Part shown: in pieces, positions 1-64,000 of the stretch | How the letters are laid out: every line of letters starts with the position of its first letter | Position numbering within the stretch: position 1 is the stretch's first letter | NCBI GenBank assembly: GCA_045599545.1 | Contig: JAZRWG010000015.1 | Span: 335-64,334 of the forward strand | From: Paludibacteraceae bacterium | GTDB taxonomy: Bacteria; Bacteroidota; Bacteroidia; Bacteroidales; Paludibacteraceae | DNA length: 64,000 nucleotides | Direction of reading: 5' to 3' | Notes under the pieces: model-generated | Seen by the model: only the letters and a program-made list of their open reading frames with translations | Databases searched by the model: none | What the model was told of the DNA's origin: nothing | Position numbers and translations under genes: made by a program

Positions 1-12
1 TAATCGTGTACA

Positions 13-225
13 TTAGCCTAAGATTTGTTTTAACATATCCTGCGCATCTTTGGCCTCGTAAACTCGCCCCGCACGAATATCTTCTTGCGAGCGGTAATAA
101 CTGCCTCGACGAACAGCAGATAATTTTTCAATCATTACGCCTAATGCCTCTAACGAACGCAAATACAACGCAACACTTTTCCCAAAAGCAGATCGTTCGT
201 TTAATGTTACAGAGTAAGTAGTCAT
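13..225 (-). CDS. small 70-aa protein, antitoxin-like
   Basis: Complete ORF. The tail SQEDIRAGRVYEAKDAQDMLKQILG resembles RelB/ParD-style antitoxin tails. Its TAA stop (13-15) overlaps an ATG at 11-13 (TAATG) that opens another minus-strand gene (MYTI...) running off the left edge, which is the usual antitoxin-toxin layout. Not verifiable without a search. Confidence 0.35.
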   Translation of the reverse strand: MTTYSVTLNERSAFGKSVALYLRSLEALGVMIEKLSAVRRGSYYRSQEDIRAGRVYEAKDAQDMLKQILG

Positions 226-306
226 AACTAATTTCGTTAATTGTTTTGTTTTTGTTTTTAAAGTTAATTTGTTCTTAAGTTTTGGTTCCTCCTGCCCATG
301 CTACAT

Positions 307-325
307 GGGGGGGGGGGGGGGGGGG
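307..325. repeat. homopolymer G19 (C19 on the strand that encodes both neighbouring genes)
   Basis: Counted directly: 19 consecutive G. It lies 76 nt after the stop of the protease gene (401) and 82 nt before the start of the 13..225 ORF. It is preceded by a small CCCATG-cta-CATGGG hairpin. Confidence 0.95.
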
Positions 326-400
326 ATACTGTCTGTTTCGTAATTAAAATTGTGTTTTTAAAGGGTTAATATTGTGGGTTAACTAAAAATGTTAAAAAAC

Positions 401-847
401 TTATTCTTTAGTAAAATCTATATCTCGCTTAGATGGTCTATCAAAAGTAAATTTAGTTTCCTTATTTGGATGAGTAAGTGCAAGGTCACACTCTCGAATA
501 ATATCCATGCCAATAATAAAATCATAATCCGTATTTTGCGAAGCCAATGCTTCCACATTTATAGCTATTTGACCATTAGGCAACCCTACATGCACTAAAT
601 ATACATCCGTTTCCGCCAAAGTAGTAGCCTCAGAAACAATCGCTTTGTCTATGGGATTTAAAGCCAAATCTTCAATCACCTTTTGCGAAATAAGGCAACA
701 TGTTGCACCCGTATCCCATAACACATTATCGGCATAAAAAACCTTCGGAGCAACCATATTCGGCTGAAGTTCTATCGCAGAGCAAATGGCACATTTAGTA
801 ATAATCGCCTCTGCATCTATTGGAAATGTCTGAGTAAATGCTTCCAT
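401..847 (-). CDS. retropepsin-like (clan AA) aspartic protease
   Basis: 148 aa. It carries LWDTGATCCLIS (D-T-G-A active-site motif) and the downstream FIIGMDII, the two signatures of single-domain retropepsin-like proteases. It starts 2 nt after the stop of the 850..1062 ORF. Confidence 0.7.
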   Translation of the reverse strand: MEAFTQTFPIDAEAIITKCAICSAIELQPNMVAPKVFYADNVLWDTGATCCLISQKVIEDLALNPIDKAIVSEATTLAETDVYLVHVGLPNGQIAINVEALASQNTDYDFIIGMDIIRECDLALTHPNKETKFTFDRPSKRDIDFTKE

Positions 848-849
848 TT

Positions 850-1062
850 TTATGCTTGTTTTAGAACGCCGTTTACAAAAGCCATGGGTGCATGTTGTGT
901 ATTATTTTGCTTGCGAACGACACGCACATACCCAGAACGAAAAGACAATCTCGGGCGCTCACCTGCCATTCTTCCAAAAATCTCACCAATAAGAGCATGT
1001 CCTTGAGCAATAAACTCATCTAAAGTCAAAAACGCTTTCTGTTTTAGTGAAGGATTATTCAT
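850..1062 (-). CDS. hypothetical 70-aa protein coupled to the protease gene
   Basis: Intact ORF with a 2-nt gap to the downstream protease gene. No recognisable motif. Confidence 0.4.
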   Translation of the reverse strand: MNNPSLKQKAFLTLDEFIAQGHALIGEIFGRMAGERPRLSFRSGYVRVVRKQNNTQHAPMAFVNGVLKQA

Positions 1063-1116
1063 AGTCTATATTTTTAAGGGTTAAACAATTGGGGTAATTT
1101 TAGACTATATGTCGTC

Positions 1117-1236
1117 TTATTTTGTTTTCTTTGAGGATTTTCTTTTTAACACATTAAAATACACATACAGGCCAAAAGCGGACAGCAGCAACATTACTGC
1201 GCAAACACTTGCCATTACATAATCGAAACTTGTCAT
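1117..1236 (-). CDS. candidate 39-aa single-helix membrane peptide (below the ORF-track size cut-off)
   Basis: ATG at 1234-1236, TAA at 1117-1119. Translation MTSFDYVMASVCAVMLLLSAFGLYVYFNVLKRKSSKKTK gives one hydrophobic helix plus a basic tail. It is the first ORF downstream of the promoter at 1300-1331. Confidence 0.25.
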   Translation of the reverse strand: MTSFDYVMASVCAVMLLLSAFGLYVYFNVLKRKSSKKTK

Positions 1237-1299
1237 ATTATTATCAATTTTATATTATTGTCGCGCGCATATATGAGTGCGTATACACGTAATCGGCTG

Positions 1300-1331
1300 C
1301 AAAGATACAACTTTTTTTTGATATGTGCAAA
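1300..1331 (-). promoter_or_regulatory. Bacteroides-type sigma-A promoter (TTTG-20 nt-TATCTTTG, read on minus strand)
   Basis: Minus-strand -7 box TATCTTTG is at 1300-1307 and the -33 TTTG at 1328-1331, with a 20-nt spacer. It points at the small-ORF/protease operon. Confidence 0.7.
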
Positions 1332-1375
1332 TAAAATTGCAACTTTTTCGAAAAAAAGCGCAATCTTTATAGGGA

Positions 1376-1463
1376 GTAGAGGCGGAGAGGCAGAGAGGCG
1401 GAGAGGCGGAAGGGCAGAAAGGCGGAGAGGCGGAAGGGCAGAAAGGCGGAGAGGCGGAGAGGG
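1376..1463. repeat. tandem octamer array, about 10 x GCRGARRG (GCGGAGAG / GCAGAGAG / GCGGAAGG / GCAGAAAG)
   Basis: Period 8 read directly. Purine-rich on the plus strand. It ends 10 nt from the stop of the 1473..2294 gene. Confidence 0.9.
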
Positions 1464-1472
1464 GTGCCCCTC

Positions 1473-2294
1473 TTATAACCGAAACTCAAACATATCATAA
1501 TTTGTATTACGGCAACTCATATCAAGCAAGCGGAAATCAATATTGTTGTACTCCATCACATTGTGAAAATGGTAATGTCCATAGCACCATGTTTTGAGAG
1601 GATGATTATTAAGTAAAATATACTCATAAATTTTATCCATCGTTGCTCGTTCTTTAATTAAATCTTCTTCTAAATTGGAGTCTATTGCAAGCCAATACTC
1701 AATTCCCTCCTTACAAATGGGCTCGCAAAAAGAAGGCGCAACATGAGAACATACTACATCTATTTTTATACCTTCGTTTGTTATTTCTTGCAACGCTCGC
1801 TCATTATAAACAGGGACCTCATCCTTCCAATAAAGATGCTGAGATTTTTCTTTCCCCTCCTCCAATGAACAAGCATGAAAACGAGCATATTGAACAGCCA
1901 AAGCCATCATTTTTGTTTGACGATTTACCCTATCAATACTAATGCCTCCGCCCACACAAAGAATAGTAAATCCTGCAACGGACAATATCGTATAATCAGG
2001 AACAGACTTTATATTCGAATAGTTTATTTTTTGTTCCGCAAAATAAGAGGGATCATCATGATTACCTCGCATAAAAACCAAAGTAAGATTGCGCTTATGG
2101 CACTCTCTATTAAGTTTCCTAAATGTTTGTTTGTAATATTCCTCACTCTCAAATCCCAGACCTACATCCCCGCAGAACACAAGAGTGGCATCCTGCAAAT
2201 CATATTGACGAAACCAACCTGTTAGTCCATCAAAGGCACCATGAATATCACCTATACAACATAGTCTTTTGCTATTTATCACAAGGTTATTCAT
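1473..2294 (-). CDS. calcineurin-like metallophosphoesterase
   Basis: 273 aa with GDIHG (res 15-19), CGDVG, RGNHDD and GHYHFH motifs. ATGA start/stop overlap with the upstream nucleotidyltransferase-like gene. Confidence 0.8.
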   Translation of the reverse strand: MNNLVINSKRLCCIGDIHGAFDGLTGWFRQYDLQDATLVFCGDVGLGFESEEYYKQTFRKLNRECHKRNLTLVFMRGNHDDPSYFAEQKINYSNIKSVPDYTILSVAGFTILCVGGGISIDRVNRQTKMMALAVQYARFHACSLEEGKEKSQHLYWKDEVPVYNERALQEITNEGIKIDVVCSHVAPSFCEPICKEGIEYWLAIDSNLEEDLIKERATMDKIYEYILLNNHPLKTWCYGHYHFHNVMEYNNIDFRLLDMSCRNTNYDMFEFRL

Positions 2295-2965
2295 AAAGCA
2301 AGTATAGACATAATTATATCTACTCTATTTTCTTCGCCATAAGGTAGTACGCATTCTATTTCTTCCCGAATATTGGCTCTACTTAACAATGACGCAAATT
2401 GTTTTTTCAAAAAATCACGCAAGATTGGTTCTTCTTCAAGACAACGTTCTTTAAATTCCGGACAATAATTTAAGACATAGATGATATCTTCAAAATCATG
2501 AGACACACGCAAATCACTGCCCCCACGCGAAAGAACTGCATCCAATTTAGTGGCAATATAATATGTCACCGGTAGTATATAAATTGTTTTCCCCGAGGGC
2601 AATTGATAAGGTTCTTTATTCTTAAATCCAGGACGATACCAGCGATTACTAAAGCCTAATATATCTTCATCGTCCGGCATAATATCCACAATAATATCTT
2701 TATACACCCACCTACAAATGGGAGCAGAAGGACGAATATCATTCGTGAAATGATGTTGACGAAGTTTTTCTTCAAAAACAGCATGTTCATGATAGGACAT
2801 CACCTCTACAACACAATCCACATCATTCGTCGGTCGTGCATCTTGCGCAGCAGAATCTGTCGCATAAAGTCCACAAACAGCACCCCCAACGAACACTACA
2901 TGTTCATTCAGATCTTTTAAGCCTTCCGCAATATTTTGTATGCGTTCAACACTCGTCTTTTCCAT
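2291..2965 (-). CDS. pol-beta-fold nucleotidyltransferase, AbiEii/DUF1814-like
   Basis: The track ORF is 2291..3001; the internal ATG at 2965 (MEKTS...) is preferred. NTase signature VFVGGAVCGLY-x12-TNDVDCVVEV (GG...DxD), and C-terminal KLDAVLSRGG...HDFEDIIYVL as in AbiEii-type toxins. Confidence 0.55.
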   Translation of the reverse strand: MEKTSVERIQNIAEGLKDLNEHVVFVGGAVCGLYATDSAAQDARPTNDVDCVVEVMSYHEHAVFEEKLRQHHFTNDIRPSAPICRWVYKDIIVDIMPDDEDILGFSNRWYRPGFKNKEPYQLPSGKTIYILPVTYYIATKLDAVLSRGGSDLRVSHDFEDIIYVLNYCPEFKERCLEEEPILRDFLKKQFASLLSRANIREEIECVLPYGEENRVDIIMSILAL

Positions 2966-3479
2966 AACTCTCAATAAATTTATGTAAAGCGGACGCAGCA
3001 ATCTCCCGTTCGCGCACTCGCCCTATACGAAGCGCATCAACAATAACTAACAATTTGTATAATTCCTCATCTTTATCCACTATTTGAGGAACATTAGGGC
3101 ACAAAGGAACTATCCCTTGTCCGCGAATCGCCCCCAAACGACTTGGCCAGACATAAGCATCCGAACCGAGAGCCAATTGTTCTTTTAACGGAGAGGCACT
3201 GATATAGGTGGGCACACCACGCATTACGCGCCCTACCTCGACAGGAAAAGCATAGCGCAAACCATACACAAGGAACTCCTCTAAAGCAAGTACATTAACC
3301 TTTTGCTTTTTACAATCCACTAATTGAGCCACACGAGAACGCGACAAACTATCGCTGATACTTGAAATACTAACAAGAAGAGATGATGCCAATTCCCTAT
3401 ATGACATAGAGGCACCGGATGATGTGATTTTCTTTAATAAAACCAGAATATCCAATGGGCGTAATTCACAGTTTTTCAT
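2946..3479 (-). CDS. winged-helix DNA-binding protein, AbiEi-like regulator/antitoxin candidate
   Basis: 177 aa. N-terminal wHTH-like segment LDILVLLKKI...MSYRELASSLLVSISSISDSLSRSRVAQLV plus an uncharacterised C-domain. It overlaps the NTase gene and is first in the three-gene operon. Confidence 0.5.
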   Translation of the reverse strand: MKNCELRPLDILVLLKKITSSGASMSYRELASSLLVSISSISDSLSRSRVAQLVDCKKQKVNVLALEEFLVYGLRYAFPVEVGRVMRGVPTYISASPLKEQLALGSDAYVWPSRLGAIRGQGIVPLCPNVPQIVDKDEELYKLLVIVDALRIGRVREREIAASALHKFIESYGKDEC

Positions 3480-3495
3480 ACAATTATATCATAGC

Positions 3496-3519
3496 GTTCG
3501 GCGTTCGCGAACAGCGAAC
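3496..3519. promoter_or_regulatory. 24-bp palindrome GTTCGgcGTTCG.CGAACagCGAAC, candidate operator
   Basis: 20 of 24 positions are self-complementary, with a perfect 10-bp core GTTCGCGAAC at 3503-3512. It lies between the -7 box (3536-3543) and the ATG (3479) of the wHTH gene. Confidence 0.5.
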
Positions 3520-3535
3520 ACCATCAATTCGGGTG

Positions 3536-3567
3536 CAAAGGTACGGCTTTTTTTTGATATGTGCAAA
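3536..3567 (-). promoter_or_regulatory. Bacteroides-type promoter (TTTG-20 nt-TACCTTTG) for the wHTH/NTase/phosphoesterase operon
   Basis: -7 box at 3536-3543, -33 at 3564-3567, 20-nt spacer. Part of a 97-nt module duplicated at 4981-5078. Confidence 0.75.
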
Positions 3568-3570
3568 TAA

Positions 3571-3603
3571 AAAAGCGAAAATGTTGGATTTTTCGCTTTT
3601 TTT
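3571..3603 (-). terminator. intrinsic terminator hairpin (AGCGAAAA / TTTTCGCT, 8-nt loop, flanked by A and T runs)
   Basis: Stem 3574-3581 / 3590-3597. On the minus strand it is followed by TTTTTTATTT. It sits between the ATPase gene with its repeat array and the next promoter. Confidence 0.65.
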
Positions 3604-3608
3604 AGGTT

Positions 3609-3686
3609 AGAGGCGGAGAGGCAGAAGGGCGGAAAGGCGGAGGGGACGGAGAGGCGGAAAGGCAGAAGGGCAGAGAGGCGGAGAGG
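3609..3686. repeat. tandem octamer array, about 10 x GCRGARRG
   Basis: Begins directly next to the TAG stop (3687-3689) of the ATPase gene. Period 8. Confidence 0.9.
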
Positions 3687-4892
3687 CTAGTATAAGAAAC
3701 CAAATGCCCACAAAGGAATCTTATGACCTATAGCGGAATCAATATCGTCGGCCGCGATATATGCTTGTTCATTCCCCTCTACTTGTTCATAGTTTTTATC
3801 AGACCCGCCTACCTCTATTGTAAATTGTCGATCTACTAAAAAATCACCCTTATGATAACCCGCGTACTCCACGCGATGCCCGGCAGATGCTATTTGATTT
3901 ATAAAGAATGTTTCGCGTGCAGTACCTATTTCGGGGGTAACCGGACTAAGAGCATAAAGCAGATTAGGATTATTTAGATATATTTTGTCAGGTTTCTGCA
4001 AATCTCCAATACTATCAATATCAGCAAACAATCTGATAAGCAAACATGCCTCTTCTAAATGCTTAAAGTATGTAAGAGTAGTGTTGCGAGCAATACTGAT
4101 ACTTCGGGACAATTTGGCAATATCTACATCATACGGAACCATTTGTGAGATTACTTGCAATAGTGCTCTCACTGCCCGTGTATTACCGACATCCAGCTTG
4201 CGATACCGCGTAAGCTCAACATCTATCACATAATTCACCATATTTTCTAATAATGCATGGTAAACCTTTTTCCCTTCAAAATAATAAGGATAATAACCTA
4301 CCGACAGATACTTATGGAAAAATTCCGCCGGATGGCATTTAGAGCGAACTAATGAACAAAATTCATTGGGAGCAGATAATAAATTCTCCAAGCGGATAGC
4401 TTCTATTTTTATACCGGCTTCCAATCGAAGGAACTCGCGGAACGACAATCCGGGAATATCATAAAATAGTAGACGACGACTCAAATCTGCCTCTCCGTCA
4501 TTGAGTTGCAGCAAGGAACTGCCGCTAAGAACAATTCGTAAATCGCGATGGCGGTCATATAGATCTTTTATTTCTGTACTCCACCCATCATATTTATGGA
4601 CTTCGTCTATAAAGAGATGTGTTCCTCCTTTCCGAGCAAACTCATCGGCAACCTCTGTAAGGGTGTGCGTGGCAAAGTAACCCGTATCAGCGGAACAATA
4701 CAACACGTGGCGGTCCTCCGGCGAATAATGTAAACGAATGTATTGTTGCATAAGCGTGGTCTTTCCTACTCCTTTTGGACCACGTAATGCAATTAAGCGA
4801 GCATCCCACTCAATAGTATTCATCATTTCCCGAATATATCCCATTGGAACGGAGGATATATAATCATCGTGTCTTACAAAAAGTTGTTCCAT
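3687..4892 (-). CDS. AAA+ ATPase with DUF4143-like C-terminal domain (AAA_14/DUF4143 architecture)
   Basis: 401 aa. Walker A GPKGVGKTT and Walker B LFIDEVH. The C-terminal half ends DFLVD...FTIEVGG...IPLWAFGFLY. It is a paralog of 6512..7711. Confidence 0.85.
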   Translation of the reverse strand: MEQLFVRHDDYISSVPMGYIREMMNTIEWDARLIALRGPKGVGKTTLMQQYIRLHYSPEDRHVLYCSADTGYFATHTLTEVADEFARKGGTHLFIDEVHKYDGWSTEIKDLYDRHRDLRIVLSGSSLLQLNDGEADLSRRLLFYDIPGLSFREFLRLEAGIKIEAIRLENLLSAPNEFCSLVRSKCHPAEFFHKYLSVGYYPYYFEGKKVYHALLENMVNYVIDVELTRYRKLDVGNTRAVRALLQVISQMVPYDVDIAKLSRSISIARNTTLTYFKHLEEACLLIRLFADIDSIGDLQKPDKIYLNNPNLLYALSPVTPEIGTARETFFINQIASAGHRVEYAGYHKGDFLVDRQFTIEVGGSDKNYEQVEGNEQAYIAADDIDSAIGHKIPLWAFGFLY

Positions 4893-4987
4893 AACGCTGT
4901 TATTTTAATAAAATAATACAATAAGTGTTGTGCCCGTTAAACATAAGTTATGCAAAAATGTTGTCTGCGCACAACAGTTTTCGGGTG

Positions 4988-5019
4988 CAAAGGTACGGCT
5001 TTTTTTTGATATGTGCAAA
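4988..5019 (-). promoter_or_regulatory. Bacteroides-type promoter (TTTG-20 nt-TACCTTTG) for the ATPase gene
   Basis: -7 box at 4988-4995, -33 at 5016-5019. Exact copy of the module at 3529-3626. Confidence 0.75.
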
Positions 5020-5020
5020 T

Positions 5021-5056
5021 AAAAAAGCGAAAATGTTGGATTTTTCGCTTTTTTTA
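5021..5056 (-). terminator. intrinsic terminator hairpin, copy of 3571-3603
   Basis: Stem 5026-5033 / 5042-5049, with a T run on the minus strand. Confidence 0.65.
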
Positions 5057-5060
5057 GGTT

Positions 5061-5190
5061 AGAGGCGGAGAGGCAGAGAGGCGGAAGGGCGGAAGGGCGG
5101 AGAGGCAGAGAGGCGGAAGGGCAGAAAGGCGGAAAGGCGGAAGGGCGGAAGGGCAGAAAGGCGGAGAGGCGGAAGGGCGGAGAGGACGGA
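5061..5190. repeat. tandem octamer array, about 16 x GCRGARRG
   Basis: 130 nt with period 8. It abuts the TGA stop (5191-5193) of the 5191..5640 gene. The 102-aa track ORF 4905..5213 is only its translation. Confidence 0.9.
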
Positions 5191-5640
5191 TCAGCGAAGG
5201 CAGTGGAAGACAAAAGTACGCAAAGTAGTAAATGGCTTACGCACCGTTTTTAAATCTTCTATAATCGCTTGAGGCTGCTTATCCACTCCCGTAGGAATAA
5301 CTTCCGGCGAAGCAAGAAATGCTTCTACCGCCGAATTATCCTGCCGTAAGGGCCGCCGCTGACGACAAGCCAATAGATGGCGATAATACAACTCCTCATA
5401 AAGCTGCCTTACCGGCTGCGCTAATAGCGCGTCCACTTTTTTCCATTGCGCCTTAAAGGCCGCCTGATGAGCTTTCTGCGCCTCGGAAGCTTGCGCCTCA
5501 TTATCTCTCAGAGGGAAATGAAGCTGCTTAACGGCAATAACTTCGCCGTTAAGCGAGTTGGTTTTGAAATATACATTATCCTGTTTACTTACCTTGCCGG
5601 AAATACTATGAACTCCCGTAATGGTTCTAATCTTTGCCAT
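5191..5640 (-). CDS. hypothetical basic protein, paralog pair member 1
   Basis: 149 aa. With the adjacent 130-aa ORF it shares SGK..K....F(K/R)T near the N-terminus, a central EAQKAH...F and a C-terminal (T/S)LR.F.FH.L. No known motif recognised. Confidence 0.5.
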   Translation of the reverse strand: MAKIRTITGVHSISGKVSKQDNVYFKTNSLNGEVIAVKQLHFPLRDNEAQASEAQKAHQAAFKAQWKKVDALLAQPVRQLYEELYYRHLLACRQRRPLRQDNSAVEAFLASPEVIPTGVDKQPQAIIEDLKTVRKPFTTLRTFVFHCLR

Positions 5641-5652
5641 GGTGGTTAGTGG

Positions 5653-6045
5653 TTAGTGGTTGGCGGATTCAAAGAGTTCGTGGAACATGAAGCCACGCAG
5701 TGAAGTGATGACCGGCTTTTTGCGCGACGAATAGCCTCGCAATTGATTGGAATCCGATGTCTTTATGAAATCCAACTCTTTCTTATGCTCCTTGCGATAT
5801 TGCAGATACCGGGCCTCCCATTGTGCGCGCTTGTGAGGATCCTGCATTTCGGTGCGAATCTGCTGTGACACCTGCCCAAAAAGGGATGTGTGCGCCTTTT
5901 GCGCTTCGTTATGAGGGCGCTCATTGGGGTGCATGATAACATAGGAGTGGGTCCTCCCGTTTCTGGTCCGGAATATCTCATTCGAGTCCTTGTTTTGTTT
6001 GCCGCTATAATCCTTATACGGCCCTATTAAATGAAATCTTGACAT
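5653..6045 (-). CDS. hypothetical basic protein, paralog pair member 2
   Basis: 130 aa with the same three conserved blocks as 5191..5640. Served by the promoter at 6086-6117. The 12-nt spacer to the next gene consists of CCACTAA heptamer copies. Confidence 0.5.
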   Translation of the reverse strand: MSRFHLIGPYKDYSGKQNKDSNEIFRTRNGRTHSYVIMHPNERPHNEAQKAHTSLFGQVSQQIRTEMQDPHKRAQWEARYLQYRKEHKKELDFIKTSDSNQLRGYSSRKKPVITSLRGFMFHELFESANH

Positions 6046-6085
6046 ATAGTATTACATTACCTTTTCTATTTTTTCTTTCCGCTTG

Positions 6086-6117
6086 CAAAGGTACAAAAAA
6101 TAATTGATATATGCAAA
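6086..6117 (-). promoter_or_regulatory. Bacteroides-type promoter (TTTG-20 nt-TACCTTTG)
   Basis: -7 box at 6086-6093, -33 at 6114-6117. 40 nt upstream of the ATG at 6045. Confidence 0.7.
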
Positions 6118-6232
6118 TTTTTTTAGTATTTTTTTTGTAAAAAGTGAGTGTTTTGCGAATAAGTACATAGTCTATACCACATTTTCATTGTATATTCATT
6201 GACTATGCTTTTTATATTCATAGGATATAGAT

Positions 6233-6300
6233 ATGTTCTATGTATGTTCTATGTATGTTCTATGTATGTTCTATGTATGTTCTATGTATGTTCTATGTAT
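6233..6300. repeat. tandem 11-mer, about 6.2 x ATGTTCTATGT
   Basis: Perfect copies read directly. Located between the divergent promoters at 6086-6117 and 6396-6427. Confidence 0.95.
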
Positions 6301-6313
6301 CGTCTGTTACATG

Positions 6314-6344
6314 AAAGGCGGAAAGGCGGAGAGGCGGAGAGGCG
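6314..6344. repeat. short octamer array, about 4 x GCGGARAG
   Basis: gaaaggcggaaaggcggagaggcggagaggc. Same family as the arrays at 1376, 3609 and 5061. Confidence 0.85.
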
Positions 6345-6395
6345 CGCATAAAATGTGCGCAAAAAGGACATAACATTAGAAAAAAGCAAATAAAA

Positions 6396-6427
6396 TTTGC
6401 ATATATCAAAAAAAAGCCGTACCTTTG
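6396..6427 (+). promoter_or_regulatory. Bacteroides-type promoter (TTTG-20 nt-TACCTTTG)
   Basis: -33 at 6396-6399, -7 at 6420-6427. It drives 6512..7711. The 5' UTR carries two copies of TGCTTT-(t/a)tgaat-AAAGCA (6430-6447 and 6463-6480). Confidence 0.75.
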
Positions 6428-6511
6428 CATGCTTTTTGAATAAAGCAGTTGTTGTTTATTTTTGCTTTATGAATAAAGCATATGGTGTAATTGTATAAAA
6501 AACAGTGAATT

Positions 6512-7711
6512 ATGGATGTTCTATTAGAGAAGCATAATCAGTTTTTGCAGGTGGTTCCAATGCAAATTGTGCGTGATTGCATCAATGATATTGATTGGAG
6601 CGCCCCTATGTTGAGTATTCGTGGTCCGAAAGGGGTGGGAAAGTCCACATTAATGAGGCAGTATATTAAAACTCATTTTGATGCGGATGATCGATCGGTG
6701 TTATACTGTAGTTTGGATAGCGTTTATTTTGCTAGTCATACTTTATTAGAAACGGCAAAACATTTTTATTTAGAAGGCGGAAGACATTTGTTTCTTGACG
6801 AGGTGCATAAATATGAGAATTGGAGTAAAGAGTTGAAAGAGATTTATGATCTTTATCCACAAATGCAGCTTTGTATTAGTTCCAGTTCTTTGCTTAATTT
6901 ATATGCCGGTCAAGCAGATCTTAGCCGTCGGTGTATCAATTATGACATACAAGGATTGAGTTTTCGGGAGTATCTGCGATTTTATAAGCAAATAGACCTG
7001 CCTCGCTATTCGTTGGAACAAATTCTATCCGAGCCCAATGCTATTTGTAGTGCTGTTAAAGAGGTGTGTAATCCTGTTGCGGAGTTTAAAAACTACCTGC
7101 ATTTTGGTTATTATCCATTCTATTTGACTTATAAGGACAGTTATTACACAGCGATTGAGCAAGTGGTAAATACCATTATTGATGTTGATTTAGTGAATGT
7201 AGGCAAAGTGGATTCGGCAAACTGTCGTAAGATTAAAGCTTTGATGTCCGTACTTAGTACTAGCGAACCCTATGAATTAGATATTAGTAAGATGTCTATT
7301 CAAAGTGGATTGACGCGGAATACTCTTGTTGATTATCTCAATCGGATGGATCAAGCGGGCTTGTTAAAACTCCTATATAGTGACTTGATGAATGTTAAGA
7401 GGATGCAAAAACCGGATAAGATTTTTATTGAAAATCCTAATATGCTTTATGCGTTAGCGTCTAATTCCATTAAAATAGGGACGGCGCGGGAGACATTTGC
7501 GGTGAATCAATTAAGTTATCAGCATCAAGTGGAGTTCGGTAAAAAGCAAGGCGACTTGCATGTAGATGGAATCTATACATTTGAGATTGGTGGAGAGAAT
7601 AAAGACTTCTCGCAAGTAGCAAATATCCCCAATTCGTATATTTTAGCCGACGATATTGATTCCGCGATAGGTCATAAGATTCCTTTGTGGGCGTTTGGTT
7701 TCTTATACTAG
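6512..7711 (+). CDS. AAA+ ATPase with DUF4143-like C-terminal domain
   Basis: 399 aa. Walker A GPKGVGKST and Walker B LFLDEVH. Roughly half the residues match 3687..4892 by eye, but the last 66 nt match it at 64/66. Confidence 0.85.
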   Translation: MDVLLEKHNQFLQVVPMQIVRDCINDIDWSAPMLSIRGPKGVGKSTLMRQYIKTHFDADDRSVLYCSLDSVYFASHTLLETAKHFYLEGGRHLFLDEVHKYENWSKELKEIYDLYPQMQLCISSSSLLNLYAGQADLSRRCINYDIQGLSFREYLRFYKQIDLPRYSLEQILSEPNAICSAVKEVCNPVAEFKNYLHFGYYPFYLTYKDSYYTAIEQVVNTIIDVDLVNVGKVDSANCRKIKALMSVLSTSEPYELDISKMSIQSGLTRNTLVDYLNRMDQAGLLKLLYSDLMNVKRMQKPDKIFIENPNMLYALASNSIKIGTARETFAVNQLSYQHQVEFGKKQGDLHVDGIYTFEIGGENKDFSQVANIPNSYILADDIDSAIGHKIPLWAFGFLY

Positions 7712-7749
7712 CCTCTCCGCCTTTCCGCCTCTCCGTCCTCTCCGCCTCT
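7712..7749. repeat. octamer array, about 5 units, pyrimidine strand up (CCTCTCCG / CCTTTCCG)
   Basis: Starts at the base after the TAG stop (7709-7711). It is the reverse complement of the GCRGARRG family. Confidence 0.85.
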
Positions 7750-7772
7750 AACCGGTAGGCGCTTGCGCCGTC

Positions 7773-7820
7773 TATTTTTGGCTATAACGCTATAAAAATA
7801 GGGTCATATAGCCAAAAATA
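7773..7820. terminator. AT-rich 14-bp-stem hairpin between convergent genes
   Basis: TATTTTTGGCTATA (7773-7786) pairs with TATAGCCAAAAATA (7807-7820). It lies between the 3' ends of 6512..7711 (+) and 7915..9975 (-). Possible bidirectional terminator. Confidence 0.4.
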
Positions 7821-7846
7821 ATTGATATTTTTCTGCATTTTTTAGC

Positions 7847-7903
7847 AAAAATCGTACTACACCGAAATTTAACACATTAAAAAATCGTACTACACCGAAA
7901 TTT
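7847..7903. repeat. two perfect 24-nt direct repeats AAAAATCGTACTACACCGAAATTT, 33-nt period
   Basis: Copies at 7847-7870 and 7880-7903, 12 nt downstream of the stop of the 7915..9975 gene. Confidence 0.9.
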
Positions 7904-7914
7904 TAAAGGGATTT

Positions 7915-9975
7915 TTACTTCGGGTCGGTGGAGTAGAAATAGTCAGAAATGGTGGTGACACCATTATTCGTATCTACCGTTTGACGAATCTTACCCGTAG
8001 TGGAATCATAGGTCTTCTTCGAAAGCTTGCGAGAAACCCAAGCGCCATCTGTCCAGTTGAACTCCTCGGTATAAACCTGTTGACCCTTGCTATCATACTG
8101 ATAAGCGCACTTTTCCGAATTATACCAACCGGAATCATTATAAGGATAAACCGACTCGTCGTAACGCTCCACAATATAGAGCGTATCCTTTCCACTCTGT
8201 AAATAGTGATTATAACGGAACATGCCTGTCCAACACCAATGGTTATAATCCCACTTATAACTAATACTCTGTGTCTCTTGCGATGTGCTCTTAAGCGTTT
8301 CCGACTTACTCAAGCCTTCCCAATCTTTGGGATATTGGGAATTGCTATTCCACTTATAGGAAGCGGTCATTACTTGCTGACAATTAAGATAACCATATTC
8401 GCTCTTATTTGAACCCGAACGAATGCCATTATTCCACTCATAACGAGCATCTAACGTCTTCTTATCCCCACAACCGGGCTCATATTCGTACACGCGCTCC
8501 CAATCGTGAGTCCAATCCCCCGCATCCCACACCCAGTGAGTGGATAAAGTTTGACGATTGTCCTCATTATATTCATAAGTAAATCGAGCGGAACCCATCT
8601 TCAGTCCCGGAACGGAATCATAATACGCCTCCTCAATCTTATTGCCACGCTCATCGTAATTGAGCACCGTCCACGTTTTTTGGGTAATATACCATTCTGT
8701 GCCGGTCCATGTTTCGTTATAGGTCGCCACACTCACCCCATCCTTATATTCATTACGCACGCGTGTGTAATCGACCCAATCGGGATCATTGAACTGCTGC
8801 GTTAATGTTTCTGTCAGTTTACCGCCCACATAGGTATAAATCGTCTGATAACCCACCCAAACGCCATCCTCTAACTTCAACGAAGAAGTCTTAATGAGCG
8901 TTGAGCCGGAATAGGTATTCTCATTCTTCTCGCTCTCTATCCACTCACGATTCGTGTCGTCCCACGTGTAATTCGTGACAGATGCTGCTTTACCACTCGA
9001 ATAAGTAGTTCGAGTTCGAGACTGTCCCTTATAGTGGTCTTTACTCCACGTATAACTTTCTTCCAGTGTTTTATTGGCGGTAGAACCATCATATTCCGTC
9101 ACCGTCTTACTTGACTCAACCCAGACTTGATTGGTCTTATTCCACGAGAAAGTCTCCTTCATCGTCACACGGTTATTGGCATTGAACTCCTGCACGGTCT
9201 TAGAACCATTGGTACACTGTCCCCCACTCCACTTGGAGTAGTTCTCGGTGTTGATCTGATTACCTTTAGAATCAAACTCCCAGACTTGGCGCTTGGATAC
9301 TTGCCAATCGTTATTCGCCCAATCATAAGTTTCATCCAAGGTCTTGAGTTTGTTGGGAGAATAAATATATTCCTGAACCGTACGCGACGAGCCCACCCAC
9401 TTGCCTATAGTCGTATTATAAGACGAATAATAATCCGTTCCGACCGCCGTACCTTGGCTATCAAAATGATATTCATACAATGTGGAATAGGTCATCTTTC
9501 CACTTACCAATTTAGACGAGCGAACCATGGTTTGCTTGCCTCCCGTATAACCATATTCGGTGACTGCAGAAGGATCCCACTTTAATTGGGGAGCATTCCA
9601 TGAATACTGAATCTGTGCCGTCTGTTGGTCAGAGGCATTCCACACTTTCTCTGTACGACTCGCACTATTTGCCGTCCAATCATTCGCAGTGGCATCCCAT
9701 TTGAGAGTAAGGGTCATAACCTCGTTCTTGCCCTTATCATCATAAACCTTGTAGGTATTAGAAGTGCCCTTTTTCACGCCATTCGTCCACTGATAAACGA
9801 CGGTGTTAATCTCTTTGTTGTTATCGTCATAGAAATGTTGCTCCAACTTGACATAGTTACCCGCTCCATCCTTGGTAACAATACTGTCCAATAGAGGCGT
9901 GGCCGCTTGTATGGGTGTAAGGGAGTAGAGGAATAGAGGGGTAGAGAGTAATATAAAGAGGTATTTTTTCATCAT
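7915..9975 (-). CDS. secreted 686-aa Trp-rich repeat protein (YD/beta-hairpin-like repeats)
   Basis: Signal peptide MMKKYLFILLSTPLFLYSLTPIQAA. About 14 degenerate 40-48-aa units such as TYDWANNDWQVSKRQVWEFDSKGNQ, FSWNKTNQVWVESSKTVTEYDG and YTWDDTNREWIESEKNENTYSG. 4-nt overlap with the upstream gene. Confidence 0.6.
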   Translation of the reverse strand: MMKKYLFILLSTPLFLYSLTPIQAATPLLDSIVTKDGAGNYVKLEQHFYDDNNKEINTVVYQWTNGVKKGTSNTYKVYDDKGKNEVMTLTLKWDATANDWTANSASRTEKVWNASDQQTAQIQYSWNAPQLKWDPSAVTEYGYTGGKQTMVRSSKLVSGKMTYSTLYEYHFDSQGTAVGTDYYSSYNTTIGKWVGSSRTVQEYIYSPNKLKTLDETYDWANNDWQVSKRQVWEFDSKGNQINTENYSKWSGGQCTNGSKTVQEFNANNRVTMKETFSWNKTNQVWVESSKTVTEYDGSTANKTLEESYTWSKDHYKGQSRTRTTYSSGKAASVTNYTWDDTNREWIESEKNENTYSGSTLIKTSSLKLEDGVWVGYQTIYTYVGGKLTETLTQQFNDPDWVDYTRVRNEYKDGVSVATYNETWTGTEWYITQKTWTVLNYDERGNKIEEAYYDSVPGLKMGSARFTYEYNEDNRQTLSTHWVWDAGDWTHDWERVYEYEPGCGDKKTLDARYEWNNGIRSGSNKSEYGYLNCQQVMTASYKWNSNSQYPKDWEGLSKSETLKSTSQETQSISYKWDYNHWCWTGMFRYNHYLQSGKDTLYIVERYDESVYPYNDSGWYNSEKCAYQYDSKGQQVYTEEFNWTDGAWVSRKLSKKTYDSTTGKIRQTVDTNNGVTTISDYFYSTDPK
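9915..9950. repeat. octamer array (GTAGRGGA family) inside a CDS
   Basis: gtgtaagggagtagaggaatagaggggtagagagta. It encodes LSTPLFLYSLTP of the signal peptide of 7915..9975. Confidence 0.8.
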
Positions 9976-10874
9976 AACGCTAACAATCCTAAACGAGAGA
10001 CTTTATGCTCGTAGGCGAAGGCGTAATAAACGCGCACGCCGAAATCTAAATAATGTATATTCGCTTTATACGATTGCGTGTAAGGAGCCATTGTCAATTG
10101 CCCCTCCTGCCACCTACCTATGCCCTCATTGGAACCGGAGTTCATGCGGAAACAGTCAAAACGCATAAACGCTTGCAAACCCAGCCGATGACGCTCCGCC
10201 ACCTGCCACTCATATCCCACTTGTCCTGCCAAATAGAGATGAAACTTAATATCCGTCTTAGGTCCCTTCTCCATCGGCGTGACGGGCATATCAACAGAGA
10301 GTTTAGACACAGGAATATACATATTCACCACCGGATTATCCATTACCGCCTCTTGCCAATGGATGAGTTCACAAACACCAACAACACCTACATTAAACGT
10401 CACATGATACAGACTCATCGCCAACATAAAAGGCACTTCCAGTTGCAGTTTATTATAGTTCTCCCGCCCCGCCCAATGAACGGTGTCAATAACCTTATAC
10501 CCATTAGGCGAAACCAACGACATAACCGAGGTCGAATCCGCAAGCGTGAACGACGAGGAGGAATAAGTAGCCCCCAATCCAATCAACGGACCAAAATAGA
10601 ACCGTTCGGGAGTCGGCGCATAAGACTCACGCAAATCTATCTTACGAACAAGGAACTGACCTCTATACACCATATCCAAACCAACACTCATGCCCGGCTG
10701 CGCCTTGAGCGGTCCAACTAAAGTGTTATGCGACATGCCGCCACGCACACCCACTTCTACCAAGTCCCAACCCTTGCGTGGCAAAAAAACAGAGGACTTC
10801 TGCTTTAACTGCGCACTCAACGTAGTGGAAAGTGAGAGTGAGAGTAAGAGTAATATGTACGCGAGGCGCTTCAT
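9972..10874 (-). CDS. outer-membrane beta-barrel protein (OMP_b-brl_2-like)
   Basis: 300 aa with signal peptide MKRLAYILLLLSLSLSTTLSAQ. Alternating hydrophobic strands throughout with aromatic-rich strand ends (GVRVYYAFAY). 4-nt overlaps on both sides. Confidence 0.55.
   Translation of the reverse strand: MKRLAYILLLLSLSLSTTLSAQLKQKSSVFLPRKGWDLVEVGVRGGMSHNTLVGPLKAQPGMSVGLDMVYRGQFLVRKIDLRESYAPTPERFYFGPLIGLGATYSSSSFTLADSTSVMSLVSPNGYKVIDTVHWAGRENYNKLQLEVPFMLAMSLYHVTFNVGVVGVCELIHWQEAVMDNPVVNMYIPVSKLSVDMPVTPMEKGPKTDIKFHLYLAGQVGYEWQVAERHRLGLQAFMRFDCFRMNSGSNEGIGRWQEGQLTMAPYTQSYKANIHYLDFGVRVYYAFAYEHKVSRLGLLAL
10829..10855. repeat. hexamer array (GTGAGA / GTAAGA) inside a CDS
   Basis: It encodes LLLLSLSLS of the signal peptide of 9972..10874. 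Confidence 0.7.
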
Positions 10875-11554
10875 TTAGTCGTTAGTTTTTGACCATCTAT
10901 GGTGTAGAAGGTTTCGTTACGTTGGATATAAATCATGCCGTCCTTGAATATCTTTTGGGTGTAGGGGAGTAGAGGAGTAGAGGTGTAGGGTAAGTCCGTG
11001 CGAACGGCAGGGAAACCACGCATAATCGTGGTACACATATACGAAGCCTCCGCCTTATCAGCATTCACCGTGACTTCAGCATAGTATTTCTGCCAATCAT
11101 CATTCAAACCAATCGCCAACGTAAAGCCCTTGGAAACTAAAATATCTTCATTAACATCCGCGTCTCTATGCACTCCCACATCGTCTATCGGTTCCACAAT
11201 CTGATACCACCGGACACAATCTTCTGATACCGGAGGAGTCAACCACCCTTCGGACAAAAGTTGGTCTTTGTTGACCATAAACAGCCAATCGTAAATACGA
11301 TCCACCGGTGCCTGATAAACCTTACAACGCGGTTCAAAAATAGCCTCCAATTCGATATTATCATCCACATCCACCGTGCGGACACGATTCGTGTCCCCGT
11401 CCGACCACGCCACAAAGCGATAACCGGGCAGAGGCTGAGCCTCAATGCGGACTTGTTCGCCACAATCGAACGAGTCCTGCACGACTTCCTGCGCCGTCAC
11501 TTTAGTGACAGTGAACGTGAGAAGTGAGAATAATATGAACGCGAAGCGTTGCAT
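10871..11554 (-). CDS. secreted protein with an N-terminally incomplete InlB-B-repeat-like domain and a conserved C-terminal tail
   Basis: Signal peptide MQRFAFILFSLLTFTVTKVTAQ, then FDCGEQVRIEAQPLPGYRFVAWSDG...ELEAIF (B-repeat-type GY.F..W motif). C-terminus QKIFKDGMIYIQRNETFYTIDGQKLTTK. Confidence 0.55.
   Translation of the reverse strand: MQRFAFILFSLLTFTVTKVTAQEVVQDSFDCGEQVRIEAQPLPGYRFVAWSDGDTNRVRTVDVDDNIELEAIFEPRCKVYQAPVDRIYDWLFMVNKDQLLSEGWLTPPVSEDCVRWYQIVEPIDDVGVHRDADVNEDILVSKGFTLAIGLNDDWQKYYAEVTVNADKAEASYMCTTIMRGFPAVRTDLPYTSTPLLPYTQKIFKDGMIYIQRNETFYTIDGQKLTTK
10961..10991. repeat. octamer array (GTAGGGGA family) inside a CDS
   Basis: It encodes YTSTPLLPYT near the C-terminus of 10871..11554. 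Confidence 0.85.
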
Positions 11555-11558
11555 TTTT

Positions 11559-11585
11559 GGGGAGTAGGGGTGTAGGGGAGTAGGG
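11559..11585. repeat. octamer array (GTAGGGGA family), intergenic
   Basis: ggggagtaggggtgtaggggagtaggg, between 10871..11554 and 11604..12146. Confidence 0.85.
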
Positions 11586-11603
11586 TTAGTAATTAATGGT
11601 TAG

Positions 11604-12146
11604 TTATTCGTTTTGAGAGAGGATGACAACCTTACCCATAGAGGAGTCGGACGGAGTCAACTTGATGCTCAGTTTCTTCACCTTGAAGGTTGCTACTAAT
11701 TGCATATCTGCCGTAGGACTGACGGTAATCGCCATTTGATCCGAATACAGATCCTCCGTGCCGGCATAATACCAACCTACGAACTCATAGCAGTCGTCCG
11801 TAACCTTAGCCATAGCCACAACCGACTCGCCCCAAGGTACATTGGCATCGAAAGCTCCTTCGGCACTTAAACTATCTACTACCGTGCCGCCTAACGTAGC
11901 CGAGAAGGAGACCTTGAGATCGTTGTGAGCGAAGATGGCCGTTAGGAGAGTATCCTTCTGCAAATCAATCTGACGTTGAGCCTGAGTCACACCATCACTC
12001 CACTGAACGAAGTGATAACCGGCATTAGGCTGAGCCTCAATGGTAACTAATTCACCGCAATCGAAAGTAGCGGTAGTGTCCTGAACTGTTTGTGCATTGA
12101 GCATCATGCTCGTTGCGCAAAGCGCAATTAAAAGAATTTTTTTCAT
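11604..12146 (-). CDS. secreted protein built from InlB-B-repeat-like domains (partial + complete + partial)
   Basis: Signal peptide MKKILLIALCATSMMLNAQT. Then FDCGELVTIEAQPNAGYHFVQWSDG...TAIF, a complete unit LKVSFSATLGGTVV...CYEFVGWYY...LVATF, and finally only the first strands KLSIKLTPSDSSMGKVVI. Confidence 0.55.
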   Translation of the reverse strand: MKKILLIALCATSMMLNAQTVQDTTATFDCGELVTIEAQPNAGYHFVQWSDGVTQAQRQIDLQKDTLLTAIFAHNDLKVSFSATLGGTVVDSLSAEGAFDANVPWGESVVAMAKVTDDCYEFVGWYYAGTEDLYSDQMAITVSPTADMQLVATFKVKKLSIKLTPSDSSMGKVVILSQNE

Positions 12147-12874
12147 TGTGGTTTGAAAATAATTACTTTACCCATCGCTGCATCGTCCACATGCAAGTGA
12201 ATCGTGTGCTGACAAACGGGTTGAACCAAGCGAACCGAACAACCTATATAGCGGTCGGTTTCGACGGATTCGAGATTAATAATATTGATATAATTAGCTT
12301 TCTTGGAATGATTCGAGGTGGCAGTCCAATAATAACCGACTTCACCCTCTTGCATTATGTCCACACCATCACGGTAACCCTGATAGGGCAAGAAAACGGC
12401 ACCCTTTGCCGAAACAGCAGCCCAATCAGCCACCGCTTGATTCACCGAAATAGTAAACGTATCCGGCAAAAGGACAAGACCCTTTTGATTGTCTATCATA
12501 GCCTCGCCTGCAAGTTTCGCTGCATTGGGACGGGAGTTCAACAGATATGTCCACTCCTCCGCCGTCAAGGTACGCCAAGGCTCTTCGTCGGGCTGCACCG
12601 GCTGGAGCGTTCCCCAATCGAGGAAATCACCGGCATAAGCACCGTTGGCGCGCACAAAAGCAACGCCGTAGAAGTCGGTAACACGATAACTCGACTTACC
12701 ACTCCAACCAAAAAGGTGGAAATCCGATTCGTCCGGCAGAACGGCAGGACGAGTGAAATTCTCGGGCGCAAAAGTAACCTGCTCACCATGGCTATTAATG
12801 GTGAACACATTCGCGGCAGCGTGAACACTCACGCATGCGCAAAACAATAGTATTTGCAGTACCCAGCGCTTCAC
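12143..12874 (-). CDS. secreted protein with a FISUMP/DUF1566-like domain
   Basis: The track ORF starts at GTG 12892; the GTG at 12874 (VKRWVLQILLFCACVSVHAAA signal peptide) is preferred. Motifs FGWSG, DWG, WRTLTAEEWTYLL, FLPYQGYRDG, GYYWTAT and GCSVRLV resemble the Fibrobacter-succinogenes-major-paralogous domain. Ends with HTIHLHVDDAAMGKVII. Confidence 0.5.
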   Translation of the reverse strand: MKRWVLQILLFCACVSVHAAANVFTINSHGEQVTFAPENFTRPAVLPDESDFHLFGWSGKSSYRVTDFYGVAFVRANGAYAGDFLDWGTLQPVQPDEEPWRTLTAEEWTYLLNSRPNAAKLAGEAMIDNQKGLVLLPDTFTISVNQAVADWAAVSAKGAVFLPYQGYRDGVDIMQEGEVGYYWTATSNHSKKANYINIINLESVETDRYIGCSVRLVQPVCQHTIHLHVDDAAMGKVIIFKPQ

Positions 12875-12903
12875 TATAAGGGACAATTGCACAAAATAGC
12901 ACG

Positions 12904-12935
12904 CAAAGATACTACTTTTTTATGATATATGCAAA
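12904..12935 (-). promoter_or_regulatory. Bacteroides-type promoter (TTTG-20 nt-TATCTTTG) for the five-gene surface operon
   Basis: -7 box at 12904-12911, -33 at 12932-12935. Confidence 0.7.
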
Positions 12936-12948
12936 TAAATTTTGATTT

Positions 12949-13554
12949 TTAAAACAAAAAGGTATCTACCAAAGCGTGAATAGACCTTTTCCCGTCATTA
13001 ACGAGCACAATATCCGCTTTTGAGGCGCACTCCTGCTCGCTCATCTGCGCCGCTATACGAGCACGCACCTGCTCTTCGGTGACGTGGTCGCGCGCCATGG
13101 TGCGAGCGATGCGAATATCCTCCGGTGCGGTGACGCAGATAGTGAGATCACATAAATCATCAAGGTGCGATTCAAAGAGAAGGGCGGATTCAAGGAGTAG
13201 AGGAGTAGAGGGGTAGAGGGGTAGGGTTTGCTCGATATCCTTGCGGACGGCAGGGTGAACAAGGGCGTTGAGACGACGCAAGAGGTCTGGGTTAGAGAAG
13301 ACGCGCTGCGCCACGAGGTCGGTTCGATAAGTATTCCCCTCATAGACATCTGCGCCCAAGAGCGCCGAGATGACTGCCTTGAGTTCAGAAGACTCCACGA
13401 TGAGGCGCTTGGCCTCCTTATCCGTGTCATAGAGCACGTAGCCGCGCGAAGCTATTTCGCGCGCAATCGTGGATTTGCCACTGCCTATGCCGCCGGTGAT
13501 GCCAATGATTTTGGGGGTAGAGGGGTATGGGAGTAGAGGAGTAGGGTTATTCAT
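12949..13554 (-). CDS. coaE: dephospho-CoA kinase
   Basis: IIGITGGIGSGKSTIAREIASRGYVLYDTDKEAKRL P-loop start typical of CoaE. It carries two repeat-derived segments (NPTPLLPYPSTP and LPLYPSTPLLLES). Confidence 0.9.
   Translation of the reverse strand: MNNPTPLLPYPSTPKIIGITGGIGSGKSTIAREIASRGYVLYDTDKEAKRLIVESSELKAVISALLGADVYEGNTYRTDLVAQRVFSNPDLLRRLNALVHPAVRKDIEQTLPLYPSTPLLLESALLFESHLDDLCDLTICVTAPEDIRIARTMARDHVTEEQVRARIAAQMSEQECASKADIVLVNDGKRSIHALVDTFLF
13194..13227. repeat. octamer array (GTAGAGGR) inside coaE
   Basis: It encodes LPLYPSTPLLLES. Confidence 0.85.
13514..13547. repeat. octamer array (GTAGAGGR) at the coaE 5' end / rlmH 3' end
   Basis: It encodes NPTPLLPYPSTP at the CoaE N-terminus and reaches the rlmH stop region. 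Confidence 0.85.
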
Positions 13555-14017
13555 GATGATAAGGTTCGTGATGTAATATAGTCATGGCGCGGTAGAGCTG
13601 TTCGGTGAAAAGGAGCCTAATCATCTGATGCGAGAAAGTCATCTTGGAGATGGAGATCTGCCCATCTGCTCTATCATACACCGCCTTACTGAACCCATAG
13701 GGTCCGCCCACCACAAAGGTCACATCCCTACCCGACGAGAGTTTGCGCTGCACAAAATCGGCAAACTCCACCGACCGATACTCGCGTCCGTGCTCATCGA
13801 GCAACAGAACCTCCTGATTGGGCGTGAGCGATTTAAGAATGAGTTGTCCCTCCTGCTCCTTGACCTGCTCCTGCGTAAGCGACTTGGCGTTTTTGAGGTC
13901 GGGAATGACTTGCAATGCAAAGGGCACGTAATGATTGAGACGCTTGATATATTCGCCTATCAAAGCATCCAAATGCGTATCCGTCGTCTTGCCGGTCAAA
14001 AGGAGAGTTATTTTCAT
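13547..14017 (-). CDS. rlmH: 23S rRNA (pseudouridine1915-N3)-methyltransferase
   Basis: 156 aa and collinear with E. coli RlmH (MKITLL..., FVVGGPYGFS, C-terminal HEPYHHE). Confidence 0.9.
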   Translation of the reverse strand: MKITLLLTGKTTDTHLDALIGEYIKRLNHYVPFALQVIPDLKNAKSLTQEQVKEQEGQLILKSLTPNQEVLLLDEHGREYRSVEFADFVQRKLSSGRDVTFVVGGPYGFSKAVYDRADGQISISKMTFSHQMIRLLFTEQLYRAMTILHHEPYHHE

Positions 14018-14934
14018 TTATGTATCTCAAAGGGATAGGAACCAATGAGGTTGCCATCCACGATAAAATCTGCATTATAATAGCCTAACTGCGGTTCGGC
14101 ATCCAAAGTGAAATAGAGGGATCCCTCCACCGCTTCGCGCTCGTATTCAAACTCCTGCATGGACGAGTAGCCAATTTCGCTGCCCTCAAAGACGCACGTG
14201 CCCGAGCGATCGTTCGTCATCAGTTCGCCGTTGGGGTCTAAAATGCGTAGATAAATGGTCTTCATCCCCGTCTCGCAGGTCACGTTCTTAGCCAACGCAT
14301 AATCGACTTGCAGTTTGGCTATCTGCGACACAATGCGCGTCTTATGGTCGCGTTTATTGAGCGTAATGACCTGGCAAGAAGTGAGTTCGAGCATCGCTGC
14401 GCGATTGACTACCTCTTGCAGTTGGGTGTTCTGATTACGAATCGCCGTATTCTCGCGCGTAATGGTGTTATTGAGTTGACGATAACGGTTGTTCTCCTCC
14501 GTGAGGCGCGTATTCGTAGTATTGAGCGAATCAATCTGATGCACGTAGTTCACCATCACGGCACGCACGGTAGTCAGTTCCTTTTTCAGTTCGGCGATGC
14601 GGCGCGCGGAGGTTGCCTTGGTGATACGCAGTTCCTCCAGCAGGTCCTGTACCCGCTGCTGCTCCTTGGCCAGTTGGTCCTGCAAGGAGTCGTTCTTGAT
14701 GTCAAGGTTACGGAAACCGTCAAACTGAATAGCGAGGTCCTCATAGTCCTCCTCCAGTTGCTCCTTCTCGAACTCCATCTGCTCCACAATCTCCGCCATC
14801 TGGCGGTGCTGGAGGTAATAGACTACGCCCAGCCCGATGAGAGCCACGGCCAAAATAACCACGACGATTATCAAGCCTTTTCGCCTGCCGCCTGTCGCCT
14901 GTAGCCTGTCGCCTGTTAATTTTTCTTCGTTCAT
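14014..14934 (-). CDS. membrane-anchored coiled-coil protein, function unknown
   Basis: 306 aa. One TM helix (LIIVVVILAVALIGLGVVYYL), a long heptad-like acidic/Gln-rich segment and a beta-rich C-terminal domain. ATGA overlaps with murF and rlmH. Confidence 0.6.
   Translation of the reverse strand: MNEEKLTGDRLQATGGRRKGLIIVVVILAVALIGLGVVYYLQHRQMAEIVEQMEFEKEQLEEDYEDLAIQFDGFRNLDIKNDSLQDQLAKEQQRVQDLLEELRITKATSARRIAELKKELTTVRAVMVNYVHQIDSLNTTNTRLTEENNRYRQLNNTITRENTAIRNQNTQLQEVVNRAAMLELTSCQVITLNKRDHKTRIVSQIAKLQVDYALAKNVTCETGMKTIYLRILDPNGELMTNDRSGTCVFEGSEIGYSSMQEFEYEREAVEGSLYFTLDAEPQLGYYNADFIVDGNLIGSYPFEIHK
14881..14916. repeat. heptamer array (CCTGTCG / CCTGTAG) inside a CDS
   Basis: It encodes TGDRLQATGGRR at the N-terminus of 14014..14934. 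Confidence 0.85.
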
Positions 14935-16148
14935 AATAAGGGTAAAACTTTTTCCAATTGCGTGGAGTGCGAACCCTTGATGAGGATGCGCCGTCCTTGC
15001 AACGGATGCGTTTGAAGATATGCAATAAATTGATCTACATTATCAAAAATAGGATACGGAGCCGTCGTAGCCTTGTACTCCTCACCAATCAAGAAAACAC
15101 TGTCCTGCTTCATCTCCAGCAGCGCGTTCACCACGTTCTGATGCTCCTCGTGACTATAGTCTCCTAACTCGCGCATGGCACCTAATATATAGGTGTAGGG
15201 GAGTAGGGGTGTAGGGGAGTAGGGTATCTGGTGTTTGGTGTCCGGTGTCTGGTTGAAGGCATGGATGGCGGCTTGCATGGAGGTAGGATTGGCATTATAA
15301 GCATCCACTACGAGTGTGTTATGTTCCGTTTGAACGAGTTGCGAACGGTGGTTCGTAGGTTCGTACGCGCGAATAGCCGCCAAAGCAGTATCTTCCCCTA
15401 CCCCAAAGAACTTGCCTACCGCCATCGCAGCCGCAATGTTCTCCGCGTTGTAGTCACCCACCAAATGCGTACCCGAGGGCATGGGGACACGCCTGTAGCC
15501 TATCGCCTGTCGCCTGTCGTCTGTCGCCTCCTCAAGCATCTGCTTGAGGTAGTCGTTATCCTCATTGATAAAGATGGTGCCGTTATGCGCCACGAGGTAA
15601 TCGTAGAGTTCGCGTTTGGTGCGTTGCACGCCCTCGAACGAACCAAAACCCTCTAAATGCGCCCGACCCACGTTGGTAATCAGACCGTAATTGGGTTCAG
15701 CAATCTCCACCAGTTCGGTAATATCGCCCGGGTGAGAGGCTCCCATTTCAACGATTGCCATCTCGTGCGCGCGCGTTATAGATAATAAGGTGAGGGGCAC
15801 GCCGAGCGAGTTATTGAGGTTACCCTGCGTGTAATAGAGGTTATACTTGGTTTTGAGCACCGCGGCCGTGAGTTCCTTGGTGGTCGTCTTGCCGTTCGTG
15901 CCGGTGATTCCGATAATAGGCAATCCTAACTCGCGCCGCCAAGCACGGGCTAAGTCCTGCAATTCGCGGAGGGCGTTCTCACCCTTAATGACATAAGCCG
16001 CACCGTCTTGGATGGCTTGGTCTACAAACTGATTGCCGTCGAAATGCTCACCCTTGAGTGCCACAAAGACACAGCCGCGAGTGACCTTGCGGCTGTCTGT
16101 GGTGACGGTGATATATTCTTTATTTCTTATTAGGAAGTTCCAATCCAT
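14931..16148 (-). CDS. murF: UDP-N-acetylmuramoyl-tripeptide--D-alanyl-D-alanine ligase
   Basis: TTDSRKVTRGCVFVALKGEHFDGN and GITGTNGKTTTKE motifs. It contains the repeat-derived segments DDRRQAIGYRRV and YSPTPLLPYTY. Confidence 0.9.
   Translation of the reverse strand: MDWNFLIRNKEYITVTTDSRKVTRGCVFVALKGEHFDGNQFVDQAIQDGAAYVIKGENALRELQDLARAWRRELGLPIIGITGTNGKTTTKELTAAVLKTKYNLYYTQGNLNNSLGVPLTLLSITRAHEMAIVEMGASHPGDITELVEIAEPNYGLITNVGRAHLEGFGSFEGVQRTKRELYDYLVAHNGTIFINEDNDYLKQMLEEATDDRRQAIGYRRVPMPSGTHLVGDYNAENIAAAMAVGKFFGVGEDTALAAIRAYEPTNHRSQLVQTEHNTLVVDAYNANPTSMQAAIHAFNQTPDTKHQIPYSPTPLLPYTYILGAMRELGDYSHEEHQNVVNALLEMKQDSVFLIGEEYKATTAPYPIFDNVDQFIAYLQTHPLQGRRILIKGSHSTQLEKVLPLL
15193..15225. repeat. 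octamer array (GTAGGGGA) inside murF
   Basis: It encodes YSPTPLLPYTY. Confidence 0.85.
15491..15528. repeat. heptamer array (CCTGTCG family) inside murF
   Basis: It encodes DDRRQAIGYRR. Confidence 0.85.
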
Positions 16149-17499
16149 ATCCTTTCTTTTTATCCTCTACTTTGAGTAGCAACGAGAAGATGAAAGCCAA
16201 CACGCCGAAGGAGGCAAAGACAATCATCGGTACCAGATAGCCGTTCGTGGCCACACGCAGTTTACCAATCAGCAGCGGTACCAAGCACAGACCGAAGTTC
16301 TGTACCCAGAAGATAAGGCAGTACGCCGAACCGAGTACTTTCTCGTCAATGATCTTCGGTACGCTGGGCCACATAGATGCCGGTACGAGCGAGAAGCTGA
16401 CACCCAGTACAAGAATGGTTATCAGTGCCAAGGTTCTGCTGGGATAAAGCGGCAGGATGAAAGCGAACGTGCAATGGCAAGCAATCATGATAATCGCGCC
16501 GAGGAGCATCATCGTAGCACCCTTGCCTTTGTAGTCAATAAAAGCACCCAAGAAGGGTGTGAGCACCATCGCCAAGATGGGGAACCACTTGAATAAACCG
16601 GCTGCCTCTGCAGCGGTGATACCCGGAATAGTCTCCTCTAAGAAGTTCGTAGCAAAACGCTGGAAGGGGAAGATAGCACTATAATAGAGTACGCAAAGCA
16701 AAGCAATAATCCAGAACATCTTCGATTTGAAGATCATTCCTAAGTCGGCAATATGAAACTCATCCTCGGGGTTCTTCTCGGCGGTTGCTTCTCCGATAGC
16801 AACGAGTTGCTTATCGAACTTATTATCCATAACGGTGAAGACCGTGAAGTTCAGCAGTCCCACTACAAGCAGGCAGGCCGCAAAGAGCAGCGGTGCCACC
16901 ACCGATTGGGTACCGTCGGGCAAAGCAAATTTCATAGCGAACATAGGAGCCAACCACATAGCGGCAAAAACACCCAGACGGGCAATGGACATCTCAATTC
17001 CCATCGCCATCGCCATCTCTTTGCCTTTAAACCACTTGGCTAAGATCTTACTAACCGTCGTTCCCGCCATCTCGCAGCCGCAGCCGAAGATCATGAAACC
17101 GAACATAGCCATCTTAGCCGAACCGGGCATAACGGTCCACCAACTATTGAGCCACTCTATTTCGTTGGCTCCAAACCAATCGGAGATACCGACATACTTG
17201 ATAGCGGCACCCAGCACCATCATCGATGCCGAGAGCAGTCCGGTAAAGCGGACGCCCATCTTATCAAGAATAATACCGGCAATAATGAGGAAACCGAACA
17301 CATTGAGCAGATACTCACCGGCAGCATAGGTGCCGAAAACGCCTTGGTCCCAACCGCGCGTTTCATTGAGCAACGATGCCAAAGGCGATAACATGTCCAC
17401 GAACATGTAGGCAAAGAACATCATCGATGCCACCAAGATGAGGACTATCCAACGCGCTGCGGCACTATCGCGCAGCGTCTTTTGTAATTGTTCTACCAT
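16120..17499 (-). CDS. MFS transporter
   Basis: 459 aa with about 12 predicted hydrophobic helices and an MFS-like loop organisation. Substrate unknown. Confidence 0.75.
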   Translation of the reverse strand: MVEQLQKTLRDSAAARWIVLILVASMMFFAYMFVDMLSPLASLLNETRGWDQGVFGTYAAGEYLLNVFGFLIIAGIILDKMGVRFTGLLSASMMVLGAAIKYVGISDWFGANEIEWLNSWWTVMPGSAKMAMFGFMIFGCGCEMAGTTVSKILAKWFKGKEMAMAMGIEMSIARLGVFAAMWLAPMFAMKFALPDGTQSVVAPLLFAACLLVVGLLNFTVFTVMDNKFDKQLVAIGEATAEKNPEDEFHIADLGMIFKSKMFWIIALLCVLYYSAIFPFQRFATNFLEETIPGITAAEAAGLFKWFPILAMVLTPFLGAFIDYKGKGATMMLLGAIIMIACHCTFAFILPLYPSRTLALITILVLGVSFSLVPASMWPSVPKIIDEKVLGSAYCLIFWVQNFGLCLVPLLIGKLRVATNGYLVPMIVFASFGVLAFIFSLLLKVEDKKKGYGLELPNKK

Positions 17500-17588
17500 A
17501 GGTCTTTTTCTTTTTTAGCCACTCCTGTTTACGTTTCTCGTACTCTTCGTAGTGGCGTTCCAAATAACCGTCTTCCATTTAGGTCTTT

Positions 17589-17632
17589 AAGTGTAAAGTG
17601 TATAGTGTAAAGTGTAAAGTGGGAAGTGGGCA
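17589..17632. repeat. heptamer array (GTGTAAA / GTGGGAA), intergenic
   Basis: Lies between the MFS gene start and the skp stop. It is the reverse complement of the TTTACAC units at 48391. Confidence 0.85.
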
Positions 17633-17647
17633 ACTTTAAACTATTTA

Positions 17648-18139
17648 TTATTTAATTCCTAATTCTTTCTTGATGGAGGGCATAGCGTCAATAGCATCTG
17701 TGGCTACATAAACCATAGCGGCACTGTCGAAGATATAGGTATAACCCTCTTTCTCGCCAACGGCCTTGATAGCTTTAGCCATGCGCTCATGAACGGGAGC
17801 GAGCAGGTCTTGTTGTTGCTTTTGGATGTCCTGTTCTGCCGTTTGGTAGAAGAGTTGGATACGTTGTTGCATCTCTTGCAGTTCTTGCTCGCGAATCTGA
17901 CGAATAGCGTCGGTCATGGTCGAAGCTTGCGCCTGATAGTCTTGCGCTTTCTTTTGGAACTCCTCCTGCATCATGGTCAGTTGGTTCTCGTACTGCGATT
18001 GGATGGTATCCATTTTCAGTTTCACTTTGGCCACTTCGGGCATTTGAGCAAATAACTCACCTGTGTTCACGTGACCTAACTTTTGTGCCATTACCAGCAC
18101 GGGCATTGCTAAAGCAATGAGAATAATGATTTTTTTCAT
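17648..18139 (-). CDS. OmpH/Skp-family periplasmic chaperone
   Basis: 163 aa with a signal peptide and a Gln/Glu-rich coiled coil. It sits downstream of bamA as in other Bacteroidota. Confidence 0.8.
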   Translation of the reverse strand: MKKIIILIALAMPVLVMAQKLGHVNTGELFAQMPEVAKVKLKMDTIQSQYENQLTMMQEEFQKKAQDYQAQASTMTDAIRQIREQELQEMQQRIQLFYQTAEQDIQKQQQDLLAPVHERMAKAIKAVGEKEGYTYIFDSAAMVYVATDAIDAMPSIKKELGIK

Positions 18140-18159
18140 AACTGTTAATATTTTAGTTT

Positions 18160-18705
18160 TTATTTCGCTCCTAATTTATGTAACACTTGATCGGATATAT
18201 CCATCTTGGAACTGAGGTAGATGAGTGCCGGATCGGACGAACGGTCCTTGACGATATTGATCTTCTGCTCCGAAGCTATATCCTGTATAGCCGCAAAGAT
18301 GTCATCCTGAATCGGCTTGATGAGTGCCTCTCTTTTCTTATCCAGTTCGCCTTGCGGACCGAAATACTTATGCTTGAGTTCCAGTGCCTCGTTCTCTTTA
18401 TCCAATATCTCCTGTTCACGCTTTTGCTGCATAGCATCGGAAAGGAAGATCTGTTCCGTTTGATAATTAGCCTCCAGCACCTTGGCCTCCTGCTCCACGG
18501 CGTCAATCTCTTTTTGCCAACGGCGCGTAATCAGACTCAGTTGTTCGTTCGCCGATTCATAGGCGGGCAAGTTCTTAAGGATATAAGCTACATCCACATA
18601 AGCAACCGATGTACTCTCTTTTGCAAAGACCGTGCCAACAGTTAAAAGAAGGCAACAGGCGACAGGCAACAGGCGATAGGTAATAATCTTAAAACTCTTT
18701 TTCAT
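18160..18705 (-). CDS. OmpH/Skp-family periplasmic chaperone (second copy)
   Basis: 181 aa with the same architecture. Part of its signal peptide (TYRLLPVACCLLL) is encoded by a heptamer array. Confidence 0.8.
   Translation of the reverse strand: MKKSFKIITYRLLPVACCLLLTVGTVFAKESTSVAYVDVAYILKNLPAYESANEQLSLITRRWQKEIDAVEQEAKVLEANYQTEQIFLSDAMQQKREQEILDKENEALELKHKYFGPQGELDKKREALIKPIQDDIFAAIQDIASEQKINIVKDRSSDPALIYLSSKMDISDQVLHKLGAK
18651..18680. repeat. heptamer array (CAACAGG / CGACAGG) inside a CDS
   Basis: Reverse orientation of the CCTGTCG family. It encodes part of the Skp-like signal peptide. Confidence 0.8.
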
Positions 18706-18720
18706 AATATACTAATTTCA

Positions 18721-21333
18721 CTATAATTCTTGTCCTAAAACGAAGTGGAACTGACTCTTACCATACTGGTCAGAACCGTTAATCTTATCAAAGCCCCAGC
18801 CCCAGTCGATACCAAGCAGACCGAACATAGGCAGGAACACACGCACACCCACACCCGCCGAGCGTTTGAGGTTGAAGGGGTTATAATCCTTTATATCACT
18901 AAAGCAGTTACCCGCCTCCATAAAGCCCAGCACCCAAATAGTGGCACTCTGCTCCAAGGTAACAGGGTACCTCAGCTCCAAGGTGAACTTATTGTATAAG
19001 TAACCCATGTTACGTCCCGTCTTGGGGTCATAAGGCGTGAGTGAACCGGAAGTATAACCACGCATGGCTATATACTCCGTAGAGTAAGACGAATAGGACG
19101 ACATGCCGTCACCACCCATGTAGAAGGTCTCGAACGGAGACTTAGCATCCTCGTTGTAATGGCCTAAATAGCCAAAATCGGCACGCGTCATGAGCACTAA
19201 CTTGGAATCGCGGGTGAGCGGTGTGAACACTTTCCCCGAGAACCTCCACTTATGGTACTCAATGAGATGGTACTTATCCGACTGATCCATCACCGAATAG
19301 TCTTTCTTATTGATGAGCGAATACGGAGGCGTAATCTTCAGTCCCAAAACGAACTGCGAACCGCGACGCGTATAAATAGGGTTATCAATGGACGAACGGG
19401 ACAGTTGCAAGTTTAACGCGAAGTTATGACTTGTACCGTCGGAGATAAGCAAGTAGGGCCAATCCTTCATCATATACATCTGATAACTCAACTCTCCGTA
19501 GAACTGGAAATAATCATCCGGCCAACGCAGACGCTTACCGTAACCGATGCTCACACCGAAGGTGCGCAAGTACTTATCGGGGTCGGCTTCGGACTCCTGC
19601 AACTGCTGGTAGTAATCCGAGTTTCCAGAATATTGATAATAATAGGAATAGGTATTATACAGATTCTGGTAAGACTGGTAGTAACGATTCGAGTAACCCG
19701 TTTGCGAAGCAAAGAAGATATTCGTAGAAAGAGAGTTCGGTCGCTTGCCGCCAAGCCACGGTTCGAGGAAGGACATGCTCACCGACGTGTAGTAGATACC
19801 ATTCGTTCGGGCTTGGATAGAGAAAGTCTGACCCTCACCCTGCGGCACAATACGATAAGCCTTCTTATTAAATAGGTTCTGCATGGCGAAGTTCGTGAAC
19901 TTGAGTCCCAAGGTTCCCGTCAAACCCGTAGCACCCCAACCCAGCGAGAATTCCACTTGGTCGGACGACTTGGTTTCCAATTGATAGGTGATATCCACCG
20001 TTCCGTCCTCGGGATTAGGCTGAATATCGGGCACCAGTTTCTCAGGATCGAAGTGCCCCATCTGCGCTAACTCACGTAGCGTGCGCATGATGTCCGACTG
20101 CGAATAGAGTTGCCCCGGTTTGGTATATAACTCACGCCGAACCACATGTTCGTACACGCGCGTGTTTCCTACGATATTAACGGCATTGATAGTAGCCGGT
20201 TTGCCCTCGTACATGCGCATCTCAAAGTCAATGGAGTCATTCTCCACCTTCACCTCCACGGGGTCGATATTAAAGAACAGATACCCCTGATCGGTGTACA
20301 TCTTAGAGATAGCATCATCGTCCTCGGCGAGTCGTTTATTGAGTTGCTTGAGGTTATAGACATCGCCCCGTTTGACACCCAAGGTAGCATTCAATATCTC
20401 GTACGGATAGACCGTATTTCCCACCCATTTAACATCGCGGATATAGTATTTCTCGCCCTCGTTGATATGTAGATACACATCCACTCGCGTCGAGTCATCG
20501 GGGTTGGTTACCACACTATCCGCCTCAATATAAGCGTCGCGATAACCGATCTCATTATACTTCTCAATGACGGCCTGTTTATCCTTCTCGAACTCTGCCT
20601 CCACAAATTTCTTGGTGCGGAACATATTAACGATATTATCATCATTGGTCTTCTTCATGGCCTTGTTGATATCCACATCCGCCAAGGCCTCGTTACCGGA
20701 GATATACAGTTTACCTACTTTCGTCTTCGTGCGCTTATCCACCGCCACTCTTACTTTCACATAACCATCGTGATCGGGGTCGGGTTTAGAATAGATATAC
20801 ACTTGCGTGTTATGGAAGCCCTTCTCCTCAAAATGCTTCTTGATCACCGTCTTGGTCTTATCCTGCAAGTTGGGCGTGAACTGACCACCTTTTTGCAAAC
20901 CAATCTTCGGTTCCAAGTCCTCCTTGTCGCTCTTCTTCACACCGTCAATAACGACCGAGGATATACGCGGACGCTGCTCCAAGGCAATCTCGAGCCAAAT
21001 CTTAGAACCCTCTATCCGTTTGGCTAAAATCTTAACATCGGCAAAGAGTCCTTGCTTCCAGAAACGGCGGAGTGCTTTGGTGATTTGCGGACCCGGCACT
21101 TCAATTTTATCGCCGACCGCCAGACCGGAGAAACCTATGAGCACAAAATCCTCGTAGTTATTTGCACCCGTAACGGTGATGCCGGCTATCTCATATACCC
21201 TGCCCGCCGACACCGAATACTCAATATCCGGTACCGATTCGGAGGTTATCGAATCCGTCTGAGCCATGATCGGTGTCACCGATAACAGCAGACCTAATAC
21301 TATGTTAATGAACTTGTTCACTGGTTTTTCCAA
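18721..21333 (-). CDS. bamA: outer membrane protein assembly factor BamA
   Basis: 870 aa with N-terminal POTRA-like repeats, a C-terminal Omp85 barrel and a terminal FHFVLGQEL. Synteny is uppS-bamA-skp-skp. Confidence 0.9.
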
Positions 21334-22045
21334 ATCTACGTTCCCTATGTTGATAATCCACTATTGCATGATAGAACTCCTCCACCGTAAAGTCCGGCCA
21401 CAACAGATCGGTAAAATACAACTCCGAATAAGCCAACTGCCAAAGCAGGAAATTGCTTATTCTTAGTTCCCCACTCGTCCGAATCAGCAGATCCGGATCG
21501 GGCATGCCGGCGGTTGTTAGATATCGCTCCACGGTCGCCTCGGAGATCTGTTCGGGATGGAGGTTCCCCGCCTTGACATCCGCTGCCGCGCATTGCATGG
21601 CATGCATGAGTTCCCAACGCGCTGAGTAGGACAGAGCAATAACCATTTTCAGACCCGTGTTCTCGCTTGTTTGACGGATACACTCCAAGAATTTGGCTTT
21701 CGCCTCCGCGGGAAGGCGGTCGGTGTCGCCAATGGTGAGCAAGCGCACGTTGTTCTTCATGAGCGTGGGCGTCTCCTTGGCAATCGTGTCCACGAGCAGG
21801 TTCATAAGGGCATCCACCTCCTCCTTGGGACGATTCCAGTTCTCCGTGGAGAAAGTATAAAGGGTCAAGTACTCCAACCCCAGTTCGGCAGCGGCTTCGG
21901 TGATATTATGCACCACTTCAACCCCCTGCTTATGCCCGAACATGCGCATCAAACCATGGGCTTTTGCCCAACGGCCATTCCCATCCATGATGATGGCGAC
22001 ATGCCTTGGAATGCGGGTAGAATCTATTTGTTCTTTATAGGCCAT
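21305..22045 (-). CDS. uppS: isoprenyl transferase (undecaprenyl-diphosphate synthase)
   Basis: [13 protein letters not shown] and [15 protein letters not shown] motifs. The start is moved to the ATG at 22045 (MAYKEQ...), because the longer track ORF runs into the upstream gene. Confidence 0.9.
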
Positions 22046-22811
22046 ATCTCTTGTCTTCTTTTTCACACAACCTACATACTTTGCGCCTTTGAGCAAACGC
22101 AAAAACTATGCCAAGCGTGAGTTGGGATGTTACATCCATGTTCATTATATTCGATTTATTCAAATTATAGGTATTTCCCAAGGGATTCATCGGATTACCT
22201 TTTTCGTCTTCCATCCACACATTCTCCAAATCGTCCGAGCAGCAGATGTTATGCTGCCACGCCAAGTGCAAAGCTCCCCATTTGACAAACTGCCACTTAA
22301 ACCCTATACCCAGTGGGATATACGCCACCGCCTTACTAAAATCCCCTTTCGGACCGGGGATAATTCCGCAGCCGACCCCAAAAAAGATGTAGGGTGTATA
22401 CGGTTTTGCGCGCCCATCTAACTCAGGCATACCAAAACGCAAAAAATTACACTCTGCCGTAGCATCTATATTCACCAGCTTGGATTGCCATCTACTATCC
22501 GCCGTCAGTCCGTTTTTCAATCGGTAGTCTGCTAACGCCTTGTTGTTGGGTTCGCGATAGTCTTGATAGGGACCCTCAATCACTTGGTACATCCCATTCA
22601 CCTTGACCGACCAACGGTTCGTTATCTTATACCGAAAGTGTCCTCCGGCTGTCCACTGCACGTTCTGAAAGATATGCGGTGCAGCTTCGCCCACGTAGTA
22701 TCCACAGCCCCCCTGCAAACCAATCTCGCACAAGTACGGACGATCCTCGGCCAAGGCGGTGAGACCCAACGGCAATAAACCGATTACTATGACAAGGATT
22801 CTATTTTTCAC
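22035..22811 (-). CDS. outer-membrane beta-barrel protein (DUF6089-like) upstream of uppS
   Basis: 258 aa with a signal peptide and Gly/aromatic-rich strands ([11 protein letters not shown]...). This is the conserved position upstream of uppS-bamA in Bacteroidota. Family name given from memory only. Confidence 0.5.
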
Positions 22812-24159
22812 TAATCAACAAGCGGAAAGCATCCGCCACTTTTTTAACCGGTACTACTTGTATCTTCGTCTTATCCAAGGCTACTTTCTGTCCGGCAGGA
22901 ACGAGGATCCGCTCAAAGCCCAATTTCTCCGCCTCACGGATACGTTGTTCCAACCGATTGACGGGACGTATCTCGCCCGCCAGTCCCACTTCGCCGCAAA
23001 GACACGTCTTCGCGTCCAAGGGGATATCCATATTAGAACTGAGCACTGCCGCCAAGACCGCCAAATCAATGGCAGGGTCATTGACGCGCAAGCCACCTGC
23101 TATGTTGAGGAACACGTCCTTCAAAAGCAGTTTAAATCCCACCCGTTTTTCCAGTACCGCAAGCAGCATATTCAGTCGCCGTGCATCAAATCCGGTACTG
23201 CTGCGTTGGGGGGTACCGTACGCCGCACTGCTCACTAACGCTTGCACCTCGATAAGGAAGGGACGCACGCCCTCAACGGCCGCAGCAATAGCAATGCCGC
23301 TTAGTCCCTCGCGAGAAGTGGAAAGCAGCAGTTCCGATGGATTGGTCACTTCGCGCAAGCCGTCGTGCTGCATCTCGAAGATACCCAACTCGGAAGTAGA
23401 ACCAAAGCGGTTCTTTTGCGCCCGCAGGATGCGGTACATATAATGTTGATCCCCCTCAAACTGCAAGACCGTGTCCACGATATGCTCCAGCACTTTGGGG
23501 CCTGCTAACGAACCCTCCTTGTTGATATGTCCAATGAGGATAAAGGGGATGTTTCTTTCTTTTGCAAATTGCAGTATCCGCGCCGCGCACTCCTTGACTT
23601 GCGTGAGACTGCCGATAGTAGCCTCTGCCGCGTCGGTACCGATGGTCTGAATGGAGTCGATGACCACCACTTCGGGTTCGACCTCGCTCACGGTATCGAA
23701 AATACGCTCTAAGTTCGTTTCGCTGATGATATATAAGTTCTCGGGATTACCGGCCAAACGCTCTGCGCGAAGGCGTATTTGGCGATTACTCTCCTCGCCG
23801 CTGGCATAGAGGGTTTTGGTTTGACCGAGTTGCATGAGCACCTGTAAGGCGAGGGTCGATTTGCCGATGCCGGGTTCACCGCCGAGCAGCACGAGCGAAC
23901 CGGGAACCAGTCCACCGCCTAACACGCGATTGAACTCGCCGTTGTGCATATCCATCCGCATGTCCTCCGTAGCTTTCACCTCCTGCAAACGAGTAGGTTT
24001 GCTCACTTTCAACTTTAAACTTTCAACTTTCAACTTAGAGGAAGTAAAAACTTCCTCCTCGATAGTCCCCCACTCTCCGCACACAGGACAGCGTCCTAAC
24101 ATCTGCGGAACTTTTGCCCCGCATGCCGAACAAACATATTGAATAGCCGACTTACTCAT
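22801..24159 (-). CDS. radA: DNA repair protein RadA/Sms
   Basis: Zinc finger CSACGAKVPQMLGRCPVCGEWGT, Walker A GGEPGIGKSTL and a Lon-like C-terminal domain. The linker contains the repeat-derived KLKVESLKLKV. Confidence 0.92.
   Translation of the reverse strand: MSKSAIQYVCSACGAKVPQMLGRCPVCGEWGTIEEEVFTSSKLKVESLKLKVSKPTRLQEVKATEDMRMDMHNGEFNRVLGGGLVPGSLVLLGGEPGIGKSTLALQVLMQLGQTKTLYASGEESNRQIRLRAERLAGNPENLYIISETNLERIFDTVSEVEPEVVVIDSIQTIGTDAAEATIGSLTQVKECAARILQFAKERNIPFILIGHINKEGSLAGPKVLEHIVDTVLQFEGDQHYMYRILRAQKNRFGSTSELGIFEMQHDGLREVTNPSELLLSTSREGLSGIAIAAAVEGVRPFLIEVQALVSSAAYGTPQRSSTGFDARRLNMLLAVLEKRVGFKLLLKDVFLNIAGGLRVNDPAIDLAVLAAVLSSNMDIPLDAKTCLCGEVGLAGEIRPVNRLEQRIREAEKLGFERILVPAGQKVALDKTKIQVVPVKKVADAFRLLISEK
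24004..24036. repeat. heptamer array (AACTTTC / AACTTTA) inside radA
   Basis: It encodes KLKVESLKLKV. Confidence 0.85.
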
Positions 24160-24160
24160 A

Positions 24161-24200
24161 ATTCACAATTCATCATTCCATCATTCATCAATCCATCATT
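24161..24200. repeat. irregular 7-8-mer array (ATTCATC / ATCCATC), intergenic
   Basis: It fills the whole radA-rnz spacer. Similar units occur inside murI at 29724-29768. Confidence 0.75.
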
Positions 24201-25039
24201 CAAAATTCAAACGTCTCCCTTTCTTTGGCTAAAACGGTATTTGGGAACACCTCTTGCGCCTCTTTGAGGAATTGTTCGTGGTCATCCACGCGCGCCGAGA
24301 AGTGACCGATAATCAGTTTCTTCGCTCCCGCCGCTTGGGCAACCATCGCCGCTTGACGCGCCGTGGAGTGCATGGTGGGTTGGCAGCGAGCGATATGCTC
24401 CTCCGTGTAGGTTGCCTCATGGTAAAGGACATCTACCCCCTCTATCATTGTGGCCGTCTTTTTCGAATAACGCGTGTCCGAGCAGTACGCGTAGCGGCGT
24501 TGAGAGTTAACAAAGAACTCACCCATCAGTCCACGTTCACGATGATGCTCGGTGAAAAGGAAACCACACGAAGGCACACTATGGTTGAGCGGAATAGTCT
24601 CCACGGTCAAGGTACGGTCCTCAAAGATAACCGCCTGCTTGCGAGGGTCAATAGCATGGAAGACAACTTCGTAACTCATCCCTTTGCAGTAATAATCAAG
24701 CCATGGTTTCATCAGTTTCTCCAAGTCCGCGTGAGCATAGATATGCAGCGGTTGGGTGCGGTGCAGCATGCCCAAGGTGGAGATGAGTCCAATCAAGCCA
24801 AAGCAGTGGTCGCCGTGCAAGTGCGAAATAAAGACGCTGTACAGACGCGAGGTATGTACCCCCATCTGACGGAGCGTTATCTGTACGCCCTCGCCGCAAT
24901 CGACAAGGAACGACTTATCGCATAACGTCACAATCTGCCCCGAAGGCGAGTTTTGGTAGGTTGGCAACGCACTACCCGACCCTAATATGACTACATTTCC
25001 TTTATTCACTTTAAACTTTAAACTGCTTGACCGCGTCAA
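24200..25039 (-). CDS. rnz: ribonuclease Z
   Basis: ILGSGSALPT, HLHGDHCFGL and HFSAR motifs, collinear with Bacteroides RNase Z. The start is uncertain: the ATG at 25039 overlaps the upstream gene by 29 nt, whereas the GTG at 25009 (VNKGNVVILG) would follow its stop directly. Confidence 0.85.
   Translation of the reverse strand: MTRSSSLKFKVNKGNVVILGSGSALPTYQNSPSGQIVTLCDKSFLVDCGEGVQITLRQMGVHTSRLYSVFISHLHGDHCFGLIGLISTLGMLHRTQPLHIYAHADLEKLMKPWLDYYCKGMSYEVVFHAIDPRKQAVIFEDRTLTVETIPLNHSVPSCGFLFTEHHRERGLMGEFFVNSQRRYAYCSDTRYSKKTATMIEGVDVLYHEATYTEEHIARCQPTMHSTARQAAMVAQAAGAKKLIIGHFSARVDDHEQFLKEAQEVFPNTVLAKERETFEF
25007..25024. repeat. heptamer array (AAACTTT) spanning a gene junction
   Basis: It encodes the last residues (QFKV) of the DUF4954-like gene and, in another frame, LKFKV of the rnz long ORF. 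Confidence 0.8.
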
Positions 25040-26990
25040 GCACTTTATCTCCGAGTTGCGATTTACGCTTGATATGCTCTAGTACCGCTTTAACAAACGC
25101 ATTATTCTCAAACTTACCACGCACGTTCTCAAAGTCTTGCTGTTGCTGCGAGGCATCGCCGTCCACTCCAAAACCGGTTTGGCTATTGAGGTCAAACTCC
25201 TTGCGAGCATCGTTATAGACCATATGATCCAAATCCACCACCGCTTTCTTCCACTCTTGCACCATGGTCAGCACTTGTTCCTTGCTCACCTTATCCACGG
25301 CGCAGCCCCATATCTTTTCCAGTTTATCCGCAGCCCACGTCCATTCGTAGCGGTAGTAGTTGGCATGCATCTCATCCAATCGCTCGGCGATGGTCTGATA
25401 CGTCATGCCGCCTTTCTCTATATCGTCGAGCAGACGAACCACCTCGCTGCGCGGGGCAATCAAACCTGCCAAATCGACCCATTCGCCCGAACCCACCGGT
25501 GCATCCGGCACTAAGGCGCGACGCAGTTCATCCAACGTCTTGGGCGCGGCGTTCTCGATGCGAGTGATGAGCGAGTTACCCAAGAACTTGGTGATTCCGA
25601 TTGTATATAATTCGATTCCGTGGCGCAGCGACGAATTGCGAATCTTGCAGTTCTTATACCCATAAATCTCGGTATTAGCACCGGCCAAATCGCGTATATG
25701 CTCCAGCACCTCGCGTCCGCCCCACATCTTTTGCACGGTATAAGGCGAGAGGAGGTTAAAATTGATATGATCCAACTGGTCGGGGTCCTTGCGGTTATCG
25801 CGCTTGGGCCATTTCTGGGCATCACGGATAGTGCCCACCGTTCTCAGGTTCGCTCCCGGCACGAGGTAACTCTCGGAGTTATTCTCGATGAGATAGGAGA
25901 AGGGCAATTCCGAGGTATCGGCATGATTCGTGTGCCGCCCCATCACGAGGCTGAAAGCCCCTATCTTACTGGGCCATAACAGGTACGAGTCGGACGTGGT
26001 CTTGGCTCCCCTTTCGGCTACGCCTTGGTGAATGGGGCCCAGCTTATACATATGGTTGGACTGGTTACTTCCCGAACCGGCATTGAGGAAAGAGAACATG
26101 CCGGCGATGAGCAGCGTCGATTTATGGTGGGTCACGGTGTAGGGTCCGGCAAAGATAGCCGCCGCCTCGCCGTGCATGCCTTGGCAATTGCTGAAGAACA
26201 GCGATTCGCCCGCCGAATAGTGCTTATCAAACACGCATCCTTGTCCCACAAAGCACTTGTCCACAATCGTGGAATCCAGTATCTCCACGCCCGAACAGAT
26301 GATAAAGTCCACGCACTTAACGCCCGAACCAAGTTTAACCGGCGCAAAGCGGTTGGAGTTGATTGTACCGTTCTTGAGGCGCGAGGTACCGCGCAACATG
26401 GCATAGTCGCCAATCCGTACATTCTTAATAGAGCCGCAATTGAGGATGGTCACATTCTCGCCGATAAAACCCATATCCGAAGCTTGCGCGTCGGCATAGG
26501 CGTCAATCATGCGCTCCAACTGAGCCACCATCTGAGGACGGTGACGATAGAAAGTCAGGATATACGCTAATGAAGCGGACAGACGGTCAAAGATAGGAAT
26601 CTCACGACCGCCGCCCTCGTTCATCACCGCCACGCGAACGCCGTTACCAAAACGGCTCACCCCATCCACCAGCACCGCGTTCACGTTCTCAATACACGTG
26701 TTCGCTCCGATGCGGTAGTTGGCTATGTAGTTATGGATATTGTACAGGTGGCAGTTATCCCCCACCTCACAATTATGAATCATCGCGTGGGTGATTCCCG
26801 AATGCACTTTAACCCCTCCGGGCAGTTCAAACTCGCGTTCGAACACACCGAGGCACACACGCCCCGAGAAATGGGCATCCCGTACATAGAGGGCATTAAA
26901 ACCCTCCTTGACTTGAATCTCTGTCCAATCCTCAGCCGTGCAGTTCTGCGCCTGCAACTGCTCTATCTCTTTTGATGTTAAATTTCTCAT
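25011..26990 (-). CDS. DUF4954-like left-handed beta-helix protein
   Basis: 659 aa. The N-terminus LTSKEIEQLQAQNCTAEDWTEIQV and the hexapeptide-like repeats match my recollection of DUF4954 proteins of Bacteroidota. No search was possible. Confidence 0.55.
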   Translation of the reverse strand: MRNLTSKEIEQLQAQNCTAEDWTEIQVKEGFNALYVRDAHFSGRVCLGVFEREFELPGGVKVHSGITHAMIHNCEVGDNCHLYNIHNYIANYRIGANTCIENVNAVLVDGVSRFGNGVRVAVMNEGGGREIPIFDRLSASLAYILTFYRHRPQMVAQLERMIDAYADAQASDMGFIGENVTILNCGSIKNVRIGDYAMLRGTSRLKNGTINSNRFAPVKLGSGVKCVDFIICSGVEILDSTIVDKCFVGQGCVFDKHYSAGESLFFSNCQGMHGEAAAIFAGPYTVTHHKSTLLIAGMFSFLNAGSGSNQSNHMYKLGPIHQGVAERGAKTTSDSYLLWPSKIGAFSLVMGRHTNHADTSELPFSYLIENNSESYLVPGANLRTVGTIRDAQKWPKRDNRKDPDQLDHINFNLLSPYTVQKMWGGREVLEHIRDLAGANTEIYGYKNCKIRNSSLRHGIELYTIGITKFLGNSLITRIENAAPKTLDELRRALVPDAPVGSGEWVDLAGLIAPRSEVVRLLDDIEKGGMTYQTIAERLDEMHANYYRYEWTWAADKLEKIWGCAVDKVSKEQVLTMVQEWKKAVVDLDHMVYNDARKEFDLNSQTGFGVDGDASQQQQDFENVRGKFENNAFVKAVLEHIKRKSQLGDKVLDAVKQFKV

Positions 26991-27778
26991 CCTTTCATCC
27001 CATTAAACACGCGCCTAAACACGGCCTTCGTATACTCGGGGAAATCCCCATTCATCAGCCAACCGAAGTAACCGCTGTCGCGGCGGAAGACATCGGCCAC
27101 ACGCATGCCCTTGTATTTACCGAAATTGAAGACCTCCTTATGTTCGCTGTCATAGATAACGCGCCCCGCAAAGTCCGCACAAGGGTTCGGTCCTTGCGTG
27201 TACTCGCTGAGTTCGGCCACGGTGGTGGGGATGTCATAGCGTTCCAATTCGGCCATAAGCACCTCGTAGGTCGCCATCGTATCCGCATTAGCGGAGTGCG
27301 CCTCGTTGAGGTCCTTCCCGCAGAAGAACTTATACGCCGCCGTGAGGTTGCGCGGTTCGTTCTTTTGGAAGATAGTGAAGGCATCTATCATCTTTTTGGC
27401 CTTCAAATCCACTTCCACACCGGCACGCAGGAACTCCTCCGCCAGCAAGGGAATATCAAAGTGGTTGGAGTTATACCCCGCCATATCGCTGTCCTCAATG
27501 GCTTTGGCAATCTCGGGTGCTACTTGCTTAAACGTAGGACAAGCCGCCACATCCGCGTCCGTGATGCCATGAACGGCAGTCGCCTCCGCGGGAATAGGCA
27601 TCGTAACCTCCTGCCCCAGCATCATCTGGACAGGACGGATACGGTACGTCTTACTCTCACTCGAACCGTTGGGGAAGAGTTTATAGTAACTAAGCTCTAC
27701 GATGCGGTCGGAACCTATGTTCACACCCGTGGTCTCCAAATCAAAGAACACGAGCGGTCTTTCTAATTGCAGTTTCAT
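26987..27778 (-). CDS. DEDDh 3'-5' exonuclease (DnaQ/epsilon-like)
   Basis: Exo motifs FFDLETTG, GYNSNHFDIPLL and HSANADT. 263 aa. Confidence 0.85.
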   Translation of the reverse strand: MKLQLERPLVFFDLETTGVNIGSDRIVELSYYKLFPNGSSESKTYRIRPVQMMLGQEVTMPIPAEATAVHGITDADVAACPTFKQVAPEIAKAIEDSDMAGYNSNHFDIPLLAEEFLRAGVEVDLKAKKMIDAFTIFQKNEPRNLTAAYKFFCGKDLNEAHSANADTMATYEVLMAELERYDIPTTVAELSEYTQGPNPCADFAGRVIYDSEHKEVFNFGKYKGMRVADVFRRDSGYFGWLMNGDFPEYTKAVFRRVFNGMKG

Positions 27779-28902
27779 TAGTCGTTGAGCAACATCGGCA
27801 TGAGAAGCATCAGTAAGTCTTGGTTGGGCTCATTCTCCATGGGCAGGATCAGTCCGGCACGAGCGGGATCAGCCAATTCAAGCAGCACTTCATTGGAGGC
27901 AATCGAAGCCAGAATCTCAATGAGGAACGGAGCCTTAAAACCAATAGCCATCGGCATGCCCTCGTACGAGCAAGCGATCGTCTCCTCGGCAGAGGTCGAG
28001 AAGTCGATGTCCTGTGCGGAAATCTTAATTTGATTCTCGCTGAGTGCCAGTTTGAGCAGCGAGGTGCCCGTGTTAGCAAACACGGCTACGCGCTTACATG
28101 CGTTCACAATCGTTTGACGATCGACAACGACTTTATTTTGGTTGTTTTGCGGAATAACGGCATTGTAGTTGGGGAAGCGACCCTCGATCTGACGGCAAAC
28201 AATCACCGTTTGACCAAACTCAAAGCGAGCGTTCTTAACGCCGAAGGTGACCTTCACTTCCTCCTCGTCCTTACCCAACACGTTACGCAGAATGGTAGCG
28301 GGTTTCTTGGGCAGAATGAAACTAACCTCTGCACCGGCTTGAACGGAATCGTTGACATAGCGAACGAGACGGTGAGCATCGGTGGCAACCATGGTCAGTT
28401 TGTTACCCGTCAAGTCGAAGAATATACCATTCATCACCGGACGCAGTTCGTCATCGGCGGTGCAGAAGATGGTCTTGTTAATAGCATCTAACAGCGTGGG
28501 AGCCGGAACAGCGAACTGACCGTTTACCTCGTTCTCAATCGGCATTTCGGGATACTCGTTACCATTAGCACCCACAAACGAATAGGTACCGTTGGACGAG
28601 GTGATATTCAGACCGAAATTGTTGTCATCAATCGAGAAAGTGAGGGGTTGCTCACTGAACTCCTTGAGGGTCTCGAGTAAGAGTTTAGCTTGGAAAGCCA
28701 CCTTACCGGCACCTTCGGCATTCTCTACCTCTACCACAGTGCGAATGGTGGTCTCACCATCGGAAGCGGTAAGGGTCAGTTGATTACCGTTGAGGTCAAA
28801 TAACACATCCTCCAAGATTTGAAGGGAATTCTTAGGAGCGATTACGCGTCCTACGGCTTGCAGCTGTTGAAAAAGTTTGCTGCTGGATACATTGAATTTC
28901 AT
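27778..28902 (-). CDS. dnaN: DNA polymerase III subunit beta
   Basis: 374 aa, starting MKFNVSSSKLFQQLQAVGRVI...LTLTASDGETT, with a three-domain clamp length. Confidence 0.92.
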   Translation of the reverse strand: MKFNVSSSKLFQQLQAVGRVIAPKNSLQILEDVLFDLNGNQLTLTASDGETTIRTVVEVENAEGAGKVAFQAKLLLETLKEFSEQPLTFSIDDNNFGLNITSSNGTYSFVGANGNEYPEMPIENEVNGQFAVPAPTLLDAINKTIFCTADDELRPVMNGIFFDLTGNKLTMVATDAHRLVRYVNDSVQAGAEVSFILPKKPATILRNVLGKDEEEVKVTFGVKNARFEFGQTVIVCRQIEGRFPNYNAVIPQNNQNKVVVDRQTIVNACKRVAVFANTGTSLLKLALSENQIKISAQDIDFSTSAEETIACSYEGMPMAIGFKAPFLIEILASIASNEVLLELADPARAGLILPMENEPNQDLLMLLMPMLLND

Positions 28903-28967
28903 AAGTTTGTGATTTAATATATTTTGTTTTTACAATTGACTACTAATAAAAATATACATTTCGGGCG

Positions 28968-28999
28968 CAAAGTTACAAAAAATCTTTCAAATACACAAA
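28968..28999 (-). promoter_or_regulatory. Bacteroides-type promoter (TTTG-20 nt-TAACTTTG) for dnaN
   Basis: -7 box at 28968-28975, -33 at 28996-28999. Confidence 0.7.
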
Positions 29000-29003
29000 T
29001 TTT

Positions 29004-29035
29004 TTTGCAAATTTCAAAGAAAAACCGTATCTTTG
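29004..29035 (+). promoter_or_regulatory. Bacteroides-type promoter (TTTG-20 nt-TATCTTTG) for murI
   Basis: -33 at 29004-29007, -7 at 29028-29035. Back-to-back with the dnaN promoter. Confidence 0.7.
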
Positions 29036-29069
29036 CACCCTCAAATGAGAAAAAATTAACATTTGCGCA

Positions 29070-29966
29070 ATGAAAATCGGTGTTTTTGATAGTGGATTTG
29101 GAGGTTTAACCATCCTACAAAGCATCCGTAAGGTGCTGCCCGAATATGACTATCTCTATTTAGGAGACAGTGCCCGTGCGCCCTACGGTACGCGCTCGTT
29201 CGAGGTCATTTATGAATACACCTTGCAGGCCGTTCGTTACCTCGAGGCGCAGGGTTGCAGGCTAATCATTATTGCGTGCAACACAGCCTCCGCCAAAGCG
29301 TTAAGAACTATTCAGCAACGCGACATCGACCCCGCTAAACTGCGCGTTTTGGGTGTCATCCGCCCCACCGTCGAAGCGGTAACTTTTTTAAACTTTAAAC
29401 TTTCAACTTTAAACTCTAGACACATCGGTGTCCTCGCCACTCCCGGCACGGTGAGCAGTGGCAGTTACTTGATTGAGTTGCAGAAGTTGGATCCGAACAT
29501 CAGTGTCGTTCAGCAGGCCTGTCCGATGTGGGTACCGCTCATTGAGGGCAATGAGATCAACTCGCCCGCGATGGACTTTTTCATTAAGAAGTATGTGGAT
29601 CTGTTGCTTGTCAAGGATCCCGAGATTGACACCATCATCCTCGGCTGCACCCACTATCCCTTGATAAAGGACAAAATAGAGGCGTATTTACAAACCTTAC
29701 CCCCCTACTCCTCTACTCCCAATCCATCATTCCATCATTCAGCGCAGCGGTTCAATCCATCATTCACCCGGCCCCAAATTATCGCCCAAGGGGAAATTGT
29801 CGCCGGCAGCCTCAAAGACTATCTAACGCGTCACCCGGAGATAGAGAAAGAACTGAGCCGTGGCGGTCAATGCGACTACCTCACGACGGATAATTCCGAT
29901 AAGTTTGAGGCTTCTGCCTCATTATTCCTTTCCGAACCCATCCACGCCAACCAAATCGAACTGTAA
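29070..29966 (+). CDS. murI: glutamate racemase
   Basis: IGVFDSGFGGLTIL, IIACNTASA and ILGCTHYP motifs. Two repeat-derived insertions (FLNFKLSTLNS and PPYSSTPNPSFHHSAQRFNPSF). Confidence 0.92.
   Translation: MKIGVFDSGFGGLTILQSIRKVLPEYDYLYLGDSARAPYGTRSFEVIYEYTLQAVRYLEAQGCRLIIIACNTASAKALRTIQQRDIDPAKLRVLGVIRPTVEAVTFLNFKLSTLNSRHIGVLATPGTVSSGSYLIELQKLDPNISVVQQACPMWVPLIEGNEINSPAMDFFIKKYVDLLLVKDPEIDTIILGCTHYPLIKDKIEAYLQTLPPYSSTPNPSFHHSAQRFNPSFTRPQIIAQGEIVAGSLKDYLTRHPEIEKELSRGGQCDYLTTDNSDKFEASASLFLSEPIHANQIEL
29381..29416. repeat. heptamer array (AAACTTT / CAACTTT) inside murI
   Basis: It encodes FLNFKLSTLNS. Confidence 0.85.
29698..29768. repeat. composite array (CCCTACTC octamers, then ATCCATC/ATTCATC units) inside murI
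   Basis: It encodes PPYSSTPNPSFHHSAQRFNPSF. Confidence 0.8.
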
Positions 29967-30001
29967 ATCCCTCATCAAGGTTTATCTTCCGGCGGGGCTT
30001 C

Positions 30002-30073
30002 GTAGGTGCTATGATGCTACGGGGGTGCTACGGGTACAGAGACGGCAGAGTTAGTGCAGGCAGAGAGGCGGAC
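30002..30073. repeat. degenerate octamer array (GTGCTACG... GCAGAGAG), intergenic
   Basis: Imperfect period 8. It ends 5 nt from the stop of 30078..30995. Confidence 0.5.
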
Positions 30074-30077
30074 AAAT

Positions 30078-30995
30078 CTAGTTTTTATTTAGTTCTTCAT
30101 CTAATAAACGAGTAAGTTTTATCGCACCGAACTCGTTCAAATGGTCGGCATCCCAAAAATCGGGTTCGCCAAAATCGGGATGCTTTAACCAATTTAGATA
30201 AATAGTATTGGAATGCTCGTTGGCAAGAGTAGTACAACATTCTATCATTTGATCAAGTTGTTCCTGATCTAATAGTTCATAGTAAGAACGATACGTGGGG
30301 GTTGTGAGTAATACGACTCTAATATTTTTCGCCTCACAGGTTTGAATAATATCCTTGATATAGGTGATGTTCTTGTTTATATCCTCTTGCTTATAATCAT
30401 TATACGTGTGCCGTTTCATAGCGACAGGACCCGTACTTTCCCAATCTTCAGCACGTGTTTCAAGAAAATATTTCGTTCCTCTTCCTAACGAGTCGCAACT
30501 TCTATGATTCCTTTCATAAAACAAGGTATTTATCGTTCTTTTCGGAGCACAAGTATAACATTCAAGAGCAAAACGAGGCCGATATTTAAAATAGGGGCAG
30601 TTATAATAAATAGTATAGTTTTTAACTCGCCAACTTTCTTGACCATTTTCCAACCCTTTATGACGAATAGTAAAGTAACTTATCGGCAAAATAACATATT
30701 CCAGGGAATCCATTTGAGGAACAAACTTCTCAAAAATAAATTTATCAAACAATAAGGATTGACTGACATGAGCCGCATTAAAAGCCGTTTGGGAGAATGC
30801 CGCCGGCTGAATACAGGAATAGCCATGGGATGAACCGAGCGATAGTATTTTTACTTGTTTTGCATGATCCGTCAACCACTGATTTTTATAAGCATAATCA
30901 TTGGGAACAGATCGAAGTGCCACTTCCTTTACTGTCAAATACACACTGAAAGGCAGTACAAATAAAAATACTATTTTGGTTATGAATCTTTTCAT
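30078..30995 (-). CDS. SGNH/DltD-like accessory protein of the MBOAT acyltransferase
   Basis: The start is moved to the ATG at 30995 (MKRFITKIVFLFVL..., ATGA overlap with the MBOAT stop). Contains LGSSHG and DADHLNEFG (SGNH block I/V-like). Confidence 0.55.
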   Translation of the reverse strand: MKRFITKIVFLFVLPFSVYLTVKEVALRSVPNDYAYKNQWLTDHAKQVKILSLGSSHGYSCIQPAAFSQTAFNAAHVSQSLLFDKFIFEKFVPQMDSLEYVILPISYFTIRHKGLENGQESWRVKNYTIYYNCPYFKYRPRFALECYTCAPKRTINTLFYERNHRSCDSLGRGTKYFLETRAEDWESTGPVAMKRHTYNDYKQEDINKNITYIKDIIQTCEAKNIRVVLLTTPTYRSYYELLDQEQLDQMIECCTTLANEHSNTIYLNWLKHPDFGEPDFWDADHLNEFGAIKLTRLLDEELNKN

Positions 30996-32398
30996 CAGAA
31001 TTGGAAATAAATAAATGTCTGTCCACCCGTAGAGTATCGCCAAATTAATAAGAAGAAGCCATAGTAAATAACCATTCTTAACCAACCATACTTGATAAAA
31101 CTGATATCGAAAGCATTATTTTTTGTTCGATTAAGCCACTCTATAGCCATCATCAAGAGTATTGCACAATTGAAAGGGAATAGACCTTCTTGTGTGAAGA
31201 AACGATAAATACAGTGAAGTGTTTCAATTTGCCATAGTCCACCCATATATGCCCACGCATCAGCAATGCTTGGGGCACGGAAGATTATCCAACCCAAAGT
31301 AACCAACGCGAACGTAAGCAACACCTGCGGCAACTGCTTCCACGTGGCAACACCCGAATAAGCCTTGGTACGACCTAAAAGGATAAGCGGAACAAAAAGC
31401 AACGCGTGATACAAACCCCACGTGACATAAGTCCAGTTAGCACCGTGCCAAAGACCACTCAAAAGGAAGATAACAAACGTATTGCGAATCGTTCTCCATC
31501 GCCCTTCTCGACTACCGCCCAACGGGATATACACATAATCCACAAACCATGTGTTGAGCGAGATATGCCAGCGTTTCCAGAACTCTGCCACATTGCGAGA
31601 GAAATAGGGCGTTAGGAAGTTATCACGCAAACGGATACCAAATAACTTGGCCGAACCAATCGCGATATCCGAATAGCCCGAGAAGTCACCGTATATCTGG
31701 AAAGCAAAGAGGATGGCCGCCAAAGCAAGGGTACTGCCACTCTCGTTCGTGTAGTTGTTCCACACTTGATCTACGTAGGTGGCACAGTTATCCGCTACCA
31801 CTATCTTCTTGAATAATCCCCACAGGATACGACGCATGCCATCAACCGCCTCTTGATAGTCAAAGGTGCGTTGACGCCCGAACTGCGGCAGCAGGTTTAT
31901 GGCTCGTTCTATAGGACCCGCTACCAATTGCGGGAAGAAGGACACGTAAGCAAAGAAAGCCACTACATCGCGCGTGGGAGCAATGCGCTTGCGGTAGACG
32001 TCTATTGAATAGGACAGGGCTTGGAAAGTGTAGAAACTAATGCCCACCGGGAGAATGACTTGTAGGACGAGGGTGTTGGTAATACCGAATAAGTCGCAAA
32101 AACTACCCACAAAGAAGTTGAAGTACTTGAAGACACCGAGTATCAGCAAGTTAACCACGATATTGAGTGTGAGCCAGCGTTTGGGTTTGGGCGATTGGTT
32201 TATCAGCAGTCCGCTGCCCCACGAGCAGAAGGAGGTAAAAGCGATAAGAATGAGGAATCGCCAATCCCACCAGCCATAGAAGACGTAACTGGCGAGGACG
32301 ACAAAGAGGTTTTGCCATCTAAGGTGCTTGTTGAGCAGCCAGTAGATGGCAAAGACAATGGGTAGAAAAACAGCAAACTCAATTGAGTTAAAAAGCAT
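30995..32398 (-). CDS. MBOAT-family O-acyltransferase (AlgI/DltB-like)
   Basis: 467 aa and polytopic. MLFNSIEFAVFLPIVFAIYWLL start and conserved WHISL / GLWHGANW histidine motifs. Confidence 0.85.
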   Translation of the reverse strand: MLFNSIEFAVFLPIVFAIYWLLNKHLRWQNLFVVLASYVFYGWWDWRFLILIAFTSFCSWGSGLLINQSPKPKRWLTLNIVVNLLILGVFKYFNFFVGSFCDLFGITNTLVLQVILPVGISFYTFQALSYSIDVYRKRIAPTRDVVAFFAYVSFFPQLVAGPIERAINLLPQFGRQRTFDYQEAVDGMRRILWGLFKKIVVADNCATYVDQVWNNYTNESGSTLALAAILFAFQIYGDFSGYSDIAIGSAKLFGIRLRDNFLTPYFSRNVAEFWKRWHISLNTWFVDYVYIPLGGSREGRWRTIRNTFVIFLLSGLWHGANWTYVTWGLYHALLFVPLILLGRTKAYSGVATWKQLPQVLLTFALVTLGWIIFRAPSIADAWAYMGGLWQIETLHCIYRFFTQEGLFPFNCAILLMMAIEWLNRTKNNAFDISFIKYGWLRMVIYYGFFLLIWRYSTGGQTFIYFQF

Positions 32399-32402
32399 AT
32401 CT

Positions 32403-34184
32403 TTATTCCTCTATTCCTAAACTCTTGCGGATGGCGGGGATGCGGGCTTCGGCAGTAGCCACCGCAGCCGCGTAGTCCTTCACCGACTTCATCTGAGCCG
32501 GGATTTCAAAGTAGAACTTAATCTTAGGCTCCGTACCCGAAGGACGAACACTCACCTTCAATCCTCCCTCGGTGAAGTATTGCAGCACATTCGATTTGGC
32601 CTCCAATGCCATATGAATATCCTTCTCTACCCACTGACCGTTCACGAGTTCGCGCTCCTTACTCAACTGGAAGTCCTTCGTCTTAATCACTTTCTCGCCG
32701 GCAATCTCCGTTACAGGGTTCTCGCGGTAGTTAATCATCATCTGTTTGATCTCTTCCGCTCCCGCTTTACCCGGACGAACGATATTGATTGTAGCCTCAC
32801 GTTGGAAACCATATTCCATGTAGATATTCATCAGATACTCATACAGCGACAGACCTTGGTCCTTGGCATAAGCGGCAATCTCGCAGATAAGGCAGATAGC
32901 CGAAGGCGAACACTTATCGCGCACAGCATCAAACGCCATGAAACCAAAGCTCTCTTCACCACCACCTATATATTTACGCGTGCCCTCCCACATGCGAACG
33001 CGGTTGGCAATCCACTTGAAGCCCGTATATTCGTCGGTCAGTTCAACACCCTGCTTATCGGCAATCTTACGAATGAGTTCACTCGTCACGATGGTCTTCA
33101 CCAGATACATGTCGGGCGTGAGTTTATTCAAGCGTTTCATATTATTGATGATGTAATAGCAGAACATCATGCAGGTCTGGTTACCGTTGATAATCACCCA
33201 CTCGCCCTTATCGTTGCGGCAAACGATGGCCAAACGGTCCGCATCGGGGTCGGACGCAATAACGAGATCGGCGTTCAGTTTGGTACCGAGGTTCATACCC
33301 ATCGTCATGGCCTCTGCGTTCTCAGGATTAGGACTGACTACCGTCGGGAAATTGCCGTCAATCACCATCTGCTCGGGAACGACATGGATATTCTGGAACC
33401 CCCAACTACGCAGACACATAGGGATTATCTGACGACCCGTGCCGTGAAGAGGCGTATAAACGATATTGAGGTCTTTTTGGTTGAGGATAGACTGCTGGTC
33501 AATCATCACGGACTTAACCGCCATCATATAATCGTAGTCAATCTCACCACCGATGAGAGAGATCAGTTCCTTATTGCCCGTCCATTGAACGTCCTCCATC
33601 TTGACTTTATTGACTTCGTCAATGATGCCTTGGTCATGGGGTTGCAGCACTTGCGAACCATCCTCCCAATAAGCCTTATAACCGTTGTACTCCTTGGGGT
33701 TATGCGAAGCCGTTACGTTCACACCGCCTTGGCAGTGCAGATGACGGATAGCAAAACTGACCTCGGGCGTAGGACGGAGCGATTCAAACAGATACACTTG
33801 AATGCCGTTGGCAGAGAACACATCCGCTACCGTTTCGGCAAACAGGCGACCGTTATTACGGCAGTCGTGGCAAACCACGACGCTGGGGCGTTTGCCCTTT
33901 TCGAGGGTTGCAAAACCGCCGTTCTTGGCCACGAGATTGATGTAGTTGGCGTAGCCTTGGGTAGCTTGGGCCACGATGTACTTGTTCATGCGGTTGCAAC
34001 CGGGTCCCATTAGACCGCGCAGACCGCCCGTACCGAATTCGAGGGTGCGATAGAAGCTGTCAATGAGGAGCGATTTGTCCTCGGCTTGCATCATGTTACG
34101 TACTTGTTGTTTGGTTTCTTCATCATAATTGCCGTCGAGCCACTCTTGGGCGCGAGCCAGCACTTGCTTTAGTTCGTTTTCCAT
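32403..34184 (-). CDS. phosphoglucomutase/phosphomannomutase-family phospho-sugar mutase
   Basis: Active-site TASHNPKEYNGYK and the four-domain length. The ATG at 34184 is chosen because it lies 1 nt after the hflX stop. Confidence 0.88.
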   Translation of the reverse strand: MENELKQVLARAQEWLDGNYDEETKQQVRNMMQAEDKSLLIDSFYRTLEFGTGGLRGLMGPGCNRMNKYIVAQATQGYANYINLVAKNGGFATLEKGKRPSVVVCHDCRNNGRLFAETVADVFSANGIQVYLFESLRPTPEVSFAIRHLHCQGGVNVTASHNPKEYNGYKAYWEDGSQVLQPHDQGIIDEVNKVKMEDVQWTGNKELISLIGGEIDYDYMMAVKSVMIDQQSILNQKDLNIVYTPLHGTGRQIIPMCLRSWGFQNIHVVPEQMVIDGNFPTVVSPNPENAEAMTMGMNLGTKLNADLVIASDPDADRLAIVCRNDKGEWVIINGNQTCMMFCYYIINNMKRLNKLTPDMYLVKTIVTSELIRKIADKQGVELTDEYTGFKWIANRVRMWEGTRKYIGGGEESFGFMAFDAVRDKCSPSAICLICEIAAYAKDQGLSLYEYLMNIYMEYGFQREATINIVRPGKAGAEEIKQMMINYRENPVTEIAGEKVIKTKDFQLSKERELVNGQWVEKDIHMALEAKSNVLQYFTEGGLKVSVRPSGTEPKIKFYFEIPAQMKSVKDYAAAVATAEARIPAIRKSLGIEE

Positions 34185-34185
34185 A

Positions 34186-35457
34186 TTATTCGTATTTTTG
34201 AAATAAAAAGTCATTATAGGGATAGCGTTGTATATGAATAGCCTTGATGCGGTCGTACATCAGTGCTTTGAGGGCATCGATATTCTCCTTGTTCTTGGCG
34301 GAAATAAAAATACAATCCTTATCCAGTTTACCCATCCACGTCTTCTTGAGGTCATTGAGCGATAAGTTCTCCCGCAGCACGGGCGTGAGGTCATCCTCGT
34401 CCTTCTTGATATAGGTAAAGGCATCCGTCTTATTAAAGACCACAATGGTGGGAAGATCGCCTACGCCTAACTCGGCTACTGTTTGCTGCACCACCTTATA
34501 TTGCTCCTCAAAATTAGGATGGGATATATCCACTACATGAATCAGCAAATCCGCTTCACGTACCTCATCAAGCGTGGACTTGAACGATTCCACAAGGTTA
34601 TGGGGCAGTTTGCGAATGAACCCAACCGTGTCGGAAAGCAGAAAAGGCAGGTTCTCAATAGTCACCTTTCTGACCGTAGTGTCGAGCGTAGCAAAGAGTT
34701 TATTCTCGGCAAAGACGTTCGACTTGGAGATAAGGTTCATGAGCGTCGATTTACCCACATTGGTATATCCCACAAGGGCTACACGCACCATCTTCCCACG
34801 GTTTTGCCGTTGGGTGGTCATCTGCTTATCTATCTTCTTGAGGTCCTCGCGAAGCAAAGCTATGCGATTACCGATGATTCGTTTATCCGCCTCTATCTGC
34901 GTTTCACCCGTACCGCGGTTGGTTCCGCCGCCGCGCTGACGGTCCAAGTGCGACCACATACGCGTCAAGCGCGGGAGCATATACTGAAGGTGCGCCATCT
35001 CCACCTGCGTCTTGGCATAGGACGTCTGGGCACGCTGTAGGAAGATCTCCAAAATGAGGATTGTGCGATCCATGACACGAACTTCTCGCCGATCCTTTGG
35101 ATTATCGCGCCAATTGAGGTCTCGCTCTATATTACGTATCTGACGAGGCGAGAGTTCGTCATCAAAGATGACTACGTCTATGGGGCTGAGAGGCTGAGAG
35201 GCTGAGAGGCCGAGAGGCGACTGGTTACAAGCGATAGGCGACTGGTGGTCAATGATGTATTGACGAATCTCTTGCAGTTTGCCCGTACCCACATAGGTAT
35301 TGGTGTCGGGTTGGAGCACGCGCTGCTTGAAACGCTTGACGGGCACGATATGATTCGTATCCGCCAAGAAGGCGAGTTCATCTAAGTACTCGTCCGTTCG
35401 CTCCTCCGGCTGTGCCGGTGTGATGAGCCCCACTAATATGGCATTATATGTTTCCAT
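34186..35457 (-). CDS. hflX: GTPase HflX
   Basis: G1 GYTNVGKST, G3 DTVGF and G4 NKTD, plus an HflX-type N-domain. It contains the repeat-derived SPLGLSASQPLSP. Confidence 0.9.
   Translation of the reverse strand: METYNAILVGLITPAQPEERTDEYLDELAFLADTNHIVPVKRFKQRVLQPDTNTYVGTGKLQEIRQYIIDHQSPIACNQSPLGLSASQPLSPIDVVIFDDELSPRQIRNIERDLNWRDNPKDRREVRVMDRTILILEIFLQRAQTSYAKTQVEMAHLQYMLPRLTRMWSHLDRQRGGGTNRGTGETQIEADKRIIGNRIALLREDLKKIDKQMTTQRQNRGKMVRVALVGYTNVGKSTLMNLISKSNVFAENKLFATLDTTVRKVTIENLPFLLSDTVGFIRKLPHNLVESFKSTLDEVREADLLIHVVDISHPNFEEQYKVVQQTVAELGVGDLPTIVVFNKTDAFTYIKKDEDDLTPVLRENLSLNDLKKTWMGKLDKDCIFISAKNKENIDALKALMYDRIKAIHIQRYPYNDFLFQKYE
35184..35220. repeat. octamer array (GCTGAGAG) inside hflX
   Basis: It encodes SPLGLSASQPLSP. 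Confidence 0.85.
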
Positions 35458-35465
35458 TTTTTAGG

Positions 35466-35497
35466 TTGAGAGGCAGAGAGGCTGAGAGGCTGAGAGG
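35466..35497. repeat. octamer array (GCWGAGAG), intergenic
   Basis: It occupies nearly the whole 40-nt polA-hflX spacer and abuts the polA stop. Confidence 0.85.
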
Positions 35498-37870
35498 CTA
35501 ATGGGCTTCGAGCCAGTTAGTACCCACGCCCACTTCGGCAATCAGGGGCACGGACAGGTGCACCACATTCTGCATCTCAGTGGTCACTATGTGTTTGACT
35601 TGTTCTATCTCGTCGGCGGGCACGTTGAAGTTTAACTCATCGTGTACCTGCATAATCATTTGGGCATGCAAGTTGAGCCGCTTAAACTCTTTGGCAATGC
35701 TGACCATCGCCATCTTGATAATATCCGCTGCCGTTCCTTGAATGGGCGCGTTGACGCTGTTACGTTCGGCGAACGAACGCACCACCGAGTTATGACTGTT
35801 GATATCGGGCAGGTAACGCTTGCGCCCGAACAACGTCTCCACATATCCTTGTTCACGGGCCTTCTGCTTCTGCGCCTCAATGAAAGCAATAATCTGCGGG
35901 AAAGCGGCGAAGTAGTCATCTATAAGTTGTTTGGCCTCGCTCCGGGGGCATTGCAGTTGTTGTGCCAGCCCAAAGGCGGAGATTCCGTAGATGATTCCGA
36001 AATTAGCGGTTTTGGCACGACGGCGCTGTTCCTTACTCACCTCTTCGATGGGTACTTTGAATATCTTGGCGGCCGTAGCGGCGTGAATATCCTGTCCCTT
36101 GCGGAAGGCTTCAATCAGATGCTCATCCTGCGAGAGATGGGCCATGAGCCTCAGTTCTATCTGCGAATAATCGGCAGAGAGGAAGACGCATCCCTCATCG
36201 GGTATGACAGCCCTACGAATGAGTTGTCCCCGTTCGGAGCGGATGGGCAGGTTCTGTAGGTTCGGGTTCGAGGACGATAGTCGTCCCGTAGCCGTAACCG
36301 TTTGATTATAGGTCGTATGAATCTTGCCCGTCTTAGGGTTGATATACCCCGGAAGAGAGGTAATGTAAGTCGAAATCAGTTTCTTGAGTTCGCGGTAATC
36401 TAATATCTTATCCACCACCTCATGCCGTTCGCGGATACCCATGAGCACCTCCTCCGAAGTGGAGTACGCCCCCGTCTTGGAGCGTTTGGCTTTAGGGTCA
36501 AGTTGGAGGTGATCAAAGAGCACCTCACCCACCTGCTTGGGGGAGTTGATATTAAAGGTCATGCCAGCTAAATCATAAATCTCTTGCTCTATGGTCTGAG
36601 CCTCGGCACTGAGTTGTTTTTCGGCTTCATGCAGGATGGAGATATCAAATCTCACCCCCGCTGCTTCCATCTCGCGCAGCACCTCAACCAAGGGCAGTTC
36701 CACCTCGTTGTATAGGTTCCATAACGCGCTATCCGCTTTGAGTGCCTCCCAATTAGGTTTGACTGCCGGATTATAACTCGCTTCGGGGTTGAGGAGGTAG
36801 GAGCATAGACGAGACTTTGTCTCGTCGATCGCTGCGCTGAAAGACCGCTGCGCTGAAAGACCGCTCACTTCGTTCGCTGAAGGATCGGCTTCGCCTGAAG
36901 GACTATTATCGGCGAAGAGGTCGAGGGTGGCCTCCGACTTCGTCTTTTTTCTAGAAGAACTAGGGTTACTAGGAGAACTAGGGTCACTAGGATTACTAGG
37001 AGAATTAGGGGCATTTTTAAGTAAAGATTGGAACTCGAGGTCTTCGTAGATGGGCATCAGTTGACTCCAGTCTTTTTCTTTAAACTTTAAACTTTCCACT
37101 TTAAACTCTTCATGTAACGGCACGTCCGTCTTGATGGTTGCCAAGAAACGCGAGAAACGAATAGCTTCGGCTTGCGATTCCACTCTTTCTTTCAGAGCTC
37201 CCTTCAACTCATCCGTGTGCGCGAGCAGGTTATCAATACTTCCGAACTGATTGAGCAACGCCGTAGCGGTTTTTTCTCCTACCCCTTTACATCCGGGGAT
37301 ATTATCGGACGCGTCGCCCATCAGACCTAAGAAATCTATCACCTGTTGGGTGTTATGCAAACCGTATTTGGCGCACACCTCTGCCGGTCCCATCTGTTCA
37401 AAGCCTCCCGTATGCCGTGGGCGATAGATATGGATATTATTCGTCACCAATTGTCCGTAATCCTTATCGGGCGTGGCCATAAAAACCTCATATCCTTCCC
37501 GTTCCGCAATACCCGCTACGGTACCGATGACATCGTCCGCCTCGTATCCAGGAACAATCAAGGCCGGTATATTCATAGCCTTCAAAATATTCTCAATAAC
37601 GGGAACTGCCATTCGTATATCCTCGGGTGTCTCTTCCCGCTGCGCCTTATAGGCGGCATAAGCCTCGTGACGGAAGGTAGGACCATGAGGATCAAAACCC
37701 ACCGCGATATGAGTGGGTTTAAGACGCTTGATGAGGTCCTCCAAGGTAGTGACAAAACCATAAATAGCGGACGTGTTCACGCCCTTCGAATTCATGCGAG
37801 GGACACGAATAAAAGCGTAATAAGCGCGATAGATCATCGCATAAGCGTCTATGAGGAGCAGTCGTTTCAC
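35498..37870 (-). CDS. polA: DNA polymerase I, short form without a recognisable 3'-5' exonuclease domain
   Basis: 5' nuclease domain (res 1 to about 285), then about 100 low-complexity/repeat-derived residues, then the polymerase domain (LYNEVELPLVEVLREME, DYSQIELR, QVHDEL). 790 aa in total. Confidence 0.9.
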   Translation of the reverse strand: MKRLLLIDAYAMIYRAYYAFIRVPRMNSKGVNTSAIYGFVTTLEDLIKRLKPTHIAVGFDPHGPTFRHEAYAAYKAQREETPEDIRMAVPVIENILKAMNIPALIVPGYEADDVIGTVAGIAEREGYEVFMATPDKDYGQLVTNNIHIYRPRHTGGFEQMGPAEVCAKYGLHNTQQVIDFLGLMGDASDNIPGCKGVGEKTATALLNQFGSIDNLLAHTDELKGALKERVESQAEAIRFSRFLATIKTDVPLHEEFKVESLKFKEKDWSQLMPIYEDLEFQSLLKNAPNSPSNPSDPSSPSNPSSSRKKTKSEATLDLFADNSPSGEADPSANEVSGLSAQRSFSAAIDETKSRLCSYLLNPEASYNPAVKPNWEALKADSALWNLYNEVELPLVEVLREMEAAGVRFDISILHEAEKQLSAEAQTIEQEIYDLAGMTFNINSPKQVGEVLFDHLQLDPKAKRSKTGAYSTSEEVLMGIRERHEVVDKILDYRELKKLISTYITSLPGYINPKTGKIHTTYNQTVTATGRLSSSNPNLQNLPIRSERGQLIRRAVIPDEGCVFLSADYSQIELRLMAHLSQDEHLIEAFRKGQDIHAATAAKIFKVPIEEVSKEQRRRAKTANFGIIYGISAFGLAQQLQCPRSEAKQLIDDYFAAFPQIIAFIEAQKQKAREQGYVETLFGRKRYLPDINSHNSVVRSFAERNSVNAPIQGTAADIIKMAMVSIAKEFKRLNLHAQMIMQVHDELNFNVPADEIEQVKHIVTTEMQNVVHLSVPLIAEVGVGTNWLEAH
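36831..36905. repeat. 16-mer duplication GCTGCGCTGAAAGACC x2 plus degenerate copies, inside polA
   Basis: Exact copies at 36831-36846 and 36847-36862. It encodes GLSAQRSFSAA. Confidence 0.8.
36953..37011. repeat. nonamer array (NNNACTAGG x6) inside polA
   Basis: It encodes PSNPSDPSSPSNPSS (3-aa period). Confidence 0.9.
37077..37108. repeat. heptamer array (AAACTTT) inside polA
   Basis: It encodes EEFKVESLKFKEK. Confidence 0.85.
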
Positions 37871-37874
37871 TTTT

Positions 37875-37934
37875 AGTTGAAAGTTTAAAGTTGAAAGTTG
37901 AAAGAAGTCGTTTAGTTTTGTAAGTTTAAAGTAG
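37875..37934. repeat. heptamer array (AAAGTTG / AAAGTTT) in the polA-ybeY spacer, reaching into the ybeY 3' end
   Basis: agttgaaagtttaaagttgaaagttgaaag, then degenerate copies encoding STLNLQN. Confidence 0.8.
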
Positions 37935-38343
37935 ATAGAGCCATATTTTCTTTGCGGGTCATTTCGGCTTTGGTTTCGGGGGTTTTATCCCCTTGACCCG
38001 TGAGGTGCAGCAGGCCGTGAACGAGGATACGGGTCAGTTCTTGGTCGAACGTTACTCCCACCTCGGCGGCATTGCTGTTCACCGTATCCAGCGAGATATA
38101 AATATCCCCACTCACCCGCGAGGGGGTAGTGTAATCAAACGTAATGACGTCCGTATAATAGTCATGCCCCAAGAACTGCCGATTAACTTCCAGTATCTTC
38201 TCGTCATCGCAAAGGATATAAGTAAGATCCCCCACCCGATAACCGTACCCTGCCGCCACTTTCCTCAACCAAGCCTCCAACACCACGTGACGCTCCTGCA
38301 CCATCGCCGGCATCGCTACCCTATCCGTTACAAACTGTATCAT
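37912..38343 (-). CDS. ybeY: rRNA maturation RNase YbeY
   Basis: HGLLHLTGQGD metal-site motif. The start is moved to the ATG at 38343 (MIQFVTD..., ATGA overlap with the upstream stop). Confidence 0.85.
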   Translation of the reverse strand: MIQFVTDRVAMPAMVQERHVVLEAWLRKVAAGYGYRVGDLTYILCDDEKILEVNRQFLGHDYYTDVITFDYTTPSRVSGDIYISLDTVNSNAAEVGVTFDQELTRILVHGLLHLTGQGDKTPETKAEMTRKENMALSTLNLQN

Positions 38344-39572
38344 CCGAAAAACAGATTGGCAATGATAAACGCCGCGATAATGCCCACCACATCCGAAATC
38401 AGGCAGCACGTTACCGCATAGCGGGTGTTCTTTATCCCTATACTTCCAAAGTACACGGCTAACACATAGAACGTGGTATCCGTGCACCCTTGCAGCGTGC
38501 AGCATAATCGTCCCACCAATGAGTCTGCCCCATAGGTAGTCATGGCTTCAATCATTAGGCCGCGTGCCCCGCCGCCACTAAGCGGCTTCATCAAGGCGGT
38601 GGGAACCGCACCCGCTAAATCAGGGTTAATGCCGACCCACGCAAAGAGGTGGGCAATCCCCGTTTCCAACAGCCCCATCGCTCCGCTGGCACGGAACATG
38701 CCTACTGCCACGAGGATGGCAATGAGATAGGGAATGATTCCTATCGCTGTCTTAAAGCCATCCTTTGCCCCGTCAATAAAGGCATCGTATACGTTCACCT
38801 TTTTAATCGTAGCCTGAATCACAAACCAAGCAATCACACCCAACAGCACCACGGCGGCAATCAAAGATGACACTTGCGTTAAACGCTCCTGCGGAAGACG
38901 CGTTGCCAACACCAATAGCAGCACCACCAGTGCCGTCAGACCGGTAATAACGCCTAACACCACCTTGTCCCATAAGCGTATATGCTGCGCAATGCACGTG
39001 GCGATTAACCCCGCGAGCGAAGAGAAATAGGTAGCTATCAGAATAGGCAGGAACACATCCGCCGGATTGGCAGCTCCCAACTGGGCTCGATAGGCCATGA
39101 TGGTGGTCGGGATGAGCGTCAGACCACTGGCACCGAGCACCACGAACATAATCATGGCATTTGAGGCCTTGGACTTATCGTCATTGAGTTCCTGCAACTC
39201 CCCCATGGCCTTAAGCCCCATCGGCGTGGCGGCATTATCGAGGCCGAGCATATTCGCCGCGATGTTCATGAACATCGTCCCGAAAACGGGATGATCCTTC
39301 GGCAGCGAGGGGAAGATACGGGAGAAGAAGGGACTCACTCCGCGCGAGAGGGAACGGACCACTCCGCCGCGCTGACCGATGTTAAGAATACCCATCCACA
39401 AGGCCAACACCCCTGTCAATCCAATCGAGATCTCAAACCCCGTTTTGGCATCGGCAAAAGTAGCATTGAGGATATCCGAAAAAACTTCGGCCTGACCGAA
39501 GCCAAAAAAGGCTATGCACCCCACAAAAAGGGACAAAAGCACCAGTGCTATCCAAATATAATTTAAAATCAC
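38340..39572 (-). CDS. nucleoside-recognition (Gate) domain membrane protein, SpmA/SpmB-like fusion
   Basis: Polytopic, with an N-terminal (V)ILNYIW typical of SpmA-like proteins. The track ATG at 39599 lies inside the promoter -7 box, so the GTG at 39572 is preferred. Confidence 0.7.
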   Translation of the reverse strand: MILNYIWIALVLLSLFVGCIAFFGFGQAEVFSDILNATFADAKTGFEISIGLTGVLALWMGILNIGQRGGVVRSLSRGVSPFFSRIFPSLPKDHPVFGTMFMNIAANMLGLDNAATPMGLKAMGELQELNDDKSKASNAMIMFVVLGASGLTLIPTTIMAYRAQLGAANPADVFLPILIATYFSSLAGLIATCIAQHIRLWDKVVLGVITGLTALVVLLLVLATRLPQERLTQVSSLIAAVVLLGVIAWFVIQATIKKVNVYDAFIDGAKDGFKTAIGIIPYLIAILVAVGMFRASGAMGLLETGIAHLFAWVGINPDLAGAVPTALMKPLSGGGARGLMIEAMTTYGADSLVGRLCCTLQGCTDTTFYVLAVYFGSIGIKNTRYAVTCCLISDVVGIIAAFIIANLFFG

Positions 39573-39576
39573 GCAG

Positions 39577-39624
39577 CAAAGATACAAAAAAATTTGCAAA
39601 TATGCAAAAAAAAGTGTAATTTTG
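39577..39624. promoter_or_regulatory. overlapping divergent Bacteroides-type promoters
   Basis: The minus-strand TATCTTTG at 39577-39584 lies 4 nt from the GTG at 39572. The plus-strand TTTG...TAATTTTG ends at 39617-39624, 9 nt from the ATG at 39634. Confidence 0.6.
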
Positions 39625-39633
39625 TCGCCGAAA

Positions 39634-40440
39634 ATGATAAGTTTGACCTTTTATAGAGCATTATCTTACCTCAAACACCGCATTTCGGCATGGAATACAG
39701 GCGGTGAAGGCATCCATTCGCCTTCTCTTTTTTACCTCGTTCGATTCCTCTTCCCGCAGCAGCATGCTTACTACGTGTGGGAGGAGATAGAAGACCGACG
39801 AGAGGCTATGTTGCATGCCCCAAAACCGATTGTCATTACCGATTACGGCACGGGGACGGATAGTGTACTGCAAATAAGGAAGATTGCGCGTAAGCACTTG
39901 GAGAGTCGGACCGCGGGGGAGTTGTTCTTTAAACTTATTGTTCACCTAAGGCACCAATTGCAGCGTCCCCTCAATATTGTGGAATTAGGAACCTCCTTGG
40001 GACTGACGACCGCCTATCTGGCTGCGCCCGATAAGGACAACCGAGTCACCACCTTTGAGGGCAGCGAACAGACCTTGGAGATTGCACAGATTAACTGGAA
40101 AAAGTTGGGGCTGAGCAACATTGAGGCAGTGTTGGGAAATTTGGACAACACCTTACATAATTCGCGCATATACGCGAGTAAGGACCCCGTGGATTTTCTC
40201 TTTATGGATGCCAATCACCGCGGCGAACCCACGTTGCGTTACTTTGATACCCTGTCGGGTCAGTTGCACGAAAAGTCGATTGTGGTGGTGGATGACATTC
40301 ATCATTCGCCGGATATGAACAAGGCATGGCAGGCACTCAAACAGCGGAAGCAAGTAACCTCCTCTATTGATTGTTATGCCTTTGGCATACTTTTCTTTGA
40401 TTCGCATTATTTTAAACGACATTATATTATTCGCTTATGA
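39634..40440 (+). CDS. class I SAM-dependent (O-)methyltransferase
   Basis: VELGTSLGLTTAYLA (motif I-like) and FLFMDANH. The track start TTG at 39622 overlaps the -7 box, so the ATG at 39634 is preferred. Confidence 0.7.
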   Translation: MISLTFYRALSYLKHRISAWNTGGEGIHSPSLFYLVRFLFPQQHAYYVWEEIEDRREAMLHAPKPIVITDYGTGTDSVLQIRKIARKHLESRTAGELFFKLIVHLRHQLQRPLNIVELGTSLGLTTAYLAAPDKDNRVTTFEGSEQTLEIAQINWKKLGLSNIEAVLGNLDNTLHNSRIYASKDPVDFLFMDANHRGEPTLRYFDTLSGQLHEKSIVVVDDIHHSPDMNKAWQALKQRKQVTSSIDCYAFGILFFDSHYFKRHYIIRL

Positions 40441-40967
40441 AGATTTACACCAAAACGGGAGACAAAGGACAAACGAGCCTTGCCTCGGGGCAACGCGTAG
40501 CCAAAACAGACCTTCGTTTAGAGGCGTACGGTACAGCAGATGAACTCAATAGTATCGTGGGGTGGCTTCGAGCTGCCTTGCCCGCTCAAGCGCAGCGTGA
40601 GGACGAACAATTAACTCTCATTCAGCACCGTCTCTTCGATTTGGGTGCCCGTTTGGCAGGAGCAGAATTAGCTTTTGACGAAGGGTTAATTGAGAAGGTA
40701 GAAGGTTGGATGGATGAGATGCAGGCCGCCCTTCCCGAATGCCATGAGTTTTTGCTGCCGGCAGGGAACGAACCTGTGGCACGCTGTCACATTGCCCGAA
40801 CGGTGACCCGTCGATTGGAAAGATGTATGGTACGATTGGAAAAAAGTCAAGTAAGCGAATCGGACTTGATATTCATCAATCGTTTGAGCGATTACTTTTT
40901 TCTTCTTGCCAAATCTCTTGGCGTCCTCACTTCGGCCCCTATTACCCCTTGGATAAAGGTAAAATAA
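40437..40967 (+). CDS. PduO-type ATP:cob(I)alamin adenosyltransferase
   Basis: MKIYTKTGDKGQTSL...RLEAYGTADELNS N-terminus is characteristic. 176 aa. Confidence 0.88.
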   Translation: MKIYTKTGDKGQTSLASGQRVAKTDLRLEAYGTADELNSIVGWLRAALPAQAQREDEQLTLIQHRLFDLGARLAGAELAFDEGLIEKVEGWMDEMQAALPECHEFLLPAGNEPVARCHIARTVTRRLERCMVRLEKSQVSESDLIFINRLSDYFFLLAKSLGVLTSAPITPWIKVK

Positions 40968-41018
40968 GGGGAATACAGGGTCAAAATGAGGCAAAAATAC
41001 AAAAAAATACATTTTTTT

Positions 41019-41050
41019 CTTGCATAAGTCAAAAAAAAGTAGTAATTTTG
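41019..41050 (+). promoter_or_regulatory. Bacteroides-type promoter (cTTG-20 nt-TAATTTTG) ahead of the DUF2795/por operon
   Basis: -7 box at 41043-41050. The -33 is only a partial match (CTTG at 41019-41022). Confidence 0.5.
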
Positions 41051-41070
41051 CGCGCTAATTTGGATTTATT

Positions 41071-41292
41071 ATGTATTGGACTTTGGAATTAGCGTCAAAA
41101 ATAGAGGACGCACCTTGGCCTGCAACCAAAGACGAGTTATTAGATTACGCCAATCGCATTGGTGCTCCCATGGAGGTTATTGAGAACCTGGAGGAGATAG
41201 AGGATGACGAAGAGTTATTCGAGAGTATAGAAGATCTTTGGCCGGATTATCCGACCAAAGAGGACTTTTTCTTTGACGAAGAGGAGTATTGA
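41071..41292 (+). CDS. DUF2795-like small protein with an acidic tail
   Basis: 73 aa. The APWPATKDELLDYANRIGAPMEVIENL pattern recalls DUF2795. The C-terminus is very acidic (EEIEDDEELFESIEDL...FFFDEEEY). Confidence 0.6.
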   Translation: MYWTLELASKIEDAPWPATKDELLDYANRIGAPMEVIENLEEIEDDEELFESIEDLWPDYPTKEDFFFDEEEY

Positions 41293-41293
41293 G

Positions 41294-42259
41294 GTGAAGA
41301 GATATATTGTGCTAATAGCCCTTTTTGCGCTTGTGTCTATCGCGTCGCGCGCGCAATTTGACCCACTCATTGGACAATATATGTATATGCCCACGGCCTA
41401 CAACCCGGCAGCCGCGGGGGAAGGAGACTTGATGAAAGTAGCGGGTTTGCACCGCATGCAGAATATAGGCATTAACAATGCCCCGATGACCACTTTCTTC
41501 TCCTTCACCTCTCCCTTTGTGATTGGGAAGACCAAGCACGGTGCGGGAGTGAGGTTTATGAATGACCGCTTTGGTTTGTTTACGAATCAGTCGTTGCACG
41601 TGCAATACTGTTATCGTCAGCCAATAAGGAAAGGACATTTGAGTGTAGGTTTGGATATGGGTTTTATCAATGTGGGCTTTAAAGGAGATAGTGTAAACTT
41701 GAGTCAAATGCAGTCCACGTATTTTCGTCAGGACGATCCGGCGGTGCCCTCCTCTCTCAAGTCGGATATGAAGTTTGATTTAGGGGTTGGCATTTACTAC
41801 TCTACTCCCACGTGGTGGGTTGGCGGAAGTTACAGTCACCTCACGCGTCCGGTAGCGGAATTAGACATGGAGAACAGTAAGTCGGCGGCAGTGAAAGTGG
41901 CAGGAACGATGTATGTAGCCGGAGGCTATCATTTTCGTTTAAAGCACCATAAAGAGTGGCAGTTGACGCCCAGCGCGATGGTAATGTCGGATTTTAGTTC
42001 CTGGGATGCCAATGTGACGCTGATGTGTGATTATAAGGATCGTTACCGCTGGGGATTGGGATATCGCGTCTTGGGAAGTGTGAATGTGTTGGTGAACATT
42101 GATATCATAAGTGGGTTGAGTATTGGTTATACGTGTGAGATTCCCACGAGTAAACTGATCTCGGAGAGTTATGGAACGCATGAGATTTATTTGGCCTACG
42201 GGTTCGAGATATTGAAACCCAAGCGGACCAACAAATATAAGAGTGTGAGATATTTATAA
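41294..42259 (+). CDS. porP: T9SS membrane protein PorP/SprF family
   Basis: Signal peptide, then QFDPLIGQYMYMPTAYNPAAAGE (PorP/SprF signature). The GTG at 41294 is preferred over the TTG at 41273. Confidence 0.85.
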   Translation: MKRYIVLIALFALVSIASRAQFDPLIGQYMYMPTAYNPAAAGEGDLMKVAGLHRMQNIGINNAPMTTFFSFTSPFVIGKTKHGAGVRFMNDRFGLFTNQSLHVQYCYRQPIRKGHLSVGLDMGFINVGFKGDSVNLSQMQSTYFRQDDPAVPSSLKSDMKFDLGVGIYYSTPTWWVGGSYSHLTRPVAELDMENSKSAAVKVAGTMYVAGGYHFRLKHHKEWQLTPSAMVMSDFSSWDANVTLMCDYKDRYRWGLGYRVLGSVNVLVNIDIISGLSIGYTCEIPTSKLISESYGTHEIYLAYGFEILKPKRTNKYKSVRYL

Positions 42260-42281
42260 AAACAAAAAAACAATACGATTT

Positions 42282-43640
42282 ATGAAGAAAAGTTTTAAGA
42301 TTTTACCGTTCGTTGTCGCACTGACAACTTTGGTAAGTTGCAATCAACCCGTCGGCGAACTTGTCGGAGCGGGTCCGTCTGTTAATTTTCAGGAAGCCAA
42401 TCCTTACGGGATGGTTCTTATTCCCGGTGGTTCTTTTATGATGGGAGCCAACACCCAATCGGCTATTTTTGAGGAGCCGGATAACTTGGTGATGGCCACG
42501 GTTGAATCCTTCTGGATGGATCAAACGGAGATTACCAATTCCGAGTATCGTCAATTTGTTAATTGGGTTCGTGACTCTATTGCATTGACATTGCTCGTTA
42601 ATGCCGGTCAAACGGATTTTGCCATTGTTCCCAAGGATGGGGATTTTGATGAAGAGAATTTTACTCTTAACTGGAAACGTAAGATTCCTTGGAACTCCAA
42701 GGAGGAGGAGATTAAGGATGCCTTGGCTCCGATGTATTATTCGGACCACACTTTGCGCACCTACAATTTGTATTATGCCTACTCATGGGTAGAAATTGGT
42801 CAAGCGGCTTTGTTGCAGAATCGTTTTGACGTTAAGTCCGGTCAATACAACAATGCTATTGCGACCGTTGATACGGCATGGATTGATGAAAACGGAATCA
42901 TTCAAGAACGCACCATTCAACGCGTTGTGCACGAACCGCGTGATTTCCGTTCCAATAAGATTATTGCTATTTATCCTGACACATTGGTTTGGTCTCGTGA
43001 TTTCCAATTTGCCTTCAACGACCCGTTGGTTTTGAAGTATTTCTCGCACCCCGGTTATGCTGATTATCCGGTAGTGGGTGTTAGTTGGGAACAAGCGATG
43101 GCTTTCTGTGCATGGCGCACCCAATTCTATACCACGCACACTTTGGAAGACGTGCAGAGCTATCGTCTTCCCACCGAAAGTGAATGGGAGTTTGCCGCTC
43201 GTGGCGGTCGCAGAATGACCACCTATCCGTGGGGTAATAACTATGCTCGCAGTGCAGATGGTTGTTTCCTGGCAAACTTCAAGCCCTATCGCGGTTCGTA
43301 CAATGATGATCAGGGAACAACCACAATGAAAGTGGCTCAATTCCGTCCCAATGATTTTGGTTTGTATGACATGGCAGGAAACGTTTCCGAATGGACGACT
43401 TCCACATATCAAACAACGAATAACTCAACGACTCACGATCTTAACCCCGATGTAGTATATTATGCTCACAATACCGACTCGGATAATCTTAAGCGTAAGG
43501 TTGTTAAGGGCGGTAGTTGGAAGGATATCAGTTACTTCTTACAATGCGGTATTCGCACTTTTGAATATCAAGACGTTGGTCGTTCGTATATCGGTTTCCG
43601 CTGCGTTCGCAGTCATATTGGAAATTCTATCACGAAATAA
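42282..43640 (+). CDS. porK: T9SS lipoprotein PorK/GldK (FGE-sulfatase fold)
   Basis: Lipobox LVSC, plus GGSFMMG, RLPTESEWEFAARGG, GNVSEWT and IGFRCV. Confidence 0.92.
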   Translation: MKKSFKILPFVVALTTLVSCNQPVGELVGAGPSVNFQEANPYGMVLIPGGSFMMGANTQSAIFEEPDNLVMATVESFWMDQTEITNSEYRQFVNWVRDSIALTLLVNAGQTDFAIVPKDGDFDEENFTLNWKRKIPWNSKEEEIKDALAPMYYSDHTLRTYNLYYAYSWVEIGQAALLQNRFDVKSGQYNNAIATVDTAWIDENGIIQERTIQRVVHEPRDFRSNKIIAIYPDTLVWSRDFQFAFNDPLVLKYFSHPGYADYPVVGVSWEQAMAFCAWRTQFYTTHTLEDVQSYRLPTESEWEFAARGGRRMTTYPWGNNYARSADGCFLANFKPYRGSYNDDQGTTTMKVAQFRPNDFGLYDMAGNVSEWTTSTYQTTNNSTTHDLNPDVVYYAHNTDSDNLKRKVVKGGSWKDISYFLQCGIRTFEYQDVGRSYIGFRCVRSHIGNSITK

Positions 43641-43687
43641 AATTAAAAAATAAAAATATTATTGTTTCATTTCAAAAAAAAGGTATT

Positions 43688-44821
43688 ATGGCTAGAGAAG
43701 CTAAAAAATCCGGATTCATGATGTGGTATGAATCCTATCAAGGAAAAAAAGTTGTTAACATGGTGTATTGCTTGGGTGCATCCGTGGTTATTATCGGTGC
43801 ATTGTTTAAGATTATGCACTTCTCGGGTGCCGGTCCGTTGTTGATGACCGGTATGTGTACCGAGGCTCTACTATTCGCTATCGGTTGTTTGGATAAGCCG
43901 CACGTAGATTTCCACTGGCAGAACGTTTTCCCGCAATTGGTGGGTTACGGAGCCGATCCCGAAGAATTAAAAGAATTAGAGTCTAAACCTCGTCCTACCT
44001 TGTTAGGTATGGGCAGCGAAAGCGGAGCGGTTGCTTCTGCCGCAGGTTCGGATGCAAAGAAAGCCAATGTTCCCGCATTGACCGACAAAGAGTTTGAAGC
44101 CCTCAAAGGCAGTATCAGTGATTTGGCTGCCACCGCTTCGCAATTGAGCGAGATTGGTAAGATTGCCGATAAGACTAATAAATTGGGCGAAAAGATGGAC
44201 GCTGCCGGTGCAGCTGCTGATAAGTTCATTGGAAGTCAAGAGGGTCTAACCACCGCTTCCGCAGCCTTTGCAAAGAATATTGAAAGCAGCAGTGCTTCCT
44301 TGACGAAGAACATTGAAGCCAGCGGTGCTACACTGAGCAAGGCTGTTGAGGTATCGGCTAACGCATTGAATGAGAAAGTGAATAGTGCTGCCGCTACTTT
44401 AACGAAAGGTGTGGACGATTCGACAGCCATGTTGACTAAGTCGATGGGTTCGTTATCCGAGGTTATCGGTAAGTCGAACAACGACTTGACGAACGCGTAT
44501 GCCAAGGTGGTAAGCGAAATGCAGACCGTAGCCAACAGTTCTAAGAACTTTGAGGAGCAGATTAACACAACAAATCAAAAACTGACTGTTTTGAATTCGG
44601 TTTACGAGTTGCAAATCACGGCCGCTCAAGCACAAGCCAATGCTTTCCAATCGCAAGCAGCGCAAATCATGGGTATTAACCAAACCGTTCAAAAGATTCA
44701 GAACACCACCCTTGAAGCCGCTAAGGCAGGTGAGGAATATGAAGCTACGGCTAAGCAGTTGACCAAGCAAGTGGCTGATTTGAATAAGATTTACGGAAAC
44801 ATGCTAACCGCCTTAAAATAA
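43688..44821 (+). CDS. porL: T9SS motor component PorL/GldL, with an extended repeat-containing cytoplasmic region
   Basis: Two N-terminal TM helices (MVYCLGASVVIIGALFKIMHFSGAGPLLMTGMCTEALLFAIGCL). 377 aa. Position between porK and porM. Confidence 0.88.
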   Translation: MAREAKKSGFMMWYESYQGKKVVNMVYCLGASVVIIGALFKIMHFSGAGPLLMTGMCTEALLFAIGCLDKPHVDFHWQNVFPQLVGYGADPEELKELESKPRPTLLGMGSESGAVASAAGSDAKKANVPALTDKEFEALKGSISDLAATASQLSEIGKIADKTNKLGEKMDAAGAAADKFIGSQEGLTTASAAFAKNIESSSASLTKNIEASGATLSKAVEVSANALNEKVNSAAATLTKGVDDSTAMLTKSMGSLSEVIGKSNNDLTNAYAKVVSEMQTVANSSKNFEEQINTTNQKLTVLNSVYELQITAAQAQANAFQSQAAQIMGINQTVQKIQNTTLEAAKAGEEYEATAKQLTKQVADLNKIYGNMLTALK

Positions 44822-44827
44822 TAGACT

Positions 44828-46366
44828 ATGGGAGGAGCTAAAAACTGTCCGGAAACCCCGAGACAAAAAATGATTGGTATGATGTACCTGGTACTCACCG
44901 CCATGTTGGCGTTGAATGTGAGTGCCGACATCATTAACGGTTATTCGGAAGTAGACGACAGTCTGCATTCCACCATCAACATGGTTGAGGATAATAACCG
45001 TTGGTATTATCAGAACTTCCGTGCCAAGATGGAGCAAAATCCGGAAAAGACACGCGAATGGTACGAACGCGCCCTGCAAGTACAAGCACAGGCAGATTCG
45101 GTCTATAATTACATTCAAGCCTTCAAGGACCAAATGGTTATCATGGCGGACAAGGATAAGGCACTGCCCAATGCCACTGTTCGGCAGATGAAGAAGAAGG
45201 ATGATACGAATATCCCTCACCAATATGGTTTGAACGAAGGAAACGGTGCTATTTTGAAAGAAAAACTGATTGCTTACCGCGAGTTTTTAAAAGAGATTAG
45301 TAATAACACCCTAGCGAAGGAATTGGATGTCACCTTTGATGTGAATGATACACAGAACGCTAGCGGGGAGACCATCCGTTGGGAAGAATCCCTCTTCCAT
45401 GAGATGCCCGTTTGCGCTACGCTGACCATGCTCACCAAGTTCCAAAACGATGTGCGTACGGAAGAGAGTAACATTCTGGAATGGCTTGATAGTCAAACGG
45501 ATGCAGGTGACTTACGCGTAAACAAACTGAAAGCTTACGTTATTCCAAAGTCCGACTATGTCATTCGCGGTGCCAAATACACAGCTCAAATTATTTTAGC
45601 CGCAACAGACTCTACTCAAAGTCCGGAGTATTATATTGATGGACAACGTATCAATGACAACGGTCTTTATGAAGTCATTGCTGCCGGTACGGGACTCAAG
45701 AAATACAATGGTCAAATCGCTTTCCTCAACAACATGGGTGAGATGGAATATCTGCCCTTCGAGAGCAGTTATAGTGTAGGTGAGCCGTCTGTTACCATTT
45801 CTAATACGGATTTGAATATCATGTACCGTGGATATGAAAACCAGTTCTCTATTTCCGTTCCGGGTGTCAGCAATGATAAGATTAAGGTTAGTGTTGATGG
45901 TGCTGTAACCAACCAACGCGGTGGGTTATGGATTATCAAACCTACGGAAAAGGCCAAGACCGTTACCATCAGTGTAAGTGCCGAATTGGAGGGTAAAATG
46001 CAAGCGATGGGTAGTCAGACCTACCGTGTCAAAGCGTTGCCGAAACCGGGAGCTTACTTTAAATCCGGTGAGGTTGAGTATCAGGATGGTAACATCTCAC
46101 GCGGTGCATTATTGAATCCCTCGGCGGTTGTCATTGCCTCCTACGGACCGGATGGTCTATTGGACTTGCCGTTCCAGATTACCGGTTTTAAGGTGAACAT
46201 CAATGGTACCCTGTCGGATGTGAAGGGAGATCACTTCACCAAAGCGCAGTTGGATAAACTGGGTCGACTCAACAAGGGTGCTATCGTCGTTATCACGGAC
46301 GTTCACGCGAAGGGTCCTGATGGAAAGGATGTTCGTTTGAGTCCTATTCCGTTATCTCTGAATTAA
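44828..46366 (+). CDS. porM: T9SS periplasmic shaft PorM/GldM
   Basis: PRQKMIGMMYLVLTAMLALNVS N-terminal TM signature, 512 aa, operon position. Confidence 0.9.
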   Translation: MGGAKNCPETPRQKMIGMMYLVLTAMLALNVSADIINGYSEVDDSLHSTINMVEDNNRWYYQNFRAKMEQNPEKTREWYERALQVQAQADSVYNYIQAFKDQMVIMADKDKALPNATVRQMKKKDDTNIPHQYGLNEGNGAILKEKLIAYREFLKEISNNTLAKELDVTFDVNDTQNASGETIRWEESLFHEMPVCATLTMLTKFQNDVRTEESNILEWLDSQTDAGDLRVNKLKAYVIPKSDYVIRGAKYTAQIILAATDSTQSPEYYIDGQRINDNGLYEVIAAGTGLKKYNGQIAFLNNMGEMEYLPFESSYSVGEPSVTISNTDLNIMYRGYENQFSISVPGVSNDKIKVSVDGAVTNQRGGLWIIKPTEKAKTVTISVSAELEGKMQAMGSQTYRVKALPKPGAYFKSGEVEYQDGNISRGALLNPSAVVIASYGPDGLLDLPFQITGFKVNINGTLSDVKGDHFTKAQLDKLGRLNKGAIVVITDVHAKGPDGKDVRLSPIPLSLN

Positions 46367-46381
46367 TAAATACACACGAAT

Positions 46382-47323
46382 ATGAAGAAAATTCTTTTTG
46401 TAGTATGCCTTTGTGGCATAAGTTTGAGCCTAAGTGCACAACATCAGATTAACTCGTTCTTTGACGAGTTCGGTGTAGCCAAAATTCAAACCGAGACGTT
46501 TAGTCCGCAAATAGATACGGTGCTCACTACTGTTCATCGTGCGGAGGATGTTATCTGGTCGCGCGTCGTTTATCGCGTGATTGATATGCGTTATAAGCAG
46601 AACTACCAGCTTTATTTCCCCACGCGTTATGACGATCCTGAGTATCGTTCGTTCTTTAAGGTGATTGTAGATGCTATTGTGGACGATATGCCCGTGTACG
46701 AGAAACGTCTGGATCAAATCAAACCGGACTTCACTTTGCCCATGGAGAAGACCGCTCTGCCTACCGTTTTCTTGGCGGACGATCCCACGGCGGACTATTC
46801 GGATGATCCTACTCACTACGATATCGCTTCGTCCGACGCCATGCTCTTGCACTACGACTCGATTGAGGATAAGATTTCCTTCCACTTCTATCCTTACGAA
46901 GGCTTCGTTCGCAATCAACTCAAGTACATCATTCAAGAGATTATCTTCTTTGATCGTCAGACCTCGCGTCTATATAGTAAGATCATGGCCATTGCTCCCT
47001 TGCAATCGGATAAGATCATTACACGCGATGACAGCAATCCGATGAACTCGCTCATGGAGTCCATCCTGTTCTGGATTCCGTTCGACGCTCTGCGTCCGTA
47101 CTTAAAAAGGCAGTTTGTCATTCCTGCTCAGAACGAGACCAAGCGTGTTACCTTTGACGAGTTCTTCCAAAAGAAGTTATACTCCTCTTATATTTTAGGA
47201 GAAGGTAATATCTACGATCGTCTCATCCTTGATTATGCTACCACGCCCGAGGAGATTGCCAAGGAGCAGAATCGTATTGCTACCGAACTGCTGAATTTTG
47301 AACAGGATATTTGGGAGTACTAA
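46382..47323 (+). CDS. porN: T9SS ring protein PorN/GldN
   Basis: 313 aa with a signal peptide, directly after porM. Confidence 0.85.
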   Translation: MKKILFVVCLCGISLSLSAQHQINSFFDEFGVAKIQTETFSPQIDTVLTTVHRAEDVIWSRVVYRVIDMRYKQNYQLYFPTRYDDPEYRSFFKVIVDAIVDDMPVYEKRLDQIKPDFTLPMEKTALPTVFLADDPTADYSDDPTHYDIASSDAMLLHYDSIEDKISFHFYPYEGFVRNQLKYIIQEIIFFDRQTSRLYSKIMAIAPLQSDKIITRDDSNPMNSLMESILFWIPFDALRPYLKRQFVIPAQNETKRVTFDEFFQKKLYSSYILGEGNIYDRLILDYATTPEEIAKEQNRIATELLNFEQDIWEY

Positions 47324-48186
47324 TGGCTCAACCGCGGCGTTTCTTTAACATGTATCTCACCTCCGCTATGAGTGTAGCGTTGGTGCTGTTCTTGATTGGT
47401 TTACTGGGCGTGTTGCTACTCACCACTCACTCGGTTGTTCGTCGTGTTCGCGAGAACATGACCCTGACCGTGGTGGTGCGTTCCAATGCATCCACCCAAC
47501 AAGTAGCAGACATCCGTAGTATGATTAAGAGCGCCCCTTACGTCAAGTCCGTTCACTATATCTCGCAGCAGCAAGCATTGGAGGAGCATATTCGGGAATT
47601 AGGAGAGGATCCCACGCAGTATTTGGGTTACAATCCGCTCCGCGCCAGTTTTGAGGTGCAGCCGACGGCTTCTTACGCTAATACAGATAGTATGGCGATG
47701 ATTGAGAAACAACTCATAAAAGTGAGTGGGGTGGACGAGGTGCTGTATCAAAAGGATATTGTGCAGCAGCTCAACACCAATCTCAGTCGGGCCTACGTAG
47801 GGATTGTGGCGGTGACCTTGATTTTGCTGCTTATTGCCTTGGCGTTGATTACCAACACCATTCGGTTGCAGATTTACTCCAAGCGCTTTATCATTCATAC
47901 CATGTCGCTCGTTGGAGCTACGGGATGGATGATTCGCCGTCCCTTCATTCGTAGGAACGTAATCGTAGGTTTGGTTGCGGGAGTAGTGGCATTAGCTGTA
48001 TTGATGGGCGTTATCTATTACTTGAATTCCAAGTTGGGTATTTTACTCTTCCCTTTGACGAAGACGAATATCTTGCTCTTGGTGGCATTTGTGCTGTCCT
48101 CGGGAGTGATTATCACCCTGTTGGCCTCGTTCGTAGCCACCAATCATTATTTACATATGACTACCGATAACATGTATCGCGTATGA
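47323..48186 (+). CDS. ftsX: cell division permease-like protein FtsX
   Basis: TM1, an extracellular FtsX domain and three C-terminal TM helices. The ATG at 47323 overlaps the porN stop (TAATG). Confidence 0.8.
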   Translation: MAQPRRFFNMYLTSAMSVALVLFLIGLLGVLLLTTHSVVRRVRENMTLTVVVRSNASTQQVADIRSMIKSAPYVKSVHYISQQQALEEHIRELGEDPTQYLGYNPLRASFEVQPTASYANTDSMAMIEKQLIKVSGVDEVLYQKDIVQQLNTNLSRAYVGIVAVTLILLLIALALITNTIRLQIYSKRFIIHTMSLVGATGWMIRRPFIRRNVIVGLVAGVVALAVLMGVIYYLNSKLGILLFPLTKTNILLLVAFVLSSGVIITLLASFVATNHYLHMTTDNMYRV

Positions 48187-48392
48187 AAAACTTACAAAAA
48201 ATAAACTTTATCTTGATGGGGGTTTCGCTCGTGATTATCATTCTGGGCTTTGCGCTAATGGTAGGTCCCGCTTCCGGAGCGGAATATAATCCCGATATCT
48301 TCTCGCCTCGCCGTATAACGGTAGGTCCGATGATTGCCTTGTTTGGTTTTATCTTTATGGTGGTAGGTATCCTCTATCGTCCTAAAAAATAA
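48183..48392 (+). CDS. DUF3098-like two-helix membrane protein
   Basis: 69 aa. Conserved partner downstream of ftsX in Bacteroidota. Confidence 0.7.
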   Translation: MKNLQKINFILMGVSLVIIILGFALMVGPASGAEYNPDIFSPRRITVGPMIALFGFIFMVVGILYRPKK

Positions 48393-48429
48393 CTTTACAC
48401 TTTAAACTTTACACTTTACACTTTAAACT
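48391..48429. repeat. heptamer array (ACTTTAC / ACTTTAA), intergenic
   Basis: It fills the DUF3098-uppP spacer. Confidence 0.85.
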
Positions 48430-48438
48430 ATAAGATGT

Positions 48439-49242
48439 ATGACTTGGATTGAGGCGTTGATATTAGGACTCGTACAAGGGCTCACGGAGTTCTTGCCCGT
48501 ATCCTCGTCCGGTCACTTAGAGATTGGGCAAGCACTCTTGGGCACAGCCTCGGAGGAGAACCTGACGTTTGCCATTGTGGTGCATACCGCGACGGTGCTG
48601 GCCACCATGGTGGTGTTATGGTCCGAGATTAAAGGTCTGTTCGCAGGCACTTTCTGCACAAAGAGTTGGAATACTGAGAAGCAGTATGTGGCCAAGATAT
48701 TGGTTTCGATGATACCCGTTTTCATTGTCGGTATGTTCTTTAAGGATCAAGTAGAGGCGTTGTTTGGGAATGGTTTATTGTTAGTGGGTATTTGCCTTTT
48801 GGTCACTGCCGGCTTATTGACCTTCAGTGAGTGGTTCAGTAAGCGTCAGCAAGCGGGGCACGAGGTAAGTTATCGCGACGCGATTATTATCGGTTGCGCT
48901 CAAGCCTTAGCGGTATTACCGGGGCTCAGCCGCAGCGGAACGACGATTGCCACGGGTTTGATTTGCGGAGTGAAGAAGGAGCAGGTCGCTCAGTTCTCGT
49001 TCCTCATGGTACTCATTCCCATTTTGGGGGAAGCGTTTTTGGACTTGCTGGACGTTATACAAGGCGAGGTGACTACGACCCTCGGTTTCTTGCCGCTTGC
49101 GGTAGGATTCGTTACGGCTTTTGTGACGGGTTGCTTGGCATGTAAGTTCATGCTCAATATTGTACGGAAACAGAAACTCATTTATTTTGCTATCTACTGC
49201 CTGATTATAGGTGCGGTAGCCATTATCTATAGTGTGCTGTAA
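48439..49242 (+). CDS. uppP: undecaprenyl-diphosphate phosphatase
   Basis: [19 protein letters not shown] motif. 267 aa. Confidence 0.92.
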
Positions 49243-49964
49243 TGGATTGGTTAGAGGGGGAGATTATTGGGTTTGATAAGCCCTATCGTTGGACCAGTTT
49301 TGACGTGGTAGGCAAAGCCCGCTGGTTACTGACCCACCGACTGGGATATAAGAAGATTAAAGTGGGGCATACGGGTACCTTGGATCCTTTAGCGACAGGA
49401 GTGGTGGTGGTTTGTACGGGTAAGAAGACCAAATGCATTGACGAGTTGCAAAACCACGTGAAGGAATACGTAGCCACGCTGCAATTGGGAGCGACCACAT
49501 CGAGTTTTGATTTGGAGAAGCCCATTGATGCCACTTACCCCACGGAGCATATAACGCGGAAACTCATTGACGAGGTCATCCCCACTTTTTTGGGGGAGCA
49601 GTGGCAGGTACCGCCCGTTTTCTCGGCGGTGAAGGTGGATGGTAAGCGGGCGTATAAACTGGCACGCAAGGGAGAGCAACCGGAACTCAAACCCAAGAAA
49701 CTGGTGATTGATGAGATCGAGGTGATGGCGTTTGATGATAAGACGATGCAGTTGACTCTGCGGATAGTATGCTCCAAGGGAACATATATTCGGGCCTTGG
49801 CTCGTGACATAGGTCTGCGCTTGCAATCGGGGGCACACCTTATACAATTAAGGCGCACGCGCGTAGGCGCGTTACGCGTAGAGGACTGTTTGCAGTTCGA
49901 GGATTTTGAAAAACTTATAGACCGTTGTCCCGTTTATACCCCAGAACCGGACACTAAACACTAG
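49242..49964 (+). CDS. truB: tRNA pseudouridine(55) synthase
   Basis: GHTGTLDPLATGV catalytic motif. Confidence 0.92.
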   Translation: MDWLEGEIIGFDKPYRWTSFDVVGKARWLLTHRLGYKKIKVGHTGTLDPLATGVVVVCTGKKTKCIDELQNHVKEYVATLQLGATTSSFDLEKPIDATYPTEHITRKLIDEVIPTFLGEQWQVPPVFSAVKVDGKRAYKLARKGEQPELKPKKLVIDEIEVMAFDDKTMQLTLRIVCSKGTYIRALARDIGLRLQSGAHLIQLRRTRVGALRVEDCLQFEDFEKLIDRCPVYTPEPDTKH

Positions 49965-49983
49965 ACACAAGATACACAATCAT

Positions 49984-51108
49984 ATGAAATTAAGTCAATT
50001 TAAGTTCAAACTGCCGGATAGTCAACTGGCTCAGTATCCGGCACCCTATAGGGACGAGGCTCGTCTGATGGTGGTTCATCGTAAGACGGGTCAAATCGAA
50101 CAAATGCTCGTGAAGGACCTCATCAACCTCTTTGACGAGGGAGATCTGTTTATCTTTAACGATACGGCCACTTTCCCAGCTCGCCTTTATGCTAAGAAGG
50201 AGAAGACGCAAGCGGAGATAGAGGTATTCCTTCTGCGCGAGTTGCAGCACAAGAACCGCTATTGGGATGTGTTGGTGGATCCTGCGCGTAAGATACGTGT
50301 AGGCAATAAACTCAATTTCGATGACGATCCCGCTATCCAGGCCGAAGTGGTGGATAACACCACCTCCCGTGGGCGCACCTTCCGTTTTCTAACGGACTAT
50401 GCGGATGACGAGTTTGTGAATAAAATGTTTGCAATCGGTCACACTCCCCTGCCCTACTATATTGAGCGTCCCTTAGCCGAGGAACTGCGCGAGGAGTTTA
50501 AGGAGGCATATAACGTAGAGGATGATATCGATTTAGATGCCTATATTGATAAACTGGACGTGGAGCGTTATCAATCGGTCTTTGCCAAACATATCGGTGC
50601 GGTAGCTGCTCCGGCAGCGTGCCTGCATTTCTCCAAGCAGTTGCTTAAGCGAATGGAGATTCAGGGGATAGAATACGAGTGTTTGACGAGTCATATGTCG
50701 TTGGGTAATTTCAAGACGGTAGATGTAGAGGACCTCACCAAGCACCGCATTGAGTCCGAGCAGATCAGCATTCCACAAGCGTTAGTAAATGCCGTAGAAA
50801 AGACGCACGCTAAGGGTAAGCGCGTCTGCGCCGTAGGTACGGAAGTTATGCGGGCGTTGGAGCACGTAGTGGGCACCGGCGGTCACATCAAAGCGTATGA
50901 AGGTTGGACCAATAAGTTCATTTATCCGCCCTATGATTTTACAGTAGCGAATGCGTTCTTCGTTAATTTCTACATGCCGCTGAGCAGCCAGCAGTTGATG
51001 GTGCATGCCTTTGGCGGCTTTGAGAATATCAAGGAAGCATACGACATGGCTCTGGAGGAAGGATATAAGTTCGGTGATTACGGAGATGCAATGCTTATTA
51101 TTGATTAG
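49984..51108 (+). CDS. queA: tRNA preQ1(34) S-adenosylmethionine ribosyltransferase-isomerase
   Basis: MKLSQFKFKLPDSQLAQYPA..RDEARLMV N-terminus. 374 aa. Confidence 0.9.
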   Translation: MKLSQFKFKLPDSQLAQYPAPYRDEARLMVVHRKTGQIEQMLVKDLINLFDEGDLFIFNDTATFPARLYAKKEKTQAEIEVFLLRELQHKNRYWDVLVDPARKIRVGNKLNFDDDPAIQAEVVDNTTSRGRTFRFLTDYADDEFVNKMFAIGHTPLPYYIERPLAEELREEFKEAYNVEDDIDLDAYIDKLDVERYQSVFAKHIGAVAAPAACLHFSKQLLKRMEIQGIEYECLTSHMSLGNFKTVDVEDLTKHRIESEQISIPQALVNAVEKTHAKGKRVCAVGTEVMRALEHVVGTGGHIKAYEGWTNKFIYPPYDFTVANAFFVNFYMPLSSQQLMVHAFGGFENIKEAYDMALEEGYKFGDYGDAMLIID

Positions 51109-51159
51109 GCGGATAGGCAGAGAGGCGGAGAGGCTGAGAGGCAGAGAGGCAGAGAGGAG
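51108..51159. repeat. octamer array (GCRGAGAG / GCTGAGAG), intergenic
   Basis: It starts in the queA stop codon and ends 8 nt before the ung ATG (…gaggagataaacgATG). Confidence 0.85.
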
Positions 51160-51166
51160 ATAAACG

Positions 51167-51829
51167 ATGGATGTACGAATAGAAGATAGTTGGAAAGCGG
51201 TACTGCAACCCGAATTTGATAAACCCTATTTCGAGCTGCTCACCTCTTTTGTTCGTCGGGAGTATCAAACCATGACGTGTTATCCTCCGGCCGCCCAGAT
51301 CTTCAATGCCTTCAATGCTTGCCCTTTTGACAAGGTTCGCGTGGTCATTATCGGACAGGATCCTTATCACGAACCCAAGCAAGCCCAAGGGCTGTGTTTT
51401 TCGGTGAACGAGGGGGTAGAGATTCCTCCGTCACTGATTAATATCTACAAGGAACTGGAGCGCGATTTAGGGTTGCCCATGCCCGCATCGGGTAATCTCA
51501 TGCGTTGGGCTCAACAAGGGGTGTTGCTACTCAATGCCACGCTCACCGTAGAGGCGCACAAAGCCGGTTCGCATCAGAATAAGGGGTGGGAGGAACTCAC
51601 CGACGCGGCTATACAGGCCTTGAACGAAAAGCGGGAGCACCTTGTTTTTCTGCTATGGGGCAGTTACGCGCAACGCAAGGGTCAGTTCATTGACCGCCGC
51701 AAGCACCTCGTTCTTACCGCTCCCCACCCCAGTCCTCTCTCGGCGTACCGAGGATTTATAGGGTGCGGTCACTTCTCGCAAACGAATAACTACTTAATCA
51801 AACATAACTTATCCCCCATTCAATGGTAA
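51167..51829 (+). CDS. ung: uracil-DNA glycosylase (family 1)
   Basis: GQDPYH, LLLNATLTV and HPSPLSA motifs. Confidence 0.93.
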   Translation: MDVRIEDSWKAVLQPEFDKPYFELLTSFVRREYQTMTCYPPAAQIFNAFNACPFDKVRVVIIGQDPYHEPKQAQGLCFSVNEGVEIPPSLINIYKELERDLGLPMPASGNLMRWAQQGVLLLNATLTVEAHKAGSHQNKGWEELTDAAIQALNEKREHLVFLLWGSYAQRKGQFIDRRKHLVLTAPHPSPLSAYRGFIGCGHFSQTNNYLIKHNLSPIQW

Positions 51830-52923
51830 AAGGGCGCATATATGGTTTAGTGATGCTACTCGCGATGAGTCTTAGCGTTCAGGCACAGTTCACAGGAACG
51901 GGGTCGAGTGCCTTCACGTTCCTCTCGCTGCCCTATTCAGCGCGTATCAACGCCTTGGGAGGCTCGAACGTGAGCGCACGGGGCGGTGATGTATCGCTGG
52001 CTATGTGCAACCCGGCACTATTAGGGGAGATGACGGATAAGCAGTTGGAACTCAACTTTACCTATTTCATGCCGGGAACGATGTTTGGAAGTGCGCTGTA
52101 TAGTCATAATTTCGGTCGGAGTAAGATAGAGAAACCCTATACCGGAGAGGGCGAACCCGACAAGCCGAATTACTTTGCCGTAGGGGTGCATTATTACGAT
52201 TACGGCAAGATGACCTATGCGGATGAGACGGGTCAGAGTTATGGTACGTTTACGGCCAAGGACATCTTGATTGATGCTATCTATGCTCGGCCGTTGGATG
52301 AGCACTTCACGGTGGGTGTCTCGCTCAAACCCATCATTTCTATTTATGAGCGGTATAACTCATTCGCTCTGGGTGCCGATGTGGGAGCGCATTATCAGAT
52401 GCGGGATACCTCGCTGCAGATAGGATTGACGTTACAGAACATAGGTTATCAACTCCGCGGATTCTACTCCAAGGAGGGTGGACGTAAGTTAGAGATGCTG
52501 CCCCTCAACCTGCAGTTAGGGTTGAGTTATCGGTTTAGTCACGCTCCGCTGCGCCTGAGTATGACCATTCATAACATGCAGCGATGGAACCTCAATTATG
52601 AGTACACCAACGTACCCGTGGATGCGTATACGGGAGAAGCGCAATCGACCAAGGTGCAGTGGTATGATATGATGTTTAGGCACACCATCTTTGCGGTGGA
52701 TATCGTGCCTCGTTCGAATCGTTTCTACCTCACATTCAGTTATAACCACCGCCGTCGGGCGGAGTTAGCGTTAGCGGACCAGCGTTCGTTTGCCGGATTT
52801 GCGATTGGCGGTGGGATTCGGATTTACAAGTTCAGTGTGAACTTCACCTTCTCGCAACTCACCAAATCAAACTACACCTACCAAGTGGGGCTGAGTTTGG
52901 ACATCAATAGCATGCTTAAATGA
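51823..52923 (+). CDS. porQ: T9SS outer-membrane protein PorQ-like
   Basis: Signal peptide, then GTGSSAFTFLSLPYSARINALGGSNVS, beta-barrel strands, and a position next to cmk. Call is from memory of PorQ N-termini. Confidence 0.6.
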   Translation: MVKGRIYGLVMLLAMSLSVQAQFTGTGSSAFTFLSLPYSARINALGGSNVSARGGDVSLAMCNPALLGEMTDKQLELNFTYFMPGTMFGSALYSHNFGRSKIEKPYTGEGEPDKPNYFAVGVHYYDYGKMTYADETGQSYGTFTAKDILIDAIYARPLDEHFTVGVSLKPIISIYERYNSFALGADVGAHYQMRDTSLQIGLTLQNIGYQLRGFYSKEGGRKLEMLPLNLQLGLSYRFSHAPLRLSMTIHNMQRWNLNYEYTNVPVDAYTGEAQSTKVQWYDMMFRHTIFAVDIVPRSNRFYLTFSYNHRRRAELALADQRSFAGFAIGGGIRIYKFSVNFTFSQLTKSNYTYQVGLSLDINSMLK

Positions 52924-53579
52924 AAAAGATAATTGTAGCCATAGATGGTTATTCGTCCTGCGGGAAATCGACCATAGCCAAGCAACTGGCCAAGTACGCG
53001 GGATACACGTATGTGGATACGGGTGCTATGTACCGCGCGATAGGGCTTTATGCTCTGGAGAATCATATAGAAGACCTGGACATCCTAGATTCCCTTGACT
53101 ATCTGGAAAAACACATCTGCCTCACGTATGCGCCCGATCTCTGTCTTAATGGCGAACCGGTGGAGGCTAAGATTCGCTCGTTAGAGGTAGGGAACATGGC
53201 TTCTAAGGTCAGTCCTATCCCGGCGGTTAGGCAGTTTTTGGTCAAGCAGCAGCAAGCCATGGGCGAGCAGAAAGGCATTGTGATGGACGGTCGGGATATA
53301 GGTACCGTCGTTTTCCCGAATGCGGATCTCAAGCTCTTCCTCACCGCCTCCCCCGAGGTACGTGCCGAGCGTCGATTTAAGGAACTACAGGCTAAGGGTG
53401 AACAACCCGTTTTTGAAGAGGTATTGAAAGATGTCAATGAGCGCGATTATCGGGATACACACCGAGCCATCAGTCCGTTGCGTCAAGCACAGGATGCTAT
53501 TGTGGTGGATAACTCGAATATGACTCGCGAACAACAAATGGAGGCAATCTATGCCATCTTTGATCGTCACAATCGATAA
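52920..53579 (+). CDS. cmk: (d)CMP kinase
   Basis: IIVAIDGYSSCGKSTIAKQLA...DTGAMYRA. Confidence 0.92.
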   Translation: MKKIIVAIDGYSSCGKSTIAKQLAKYAGYTYVDTGAMYRAIGLYALENHIEDLDILDSLDYLEKHICLTYAPDLCLNGEPVEAKIRSLEVGNMASKVSPIPAVRQFLVKQQQAMGEQKGIVMDGRDIGTVVFPNADLKLFLTASPEVRAERRFKELQAKGEQPVFEEVLKDVNERDYRDTHRAISPLRQAQDAIVVDNSNMTREQQMEAIYAIFDRHNR

Positions 53580-54465
53580 AACGGCCGGTTTCTGCTTTGG
53601 AGTCACCGGAGCGATACGCAAGGCGGAGGAGGAACTCAAAAACGGGTCTCTTTACTGCTTAGGGGATATTGTGCATAACGGTCAAGAGGTAGAGCGACTG
53701 AGTCAGTTGGGGCTTGTCACGATTGACGGCGGGCAGTACAAGGCACTGCATAACGCGCGGGTGCTGTTACGGGCACACGGCGAACCGCCTCAGACGTACG
53801 AAACGGCCAAGCGCAATGGGATTGAGATTATTGACGCTTCCTGTCCCGTGGTGCTGAACTTGCAGAAGCGGATTCGCGAGACGTATGAGAAGACACGCTT
53901 GGATAACGGACAGATACTTATTTTTGGTAAACCGGGTCACGCAGAGGTGATTGGGTTGCAAGGTCAGACGCACAACACGGCGATAGTGATAGAGAACGAG
54001 AAGGACCTCAATAAGGTGGATTTCTCGCGTCCTATCTATCTCTTCTCGCAAACGACCATGTCCATTGAGGCATTTCAGTCCATCAGCGAAGCGGTCCTAC
54101 AGCGCAGCGGTCTTGTTAATATATATGACACCATCTGTCGCAACGTAGCCAATCGGGTGGATTCGATTCGTCAGTTTGCGCAGGGGCAGGATATTGTGTT
54201 GTTTGTAGGAGGCAAGAAGAGTTCGAATGCCAAGGTGCTCTTTGAGCACTGTAAGGCTGCCAATCCCAACTCCTATTTCATCGAAAGTCCGGAGGATCTT
54301 AACGCTTTAAACTTTCAAACTACTTTAAACTTTAAACTTTCAAATAATCGTGCCCCTTTGGGGCTAAGAACTTTAAACTTTAGAGTAGGAATAACGGGTG
54401 CCACCTCCACCCCTCTTTGGCTCATGGAACAAGTCAAGGAGGCCCTTCTTAACTATCAACTTTAA
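53551..54465 (+). CDS. ispH: 4-hydroxy-3-methylbut-2-enyl diphosphate reductase
   Basis: GFCFGV, GDIVHN and GITGATSTP motifs. A repeat-derived segment of about 26 aa (LNFQTTLNFKLSNNRAPLGLRTLNFR) lies just before the last conserved motif. Confidence 0.9.
   Translation: MPSLIVTIDKTAGFCFGVTGAIRKAEEELKNGSLYCLGDIVHNGQEVERLSQLGLVTIDGGQYKALHNARVLLRAHGEPPQTYETAKRNGIEIIDASCPVVLNLQKRIRETYEKTRLDNGQILIFGKPGHAEVIGLQGQTHNTAIVIENEKDLNKVDFSRPIYLFSQTTMSIEAFQSISEAVLQRSGLVNIYDTICRNVANRVDSIRQFAQGQDIVLFVGGKKSSNAKVLFEHCKAANPNSYFIESPEDLNALNFQTTLNFKLSNNRAPLGLRTLNFRVGITGATSTPLWLMEQVKEALLNYQL
54305..54383. repeat. heptamer arrays (AAACTTT family) inside ispH
   Basis: They encode LNALNFQTTLNFKLSNN…LRTLNFR. Confidence 0.85.
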
Positions 54466-54510
54466 AACTTAAAAACTTCTATAAACTTTAAACTATAAAC
54501 TTTAAACTTT
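54451..54510. repeat. heptamer array (AAACTTT / AAACTAT) across the ispH stop and up to the pfkA ATG
   Basis: aactatcaactttaaaacttaaaaacttctataaactttaaactataaactttaaacttt, then ATG. Confidence 0.85.
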
Positions 54511-55485
54511 ATGATAAAGGTCGTCGGCGTCTTAACTTCCGGAGGTGACGCACCGGGCATGAATGCAGCCGTTCGCGCGGTCACGCGCGCTGCCATTAGT
54601 AATGGAATCGTTGTTAAGGCGATTTACCGTGGTTATAAAGGATTGATTGACGGGGAAGTAAAGACTTTCACCACGCAGGACGTGAGTGGTATCATCCCGC
54701 ACGGGGGAACGATCTTGAAGTCGGCTCGCTGTGAGGAGTTCCGAACGGTAGAGGGTCGTCAGCAGGCGTATGATACCATTCAGCGCGAGAACATCGATGC
54801 ACTCATTGTGATTGGTGGAGACGGAACCTTCACGGGCGGACGCATGTTAGCGCAGGAGCATCATGTTCCCGTTATCGGTATTCCCGCCACGATTGATAAT
54901 GACTTATGGGGCACGGATGCCACCATTGGATATGATACGGCACTCAATACGATTGTGCACTGCGTGGATATCTTGCGCGACACGGCAACCAGTCACGAGC
55001 GCGTGTTCCTGGTAGAGGTCATGGGTCGGGATGCCGGATTCTTAACGCTCAATGCGGCTATTGCCGCGGGCGCGGAGGCGGCTATTATTCCCGAACGGGC
55101 TACGGTTCCCGAGCAGATAGAAGCAGCCATTGGTCAGGGTCGTCGTAAGTCCAAGAACTCGTCCATTGTACTGGTGCAAGAGCACGCTATTGAGGGCGGT
55201 GCGCAGGCGGTTGCCAAGTTGATTGAGAAGGCGCATCCGGAGTACAGTCCGCGGGTAACGATCTTGGGTCACTTGCAGCGGGGTGGTTCGCCCACGGCTT
55301 TTGACCGTATCTTAGCTTCCCGTATGGGAGTGATGGCGGTGCAAGCACTGCTGGATGATCAGCAGAACGTGATGGTAGGTTTGCACGAGGATGAGATTCA
55401 GTATGTTCCCCTTAGTAAAGCCATTCAGATTAAGAAGGATGTGAAGGAAGATAAGTGGAACGCGATGAACGTGCTCTCGATCTAA
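54511..55485 (+). CDS. pfkA: ATP-dependent 6-phosphofructokinase
   Basis: [23 protein letters not shown] and PATIDND motifs. Confidence 0.93.
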
Positions 55486-55531
55486 CCAAGTGCAAAAAAA
55501 ACACTTTTTTTGCATAAAAGTACAAAAAATA

Positions 55532-55563
55532 TTTGGTTATATCAAAAAAAAAACGTACCTTTG
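55532..55563 (+). promoter_or_regulatory. Bacteroides-type promoter (TTTG-20 nt-TACCTTTG)
   Basis: -33 at 55532-55535, -7 at 55556-55563. It drives 55616..56776. Confidence 0.75.
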
Positions 55564-55615
55564 CAAATCGAAAATCTGATTTTCTAATTGCATATTTTAA
55601 TATAACCAACTTATT

Positions 55616-56776
55616 ATGAGCGATTTAATACGAAGAAATGGTGAGAAAACGGTAGAAAAATACCTTACTATTTTCCCCGCCGTAGTACTTTTAGGTTCGC
55701 GTCAGTGTGGTAAATCCACTTTGATGAAGATGTTTATGGAGCATCATCCGGATGTATTATATTTAGATTTGCAAAATAGGAGCAACCTAAGTAAAATACA
55801 GGATCCGTCGATGTTTTTCTTAGCGAATGCCAACCGCACCATTTGTTTAGACGAGATACAATTAGTTCCCGAACTCTTTGACTATTTACGGAGTGAGATA
55901 GATCGAGATCGTCGTCCGGGGCGCTTTGTTATTTTAGGTTCTGCCTCTGCTAATTTAATTCAGCGAACCTCAGAGACCTTAGCCGGACGCGTAGGCATAG
56001 TAGATATGTCACCCTTTGCTATATCGGAGATAGATATGCAATCGTTTTATTCTTTATCCTCCTATTGGTTTCGTGGAGGATATCCGGATGCTTATTTGGC
56101 AGCTACGGATGAGAATTGTTGTATTTGGCGAGAGAATTTTATTCGCACTTATTTGGAGCGTGATATTCCGCAGTTAGGGTTTAATATCGCCGCCCCTAAG
56201 ATGATGCGTTTGCTTACCTTATTGGCGCATAGCCATGGGGAGTTGTTGAATAGTGCCAATTTAGCCAACATTATGGATGTTTCCGCGCCCACCATTCGGC
56301 ATTATATTGACATTATGGAATCGTCCTATATCGTACGAACCCTTCCTCCTTACTTTACCAATATCCGTAAACGGTTAACGAAAACGCCACGCCTATATCT
56401 TCGTGATTGTGGTTTATTGCACCAATTACTTGGAATTTTTGATTATAACTCTTTGTTAGGACATCCGGTGATTGGTCATTCATGGGAAGGATTGGTATTA
56501 GAGAATGTTTGCGCAGTAGCGCATAATGCACAAATTAGTTTTTATCGAACGGCCACGGGCAGCGAAGAGATGGATATTGTGGTTCAGTATCCTCATAAGA
56601 CGATTGCCATTGAATGTAAGTCCGGCACTTCGCCCCAACTCTCGGACGGATTTTGGAAAGCAATAGAGACTCTTCATCCGGATGAAACCTATGTAGTTTG
56701 CCCTATTCAAGACTTCTATCCCTTACGCGACCATGTTCATATCATTGGCTTGGAAGAGTTAGTTACTAAGTTATAG
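55616..56776 (+). CDS. AAA+ ATPase with DUF4143 C-terminal domain
   Basis: 386 aa. Walker A GSRQCGKST and Walker B CLDEIQ. The C-terminal EMDIVVQ...IAIECKSG is a nuclease-fold-like motif. Confidence 0.85.
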   Translation: MSDLIRRNGEKTVEKYLTIFPAVVLLGSRQCGKSTLMKMFMEHHPDVLYLDLQNRSNLSKIQDPSMFFLANANRTICLDEIQLVPELFDYLRSEIDRDRRPGRFVILGSASANLIQRTSETLAGRVGIVDMSPFAISEIDMQSFYSLSSYWFRGGYPDAYLAATDENCCIWRENFIRTYLERDIPQLGFNIAAPKMMRLLTLLAHSHGELLNSANLANIMDVSAPTIRHYIDIMESSYIVRTLPPYFTNIRKRLTKTPRLYLRDCGLLHQLLGIFDYNSLLGHPVIGHSWEGLVLENVCAVAHNAQISFYRTATGSEEMDIVVQYPHKTIAIECKSGTSPQLSDGFWKAIETLHPDETYVVCPIQDFYPLRDHVHIIGLEELVTKL

Positions 56777-56805
56777 TATGCAGTGCCCAAAAAGTTGGAC
56801 TTTCA

Positions 56806-57366
56806 CTAATACAAGAGTCCAAATGCCCACAAGGGTATTTTATTTCCCATGGTGGACTCAATATTATCTGCGGCAATGAAACTATTCTCTATGGTTGCAA
56901 TTTGCTTGCCTTCCTTATTTTTTCCGCCAACCTCAATCGTCCAACGATTATCTACCAACAAATCTCCATGAGAGGAATATTCTACCCGATGTTTTGTCAG
57001 TAGTTGTCCTACCAAGAAGGTTTCTCTCAAGGTTCCCGTATTGACTTGATTTAGGGACAAAGCATACATCAGATTCGGATTCTCCAAGTAAATCTTCTCC
57101 GGTTTTTGAATTTTCTTCAAACTACCCTCATCAGCGTAAAGAAGATTTAACAATTTAGCTCGCTGTAAATATTGGAAATACCCCCGCAATGTTGCTCGTG
57201 ATACTTCGATGGATTTACTCAGTTTGCTAATATCGACTTGCATGGGAACATTATCCGCCAAGAGGGATAATAGTGTCTCTAACTTTCGAATAGAACTCAC
57301 TTCAACCTTACACAACTGAGGCAATTCTTCGTTTAGAATAACATGTACCACATTCTCCACTCGCAA
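56806..57366 (-). pseudogene. 5'-truncated copy of the 3687/6512-type ATPase gene (C-terminal DUF4143-like half only)
   Basis: Aligns to residues from about 213 to the end of the full-length paralogs (…QKPEKIYLENPNLMYAL…IPLWAFGLLY). There is no Walker region and only a TTG start. Residual homology continues about 30 nt upstream of the ORF. Confidence 0.65.
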
Positions 57367-57461
57367 TGGATAGGAAAGGCGATCCTCTAAAAAGATAATT
57401 TGGCAAACAGATTTACCACATTTTACACAAAACTGGCAAATGCATTTTCCAAATTCAACTG

Positions 57462-57493
57462 CAAAGATACGATATTTTTTTTAATTATGCAAA
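57462..57493 (-). promoter_or_regulatory. Bacteroides-type promoter (TTTG-20 nt-TATCTTTG) facing the truncated ATPase fragment
   Basis: -7 box at 57462-57469, -33 at 57490-57493. Confidence 0.65.
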
Positions 57494-57555
57494 TCGTAAT
57501 TTAATTTACATAATGCCGTTTTGACACTAAAAAACGCGTTCCATGCATACAAAAA

Positions 57556-57628
57556 TGAGCCCCGTGCATACACACGAGGCTCGGTTTTGTTAGCTTTAGT
57601 AGTTAGTTTTAGTTTTGGGGCTGATAGG
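57556..57628. repeat. direct repeat copy A (73-nt core) containing a terminator-like hairpin
   Basis: tgagccccgtgcatacacacgaggctcggttttgttagctttagtagttagttttagttttggggctgatagg, about 70/73 identical to 58516-58588. The hairpin is GAGCC-CGTG / CACG-GGCTC at 57557-57582, with T-rich runs on both strands. Confidence 0.85.
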
Positions 57629-57630
57629 AT

Positions 57631-57674
57631 CCTTTCCGCCTTTCAGCCTCTCTGCCCTTCCGCCTCTCCGCTCC
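57631..57674. repeat. octamer array (CCTTTCCG family, pyrimidine strand up)
   Basis: cctttccgcctttcagcctctctgcccttccgcctctccgctcc, between repeat copy A and the NYN gene stop. Confidence 0.85.
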
Positions 57675-57704
57675 AGTGGCTATAGATTTGGACGCCATCT
57701 TGTT

Positions 57705-58346
57705 TTATTCATATTCGATTTGAAACTTTTTCCACTTTGCAGGGATGTGCAAATCGTAATTTGGCATCTTGAGATGAACGATATCCGGCAATAAGCATTT
57801 CTTAAATCGAGATTCATATCGATTCAAATCAATAGCCTTGCCACATAGGGTTCTTAAATTGCTTGATTGTTGAAATGGTGGAAAATATACATAAACAGGG
57901 AGTCCTTCTTCTTGGGCTATTTCTACTGCCGGTACCATATCGCTATCTGCGGAAACAATAATAGCAACATCGCAATTATGTCTAAAGGCATCTGCTACTA
58001 TTTGTGTCGCAATTCGAACATCAGATTCTTTTTCTTCATGAGTATATATAACCCGACCACAACCAAAGCATTTAAATTCCTTTCTTAAATATTTTCCAAG
58101 AATAAGGTTAAATTTAGGATTTTCTTTGTTTGCTTGAAAAAAGGCATTTTGGTTACGACTTTTGTCAATGTCATCAGGCTTCGCGGAAAAGTACTTTACT
58201 GCAATTAAATCTTGATTGGGCTTCATAAACATCTCAAAGAATTTAACGATGTCTACCCAATAATACTTTTTCCAAACCATGTTTTTACGTAGACCATAGT
58301 AAAAGTTATAGCCATCTACGTACACAATCACTCGTTGTTTTTCCAT
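57705..58346 (-). CDS. NYN-domain (LabA/PIN-like) protein
   Basis: 213 aa. VIVYVDGYNFYYGL and AIIVSADSDMVPAVE acidic motifs of NYN/LabA nucleases, and a CFGCG mini zinc-ribbon-like insert. AT-rich relative to the flanks. Confidence 0.75.
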   Translation of the reverse strand: MEKQRVIVYVDGYNFYYGLRKNMVWKKYYWVDIVKFFEMFMKPNQDLIAVKYFSAKPDDIDKSRNQNAFFQANKENPKFNLILGKYLRKEFKCFGCGRVIYTHEEKESDVRIATQIVADAFRHNCDVAIIVSADSDMVPAVEIAQEEGLPVYVYFPPFQQSSNLRTLCGKAIDLNRYESRFKKCLLPDIVHLKMPNYDLHIPAKWKKFQIEYE

Positions 58347-58366
58347 ATGCCAAACATTAAAAATAA

Positions 58367-58411
58367 GCCACCTCTTTCAAGGTGGCAAGCCGTAGTATTT
58401 TCCACCTACGG
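58367..58411 (-). promoter_or_regulatory. structured leader: hairpin plus terminator-like hairpin between the promoter and the NYN start codon
   Basis: On the minus strand, CCGTAG-10 nt-CTACGG (58390-58411) is followed by GCCACC-8 nt-GGTGGC (58367-58386) and TTATTTTT. The GGTGG in the first loop could pair with CCACC of the second stem. Confidence 0.35.
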
Positions 58412-58426
58412 GGGATAAATCGGGTG

Positions 58427-58458
58427 CAAAGGTACAACTTTTTTTTGATATGTGCAAA
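58427..58458 (-). promoter_or_regulatory. Bacteroides-type promoter (TTTG-20 nt-TACCTTTG) for the NYN gene
   Basis: -7 box at 58427-58434, -33 at 58455-58458. Confidence 0.75.
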
Positions 58459-58515
58459 TATTTCTGCAAAAAAAATATATTTTTCTACAAAATCATCAAA
58501 ACTTGACACTAAAAC

Positions 58516-58588
58516 TGAGCCCCGTGCAGACACACGAGGCTCGGTTTTGTTAGCTTTAGTAGTTAGTTTTAGTTTTTAGGCTGATAGG
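58516..58588. repeat. direct repeat copy B (see 57556-57628)
   Basis: Same 73-nt core and hairpin (58517-58542). The shorter shared block ttgacactaaaa is also present upstream of both copies (57521 and 58503). Confidence 0.85.
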
Positions 58589-58650
58589 CGGAAAGGAGGA
58601 TAGGCGGAGAGGGAATCCCTACTCCCCTACTCCTCTACTCCCCTACTCCC
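58587..58650. repeat. two abutting octamer arrays (GGCGGAAAGG family, then CCCTACTC family)
   Basis: 58587-58613 is purine-rich. 58617-58650 is ccctactcccctactcctctactcccctactccc, ending 4 nt from the stop of the giant gene. Confidence 0.85.
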
Positions 58651-58654
58651 AACG

Positions 58655-61600
58655 TTACCGCAGCTCTGCTCCGGTAGCGTTATACACGCGTCCGGCATTG
58701 ATGAGGTAGATATTGCCGTTGAAGAGCAACTTCTGGGTCTTATCCATCGGCAGGTTGTATTGCTCCATCTTACCATCGAAGGAAGTCGGCGCATCAGCAC
58801 CTTTCTGCTTGAGTTGCAAGAAGAAGCGGTCCTTATACTCACCCTTTTCGAGCGTAATGGTAGCGGACATCAAATCAAGCGGTGTGATCGTTTGCTCAAA
58901 GGCATCGAACAACTTAACCTCCAGGCCTTCAAGGCTCTGCTTGAGAGCAATGTCGTAGGTGCCGTTAGCCGTTACCTTTACATTCAGCGGAACGAGTTCG
59001 GTGTTGAGTGGCAACGTGTTACCGGCATAGAGTACATTTTCGCTGATAGAGGCTATTTGAGCAGCGTTTTCGGTAATTTTGGTCATATCTTGACTAAAGT
59101 CAAATCCGGCAGTACTCTTCTCGTCCAATTTAACGAATGTGCGGTCAAGTTGCTCATTGTTCTGCATCAATTCGATAGTCAATGTTCCTCCCTTGAAGTT
59201 AGAATCCTCAACATAGTGAGCAGCAACGGTTGCCGGAGTAGTTTGCGTATAAGGCACCCACGTGATGGTTCCCTCATACTGAACCATATAACTATGGAAG
59301 GACTGATAATTAAACTCCTTACCATCGTGAGGCTCATACTTATGCCCCTTTTCGTTATTTACGTTATAGGTATACAAGAAGTTCGGGAACTTGGTCTGCT
59401 CGCCATAAGGTTGATCCTCAACAACAGACTGTGCTTTAATATTATTATAACTCTTCGGACCGATAACGCGCCAGTTACTATCATAAGCCTCGCGGTCTTC
59501 CGGAGTCTTAATGGTACACCTCATGGATTCGCATGTAAACTTACTATGAGCCTCATCCACAGTATTAGTCATCTCAAATCCGGCATATAAGGACGGGAAG
59601 TAGAGACGTTTCAAGGCTTTATTAGACCCGTCTTTGGCTTTAATCGTTGGCCAGTCTTTAATGGACGACCTCTCAAAGAAGAGGACATAACCTTCACCGG
59701 CATACATCGTTTCGTTTTCATACATCCACTCCCAGAAGCCTTCGGTTTCTTGGAACCAACCCTTCTGAGCACGGAGGTCACCACGATAACGCATGATACC
59801 CCAAGTACCATCTAGAGCAATACGATTTTCGTCTAAGGTGATATAACCTTCCACACCGAAGATATCACTGATTTGGCAATCGAACGGCAAAGAAATCCAG
59901 TATTGTGAATAGGAGGTCTTATCCGTTGATCCATCAATTTCCATGACAAACATCACGTGCTGCAAACTGGATATCTTGTAAGACTCTGTGCCTCCATCCT
60001 TAATTCCAACTTGAACTTGCTGTACATCGTCATCCTCTGTACGGATAAAGAGTACGTCCGAGTTAATGGACATATCACTATTGTATGTGCCCGCAGTCGG
60101 TTCCCAAGAGGAGATTAGACGGTTCCTCTTGAAGTCGTACGAGATACGGATAGCATAAGCAGATTCGCCGGTTGTAGAACCTTTACCTAAAACGGTTAAT
60201 TGGTTGGGTGAATCTTTCTTTTCCTCACCGGTTTGGTCATCAATCTCATAACCGAGCAAGTGAGAAGTTTGTCCGTTGAATACGCTCTTTAGGGTTACTT
60301 TAGATTCACTTTCTGCATCAGCCACTTTGACATATACCACTTTCTCATAAACCCAGTCACTATTATCCGCAAACTTACTTAAATTGAGAGATTGGGCTTC
60401 GTTAAGCGGTTGCGTTGCGTCAGCATCTGCATACACGTTGTTACCATATACATTCAAGAAGTCGTTGCTATTGGAAGCACCTAAGATAGCGCGTTTGAAG
60501 GCATTGGTCGTAGGCTCGTAACTGAAACGAACATTTCCTGCGGCAACGGTTCCGTCGGATTGTGTGAGAGCGTCTGCTCCGATGGTCAAGCTGAGGTTGC
60601 TATTGTACTCATTAGCCACCTTAGCAATCACATTCTTATCCGTGCAGTTGCCCGAATAAACCGTCCAATAGTAACTATAATCCTCTGCGGTATTAGCACG
60701 AGGAGTGAACTTATGCATCTTCGTGTTATCATCCAACTCACTTCCGCTTACACCTGCGATGACATAGTAGTCGCCCTCATATAATTTGGGAGTAGTGATA
60801 TCATCGCTACCGAGGTCTGCCACATAAATGCCTGCTTGGCTAAAGCCTGTCAATGTCTTAACAACCGCACCGTCCTTGAGTAAACGAACGGTACCGCCCT
60901 TATAGGTTACATCGCCATCTTGAGGAGCAAAGAATGAGAACGTCTTGCTTGTGGATTCCGTTGTAACGATATTGGACAAATAGGTGTTACCATTCTTCAT
61001 GGAAATCTCGATCTGGTAAGCACCTGATTCGCAAAGACCGGTTCCCGGTGTAGCAACACGATATGCGTCGGAAGCAGAGTTATAACCAATGGTATAACAC
61101 ATATCAACTTTCGTTTGCATATTATCGGTTTGGCGCCATTTAGCATCATTGCCACCCAACATATTTATATTTTCGCCATACCAGAAGAGGAAATTGATAT
61201 TACCTTCACCATCTACAATCTTCGGGATAGTAACAGAGTAAATACCACTTTCGCTATTGTAAGTCATAGAAGCATCTTGTGCCTTGTCGCCATCGGTTGA
61301 CCAGAAGTGTACATGAACGAGGTCGGTCTTCGTCCAAGATTGCTCTGTTGTTTCCGTCTTCGCTTGCAAGGTAATACCGGTAGCCACATTCACTTTCAAG
61401 TTCTTGGTAACAGAATAATCAGTATTCTTATTGCGATAAGTAACAATTACATTATCCGTTCCTTCCGAATTACCTAAAACGATAAGGTTCGTTCCGCTCT
61501 GTGTGAATTGTGCATGGCTATTTCCGGTAACGGAGATTTCTAAATCGTCCAAAGTCATACCTTCGCGGAGAGTAACCGTCGGAGTAATCTTATATTGGCG

Positions 61601-64000
61601 ACCGGTTATAACGGACACTTCTTCGGGGAAGTCTTGTACCATAATGTCACCCATATAGGTGATGGACAACTTCTGCGAGGACACGTTATACTTAAATTGA
61701 TAACTACCAACCTTAGGCGCAGTATAAGAGATATTATAACTATCTCCGGAACCATATTCCAGGGAGATATTTTCTACGTCACCCGTATAATTAGCACTCG
61801 TTTTTCCTAACCAGCAGTCACAGGTTTGCCAGAGTTTGAAAAAGATGTCTTGATTCGCAGAGGTGCTTGTCCAAACTGCTTCAAAGACATTTGGATCAGT
61901 AGTCGGTTTGAAACGATACTCGTCACGCGGTCCTGCCCAATCATTGAAGGAACCTCGGAGGTAATATTCTGTTTCCTCATCATAACTTGACCAATAACCA
62001 TTACCGTAATATTTACATTCTTTATAGTTGTCCGTATTACAATCATGTTTATTGTATATAGCCGAAATATAGTTATCTGCATTAAACAAGGGGTAACATG
62101 GGTTGAAATTCTCTAATGCCGTTACATAGGTGTTGTCAAATGCACTATAATTATCTTGCCTATCATTAACAAAAGCCACAGCTGCATGGGCAGTAAAATC
62201 ATATGCATAGTAGTATATGTCCGTTTGACCAATGCGTGTCATCTCAAAACCTGTCAAGTTCTTCGATTCCGGTCCTTTTTTGGTACTACATTCTTCTGCA
62301 TCATTCCACTGCAACTTATCTGTTGTATAGAAATATACGAACACTTGATTATTTGGCCAATCAGAAGGTTTTCTATAGTAAATCTTCTTCATCTCCACAA
62401 AGTTGGCAGTAACAGAACCCTCTCCTGTAACAGTTACAGAGGTAGATGCATTATCTGCATTCGCAACTTGTGCGCCACCGGTTGTGGTCCATTTTTCGAA
62501 CTTATATCCCGCATCAGGGGTAGCAGTTACATTATATCCACTACGCACACCCACGCTATGAACACCATCTGAGAAGTTCAAATGGCCATGCCCTCCAGAC
62601 TTGAAGTTCACAGAATATGTCTGCTCAGGAGCGGCGGTATAAGATAATGTATTGGCTACAGGGTCATAGGTCAAAATGATTGGACCACCGAAGTTAGTCG
62701 TTTCTGAGAACCAGAAGTTTTTACCACTAGAAGATGTTAAACCCGAGCTTATGTTGTCTTTATTAAACCAGAAATTATCTCCCGTGCAATTAGCGGCTTG
62801 TAATTTAGTGAAACCACCCGATTGTGTCCAAGTTGCAATATGAAGAACATACAAGTTGGAGTTAATACTTGCCGCAGCTTCATTGACATAGAGATAAGTG
62901 TTGAGCCTGTATTTGTTTTCAGCCTCGACAAAAGGTATTTCTATATTTTTTGTTGAAGAACCGTCTGAAACATAAGCTCCGTCCGTAGCACCTGTATATT
63001 TCCATGTATTACCATCTAACTCGGTGCGCACTTTGAAACGTCCTTCAATATATACATGGATTTGGTCCCACTGCGCATAGAGGGTTGTGTTAGCATCCTT
63101 ATTCCATGTACGAGCAGAAATACCGGCAGCGGTGTAGTATTGCGTACCGCCTGTTTCAGCCGAGTAATATCCCAAGAACTTATATCCGTTTTTTACAGGA
63201 GCAGTGAAATTGCTCAATGTCGGCATCGCAGCATTATACGTGGCGGTTACATTTCCGGGAGTTGTACCCGTACCCCCATTGTTGTCGAAGGAGATGGTGT
63301 AGGTTTTGGCGGTCCATTGGGCAGTTAGCGCAATATCTGCCGTCGGAATGTAGGAAGCACCCGCGTTGCCAATCAACGCGCTATTGTTGTACCAACCTGT
63401 AAAGTTATAGCCGGTCTTTTGCGGTGTCGGCAATGTAACCGAAGCAGGTGTCCATTGTGCGGTCATTGTAACCTCTGCACCTTGGGTAGAAGCAAGGTTA
63501 GTAACCTCTTCTTCGTCTGTGTAATTGGTTTCGTTGAAAGTCCAATTAGCAAAGGTATAGTTAGCAACGGCACTTGTTTTAGTATTACCACCCGTTGCGC
63601 CATTATACATATAGAAAACTGTATATGCGCGTGTGAAACCATTAGCGGTTAAGGCTTGTTCTACATCGTAGGTGTGCGAACTACTTTCCGTTGAACCACC
63701 TGTATTGCCATTACCTGCGTAGGTGATAGTGTAGGTGATAGGCGTCCACTTAGCGTAGAGGGTAAGTGGGTCGGTTGTGGTCTTAATCCATTTGATAGGG
63801 TTATCGTTGGAAGTGTAACCTGCCACGTTAGCAATCCAAGCGCCATTCTCATCAACAAGTTGAGTACCCGTTCCGTTATCTCCTGTAAAGTAACCACCAA
63901 AGATATAACCGGTTTTGGTAATAGTAATCGTCCCTAAATTTTGAGTACTATTATAAGTTAACGCTCTTGAATTTGTTCCGCTTGTTCCTCCATTTTTCTC
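58655..64000 (-). CDS. giant cell-surface protein (more than 1780 aa, 5' end off-window), Listeria-Bacteroides (Flg_new) repeats plus a C-terminal sorting-type domain; probable T9SS cargo
   Basis: The frame stays open from 63826 to the window edge (…TKTGYIFGGYFTGDNGTG…), so the GTG in the track is not the start. Repeats include TYTITYAGNGNTGG, KTGYNFTGWY and TYTISFDNNGGTG…GYKFLGYY…LYAQW. There are several CBM-like modules (IYYRKPSDWPNNQVFVYFY…). The C-terminal region is beta-rich and ends LLFNGNIYLINAGRVYNATGAELR. Confidence 0.8.
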   Translation of the reverse strand, partial: EKNGGTSGTNSRALTYNSTQNLGTITITKTGYIFGGYFTGDNGTGTQLVDENGAWIANVAGYTSNDNPIKWIKTTTDPLTLYAKWTPITYTITYAGNGNTGGSTESSSHTYDVEQALTANGFTRAYTVFYMYNGATGGNTKTSAVANYTFANWTFNETNYTDEEEVTNLASTQGAEVTMTAQWTPASVTLPTPQKTGYNFTGWYNNSALIGNAGASYIPTADIALTAQWTAKTYTISFDNNGGTGTTPGNVTATYNAAMPTLSNFTAPVKNGYKFLGYYSAETGGTQYYTAAGISARTWNKDANTTLYAQWDQIHVYIEGRFKVRTELDGNTWKYTGATDGAYVSDGSSTKNIEIPFVEAENKYRLNTYLYVNEAAASINSNLYVLHIATWTQSGGFTKLQAANCTGDNFWFNKDNISSGLTSSSGKNFWFSETTNFGGPIILTYDPVANTLSYTAAPEQTYSVNFKSGGHGHLNFSDGVHSVGVRSGYNVTATPDAGYKFEKWTTTGGAQVANADNASTSVTVTGEGSVTANFVEMKKIYYRKPSDWPNNQVFVYFYTTDKLQWNDAEECSTKKGPESKNLTGFEMTRIGQTDIYYYAYDFTAHAAVAFVNDRQDNYSAFDNTYVTALENFNPCYPLFNADNYISAIYNKHDCNTDNYKECKYYGNGYWSSYDEETEYYLRGSFNDWAGPRDEYRFKPTTDPNVFEAVWTSTSANQDIFFKLWQTCDCWLGKTSANYTGDVENISLEYGSGDSYNISYTAPKVGSYQFKYNVSSQKLSITYMGDIMVQDFPEEVSVITGRQYKITPTVTLREGMTLDDLEISVTGNSHAQFTQSGTNLIVLGNSEGTDNVIVTYRNKNTDYSVTKNLKVNVATGITLQAKTETTEQSWTKTDLVHVHFWSTDGDKAQDASMTYNSESGIYSVTIPKIVDGEGNINFLFWYGENINMLGGNDAKWRQTDNMQTKVDMCYTIGYNSASDAYRVATPGTGLCESGAYQIEISMKNGNTYLSNIVTTESTSKTFSFFAPQDGDVTYKGGTVRLLKDGAVVKTLTGFSQAGIYVADLGSDDITTPKLYEGDYYVIAGVSGSELDDNTKMHKFTPRANTAEDYSYYWTVYSGNCTDKNVIAKVANEYNSNLSLTIGADALTQSDGTVAAGNVRFSYEPTTNAFKRAILGASNSNDFLNVYGNNVYADADATQPLNEAQSLNLSKFADNSDWVYEKVVYVKVADAESESKVTLKSVFNGQTSHLLGYEIDDQTGEEKKDSPNQLTVLGKGSTTGESAYAIRISYDFKRNRLISSWEPTAGTYNSDMSINSDVLFIRTEDDDVQQVQVGIKDGGTESYKISSLQHVMFVMEIDGSTDKTSYSQYWISLPFDCQISDIFGVEGYITLDENRIALDGTWGIMRYRGDLRAQKGWFQETEGFWEWMYENETMYAGEGYVLFFERSSIKDWPTIKAKDGSNKALKRLYFPSLYAGFEMTNTVDEAHSKFTCESMRCTIKTPEDREAYDSNWRVIGPKSYNNIKAQSVVEDQPYGEQTKFPNFLYTYNVNNEKGHKYEPHDGKEFNYQSFHSYMVQYEGTITWVPYTQTTPATVAAHYVEDSNFKGGTLTIELMQNNEQLDRTFVKLDEKSTAGFDFSQDMTKITENAAQIASISENVLYAGNTLPLNTELVPLNVKVTANGTYDIALKQSLEGLEVKLFDAFEQTITPLDLMSATITLEKGEYKDRFFLQLKQKGADAPTSFDGKMEQYNLPMDKTQKLLFNGNIYLINAGRVYNATGAELR

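Follow-up and report, generated by a model that had tools for sequence, protein, structure and literature searches.

The short tandem arrays that fill spacers in this Paludibacteraceae genome, and that also lie in frame inside essential genes, are, as judged from their sequences, mosaic elements whose non-repetitive cores recur across genes and genomes, and not plain microsatellites. We propose, with a probability of roughly 60%, that they belong to a lineage-specific set of dispersed mosaic repeats, each very short, in a Paludibacteraceae clade. The best reading of the overall picture combines such dispersed elements with local slippage, filtered by selection.

Arrays in the window

The DNA analyzed here is a single stretch of 64,000 nucleotides (the window). 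Once overlapping TRF rows were merged, 64 arrays were obtained in total. In 35 of them the period is 7 or 8, against a mean of 2.2 and a maximum of 6 by chance in 20 second-order Markov shuffles; those of period 7-9 occupy 1,510 nt (2.4% of the window). Coding sequence holds about half of the arrays, though ORFs make up about 93% of the window, and by our rough estimate array density is ~13-fold greater in spacers than in ORFs.

Every array coordinate in the preliminary description was recovered by TRF. It had placed arrays in coaE, murF, radA, murI, hflX, polA and ispH; all seven identities score above the NCBIfam curated cut-off, and the arrays lie within these ORFs at the residues it had named, with the frame kept. 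The peptides also read as quoted there in MurF (SPTPLLPYT and DDRRQA), MurI (FLNFKLSTLN), HflX (LSASQPLS), RadA (KVESLKLK) and PolA (KVESLKFK). We found additional coding arrays at 9920-9946, 10961-10988, 14881-14916, 15223-15253 and 18650-18680 (Table 1). Its placement of the DNA in the Bacteroidales agrees with the relatives, which bear the name Paludibacteraceae; the hosts of these repeats are gut and rumen bacteria.

Table 1. Repeat arrays of the window, by position (strand "." for spacer arrays)
Position	Strand	Repeat	Location and product
1378..1462	.	AGAGGCGG 8-mer, 10.6 copies	directly past stop codon of ORF 1473-2294
3609..3687	.	AGAGGCGG, 9.8 copies	abuts stop codon of ORF 3687-4892
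5063..5190	.	AGGCGGAA, 15.9 copies, 32-nt higher-order period	abuts stop codon of ORF 5191-5640
6313..6344	.	GAAAGGCG, 4 copies	divergent spacer
7711..7749	.	GCCTCTCC; inverted repeat I1	begins at stop codon of ORF 6512-7711
9920..9946	-	8-mer	residues 10-19 of ORF 7915-9975 (putative start codon)
10961..10988	-	8-mer	residues 189-198 of ORF 10871-11554
11559..11585	.	GGGGAGTA	whole spacer
13193..13227	-	8-mer, GTAGRGGN family	coaE internal, LPLYPSTPLLL, directly before conserved ESALLFE
13512..13547	-	8-mer, MNNPTPLLPYPSTP	coaE N-terminal, ahead of P-loop motif GITGGIGSGKS
14881..14916	-	TCGCCTG 7-mer	N-terminal extension of ORF 14014-14934 (LTGDRLQATGGRR)
15192..15253	-	GTAGGGGA, then GGTGTCT 7-mer	murF site a, joint peptide TPDTKHQIPYSPTPLLPYT
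15490..15529	-	CGCCTGT 7-mer	murF site b, DDRRQAIG
17589..17628	.	AAGTGTA 7-mer	between ompH and MFS genes
18650..18680	-	AGGCAAC 7-mer	N-terminal region of OmpH-family ORF 18160-18705
24004..24036	-	AAGTTGA/AAGTTTA 7-mers	radA linker, KLKVESLKLK, C-terminal to zinc ribbon
24156..24202	.	CATCATT(C)	whole spacer between radA and upstream gene
29381..29416	+	AAACTTT family	murI site A, FLNFKLSTLN
29698..29768	+	TCCCCTAC units, CCATCATT units, CAGCGCAGCGG piece	murI site B, about 25 residues
35184..35220	-	GGCTGAGA 8-mers	hflX N-domain, LSASQPLSP
35463..35499	.	AGGCTGAG	polA stop codon to hflX start codon
36830..37108	-	three arrays	polA
36830-36865	-	16-mer x2.2	polA
36951-37010	-	9-mer x about 6	polA, Pro/Ser-rich linker
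37078-37107	-	AAACTTT 7-mer	polA
37875..37904	.	AGTTGAA 7-mer	upstream of polA
48391..48433	.	ACTTTAC 7-mer	ends 5 nt upstream of ATG
51107..51157	.	AGGCAGAG	whole spacer, ORFs 49984-51108 / 51167-51829
54305..54383	+	AAACTTT units on both sides of hairpin core 54346-54368 (AATCGTGCCCCTTTGGGGCTAAG)	ispH, LNFQTTLNFKLSNNRAPLGLRTLNFR
54458..54511	.	AAACTTT family	final ispH codons to next ATG
57631..57671	.	CCTTTCCG	behind one copy of duplicated 78-nt terminator cassette (direct repeat D5)
58580..58650	.	AGGCGGA type, with an inverted CCCTACTC array immediately after it	behind second copy of 78-nt cassette

Shared units and cores

Coding and intergenic arrays had been assigned to the same families, and exact common strings of 22-28 nt bear this out. 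The longest are 28 nt between murF site a and the 11559 spacer, 24 nt between radA and the 37875 spacer, and 22 nt between hflX and the 35463 spacer, which lie 250 nt apart; the CATCATT(C) family of the 24156 spacer is also present in murI site B. The 7-nt building block is NNACTYT (AGTNNAR on the other strand), and the 8-nt purine-rich one is AGRGGNNN, which includes GTAGGGGA and AGAGGCNG. The same families occur at many related Bacteroidales/Paludibacteraceae MAG loci.

Non-repetitive cores are occasionally embedded among these units, for example a double hairpin of the form (hairpin1)-AATAATCGT-(GCCCCTTTGGGGC)-TAAGAA. A 40-nt segment that includes the 23-nt hairpin core is identical between ispH of the window and murI of locus L124, which belongs to a different species, and the core is also found in frame within a third gene, a methyltransferase ORF (locus L132). 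We counted 23 occurrences of it in 21 metagenome contigs, about 15 of them with 7-mer arrays on both flanks. A second core, AGACGGCTTCT, is embedded in 7-mer arrays at 7 loci and reads TAG in spacer copies versus CAG or GAG in coding copies. In addition, GTAGRGGN arrays have fixed termini, GGGNGT-[AGRGGNGT]3-5-AGGG(T), at twelve related loci as well as in the window. The recurring cores and fixed termini of these mosaic elements strengthen the idea of dispersed elements. The preliminary description had likened the arrays to selfish repeats; the cores shared between genes and genomes favour dispersal, and that the elements propagate themselves is what we infer.

Sites in genes and spacers

The segments had been suspected to be lineage-specific, and they are indeed confined to a Paludibacteraceae clade, being missing in outgroup orthologues and in solved structures. 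Neither outgroup MurI nor outgroup CoaE contains them, and outgroup CoaE proteins begin at M(I/L)IGITGG without the N-terminal segment. The claim that they are insertions holds against solved homologues for murF (13 residues at site a relative to E. coli MurF 1gg4, directly ahead of strand YILGAM), murI (6 residues at site A relative to 1b73), hflX (17 residues relative to 8a57) and ispH (18 residues relative to 3dnf), but not for the internal coaE segment and radA, where ancestral residues have been replaced at nearly constant length. The former aligns to the Thermus CoaE structure 1uf9 free of gaps, at a site that is hypervariable among CoaE homologues. The radA slot reads KLRVESGELRG or TGDRRPVT (CGACCGG family) in 88-92% identical relatives, and total RadA length is 451-454.

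The segments map to loops and linkers. In the AF2 model of MurI, residues 107-117 (site A) and 216-231 (site B) are both coil, with pLDDT below 50 at site B and as low as 36 across the two sites. In polA, the arrays lie in or adjoin an 87-residue linker that occupies the expected place of the 3'-5' exonuclease domain, a domain that Pol I lacks in the whole family.

It is at exactly these sites that close relatives differ. At murI site A there is a 15-nt indel relative to locus L003, whose MurI protein is 96-98% identical, and at least six families occur in loop A across the clade, including AACTTTN, TCCCCTAC, ACACCAG, CAGCCTCT and AGAGGCAG; site B is likewise hypervariable within the clade. 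Families are also swapped at the radA and murF sites, murF site b being an AGGCGGA 8-mer array in L005 and carrying neither array in L001. L001 also lacks the hflX array and the N-terminal extension of ORF 14014-14934. The 3' 48 nt of the ispH insertion are missing in L004 and are bordered by a 14-nt direct repeat; recombination or slippage between array units would explain this indel as well as insertion would. In spacers, arrays break up junctions that in relatives are TAATG overlaps, or sit directly 3' of stop codons. The 17589 junction is such a stop/start overlap in L001 and L005, and the polA/hflX junction in L001 is ATTAATGG, where stop and start overlap.

All six coding GTAGGGGA arrays have the pyrimidine strand as sense, as previously noted. 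This pattern carries no significance of its own, since the purine strand has TAG in all frames after three units and the bias is forced. Similarly, the proposed selection on copy number merely restates the frame requirement of essential genes. Neither strand of pure AAACTTT is open, and in coding arrays the units are the variants CAACTTT or CCACTTT. Novelty cannot be claimed for the in-frame decoration either: REP and RPE short dispersed repeats decorate housekeeping proteins, DNA polymerase I included, in frame (PMC3733652). We liken the window arrays to this REP/RPE-type decoration and to STRR-type heptamer repeats. The decoration is also like that by selfish DNA inside Rickettsia genes, except that it is built from micro-tandem arrays.

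Origin of the arrays

An assembly or binning artefact, in which chimeric or mis-assembled low-complexity sequence entered a metagenome-assembled genome, is extremely improbable. The window does lie on a 69.6-kb contig of an apparent MAG, but the arrays are 27-128 nt long, below typical read size, and every reading frame is intact. Independent ENA, Logan and NCBI assemblies, made from different samples with different assemblers, show the same families at the same gene sites, again with intact frames. A purely local origin, by independent slippage of chance proto-repeats in a slippage-prone lineage favouring few motifs, with no movement between loci, appears unlikely to us. It would account for the higher-order periodicity (24 and 32 nt) of long arrays, for concerted changes such as all radA units ending in GAA in the window versus GAG in L005, and for the units of long 8-mer arrays, which differ mostly by A/G transitions; the exonuclease-less Pol I would be a conceivable slippage-prone background. 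Exact GTAGGGGA arrays are also found across many unrelated phyla, which suggests that they have arisen more than once, and some units could arise repeatedly from a general property of DNA metabolism and not by dispersal. However, local slippage does not predict non-repetitive cores of 23-40 nt identical across genes and species, recurring 23 times in metagenomes with always the same neighbours. Also against it are the fixed termini, the mosaic cassettes present in duplicate within the window, the succession of unrelated families of different period at one site, and the arrays within TAATG overlaps, sites without a proto-repeat.

We also considered whether the arrays are functional elements under positive selection, that is, RNA or DNA signals in spacers (3'-UTR stabilisers, terminators, translational-coupling uncouplers or G-quadruplex regulators) and disordered variable surface segments in proteins, the role proposed for Borg tandem repeats. 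Spacer arrays do lie directly past stops and ahead of terminators, or exactly between coupled genes, and REPs (PMC3733652) and G-rich heptamers (PMC4692102) are placed like them. Moreover, hairpin-core stems covary among copies, the core on the opposite strand resembles a hairpin plus T-run terminator, GTAGRGGN arrays contain about four G-tracts, and the internal coaE segment is kept in the window and L001 and provides the residues of a beta strand. We nevertheless regard this possibility as quite doubtful. Arrays occur in both orientations relative to transcription, many unrelated families take the same places, AAACTTT and AGAGGCGG units are unable to make strong G-quadruplexes, and gain and loss among close relatives follows no gene-function pattern. 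The protein segments are disordered loops without conserved sequence, and with a unit length of 7 or 8 nt every slip by one unit is lethal within an essential gene, which is a cost and not a design.

For dispersed mosaic elements, we envisage that new sites would be reached by copy-and-paste or templated insertion. Among the ORFs scanned in the window, none was a mobilising gene (transposase, RAYT or reverse transcriptase), and the two clean presence/absence junctions showed neither target-site duplication nor terminal inverted repeat. The window lineage is an outgroup to the relatives compared; therefore, the polarity of gain and loss is not strictly fixed. The length-neutral coaE and radA cases require either an insertion offset by a deletion or the replacement of a patch. 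Once resident, arrays would grow, shrink and become uniform through slippage during replication and through unequal exchange, as suggested by the higher-order periods, the concerted changes within arrays and the indels between strains. Purifying selection would then leave harmless copies only; the surviving ones occupy the stretch from a stop codon to the following start or terminator, the ends of proteins, and surface loops or linkers. Within genes, survival would be limited to lengths that keep the frame, the strand free of stops, and unit variants with stops out of frame. Finally, a tolerated loop may serve as a neutral landing pad, where one family is replaced by another through later insertions and deletions, and this replacement would give rise to peptide segments that are hypervariable although the rest of the essential enzyme is conserved.

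Repeat arrays in spacers and reading frames

We searched the window with Tandem Repeats Finder (TRF), merging overlapping rows before counting, and obtained 64 arrays, 35 of which have a period of 7 or 8. In the null set, which consisted of 20 second-order Markov shuffles of the window, arrays with these periods numbered 2.2 on average and six at most. TRF found an array wherever the preliminary description had placed one, with the sequences as described there. The names of the seven affected genes (coaE, murF, radA, murI, hflX, polA and ispH) were supported by NCBIfam matches above the curated cut-offs. Mapping onto ORFs placed the arrays in frame inside these genes, as had been claimed, and also yielded additional coding arrays (see table). 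The occurrence of the same families in coding and spacer arrays was borne out by exact shared strings of up to 28 nt: the longest common string was 28 nt between murF site a and the spacer array at 11559, 24 nt between radA and 37875, and 22 nt between hflX and 35463.

About half of the strong arrays (~16 of ~31) lie in ORFs, and seven of these coding arrays belong to essential genes. Given that ORFs cover ~93% of the window and leave only ~4.1 kb of spacer, we estimate that array density per base is ~13-fold higher in spacers. The arrays are dispersed and high in copy number, and are found chiefly 3' of ORFs, where the adjoining genes are co-oriented or convergent. The 8-mer families have a common AGRGG core and can merge inside one array, as in L077, a genome-contig locus with GTAGRGGN-type arrays; the 7-mer arrays have NNACTYT in common. 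The window also holds a 19-G run and a perfect TATGTTCTATG array, the latter bearing no relation to the 7- and 8-mer families.

Positions of features in the window
Feature	Position	Strand	Remarks
19-G run	307-325		
93-nt inverted repeat	among 3528-3761, 4980-5097 and 7637-7729		91% complementary; 3' ends of the AAA_14 genes and adjoining AGAGGCGG arrays
118-nt cassette, duplicated	among 3528-3761, 4980-5097 and 7637-7729		promoter, terminator and array start; 1,452 nt apart
Paralogous inverted AAA_14-domain genes	3687-4892; 6512-7711	-; +	
Perfect 11-nt tandem array	6232-6300		TATGTTCTATG x6.3, 100% matches; in divergent spacer 6046-6511
Additional coding arrays	9920; 10961; 14881; 15223; 18650		
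murF site a	15192-15253	-	
MurI site A	29381-29416	+	
MurI site B	29698-29768	+	
hflX	34186-35457	-	second lineage-specific insertion relative to solved HflX structures, 10 residues (NWRDNPKDRR)
polA	35498-37870	-	DNA polymerase I, 790 residues
Hairpin core of ispH	54346-54368		
78-nt cassette, two copies	57551-57628; 58511-58588		95% identity
AGGCGGA-type purine array head-to-head with CCCTACTC pyrimidine array	58580-58650		partly complementary; could fold back on each other

Neither 7 nor 8 is divisible by 3, and reading through three units thus takes in all three frames. The purine strand of GTAGGGGA therefore always meets TAG and is closed; TCCCCTAC is open. It had been pointed out that the six coding arrays of this family all have the pyrimidine strand as sense. 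The pattern is real, but it is trivial, being fully explained by the TAG in the purine strand. Neither strand is open in pure AAACTTT, and the coding arrays of this family are mixed with CAACTTT or CCACTTT, with TAA never in frame. The proposal of selection on array length is likewise trivial: an array in an essential gene can be observed at all only if the frame is preserved, which is no evidence of a special length control.

Coding segments and their turnover among relatives

Next, we compared the coding segments, tandem arrays of 27-79 nt, with solved structures. The view that they are lineage-specific insertions holds for most of them, which lie between secondary-structure elements: MurF has 13 additional residues ahead of strand YILGAM, MurI has 6 and ~25 at two sites, IspH has 18 ahead of VGITGATSTP, and the N-domain of HflX has 17. 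The internal segment of coaE and the radA linker are not insertions but length-neutral replacements. The product of the internal coaE array, LPLYPSTPLLL, aligns without gaps to LSRLEAPLVFL of Thermus CoaE, so that its last leucines supply a beta strand. Among relatives with 88-92% identity, the radA linker is filled by any of three repeat families while the total length stays at 451-454 residues. The second HflX insertion in the table contains no tandem array and is kept in L001, a syntenic 21-kb locus from a relative.

The expected placement in loops was checked on MurI, for which we built an AlphaFold2 model of the window protein from 63 homologues (mean pLDDT 88). Sites A (pLDDT 72-76) and B were both modeled as coil, and within site B pLDDT drops below 50 at residues 216-231. 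We also aligned 121 MurI proteins: the most distant among the matches (~58-65% identity to the window) have mostly short loops at both sites, and within the clade the length ranges from 268 to 338 residues, a difference that comes mainly from these two sites. CoaE shows the same pattern at its N-terminus and directly ahead of the ESA(L/I)LFE motif.

The arrays also change between close relatives, and the suggested polymorphism between strains is seen in a 15-nt indel at MurI site A and a 48-nt indel in ispH. The former, accompanied by substitutions, distinguishes L003, whose MurI is 96-98% identical. The 48 nt are missing from the ispH segment of L004 (88% nucleotide identity), which carries, upstream of cmk, a GTTGAGA array in a place taken by overlapping genes in the window. 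L001, with ~68-91% protein identity to the window depending on the gene, contains five arrays against 13 in the corresponding 23.8 kb of the window; its MurI, MurF, CoaE and RadA carry repeat-derived peptides at the same sites, often of another family. Across species, at least six families occupy MurI site A, including AACTTTN, TCCCCTAC, ACACCAG, CAGCCTCT and AGAGGCAG. At the polA-hflX and ompH-MFS junctions, which are overlapping TAATG stop/start codons in relatives, the window has an array exactly between the stop and start codons, and other spacer arrays directly follow stop codons, ahead of terminator and promoter modules. Exact records of all seven proteins exist on a single 69.6-kb NCBI contig, and relatives carry the name Paludibacteraceae. 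Independent assemblies in ENA, Logan and NCBI contain like arrays at identical gene positions with frames intact, and therefore an assembly artefact, which had been considered beforehand, is very unlikely.

Cores, array ends and cassettes

Some 7-mer arrays enclose non-repetitive cores. The 3' half of the ispH segment contains a hairpin, AATCGTGCCCCTTTGGGGCTAAG, between AAACTTT units, and a 40-nt string containing it is identical in the ispH of the window and in MurI site A of another species (L124). A metagenome scan gave 23 copies of the hairpin 23-mer in 21 contigs. About 15 of the hairpin copies have the fixed core (TTGACTTGTCAA)-ATAATCGT-(GCCCCTTTGGGGC)-TAAGAA, with 7-mer arrays of the related CAACTAT, CAATTAT or CAATTGT type on both sides. 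The core has a 5-bp stem (GCCCC/GGGGC), and the stems covary between copies. Among the metagenome loci, hairpin-core elements form both spacers around a small gene in L145, and in L132 a methyltransferase ORF includes the complete core, in frame, close to its C-terminus. A second core, AGACGGCTTCT, is found inside 7-mer arrays at seven loci, where the base triplet ahead of it is TAG in spacer copies and CAG or GAG in MurI copies. It had no match in a scan of viral contigs, and a phage vector for this core was accordingly rejected.

The ends of GTAGRGGN arrays are fixed as GGGNGT-[AGRGGNGT]3-5-AGGG(T) in the window and a dozen related loci, and terminator-plus-array cassettes are duplicated in the window. 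In the 78-nt cassette, a terminator hairpin GAGCCCCGTGCAnACACACGAGGCTC is followed by GTTAGCTTTAGTAGTTAGTTTTAGTTTT and GGCTGATAGG, and each copy runs into an 8-mer array. We also observed the AATAATCGT-hairpin-TAAGAAC core inside structured units of ~95 nt at L146 (3100-3540), L133, L134, L140 and L142. These units begin with a sequence that resembles the tRNA-Thr 3' end in reverse complement, each is followed by a terminator-like hairpin, and three stand in tandem beside a tRNA-Thr(CGU) gene. They matched no Rfam family, and ARAGORN reported only the adjoining tRNA-Thr for the tandem units of L146 and L133. At gathering scores the window had no Rfam match, and the core-bearing metagenome loci matched only ordinary tRNAs.

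Precedents, origin and significance

GTAG- and CGTC-tagged repetitive extragenic palindromes (REP) and Rickettsia palindromic elements (RPE) are the nearest precedents of these arrays. As described by Di Nocera et al. (2013, PMC3733652), both are dispersed short repeats found just downstream of ORFs, a fraction of which lies in frame in housekeeping proteins, including DNA polymerase I and repair proteins, where they add 20-80 residues, often at the termini, with function kept. On that account, the arrays resemble them in being short, high-copy, lineage-specific and dispersed, in lying for the most part just 3' of ORFs, between genes that are co-oriented or convergent, with a minority in frame in housekeeping genes, and in forming BIME-like mosaics; they differ in that a REP or RPE unit is a 20-150 bp palindrome, whereas most units here are non-palindromic tandem 7- or 8-mers. 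A REP unit, an imperfect palindrome of 20-40 bp, forms a stem-loop with a conserved GTAG or CGTC tetranucleotide at the foot of its stem. We found no internal complementarity in the 7- and 8-nt units or their arrays. The GTAG tag is present in every GTAGGGGA/GTAGRGGN unit, with no adjoining stem; only the rarer core is a hairpin, and it is preceded by CGTG or CGTT, not CGTC. REP and REPIN elements occur together with a RAYT (Y1 HUH transposase) gene of the genome that carries them, and we detected no transposase, RAYT or reverse transcriptase among the part of the window ORFs that was scanned. As with RPE, in-frame insertions in conserved genes are tolerated at surface positions, but RPE are palindromes of about 100-150 bp that follow a family consensus, and the coding inserts here are shorter and tandem. 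Replacement of one family by another at the same loop, as seen here, has no counterpart in the available part of the account of REP and RPE.

The heptamer STRR of cyanobacteria are likewise dispersed, with about four units, several families per genome and an unknown mechanism of spread (Rehm et al. 2015, PMC4692102), and heptamer repeats are also on record for Xanthomonas (Mrazek 2007, as cited in PMC4692102). The arrays resemble STRR in their tandem 7-nt units (here also 8-nt), several families and many loci, and among the matches listed, many cyanobacteria have GTAGGGGA arrays identical to those of the window. STRR cluster less than 50 bp from an ORF end, between co-oriented genes; they are reported to be under-represented in coding regions and have been interpreted through G-quadruplex formation (PMC4692102). 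Here too ORFs have the lower density, but about half of the arrays lie in them in frame, including in essential genes. Moreover, 7- and 8-mers are equally common, there is a link between the arrays and non-repetitive cores, and most families cannot form G-quadruplexes; only the GGGG-containing family qualifies, so we rejected this structure as a general explanation. Borg tandem repeats are pervasive and fast-evolving, lie between and within genes, and give disordered peptide segments (bioRxiv 10.1101/2022.05.18.492195). To that extent the arrays of the window are similar. Borg repeats reportedly arise locally and independently, with unit lengths in ORFs divisible by three, whereas the same 7- or 8-nt families recur here throughout bacterial chromosomes and restore the frame only over three units. 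Phase-variable contingency loci also have short tandem units in ORFs whose gain or loss shifts the frame, but they lie in dispensable surface or restriction genes that are switched off in this way; the hosts here are the seven essential single-copy genes, in which a frameshift would be lethal. The terminal inverted repeats and target-site duplications of MITEs were seen neither at two clean junctions, where no duplication was convincing, nor around the cores, whose flanks are direct 7-mer arrays. The arrays differ from the known systems in their non-palindromic 7-/8-nt unit, the coding share of about half, family replacement at the level of single loops, the splitting of TAATG junctions and the linkage to traceable cores. 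A literature search found no published GTAGGGGA dimer string and no description of such arrays among Bacteroidales or Paludibacteraceae repeats.

We propose, with a probability of about 0.6, that the arrays are dispersed mosaic micro-repeat elements that are subject to slippage and pass through a selection filter. The shared cores, fixed ends, merging families and duplicated cassettes argue for dispersed mosaic elements and against independent local microsatellites. Slippage nevertheless still acts within the arrays, as suggested by higher-order periods of 24 and 32 nt, concerted changes within an array and indels between strains. The earlier picture of an invasion by selfish repeats holds in the main, but the words 'insertion' and 'selfish' need qualifying. 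We also considered replication-strand bias. Both 7- and 8-mer arrays are mixed in orientation relative to transcription, and the orientation of the spacer 8-mer arrays (~9 G-rich and ~3 C-rich when read on the + strand) was not considered to deviate significantly. The GC skew is negative with - strand genes and positive with + strand genes, flipping at ~39.6 kb and ~56.8 kb; because it tracks the transcription strand and shows no origin mark, replication direction is not readable from the window, and this explanation was rejected. Diversity-generating retroelements produce adenine-specific variation from a template/variable repeat pair. No such pair was found, and the units vary as A/C at two positions; this origin was rejected. 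DNA polymerase I of the window lacks the 3'-5' exonuclease domain: its 5'-nuclease (residues 1-286) and polymerase (374-789) match Taq and are joined by an 87-residue low-complexity linker. Its best 120 homologues (at least 71% identical, several named Paludibacteraceae) have 766-790 residues and no exonuclease Pfam domain, which indicates a family-wide loss. This loss long predates the array load of this lineage and extends well beyond it, and the present data do not allow it to be linked with the arrays.

A genome-contig scan also revealed exact GTAGGGGA (and GTAGGGGT) arrays of 3-12 units at more than 100 loci (L007-L123). The hosts among the matches listed include filamentous cyanobacteria (Okeania, Dapis, Trichodesmium, Nostoc and others), Mesorhizobium, Acidobacteriota, Streptomyces, Verrucomicrobiales and Pirellulaceae. 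Either some units have originated repeatedly, or an activity that makes them is widespread. It is conceivable, though we consider it improbable, that both these arrays and the 7-/8-nt arrays of the window are products of an unrecognised sequence-specific DNA-synthesis or transposition activity. A candidate would be a HUH/RAYT-like nuclease-ligase acting on GTAG-containing single strands, or alternatively a template-reiterating polymerase or reverse transcriptase. It would place short tandem units with fixed ends at nicks or gaps wherever these arise, and a single activity of this kind would account for the identical GTAGGGGA arrays in cyanobacteria, Mesorhizobium, Acidobacteriota and other phyla. 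If so, mobile micro-satellites that remodel essential proteins would be established as a new class.

If the arrays are indeed dispersed mosaic elements, they would offer a tractable system for the old question of how STRR-like heptamers and octamers spread, with non-repetitive cores that go with the arrays and are traceable across loci and genomes. They would also provide strain-level markers for metagenomics and call for caution in annotation and in homology-based length filters. The positions they occupy would form a natural map of insertion-tolerant sites in drug-target enzymes. A whole family of gut and rumen bacteria would then tolerate a steady rain of tiny repeats in its essential enzymes, turning loops of MurI, MurF, IspH, CoaE, HflX, RadA and Pol I into hypervariable, disordered segments.

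Follow-up and report, generated by a model that had tools for sequence, protein, structure and literature searches.

A B-repeat domain split at two successive gene junctions, and conserved in many relatives, suggests that three Bacteroidales proteins join into one surface fibre

InlB-type adhesins carry the B-repeat domain (Flg_new, PF09479, and Flg_new_2, PF18998) in tandem within one polypeptide. A profile of protein B, the middle protein of the locus described here, was searched against 1.8 billion representative sequences, and the matches were swamped by giant tandem-repeat proteins (the best 150 of 23,187 matches were nearly all 700-6700 aa), which indicates that the normal context of the repeat is a single chain. 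The locus shares the repeat domain with these adhesins, B is colinear with a stretch of their arrays, and the polarity is the same, running from a functional module through a repeat stalk to a C-terminal tag or T9SS sorting domain. The difference is that here two cuts fall inside repeats, every piece carries a signal peptide of its own, and the barrel-like protein D is an addition.

Fold complementation between subunits underlies several pilus classes. In chaperone-usher pili of the FimA/PapA type an incomplete beta fold is completed by one or more strands of a neighbour, giving an ordered tip-shaft-base fibre whose subunits are donor only, acceptor only or both, and the same principle and the same subunit types may apply here. 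Those pili use one N-terminal donor strand and an Ig-like fold, and require a periplasmic chaperone and an usher, whereas the split cassette would use a C-terminal two-strand hairpin and a B-repeat fold; searches of Pfam and NCBIfam at E up to 1 found no chaperone-usher or FimA/Mfa family in proteins A-E. SpyTag/SpyCatcher is an engineered split CnaB2 domain, in which a short peptide and a truncated domain reassemble and are then covalently locked. Like the split cassette it is an adhesin stalk domain cut near one terminus, but it is man-made, with one strand and an isopeptide bond, whereas the cassette is natural, with a two-strand hairpin and a putative disulfide. Chaperone-free donor-strand filaments (archaeal threads, cannulae and TasA) also self-assemble by strand insertion, some with covalent links. 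They are homopolymers of other folds, whereas the cassette has three different proteins, arranged by a fixed domain grammar, with a disulfide predicted for every joint.

Type V pili (FimA/Mfa1) belong to the same bacterial class, Bacteroidia; their tip, shaft and anchor proteins are encoded side by side, and a groove in each subunit takes up the C-terminal strands of the adjoining one (PMC4789730, PMC5789003). The subunits are made as lipoprotein precursors that adopt a FimA/Mfa fold, and a protease must cut off an N-terminal strand before they can polymerise (PMC4789730, PMC5789003). The proteins described here have no conserved lipobox Cys, their predicted cleavage sites are of the A-x-A kind followed by Q, and no protease step is evident. 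Nothing comparable for B-repeat stalk domains was found in the literature searched.

The window is the whole 64,000-nucleotide stretch of Paludibacteraceae DNA that was analysed. Its open reading frames place A, B and C, together with D and E, in one minus-strand operon (Table 1). An earlier note, made from the letters alone, had reported a B-repeat domain split at the A/B and B/C junctions, and the open reading frames, their order and their sequences are as it described. Its statement that the upstream proteins end in the first strands of the domain needs one adjustment: the tails do correspond to repeat columns 1-14, but the stop codon does not directly follow strand 2 (A ends in MGKVIIFKPQ and B in MGKVVILSQNE). 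A second small correction concerns the mature heads, in which 8-9 residues (QTVQDTTAT / QEVVQDS) come ahead of FDCGE.

Table 1. Features of the operon in the window, in order of transcription; donor and acceptor refer to the proposed assembly.
Feature	Position	Strand	Description	Basis
Promoter-like site 5' of A	12904..12933	minus	TTTG 12930-12933 and TAtcTTTG 12904-12911	read from sequence
Gene A	12143-12892	minus	249 aa as listed	open reading frame list
Donor tail of A	12146..12214	minus	CQHTIHLHVDDAAMGKVIIFKPQ; B-repeat strands 1-2; conserved Cys before it, codon 12212-12214	
ATGA overlap	12143..12146	minus	stop of A / start of B	sequence
Gene B	11604-12146	minus		open reading frame list
Signal peptide of B	12090..12146	minus	MKKILLIALCATSMMLNA, then Q; K-rich, hydrophobic and A-x-A parts, predicted cleavage before Q	sequence
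Acceptor head of B	11922..12089	minus	B-repeat columns 16-66 only; junction Cys in FDCGE, codon 12057-12059	
Complete B-repeat of B	11679..11921	minus	the sole one; donor-side Cys in DDCYEF, codon 11790-11792	
Donor tail of B	11607..11678	minus	KKLSIKLTPSDSSMGKVVILSQNE	conservation and profile alignment
Spacer B-C	11555..11603	minus	one octamer repeat copy, 11564-11587	
Gene C	10871-11554	minus		open reading frame list
Signal peptide of C	11492..11554	minus	MQRFAFILFSLLTFTVTKVTA, then Q; predicted cleavage site	sequence
Acceptor head of C	11327..11491	minus	junction Cys in FDCGE, codon 11462-11464	
Middle domain of C	10961..11326	minus	mixed alpha/beta	AlphaFold2 model
C-terminal tag of C	10874..10960	minus	ends in QKIFKDGMIYIQRNETFYTIDGQKLTTK; common to many giant single-chain B-repeat proteins	
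Gene D	9972..10874	minus	300 aa, signal peptide, barrel-like	
Gene E	7915..9975	minus	686 aa, signal peptide, W/Y-rich repeats	

Protein A consists, in order, of a signal peptide, a lectin-like module and the tail. Its true start is likely the GTG at 12874, giving MKRWVL..., as its orthologues begin at this VKR/MKR position. The lectin-like module weakly matches the Fibrobacter major domain PF09603 (23.4 bits, E=8e-5, cutoff 33.9), a match also present in some A homologues, and A scores 12.9 bits against TIGR02145 (cutoff 41.65). Both scores lie below their cutoffs, so A would be at best a distant relative of the Fibrobacter succinogenes major paralogous domain.

The truncation of the heads was seen by two profile methods. 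Pfam Flg_new_2 (73 positions) aligns B residues 21-75 to its positions 13-72 and C residues 25-75 to its positions 15-71, and both proteins pass the PF18998 gathering threshold of 23.6 bits (B at 51.1, C at 28.1). Since the matches start at positions 13 and 15, the N-terminal part of the domain is missing from both heads. With hhalign, profiles from 24 junctions of 12 loci were compared with 300 ordinary complete repeats, represented by a 67-column template. Heads by themselves covered template columns 16-66 of 67. Tails by themselves fell on columns 1-14 (probability 74%, P=2.7e-5), and when the two were combined the alignment ran over columns 1-66 (probability 99.9%). The earlier note had said that heads complete without extra strands would count against its reading, and by both Pfam and hhalign they are incomplete: strands 1-2 are present in the middle repeat of B and lacking from the heads of B and C. 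Each junction thus pairs an incomplete acceptor with a donor segment homologous to its missing part, which is one of the features of fold-complementation assemblies in general.

The same register is found in unsplit relatives. Positions 8-155 of the B-family profile are colinear with residues 569-699 of the tandem-repeat protein P0229, a stretch that holds the remainder of repeat n, the whole of repeat n+1 and the first two strands of repeat n+2. Ordinary arrays start with strand 1 and finish in ...AEF (P0206), which makes the boundary that Pfam uses the natural one. A PDB sequence search gave a weak match, in agreeing register, to the single-copy InlB B-repeat structure 2y5p, and otherwise only chance antibody matches. 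Single tails score low: the two in the window reach -0.9 and -2.3 bits against a generic repeat HMM, not significant alone, and most tails align to positions 1-15 with -2 to +5 bits, judged against an empirical null of 900 C-terminal peptides. A Pfam scan of hand-joined tail and head, which proved too weak a test, left profile positions 1-12 unmatched and brought no gain in score; the hhalign comparison settled the question.

Orthologous operons keep the same split. Both junctions recur in 17 independent loci, including cassettes whose A protein is 29-33% identical, which takes the split far beyond chance, and in every locus surplus tails equal deficient heads in number. The cut point is constant, while the number of whole repeats and the donor modules vary. 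Most loci have FISUMP-like donors; in others the donor is a 639-aa cohesin/Ig-like protein (L016), an unrelated protein of at least 526 aa (L102), repeats only (L111), or a FISUMP-like module plus one whole repeat (L114). In L114 a complete repeat begins, after VRLVQ, at the site that matches the start of the A tail. B has one to five whole repeats per locus, with five in L111 and L114. The B homologues found are all 173-186 aa except for one partial of 109 aa, and those of C are all 191-237 aa. The cassette is under purifying selection, with dN/dS of 0.12-0.29. B tails are conserved to the same degree as the domain cores: in the homologue alignment K157 and G171 are invariant and L159, L163, D167, M170, V173 and I175 are conserved at 90% or more. 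The B signal peptide, with its predicted cleavage site, is kept in 16 homologues.

Cysteines mark the breaks. A Cys at unit position 22 is present in 34/34 heads and in 20/1279 ordinary repeats (1.6%). Every donor has a Cys either at position 35 of its last repeat, where 28/1279 ordinary repeats have one, or 1-3 residues ahead of the first tail strand. In 15/17 loci the mature B has exactly two Cys. In L016 and L089, where C is short, the head Cys is the only one in that protein, which leaves it no partner in the same chain. The two positions also go together in unsplit arrays: for C35 of repeat i and C22 of repeat i+1, 9 pairs have both, 0 and 2 have one, and 967 have neither (Fisher p=2.5e-20, a statistic that rests on few arrays from two or three loci, whose repeats are not independent). 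The pattern predicts a staple exactly at both chain breaks, where a disulfide between the flanking cysteines would probably lock the joint; in the window the predicted pairs would join A C227 to B C30 and B C119 to C C31. Whether disulfides form in the periplasm of these strict anaerobes is uncertain; Bacteroides are not known to have the classical DsbA/DsbB pair.

AlphaFold2 models were made of B and C, each alone. B has a four-stranded head (pLDDT 81-91), an eight-stranded full repeat (pLDDT 91-98) and a tail modelled as coil, with pLDDT falling from 77 to 52; C likewise has a four-stranded head (pLDDT 84-88). Self-insertion of the B tail is not predicted, as the tail is unstructured in this model. 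A Foldseek search of the PDB with these two models gave no informative match (best E-values 0.0075 and 0.06), and the middle domain of C has no recognisable relative and no fold match at E below 0.06.

That the cut is conserved in so many relatives leads us to suspect that the proteins complete one another's fold and so build one surface fibre. At a rough probability of 0.6, A, B and C are parts of a single fibrillar adhesin: they are secreted separately, and fold complementation joins them once they have left the cytoplasm. Every cut would fall in the loop that follows strand 2 of a B-repeat. The protein upstream of it would end in the first two strands, a hairpin of about 20 residues with no fold of its own, and the downstream protein, past its signal peptide, would open with the remaining strands and lack the hairpin. 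Insertion of the hairpin would rebuild a normal repeat and set the donor's last domain against the acceptor head, as with consecutive repeats of a single-chain array. A would then be a lectin-like tip, B a repeat stalk and C a base with a C-terminal sorting or anchoring tag, a polarity that agrees with the single-chain relatives. The earlier note had proposed strand complementation, and the complementary tails and heads, their equal numbers, the four-stranded lone heads, the unstructured B tail and the flanking Cys pair all support this indirectly; the docking, the disulfide, the stoichiometry and the cellular location are what we infer.

The strongest competing explanation, still an unlikely one, is that the three proteins act separately, with the heads as stable truncated domains and the hairpins as flexible extensions or sorting signals, for example for D or an export machine. 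The models alone are compatible with stable truncated domains, as the heads reach pLDDT 81-91 with no donor present. Bacteroidota secretion often relies on C-terminal signals, neither A nor B shows any other recognisable signal for outer-membrane crossing, and D is present only in split cassettes. Separate action leaves unexplained, however, why the tails are homologous to just those columns that are missing from the heads, why tails and heads are always equal in number, why the cut point is fixed when all else varies, and why a rare Cys pair flanks each break and is paired as in consecutive unsplit repeats.

An improbable variant has the hairpins go to other partners, with the B tail folding back into the B head and the A tail going to C. 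Tails are alike within a locus, and so are heads, so that sequence specificity would permit such pairings. The lone B model, though, keeps the tail as coil and does not insert it. Attached to the full repeat without a linker, the tail would emerge at the pole far from the head. Fold-back is even less likely where B has five whole repeats (L111 and L114), and the Cys rule fits the last repeat of a donor with the next head, not a head with the repeat that follows it in its own chain.

Decay of an ancestral multi-repeat gene into pseudogene fragments is refuted by the conservation data, and the doubt that the earlier note had cast on it is upheld. Unsplit giant relatives do exist, one of them in the same genome. 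Against this, both breaks recur in 17 loci, even where A is only about 30% identical; the homologues of B and of C are uniform in length; dN/dS is low; no piece lacks a signal peptide; the ATGA overlap of A and B is typical of coupled genes; and contigs from an RNA run include parts of A, B, C and D. The homologue searches turned up no fused version of A, B or C. Recoding, in which a frameshift or stop-codon read-through yields one fused A-B-C polypeptide, was rejected on junction anatomy and has next to no probability: an A7 run lies 3' of the ATGA overlap at the A/B junction, but the stop of A precedes it, spacers in relatives are 6-52 nt in differing frames at both junctions (6 to 52 nt for B-C), and a fused product would have its repeat domains interrupted by two hydrophobic signal peptides. 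The ATGA overlap itself recurs in L001, L003, L009-L011 and L013, and distant cassettes have a 29-49 nt spacer there.

Tails are closer to each other within a locus than between loci (permutation p about 0.001), and so are heads (p about 0.003). For the window, recent gene conversion from head to head or from tail to tail was considered and rejected: synonymous differences are scattered and identical runs are short, so conversion does not explain the similarity. With tails and heads each alike within a locus, B-to-B joining is possible, and a strictly ordered 1:1:1 A-B-C chain is hypothetical. This leads to a more tentative extension of the assembly by fold complementation, which we consider slightly less probable still than separate action. 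B would be a shaft subunit that polymerises head to tail, each tail entering the next B head, with disulfide-stapled joints; A would be a donor-only tip cap, and C, acceptor only and with an anchor tag, would terminate the fibre at the cell surface and have D as its partner in the outer membrane. Such a fibre would be a previously unrecognised class of Bacteroidales pilus, built from adhesin stalk repeats by hairpin complementation, with no chaperone, usher or sortase.

Going by the character of its sequence, D looks like an outer-membrane barrel; it has no family match in Pfam or NCBIfam, and its probable role is in export or anchoring. Among all locus ORFs, hmmsearch found it restricted to split cassettes. 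D-like genes were looked for beside giant tag-bearing proteins and none was found, which means that the tag does not in general have D as a partner. The tag of C (25 aa) ends 33 ORFs, including a giant single-chain B-repeat protein within the window (58655-64000), and is found in P0229 and P0235 as well. In distant cassettes a sub-threshold T9SS type A sorting domain takes its place (TIGR04183 / PF18962, cutoff 23 bits; C of L004 at 17.9 bits, C of L111 at 21.5 bits), and the window's own C has no match to these families. Gene E is in the operon only within a close clade.

If the proposed assembly is correct, some gut Bacteroidales assemble a fibrillar adhesin from exchangeable parts. One connector would be shared by varied tip modules (lectin-like, cohesin/Ig-like or repeat-only), allowing adhesins to evolve by mix and match. 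The connector would consist of about 20 residues plus a 50-residue acceptor, may lock covalently through its cysteine pair, and would be a natural counterpart to engineered split-domain protein glues.

The putative promoter upstream of A fits the Bacteroidetes -33/-7 consensus known from Bacteroides promoters. The promoter region of A is also a very abundant element in metagenome contigs (depth 130-630).

The five minus-strand genes A to E follow one another head to tail, and each encodes a product starting with a signal peptide, with predicted cleavage between residues A and Q in B, C and D. The stop of A overlaps the start of B as ATGA, and 49 nt separate B from C. B and C exceed the Pfam threshold for Flg_new_2, a divergent InlB B-repeat; protein A weakly resembles the Fibrobacter major paralogous domain (23.4 bits, under the cutoff), and Pfam and NCBIfam searches gave no family match for D or E. 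In public databases, the nearest relatives are Paludibacteraceae assembled from gut metagenomes of horses and other animals (B identity 92%). D-like genes, searched for among the ORFs of related loci, occur only alongside split cassettes. E, which belongs to the operon in the close clade only, has W/Y-rich repeats of about 45 residues each without a family match; its counterparts in L001 and L003 have 831-838 aa. B starts with ATGAAAAAAATT, an A7 run directly after the overlap with A, and no length variation was seen in contigs covering the run.

Features of the split B-repeat operon and of simple repeats in the window
Feature	Position	Strand	Remark
Gene A	12143-12892	-	likely real start GTG at 12874
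Gene B	11604-12146	-	
Gene C	10871-11554	-	
Gene D	9972-10874	-	
Gene E	7915-9975	-	686-aa secreted protein
B start	12130-12146	-	
A-coaE intergenic element	12903-12942		
Tag of C	10874-10960	-	
Giant tag-bearing protein	58655-64000	-	at least 1,781 aa; Flg_new and Flg_new_2 repeats
Repeat-encoded signal-peptide regions	D 10812-10874, C 11492-11554, E 9900-9975	-	
Period-8 G-rich repeat (GTAGRGGN)n	10961-10992, 11564-11587, 13197-13228, 13533-13548, 15195-15226	+	
Period-8 G-rich repeat (GTAGRGGN)n	29701-29716, 58617-58646	-	

An earlier note claimed that a B-repeat is cut at the A/B and B/C junctions, and profile alignment bears this out at both; the sequences it gave were correct, bar a few residues past the second tail strand (...GKVIIFKPQ-stop, ...GKVVILSQNE-stop). 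The incomplete repeat at the mature N-terminus of B or C is called the head (acceptor), and the C-terminal two-strand hairpin of A or B the tail (donor). In Pfam, the first domains of B and C start at profile positions 13 and 15 and reach 72 of 73. Ordinary repeats for comparison were 1,279 from long single-chain proteins, 300 complete ones serving for profiles. Against these, the heads (24 from 12 loci) cover columns 16-66 of 67 only, the tails alone (24) columns 1-14 (P=2.7e-5), and tail and head joined columns 1-66. The B-family profile (positions 8-155) aligns unbroken to residues 569-699 of P0229, a single-chain tandem-repeat protein, spanning the rest of a repeat, then a complete one, then strands 1-2 of a third. 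Because ordinary arrays start with strand 1 and end in ...AEF (as in P0206, another such protein), the Pfam boundary corresponds to the natural edge of the domain rather than to an arbitrary register, so the heads are truly deficient and the tails truly surplus.

The reading preferred here, at a probability of roughly 60%, is that A, B and C are joined by tail-head complementation, locked by cysteines, with C as the anchor. Sec would export the three proteins individually, the A tail hairpin would complete the B head and the B tail the C head, a cysteine pair would lock each joint, C would provide the sorting or anchoring signal, and D may assist export or anchoring. Since T9SS transports folded proteins (PMC9251779), export of a pre-assembled A-B-C complex is also conceivable. 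The anatomy of the breaks, their conservation and the cysteine pattern are observed; docking, disulfide, stoichiometry and location are inferred.

At unit position 22, all 17 B heads and all 17 C heads carry a Cys (as in FDCGE), whereas 20 of the 1,279 ordinary repeats have one there. The donors, without exception, also carry a Cys: it occupies position 35 of the last repeat (as in DDCYEF), a site that is Cys in 28 of the 1,279, or, where the preceding module is not a repeat, it lies 1-3 residues ahead of the first tail strand. In 15 of 17 loci mature B contains these two Cys and no others, and the short C of L016 and L089 has the head Cys only, which therefore lacks a same-chain partner. In the secondary structure of the B model, a strand of 7-8 residues sits between positions 22 and 35, which should thus lie at opposite poles of the domain. 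In ordinary arrays with these Cys (L119, L135), C35 of one repeat and C22 of the next were both present 9 times, C35 only 0, C22 only 2 and neither 967 times (Fisher p=2.5e-20, from few arrays); two other pairings fit worse, and in one array a repeat losing C35 is matched by the next losing C22. This suggests that consecutive stalk repeats in relatives are stapled by a predicted disulfide via positions 22 and 35; in the split system the predicted staple would lie exactly, and only, at the chain breaks. Of the indirect evidence, this pattern argues most strongly that the last domain of the donor and the acceptor head are arranged like consecutive repeats. The main rival, that heads and tails never meet and the tails are signals, seems unlikely. 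That such disulfides form in these anaerobes is itself a prediction. The single-chain arrays of L119 (2-2395) and L135 (1197-5027 and 5447-7579) have Cys 22 and 35 in nearly every repeat, and the compensated Cys loss there spans neighbouring repeats.

A and B tails are more alike within a locus than between loci (permutation p ~0.001), as are B and C heads (p ~0.003), which fits a shared interface. B-to-B joining may also be compatible with this likeness; complementation with other pairings is considered improbable. Recent gene conversion was rejected as a simple cause, synonymous differences being scattered in the window DNA.

Both breaks are conserved among orthologous operons, as the earlier note had proposed to check. 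The A-B-C-D order and both breaks are kept in the close clade (L001, L003, L009-L011, L013) and in L004, L006, L008, L014, L042, L102, L111 and L114, where A is about 30% identical or a different protein; L016 keeps both breaks, its contig ending before any D gene, and L089 keeps the B/C break without a D gene. The 16 B homologues found all have 173-186 aa save one partial of 109 aa, the C homologues all 191-237 aa and A orthologues mostly 218-249 aa, and dN/dS against three relatives is 0.12-0.29 for A, B and C. Decay of one ancestral gene, already disfavoured in that note, is ruled out for practical purposes by the breaks shared with distant loci, the uniform lengths and these ratios; recoding is given even less credence. 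Contigs from an RNA run, a kind of run in which DNA may be present, span portions of genes A to D.

The split point stays fixed as a connector, and everything else is modular. The donor of L102 is unrelated and has at least 526 aa, that of L111 is repeats only, and A of L114 has a lectin-like module, one complete repeat and the tail, so a whole repeat begins there exactly where the window's A ends. Most loci have a B with a single whole repeat, L111 and L114 one with five; C consists of head, linker and tag (121-124 aa) in L016 and L089 and measures about 206-264 aa in the other loci; and tails equal heads in number in every complete locus. The 639-aa cohesin/Ig-like donor of L016 (2018-3937) has cohesin, HYDIN/ASH-type Ig-like and DUF1573 domains, yet the same terminal Cys and hairpin tail, suggesting a connector portable among unrelated tip modules.

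In the predicted model of B alone (mean pLDDT 88), four strands make up the head (pLDDT 81-91) and eight the full repeat, 1 and 2 included (91-98); the tail is coil, dropping from 77 to 52, with no self-insertion predicted. C alone (mean pLDDT 78) has a similar four-stranded head, a middle alpha/beta domain for which structure search found no relative, and a tag modelled as a low-confidence beta meander.

B-repeats usually occur in long tandem arrays: the best 150 of 23,187 matches are almost all 700-6,700 aa. The 25-residue C-terminal tag of C (K-x-[LI]-x-[ND]-G-Q-[IL]-[YF]-I-[LI]-R-...-Y-T-[IL]-x-G-Q...), for which Pfam and NCBIfam have no model, also ends many giant B-repeat proteins, such as P0229 and P0235, and 33 ORFs in the related loci, most of them giant B-repeat proteins (L028, L034, L039, L055, L152, L164 and others); the giant at 58655-64000 of the window counts among the 33. 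C of distant cassettes ends instead in a T9SS type A sorting domain, scoring just below threshold; as it takes that domain's place, the tag is a possible sorting or anchoring signal not yet described. With the shared repeats and C-terminal ends, A, B and C together are laid out like a single fibrillar adhesin, running from tip module through repeat stalk to C-terminal anchor signal.

Tail-head joining would share the principle of donor-strand complementation with chaperone-usher pili, type V pili of Bacteroidia and chaperone-free filaments. Unlike chaperone-usher pili, A-E include no usher or chaperone family (Pfam/NCBIfam searches); unlike type V pili, they have no FimA/Mfa family or lipoprotein signal. 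The fold and the C-terminal two-strand donor differ from all three, and the system belongs to none. No description of a split B-repeat was found in the literature searched.

The A-coaE intergenic region has a promoter-like site of Bacteroidetes type (TTTG / TAnnTTTG); contigs there reach depths of 130-630, and loose ends are numerous at 12903 and 12936-12942, so this promoter-like element is widely repeated. The (GTAGRGGN)n repeat occurs seven times in the window and in none of 20 shuffles. Several copies lie in frame within genes: one in C (PYTSTPLLPY), two in the dephospho-CoA kinase gene and one in a MurF-like ligase gene. In relatives the insert is missing from the corresponding sites, as in the L013 kinase. 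Over the copy in C, metagenome contigs reach a depth of 780-1220, compared with ~5-15 in its surroundings, which marks the element as extremely abundant. In the signal peptides of D, C and E, simple hexamer or octamer DNA repeats encode the hydrophobic core (LLLLSLSLS in D, LLSTPLFLYSLTP in E), and the new signal peptides at the breaks may have arisen by simple-repeat expansion. Over its first 17 residues, the signal peptide of the window's D matches that of L003's C exactly.
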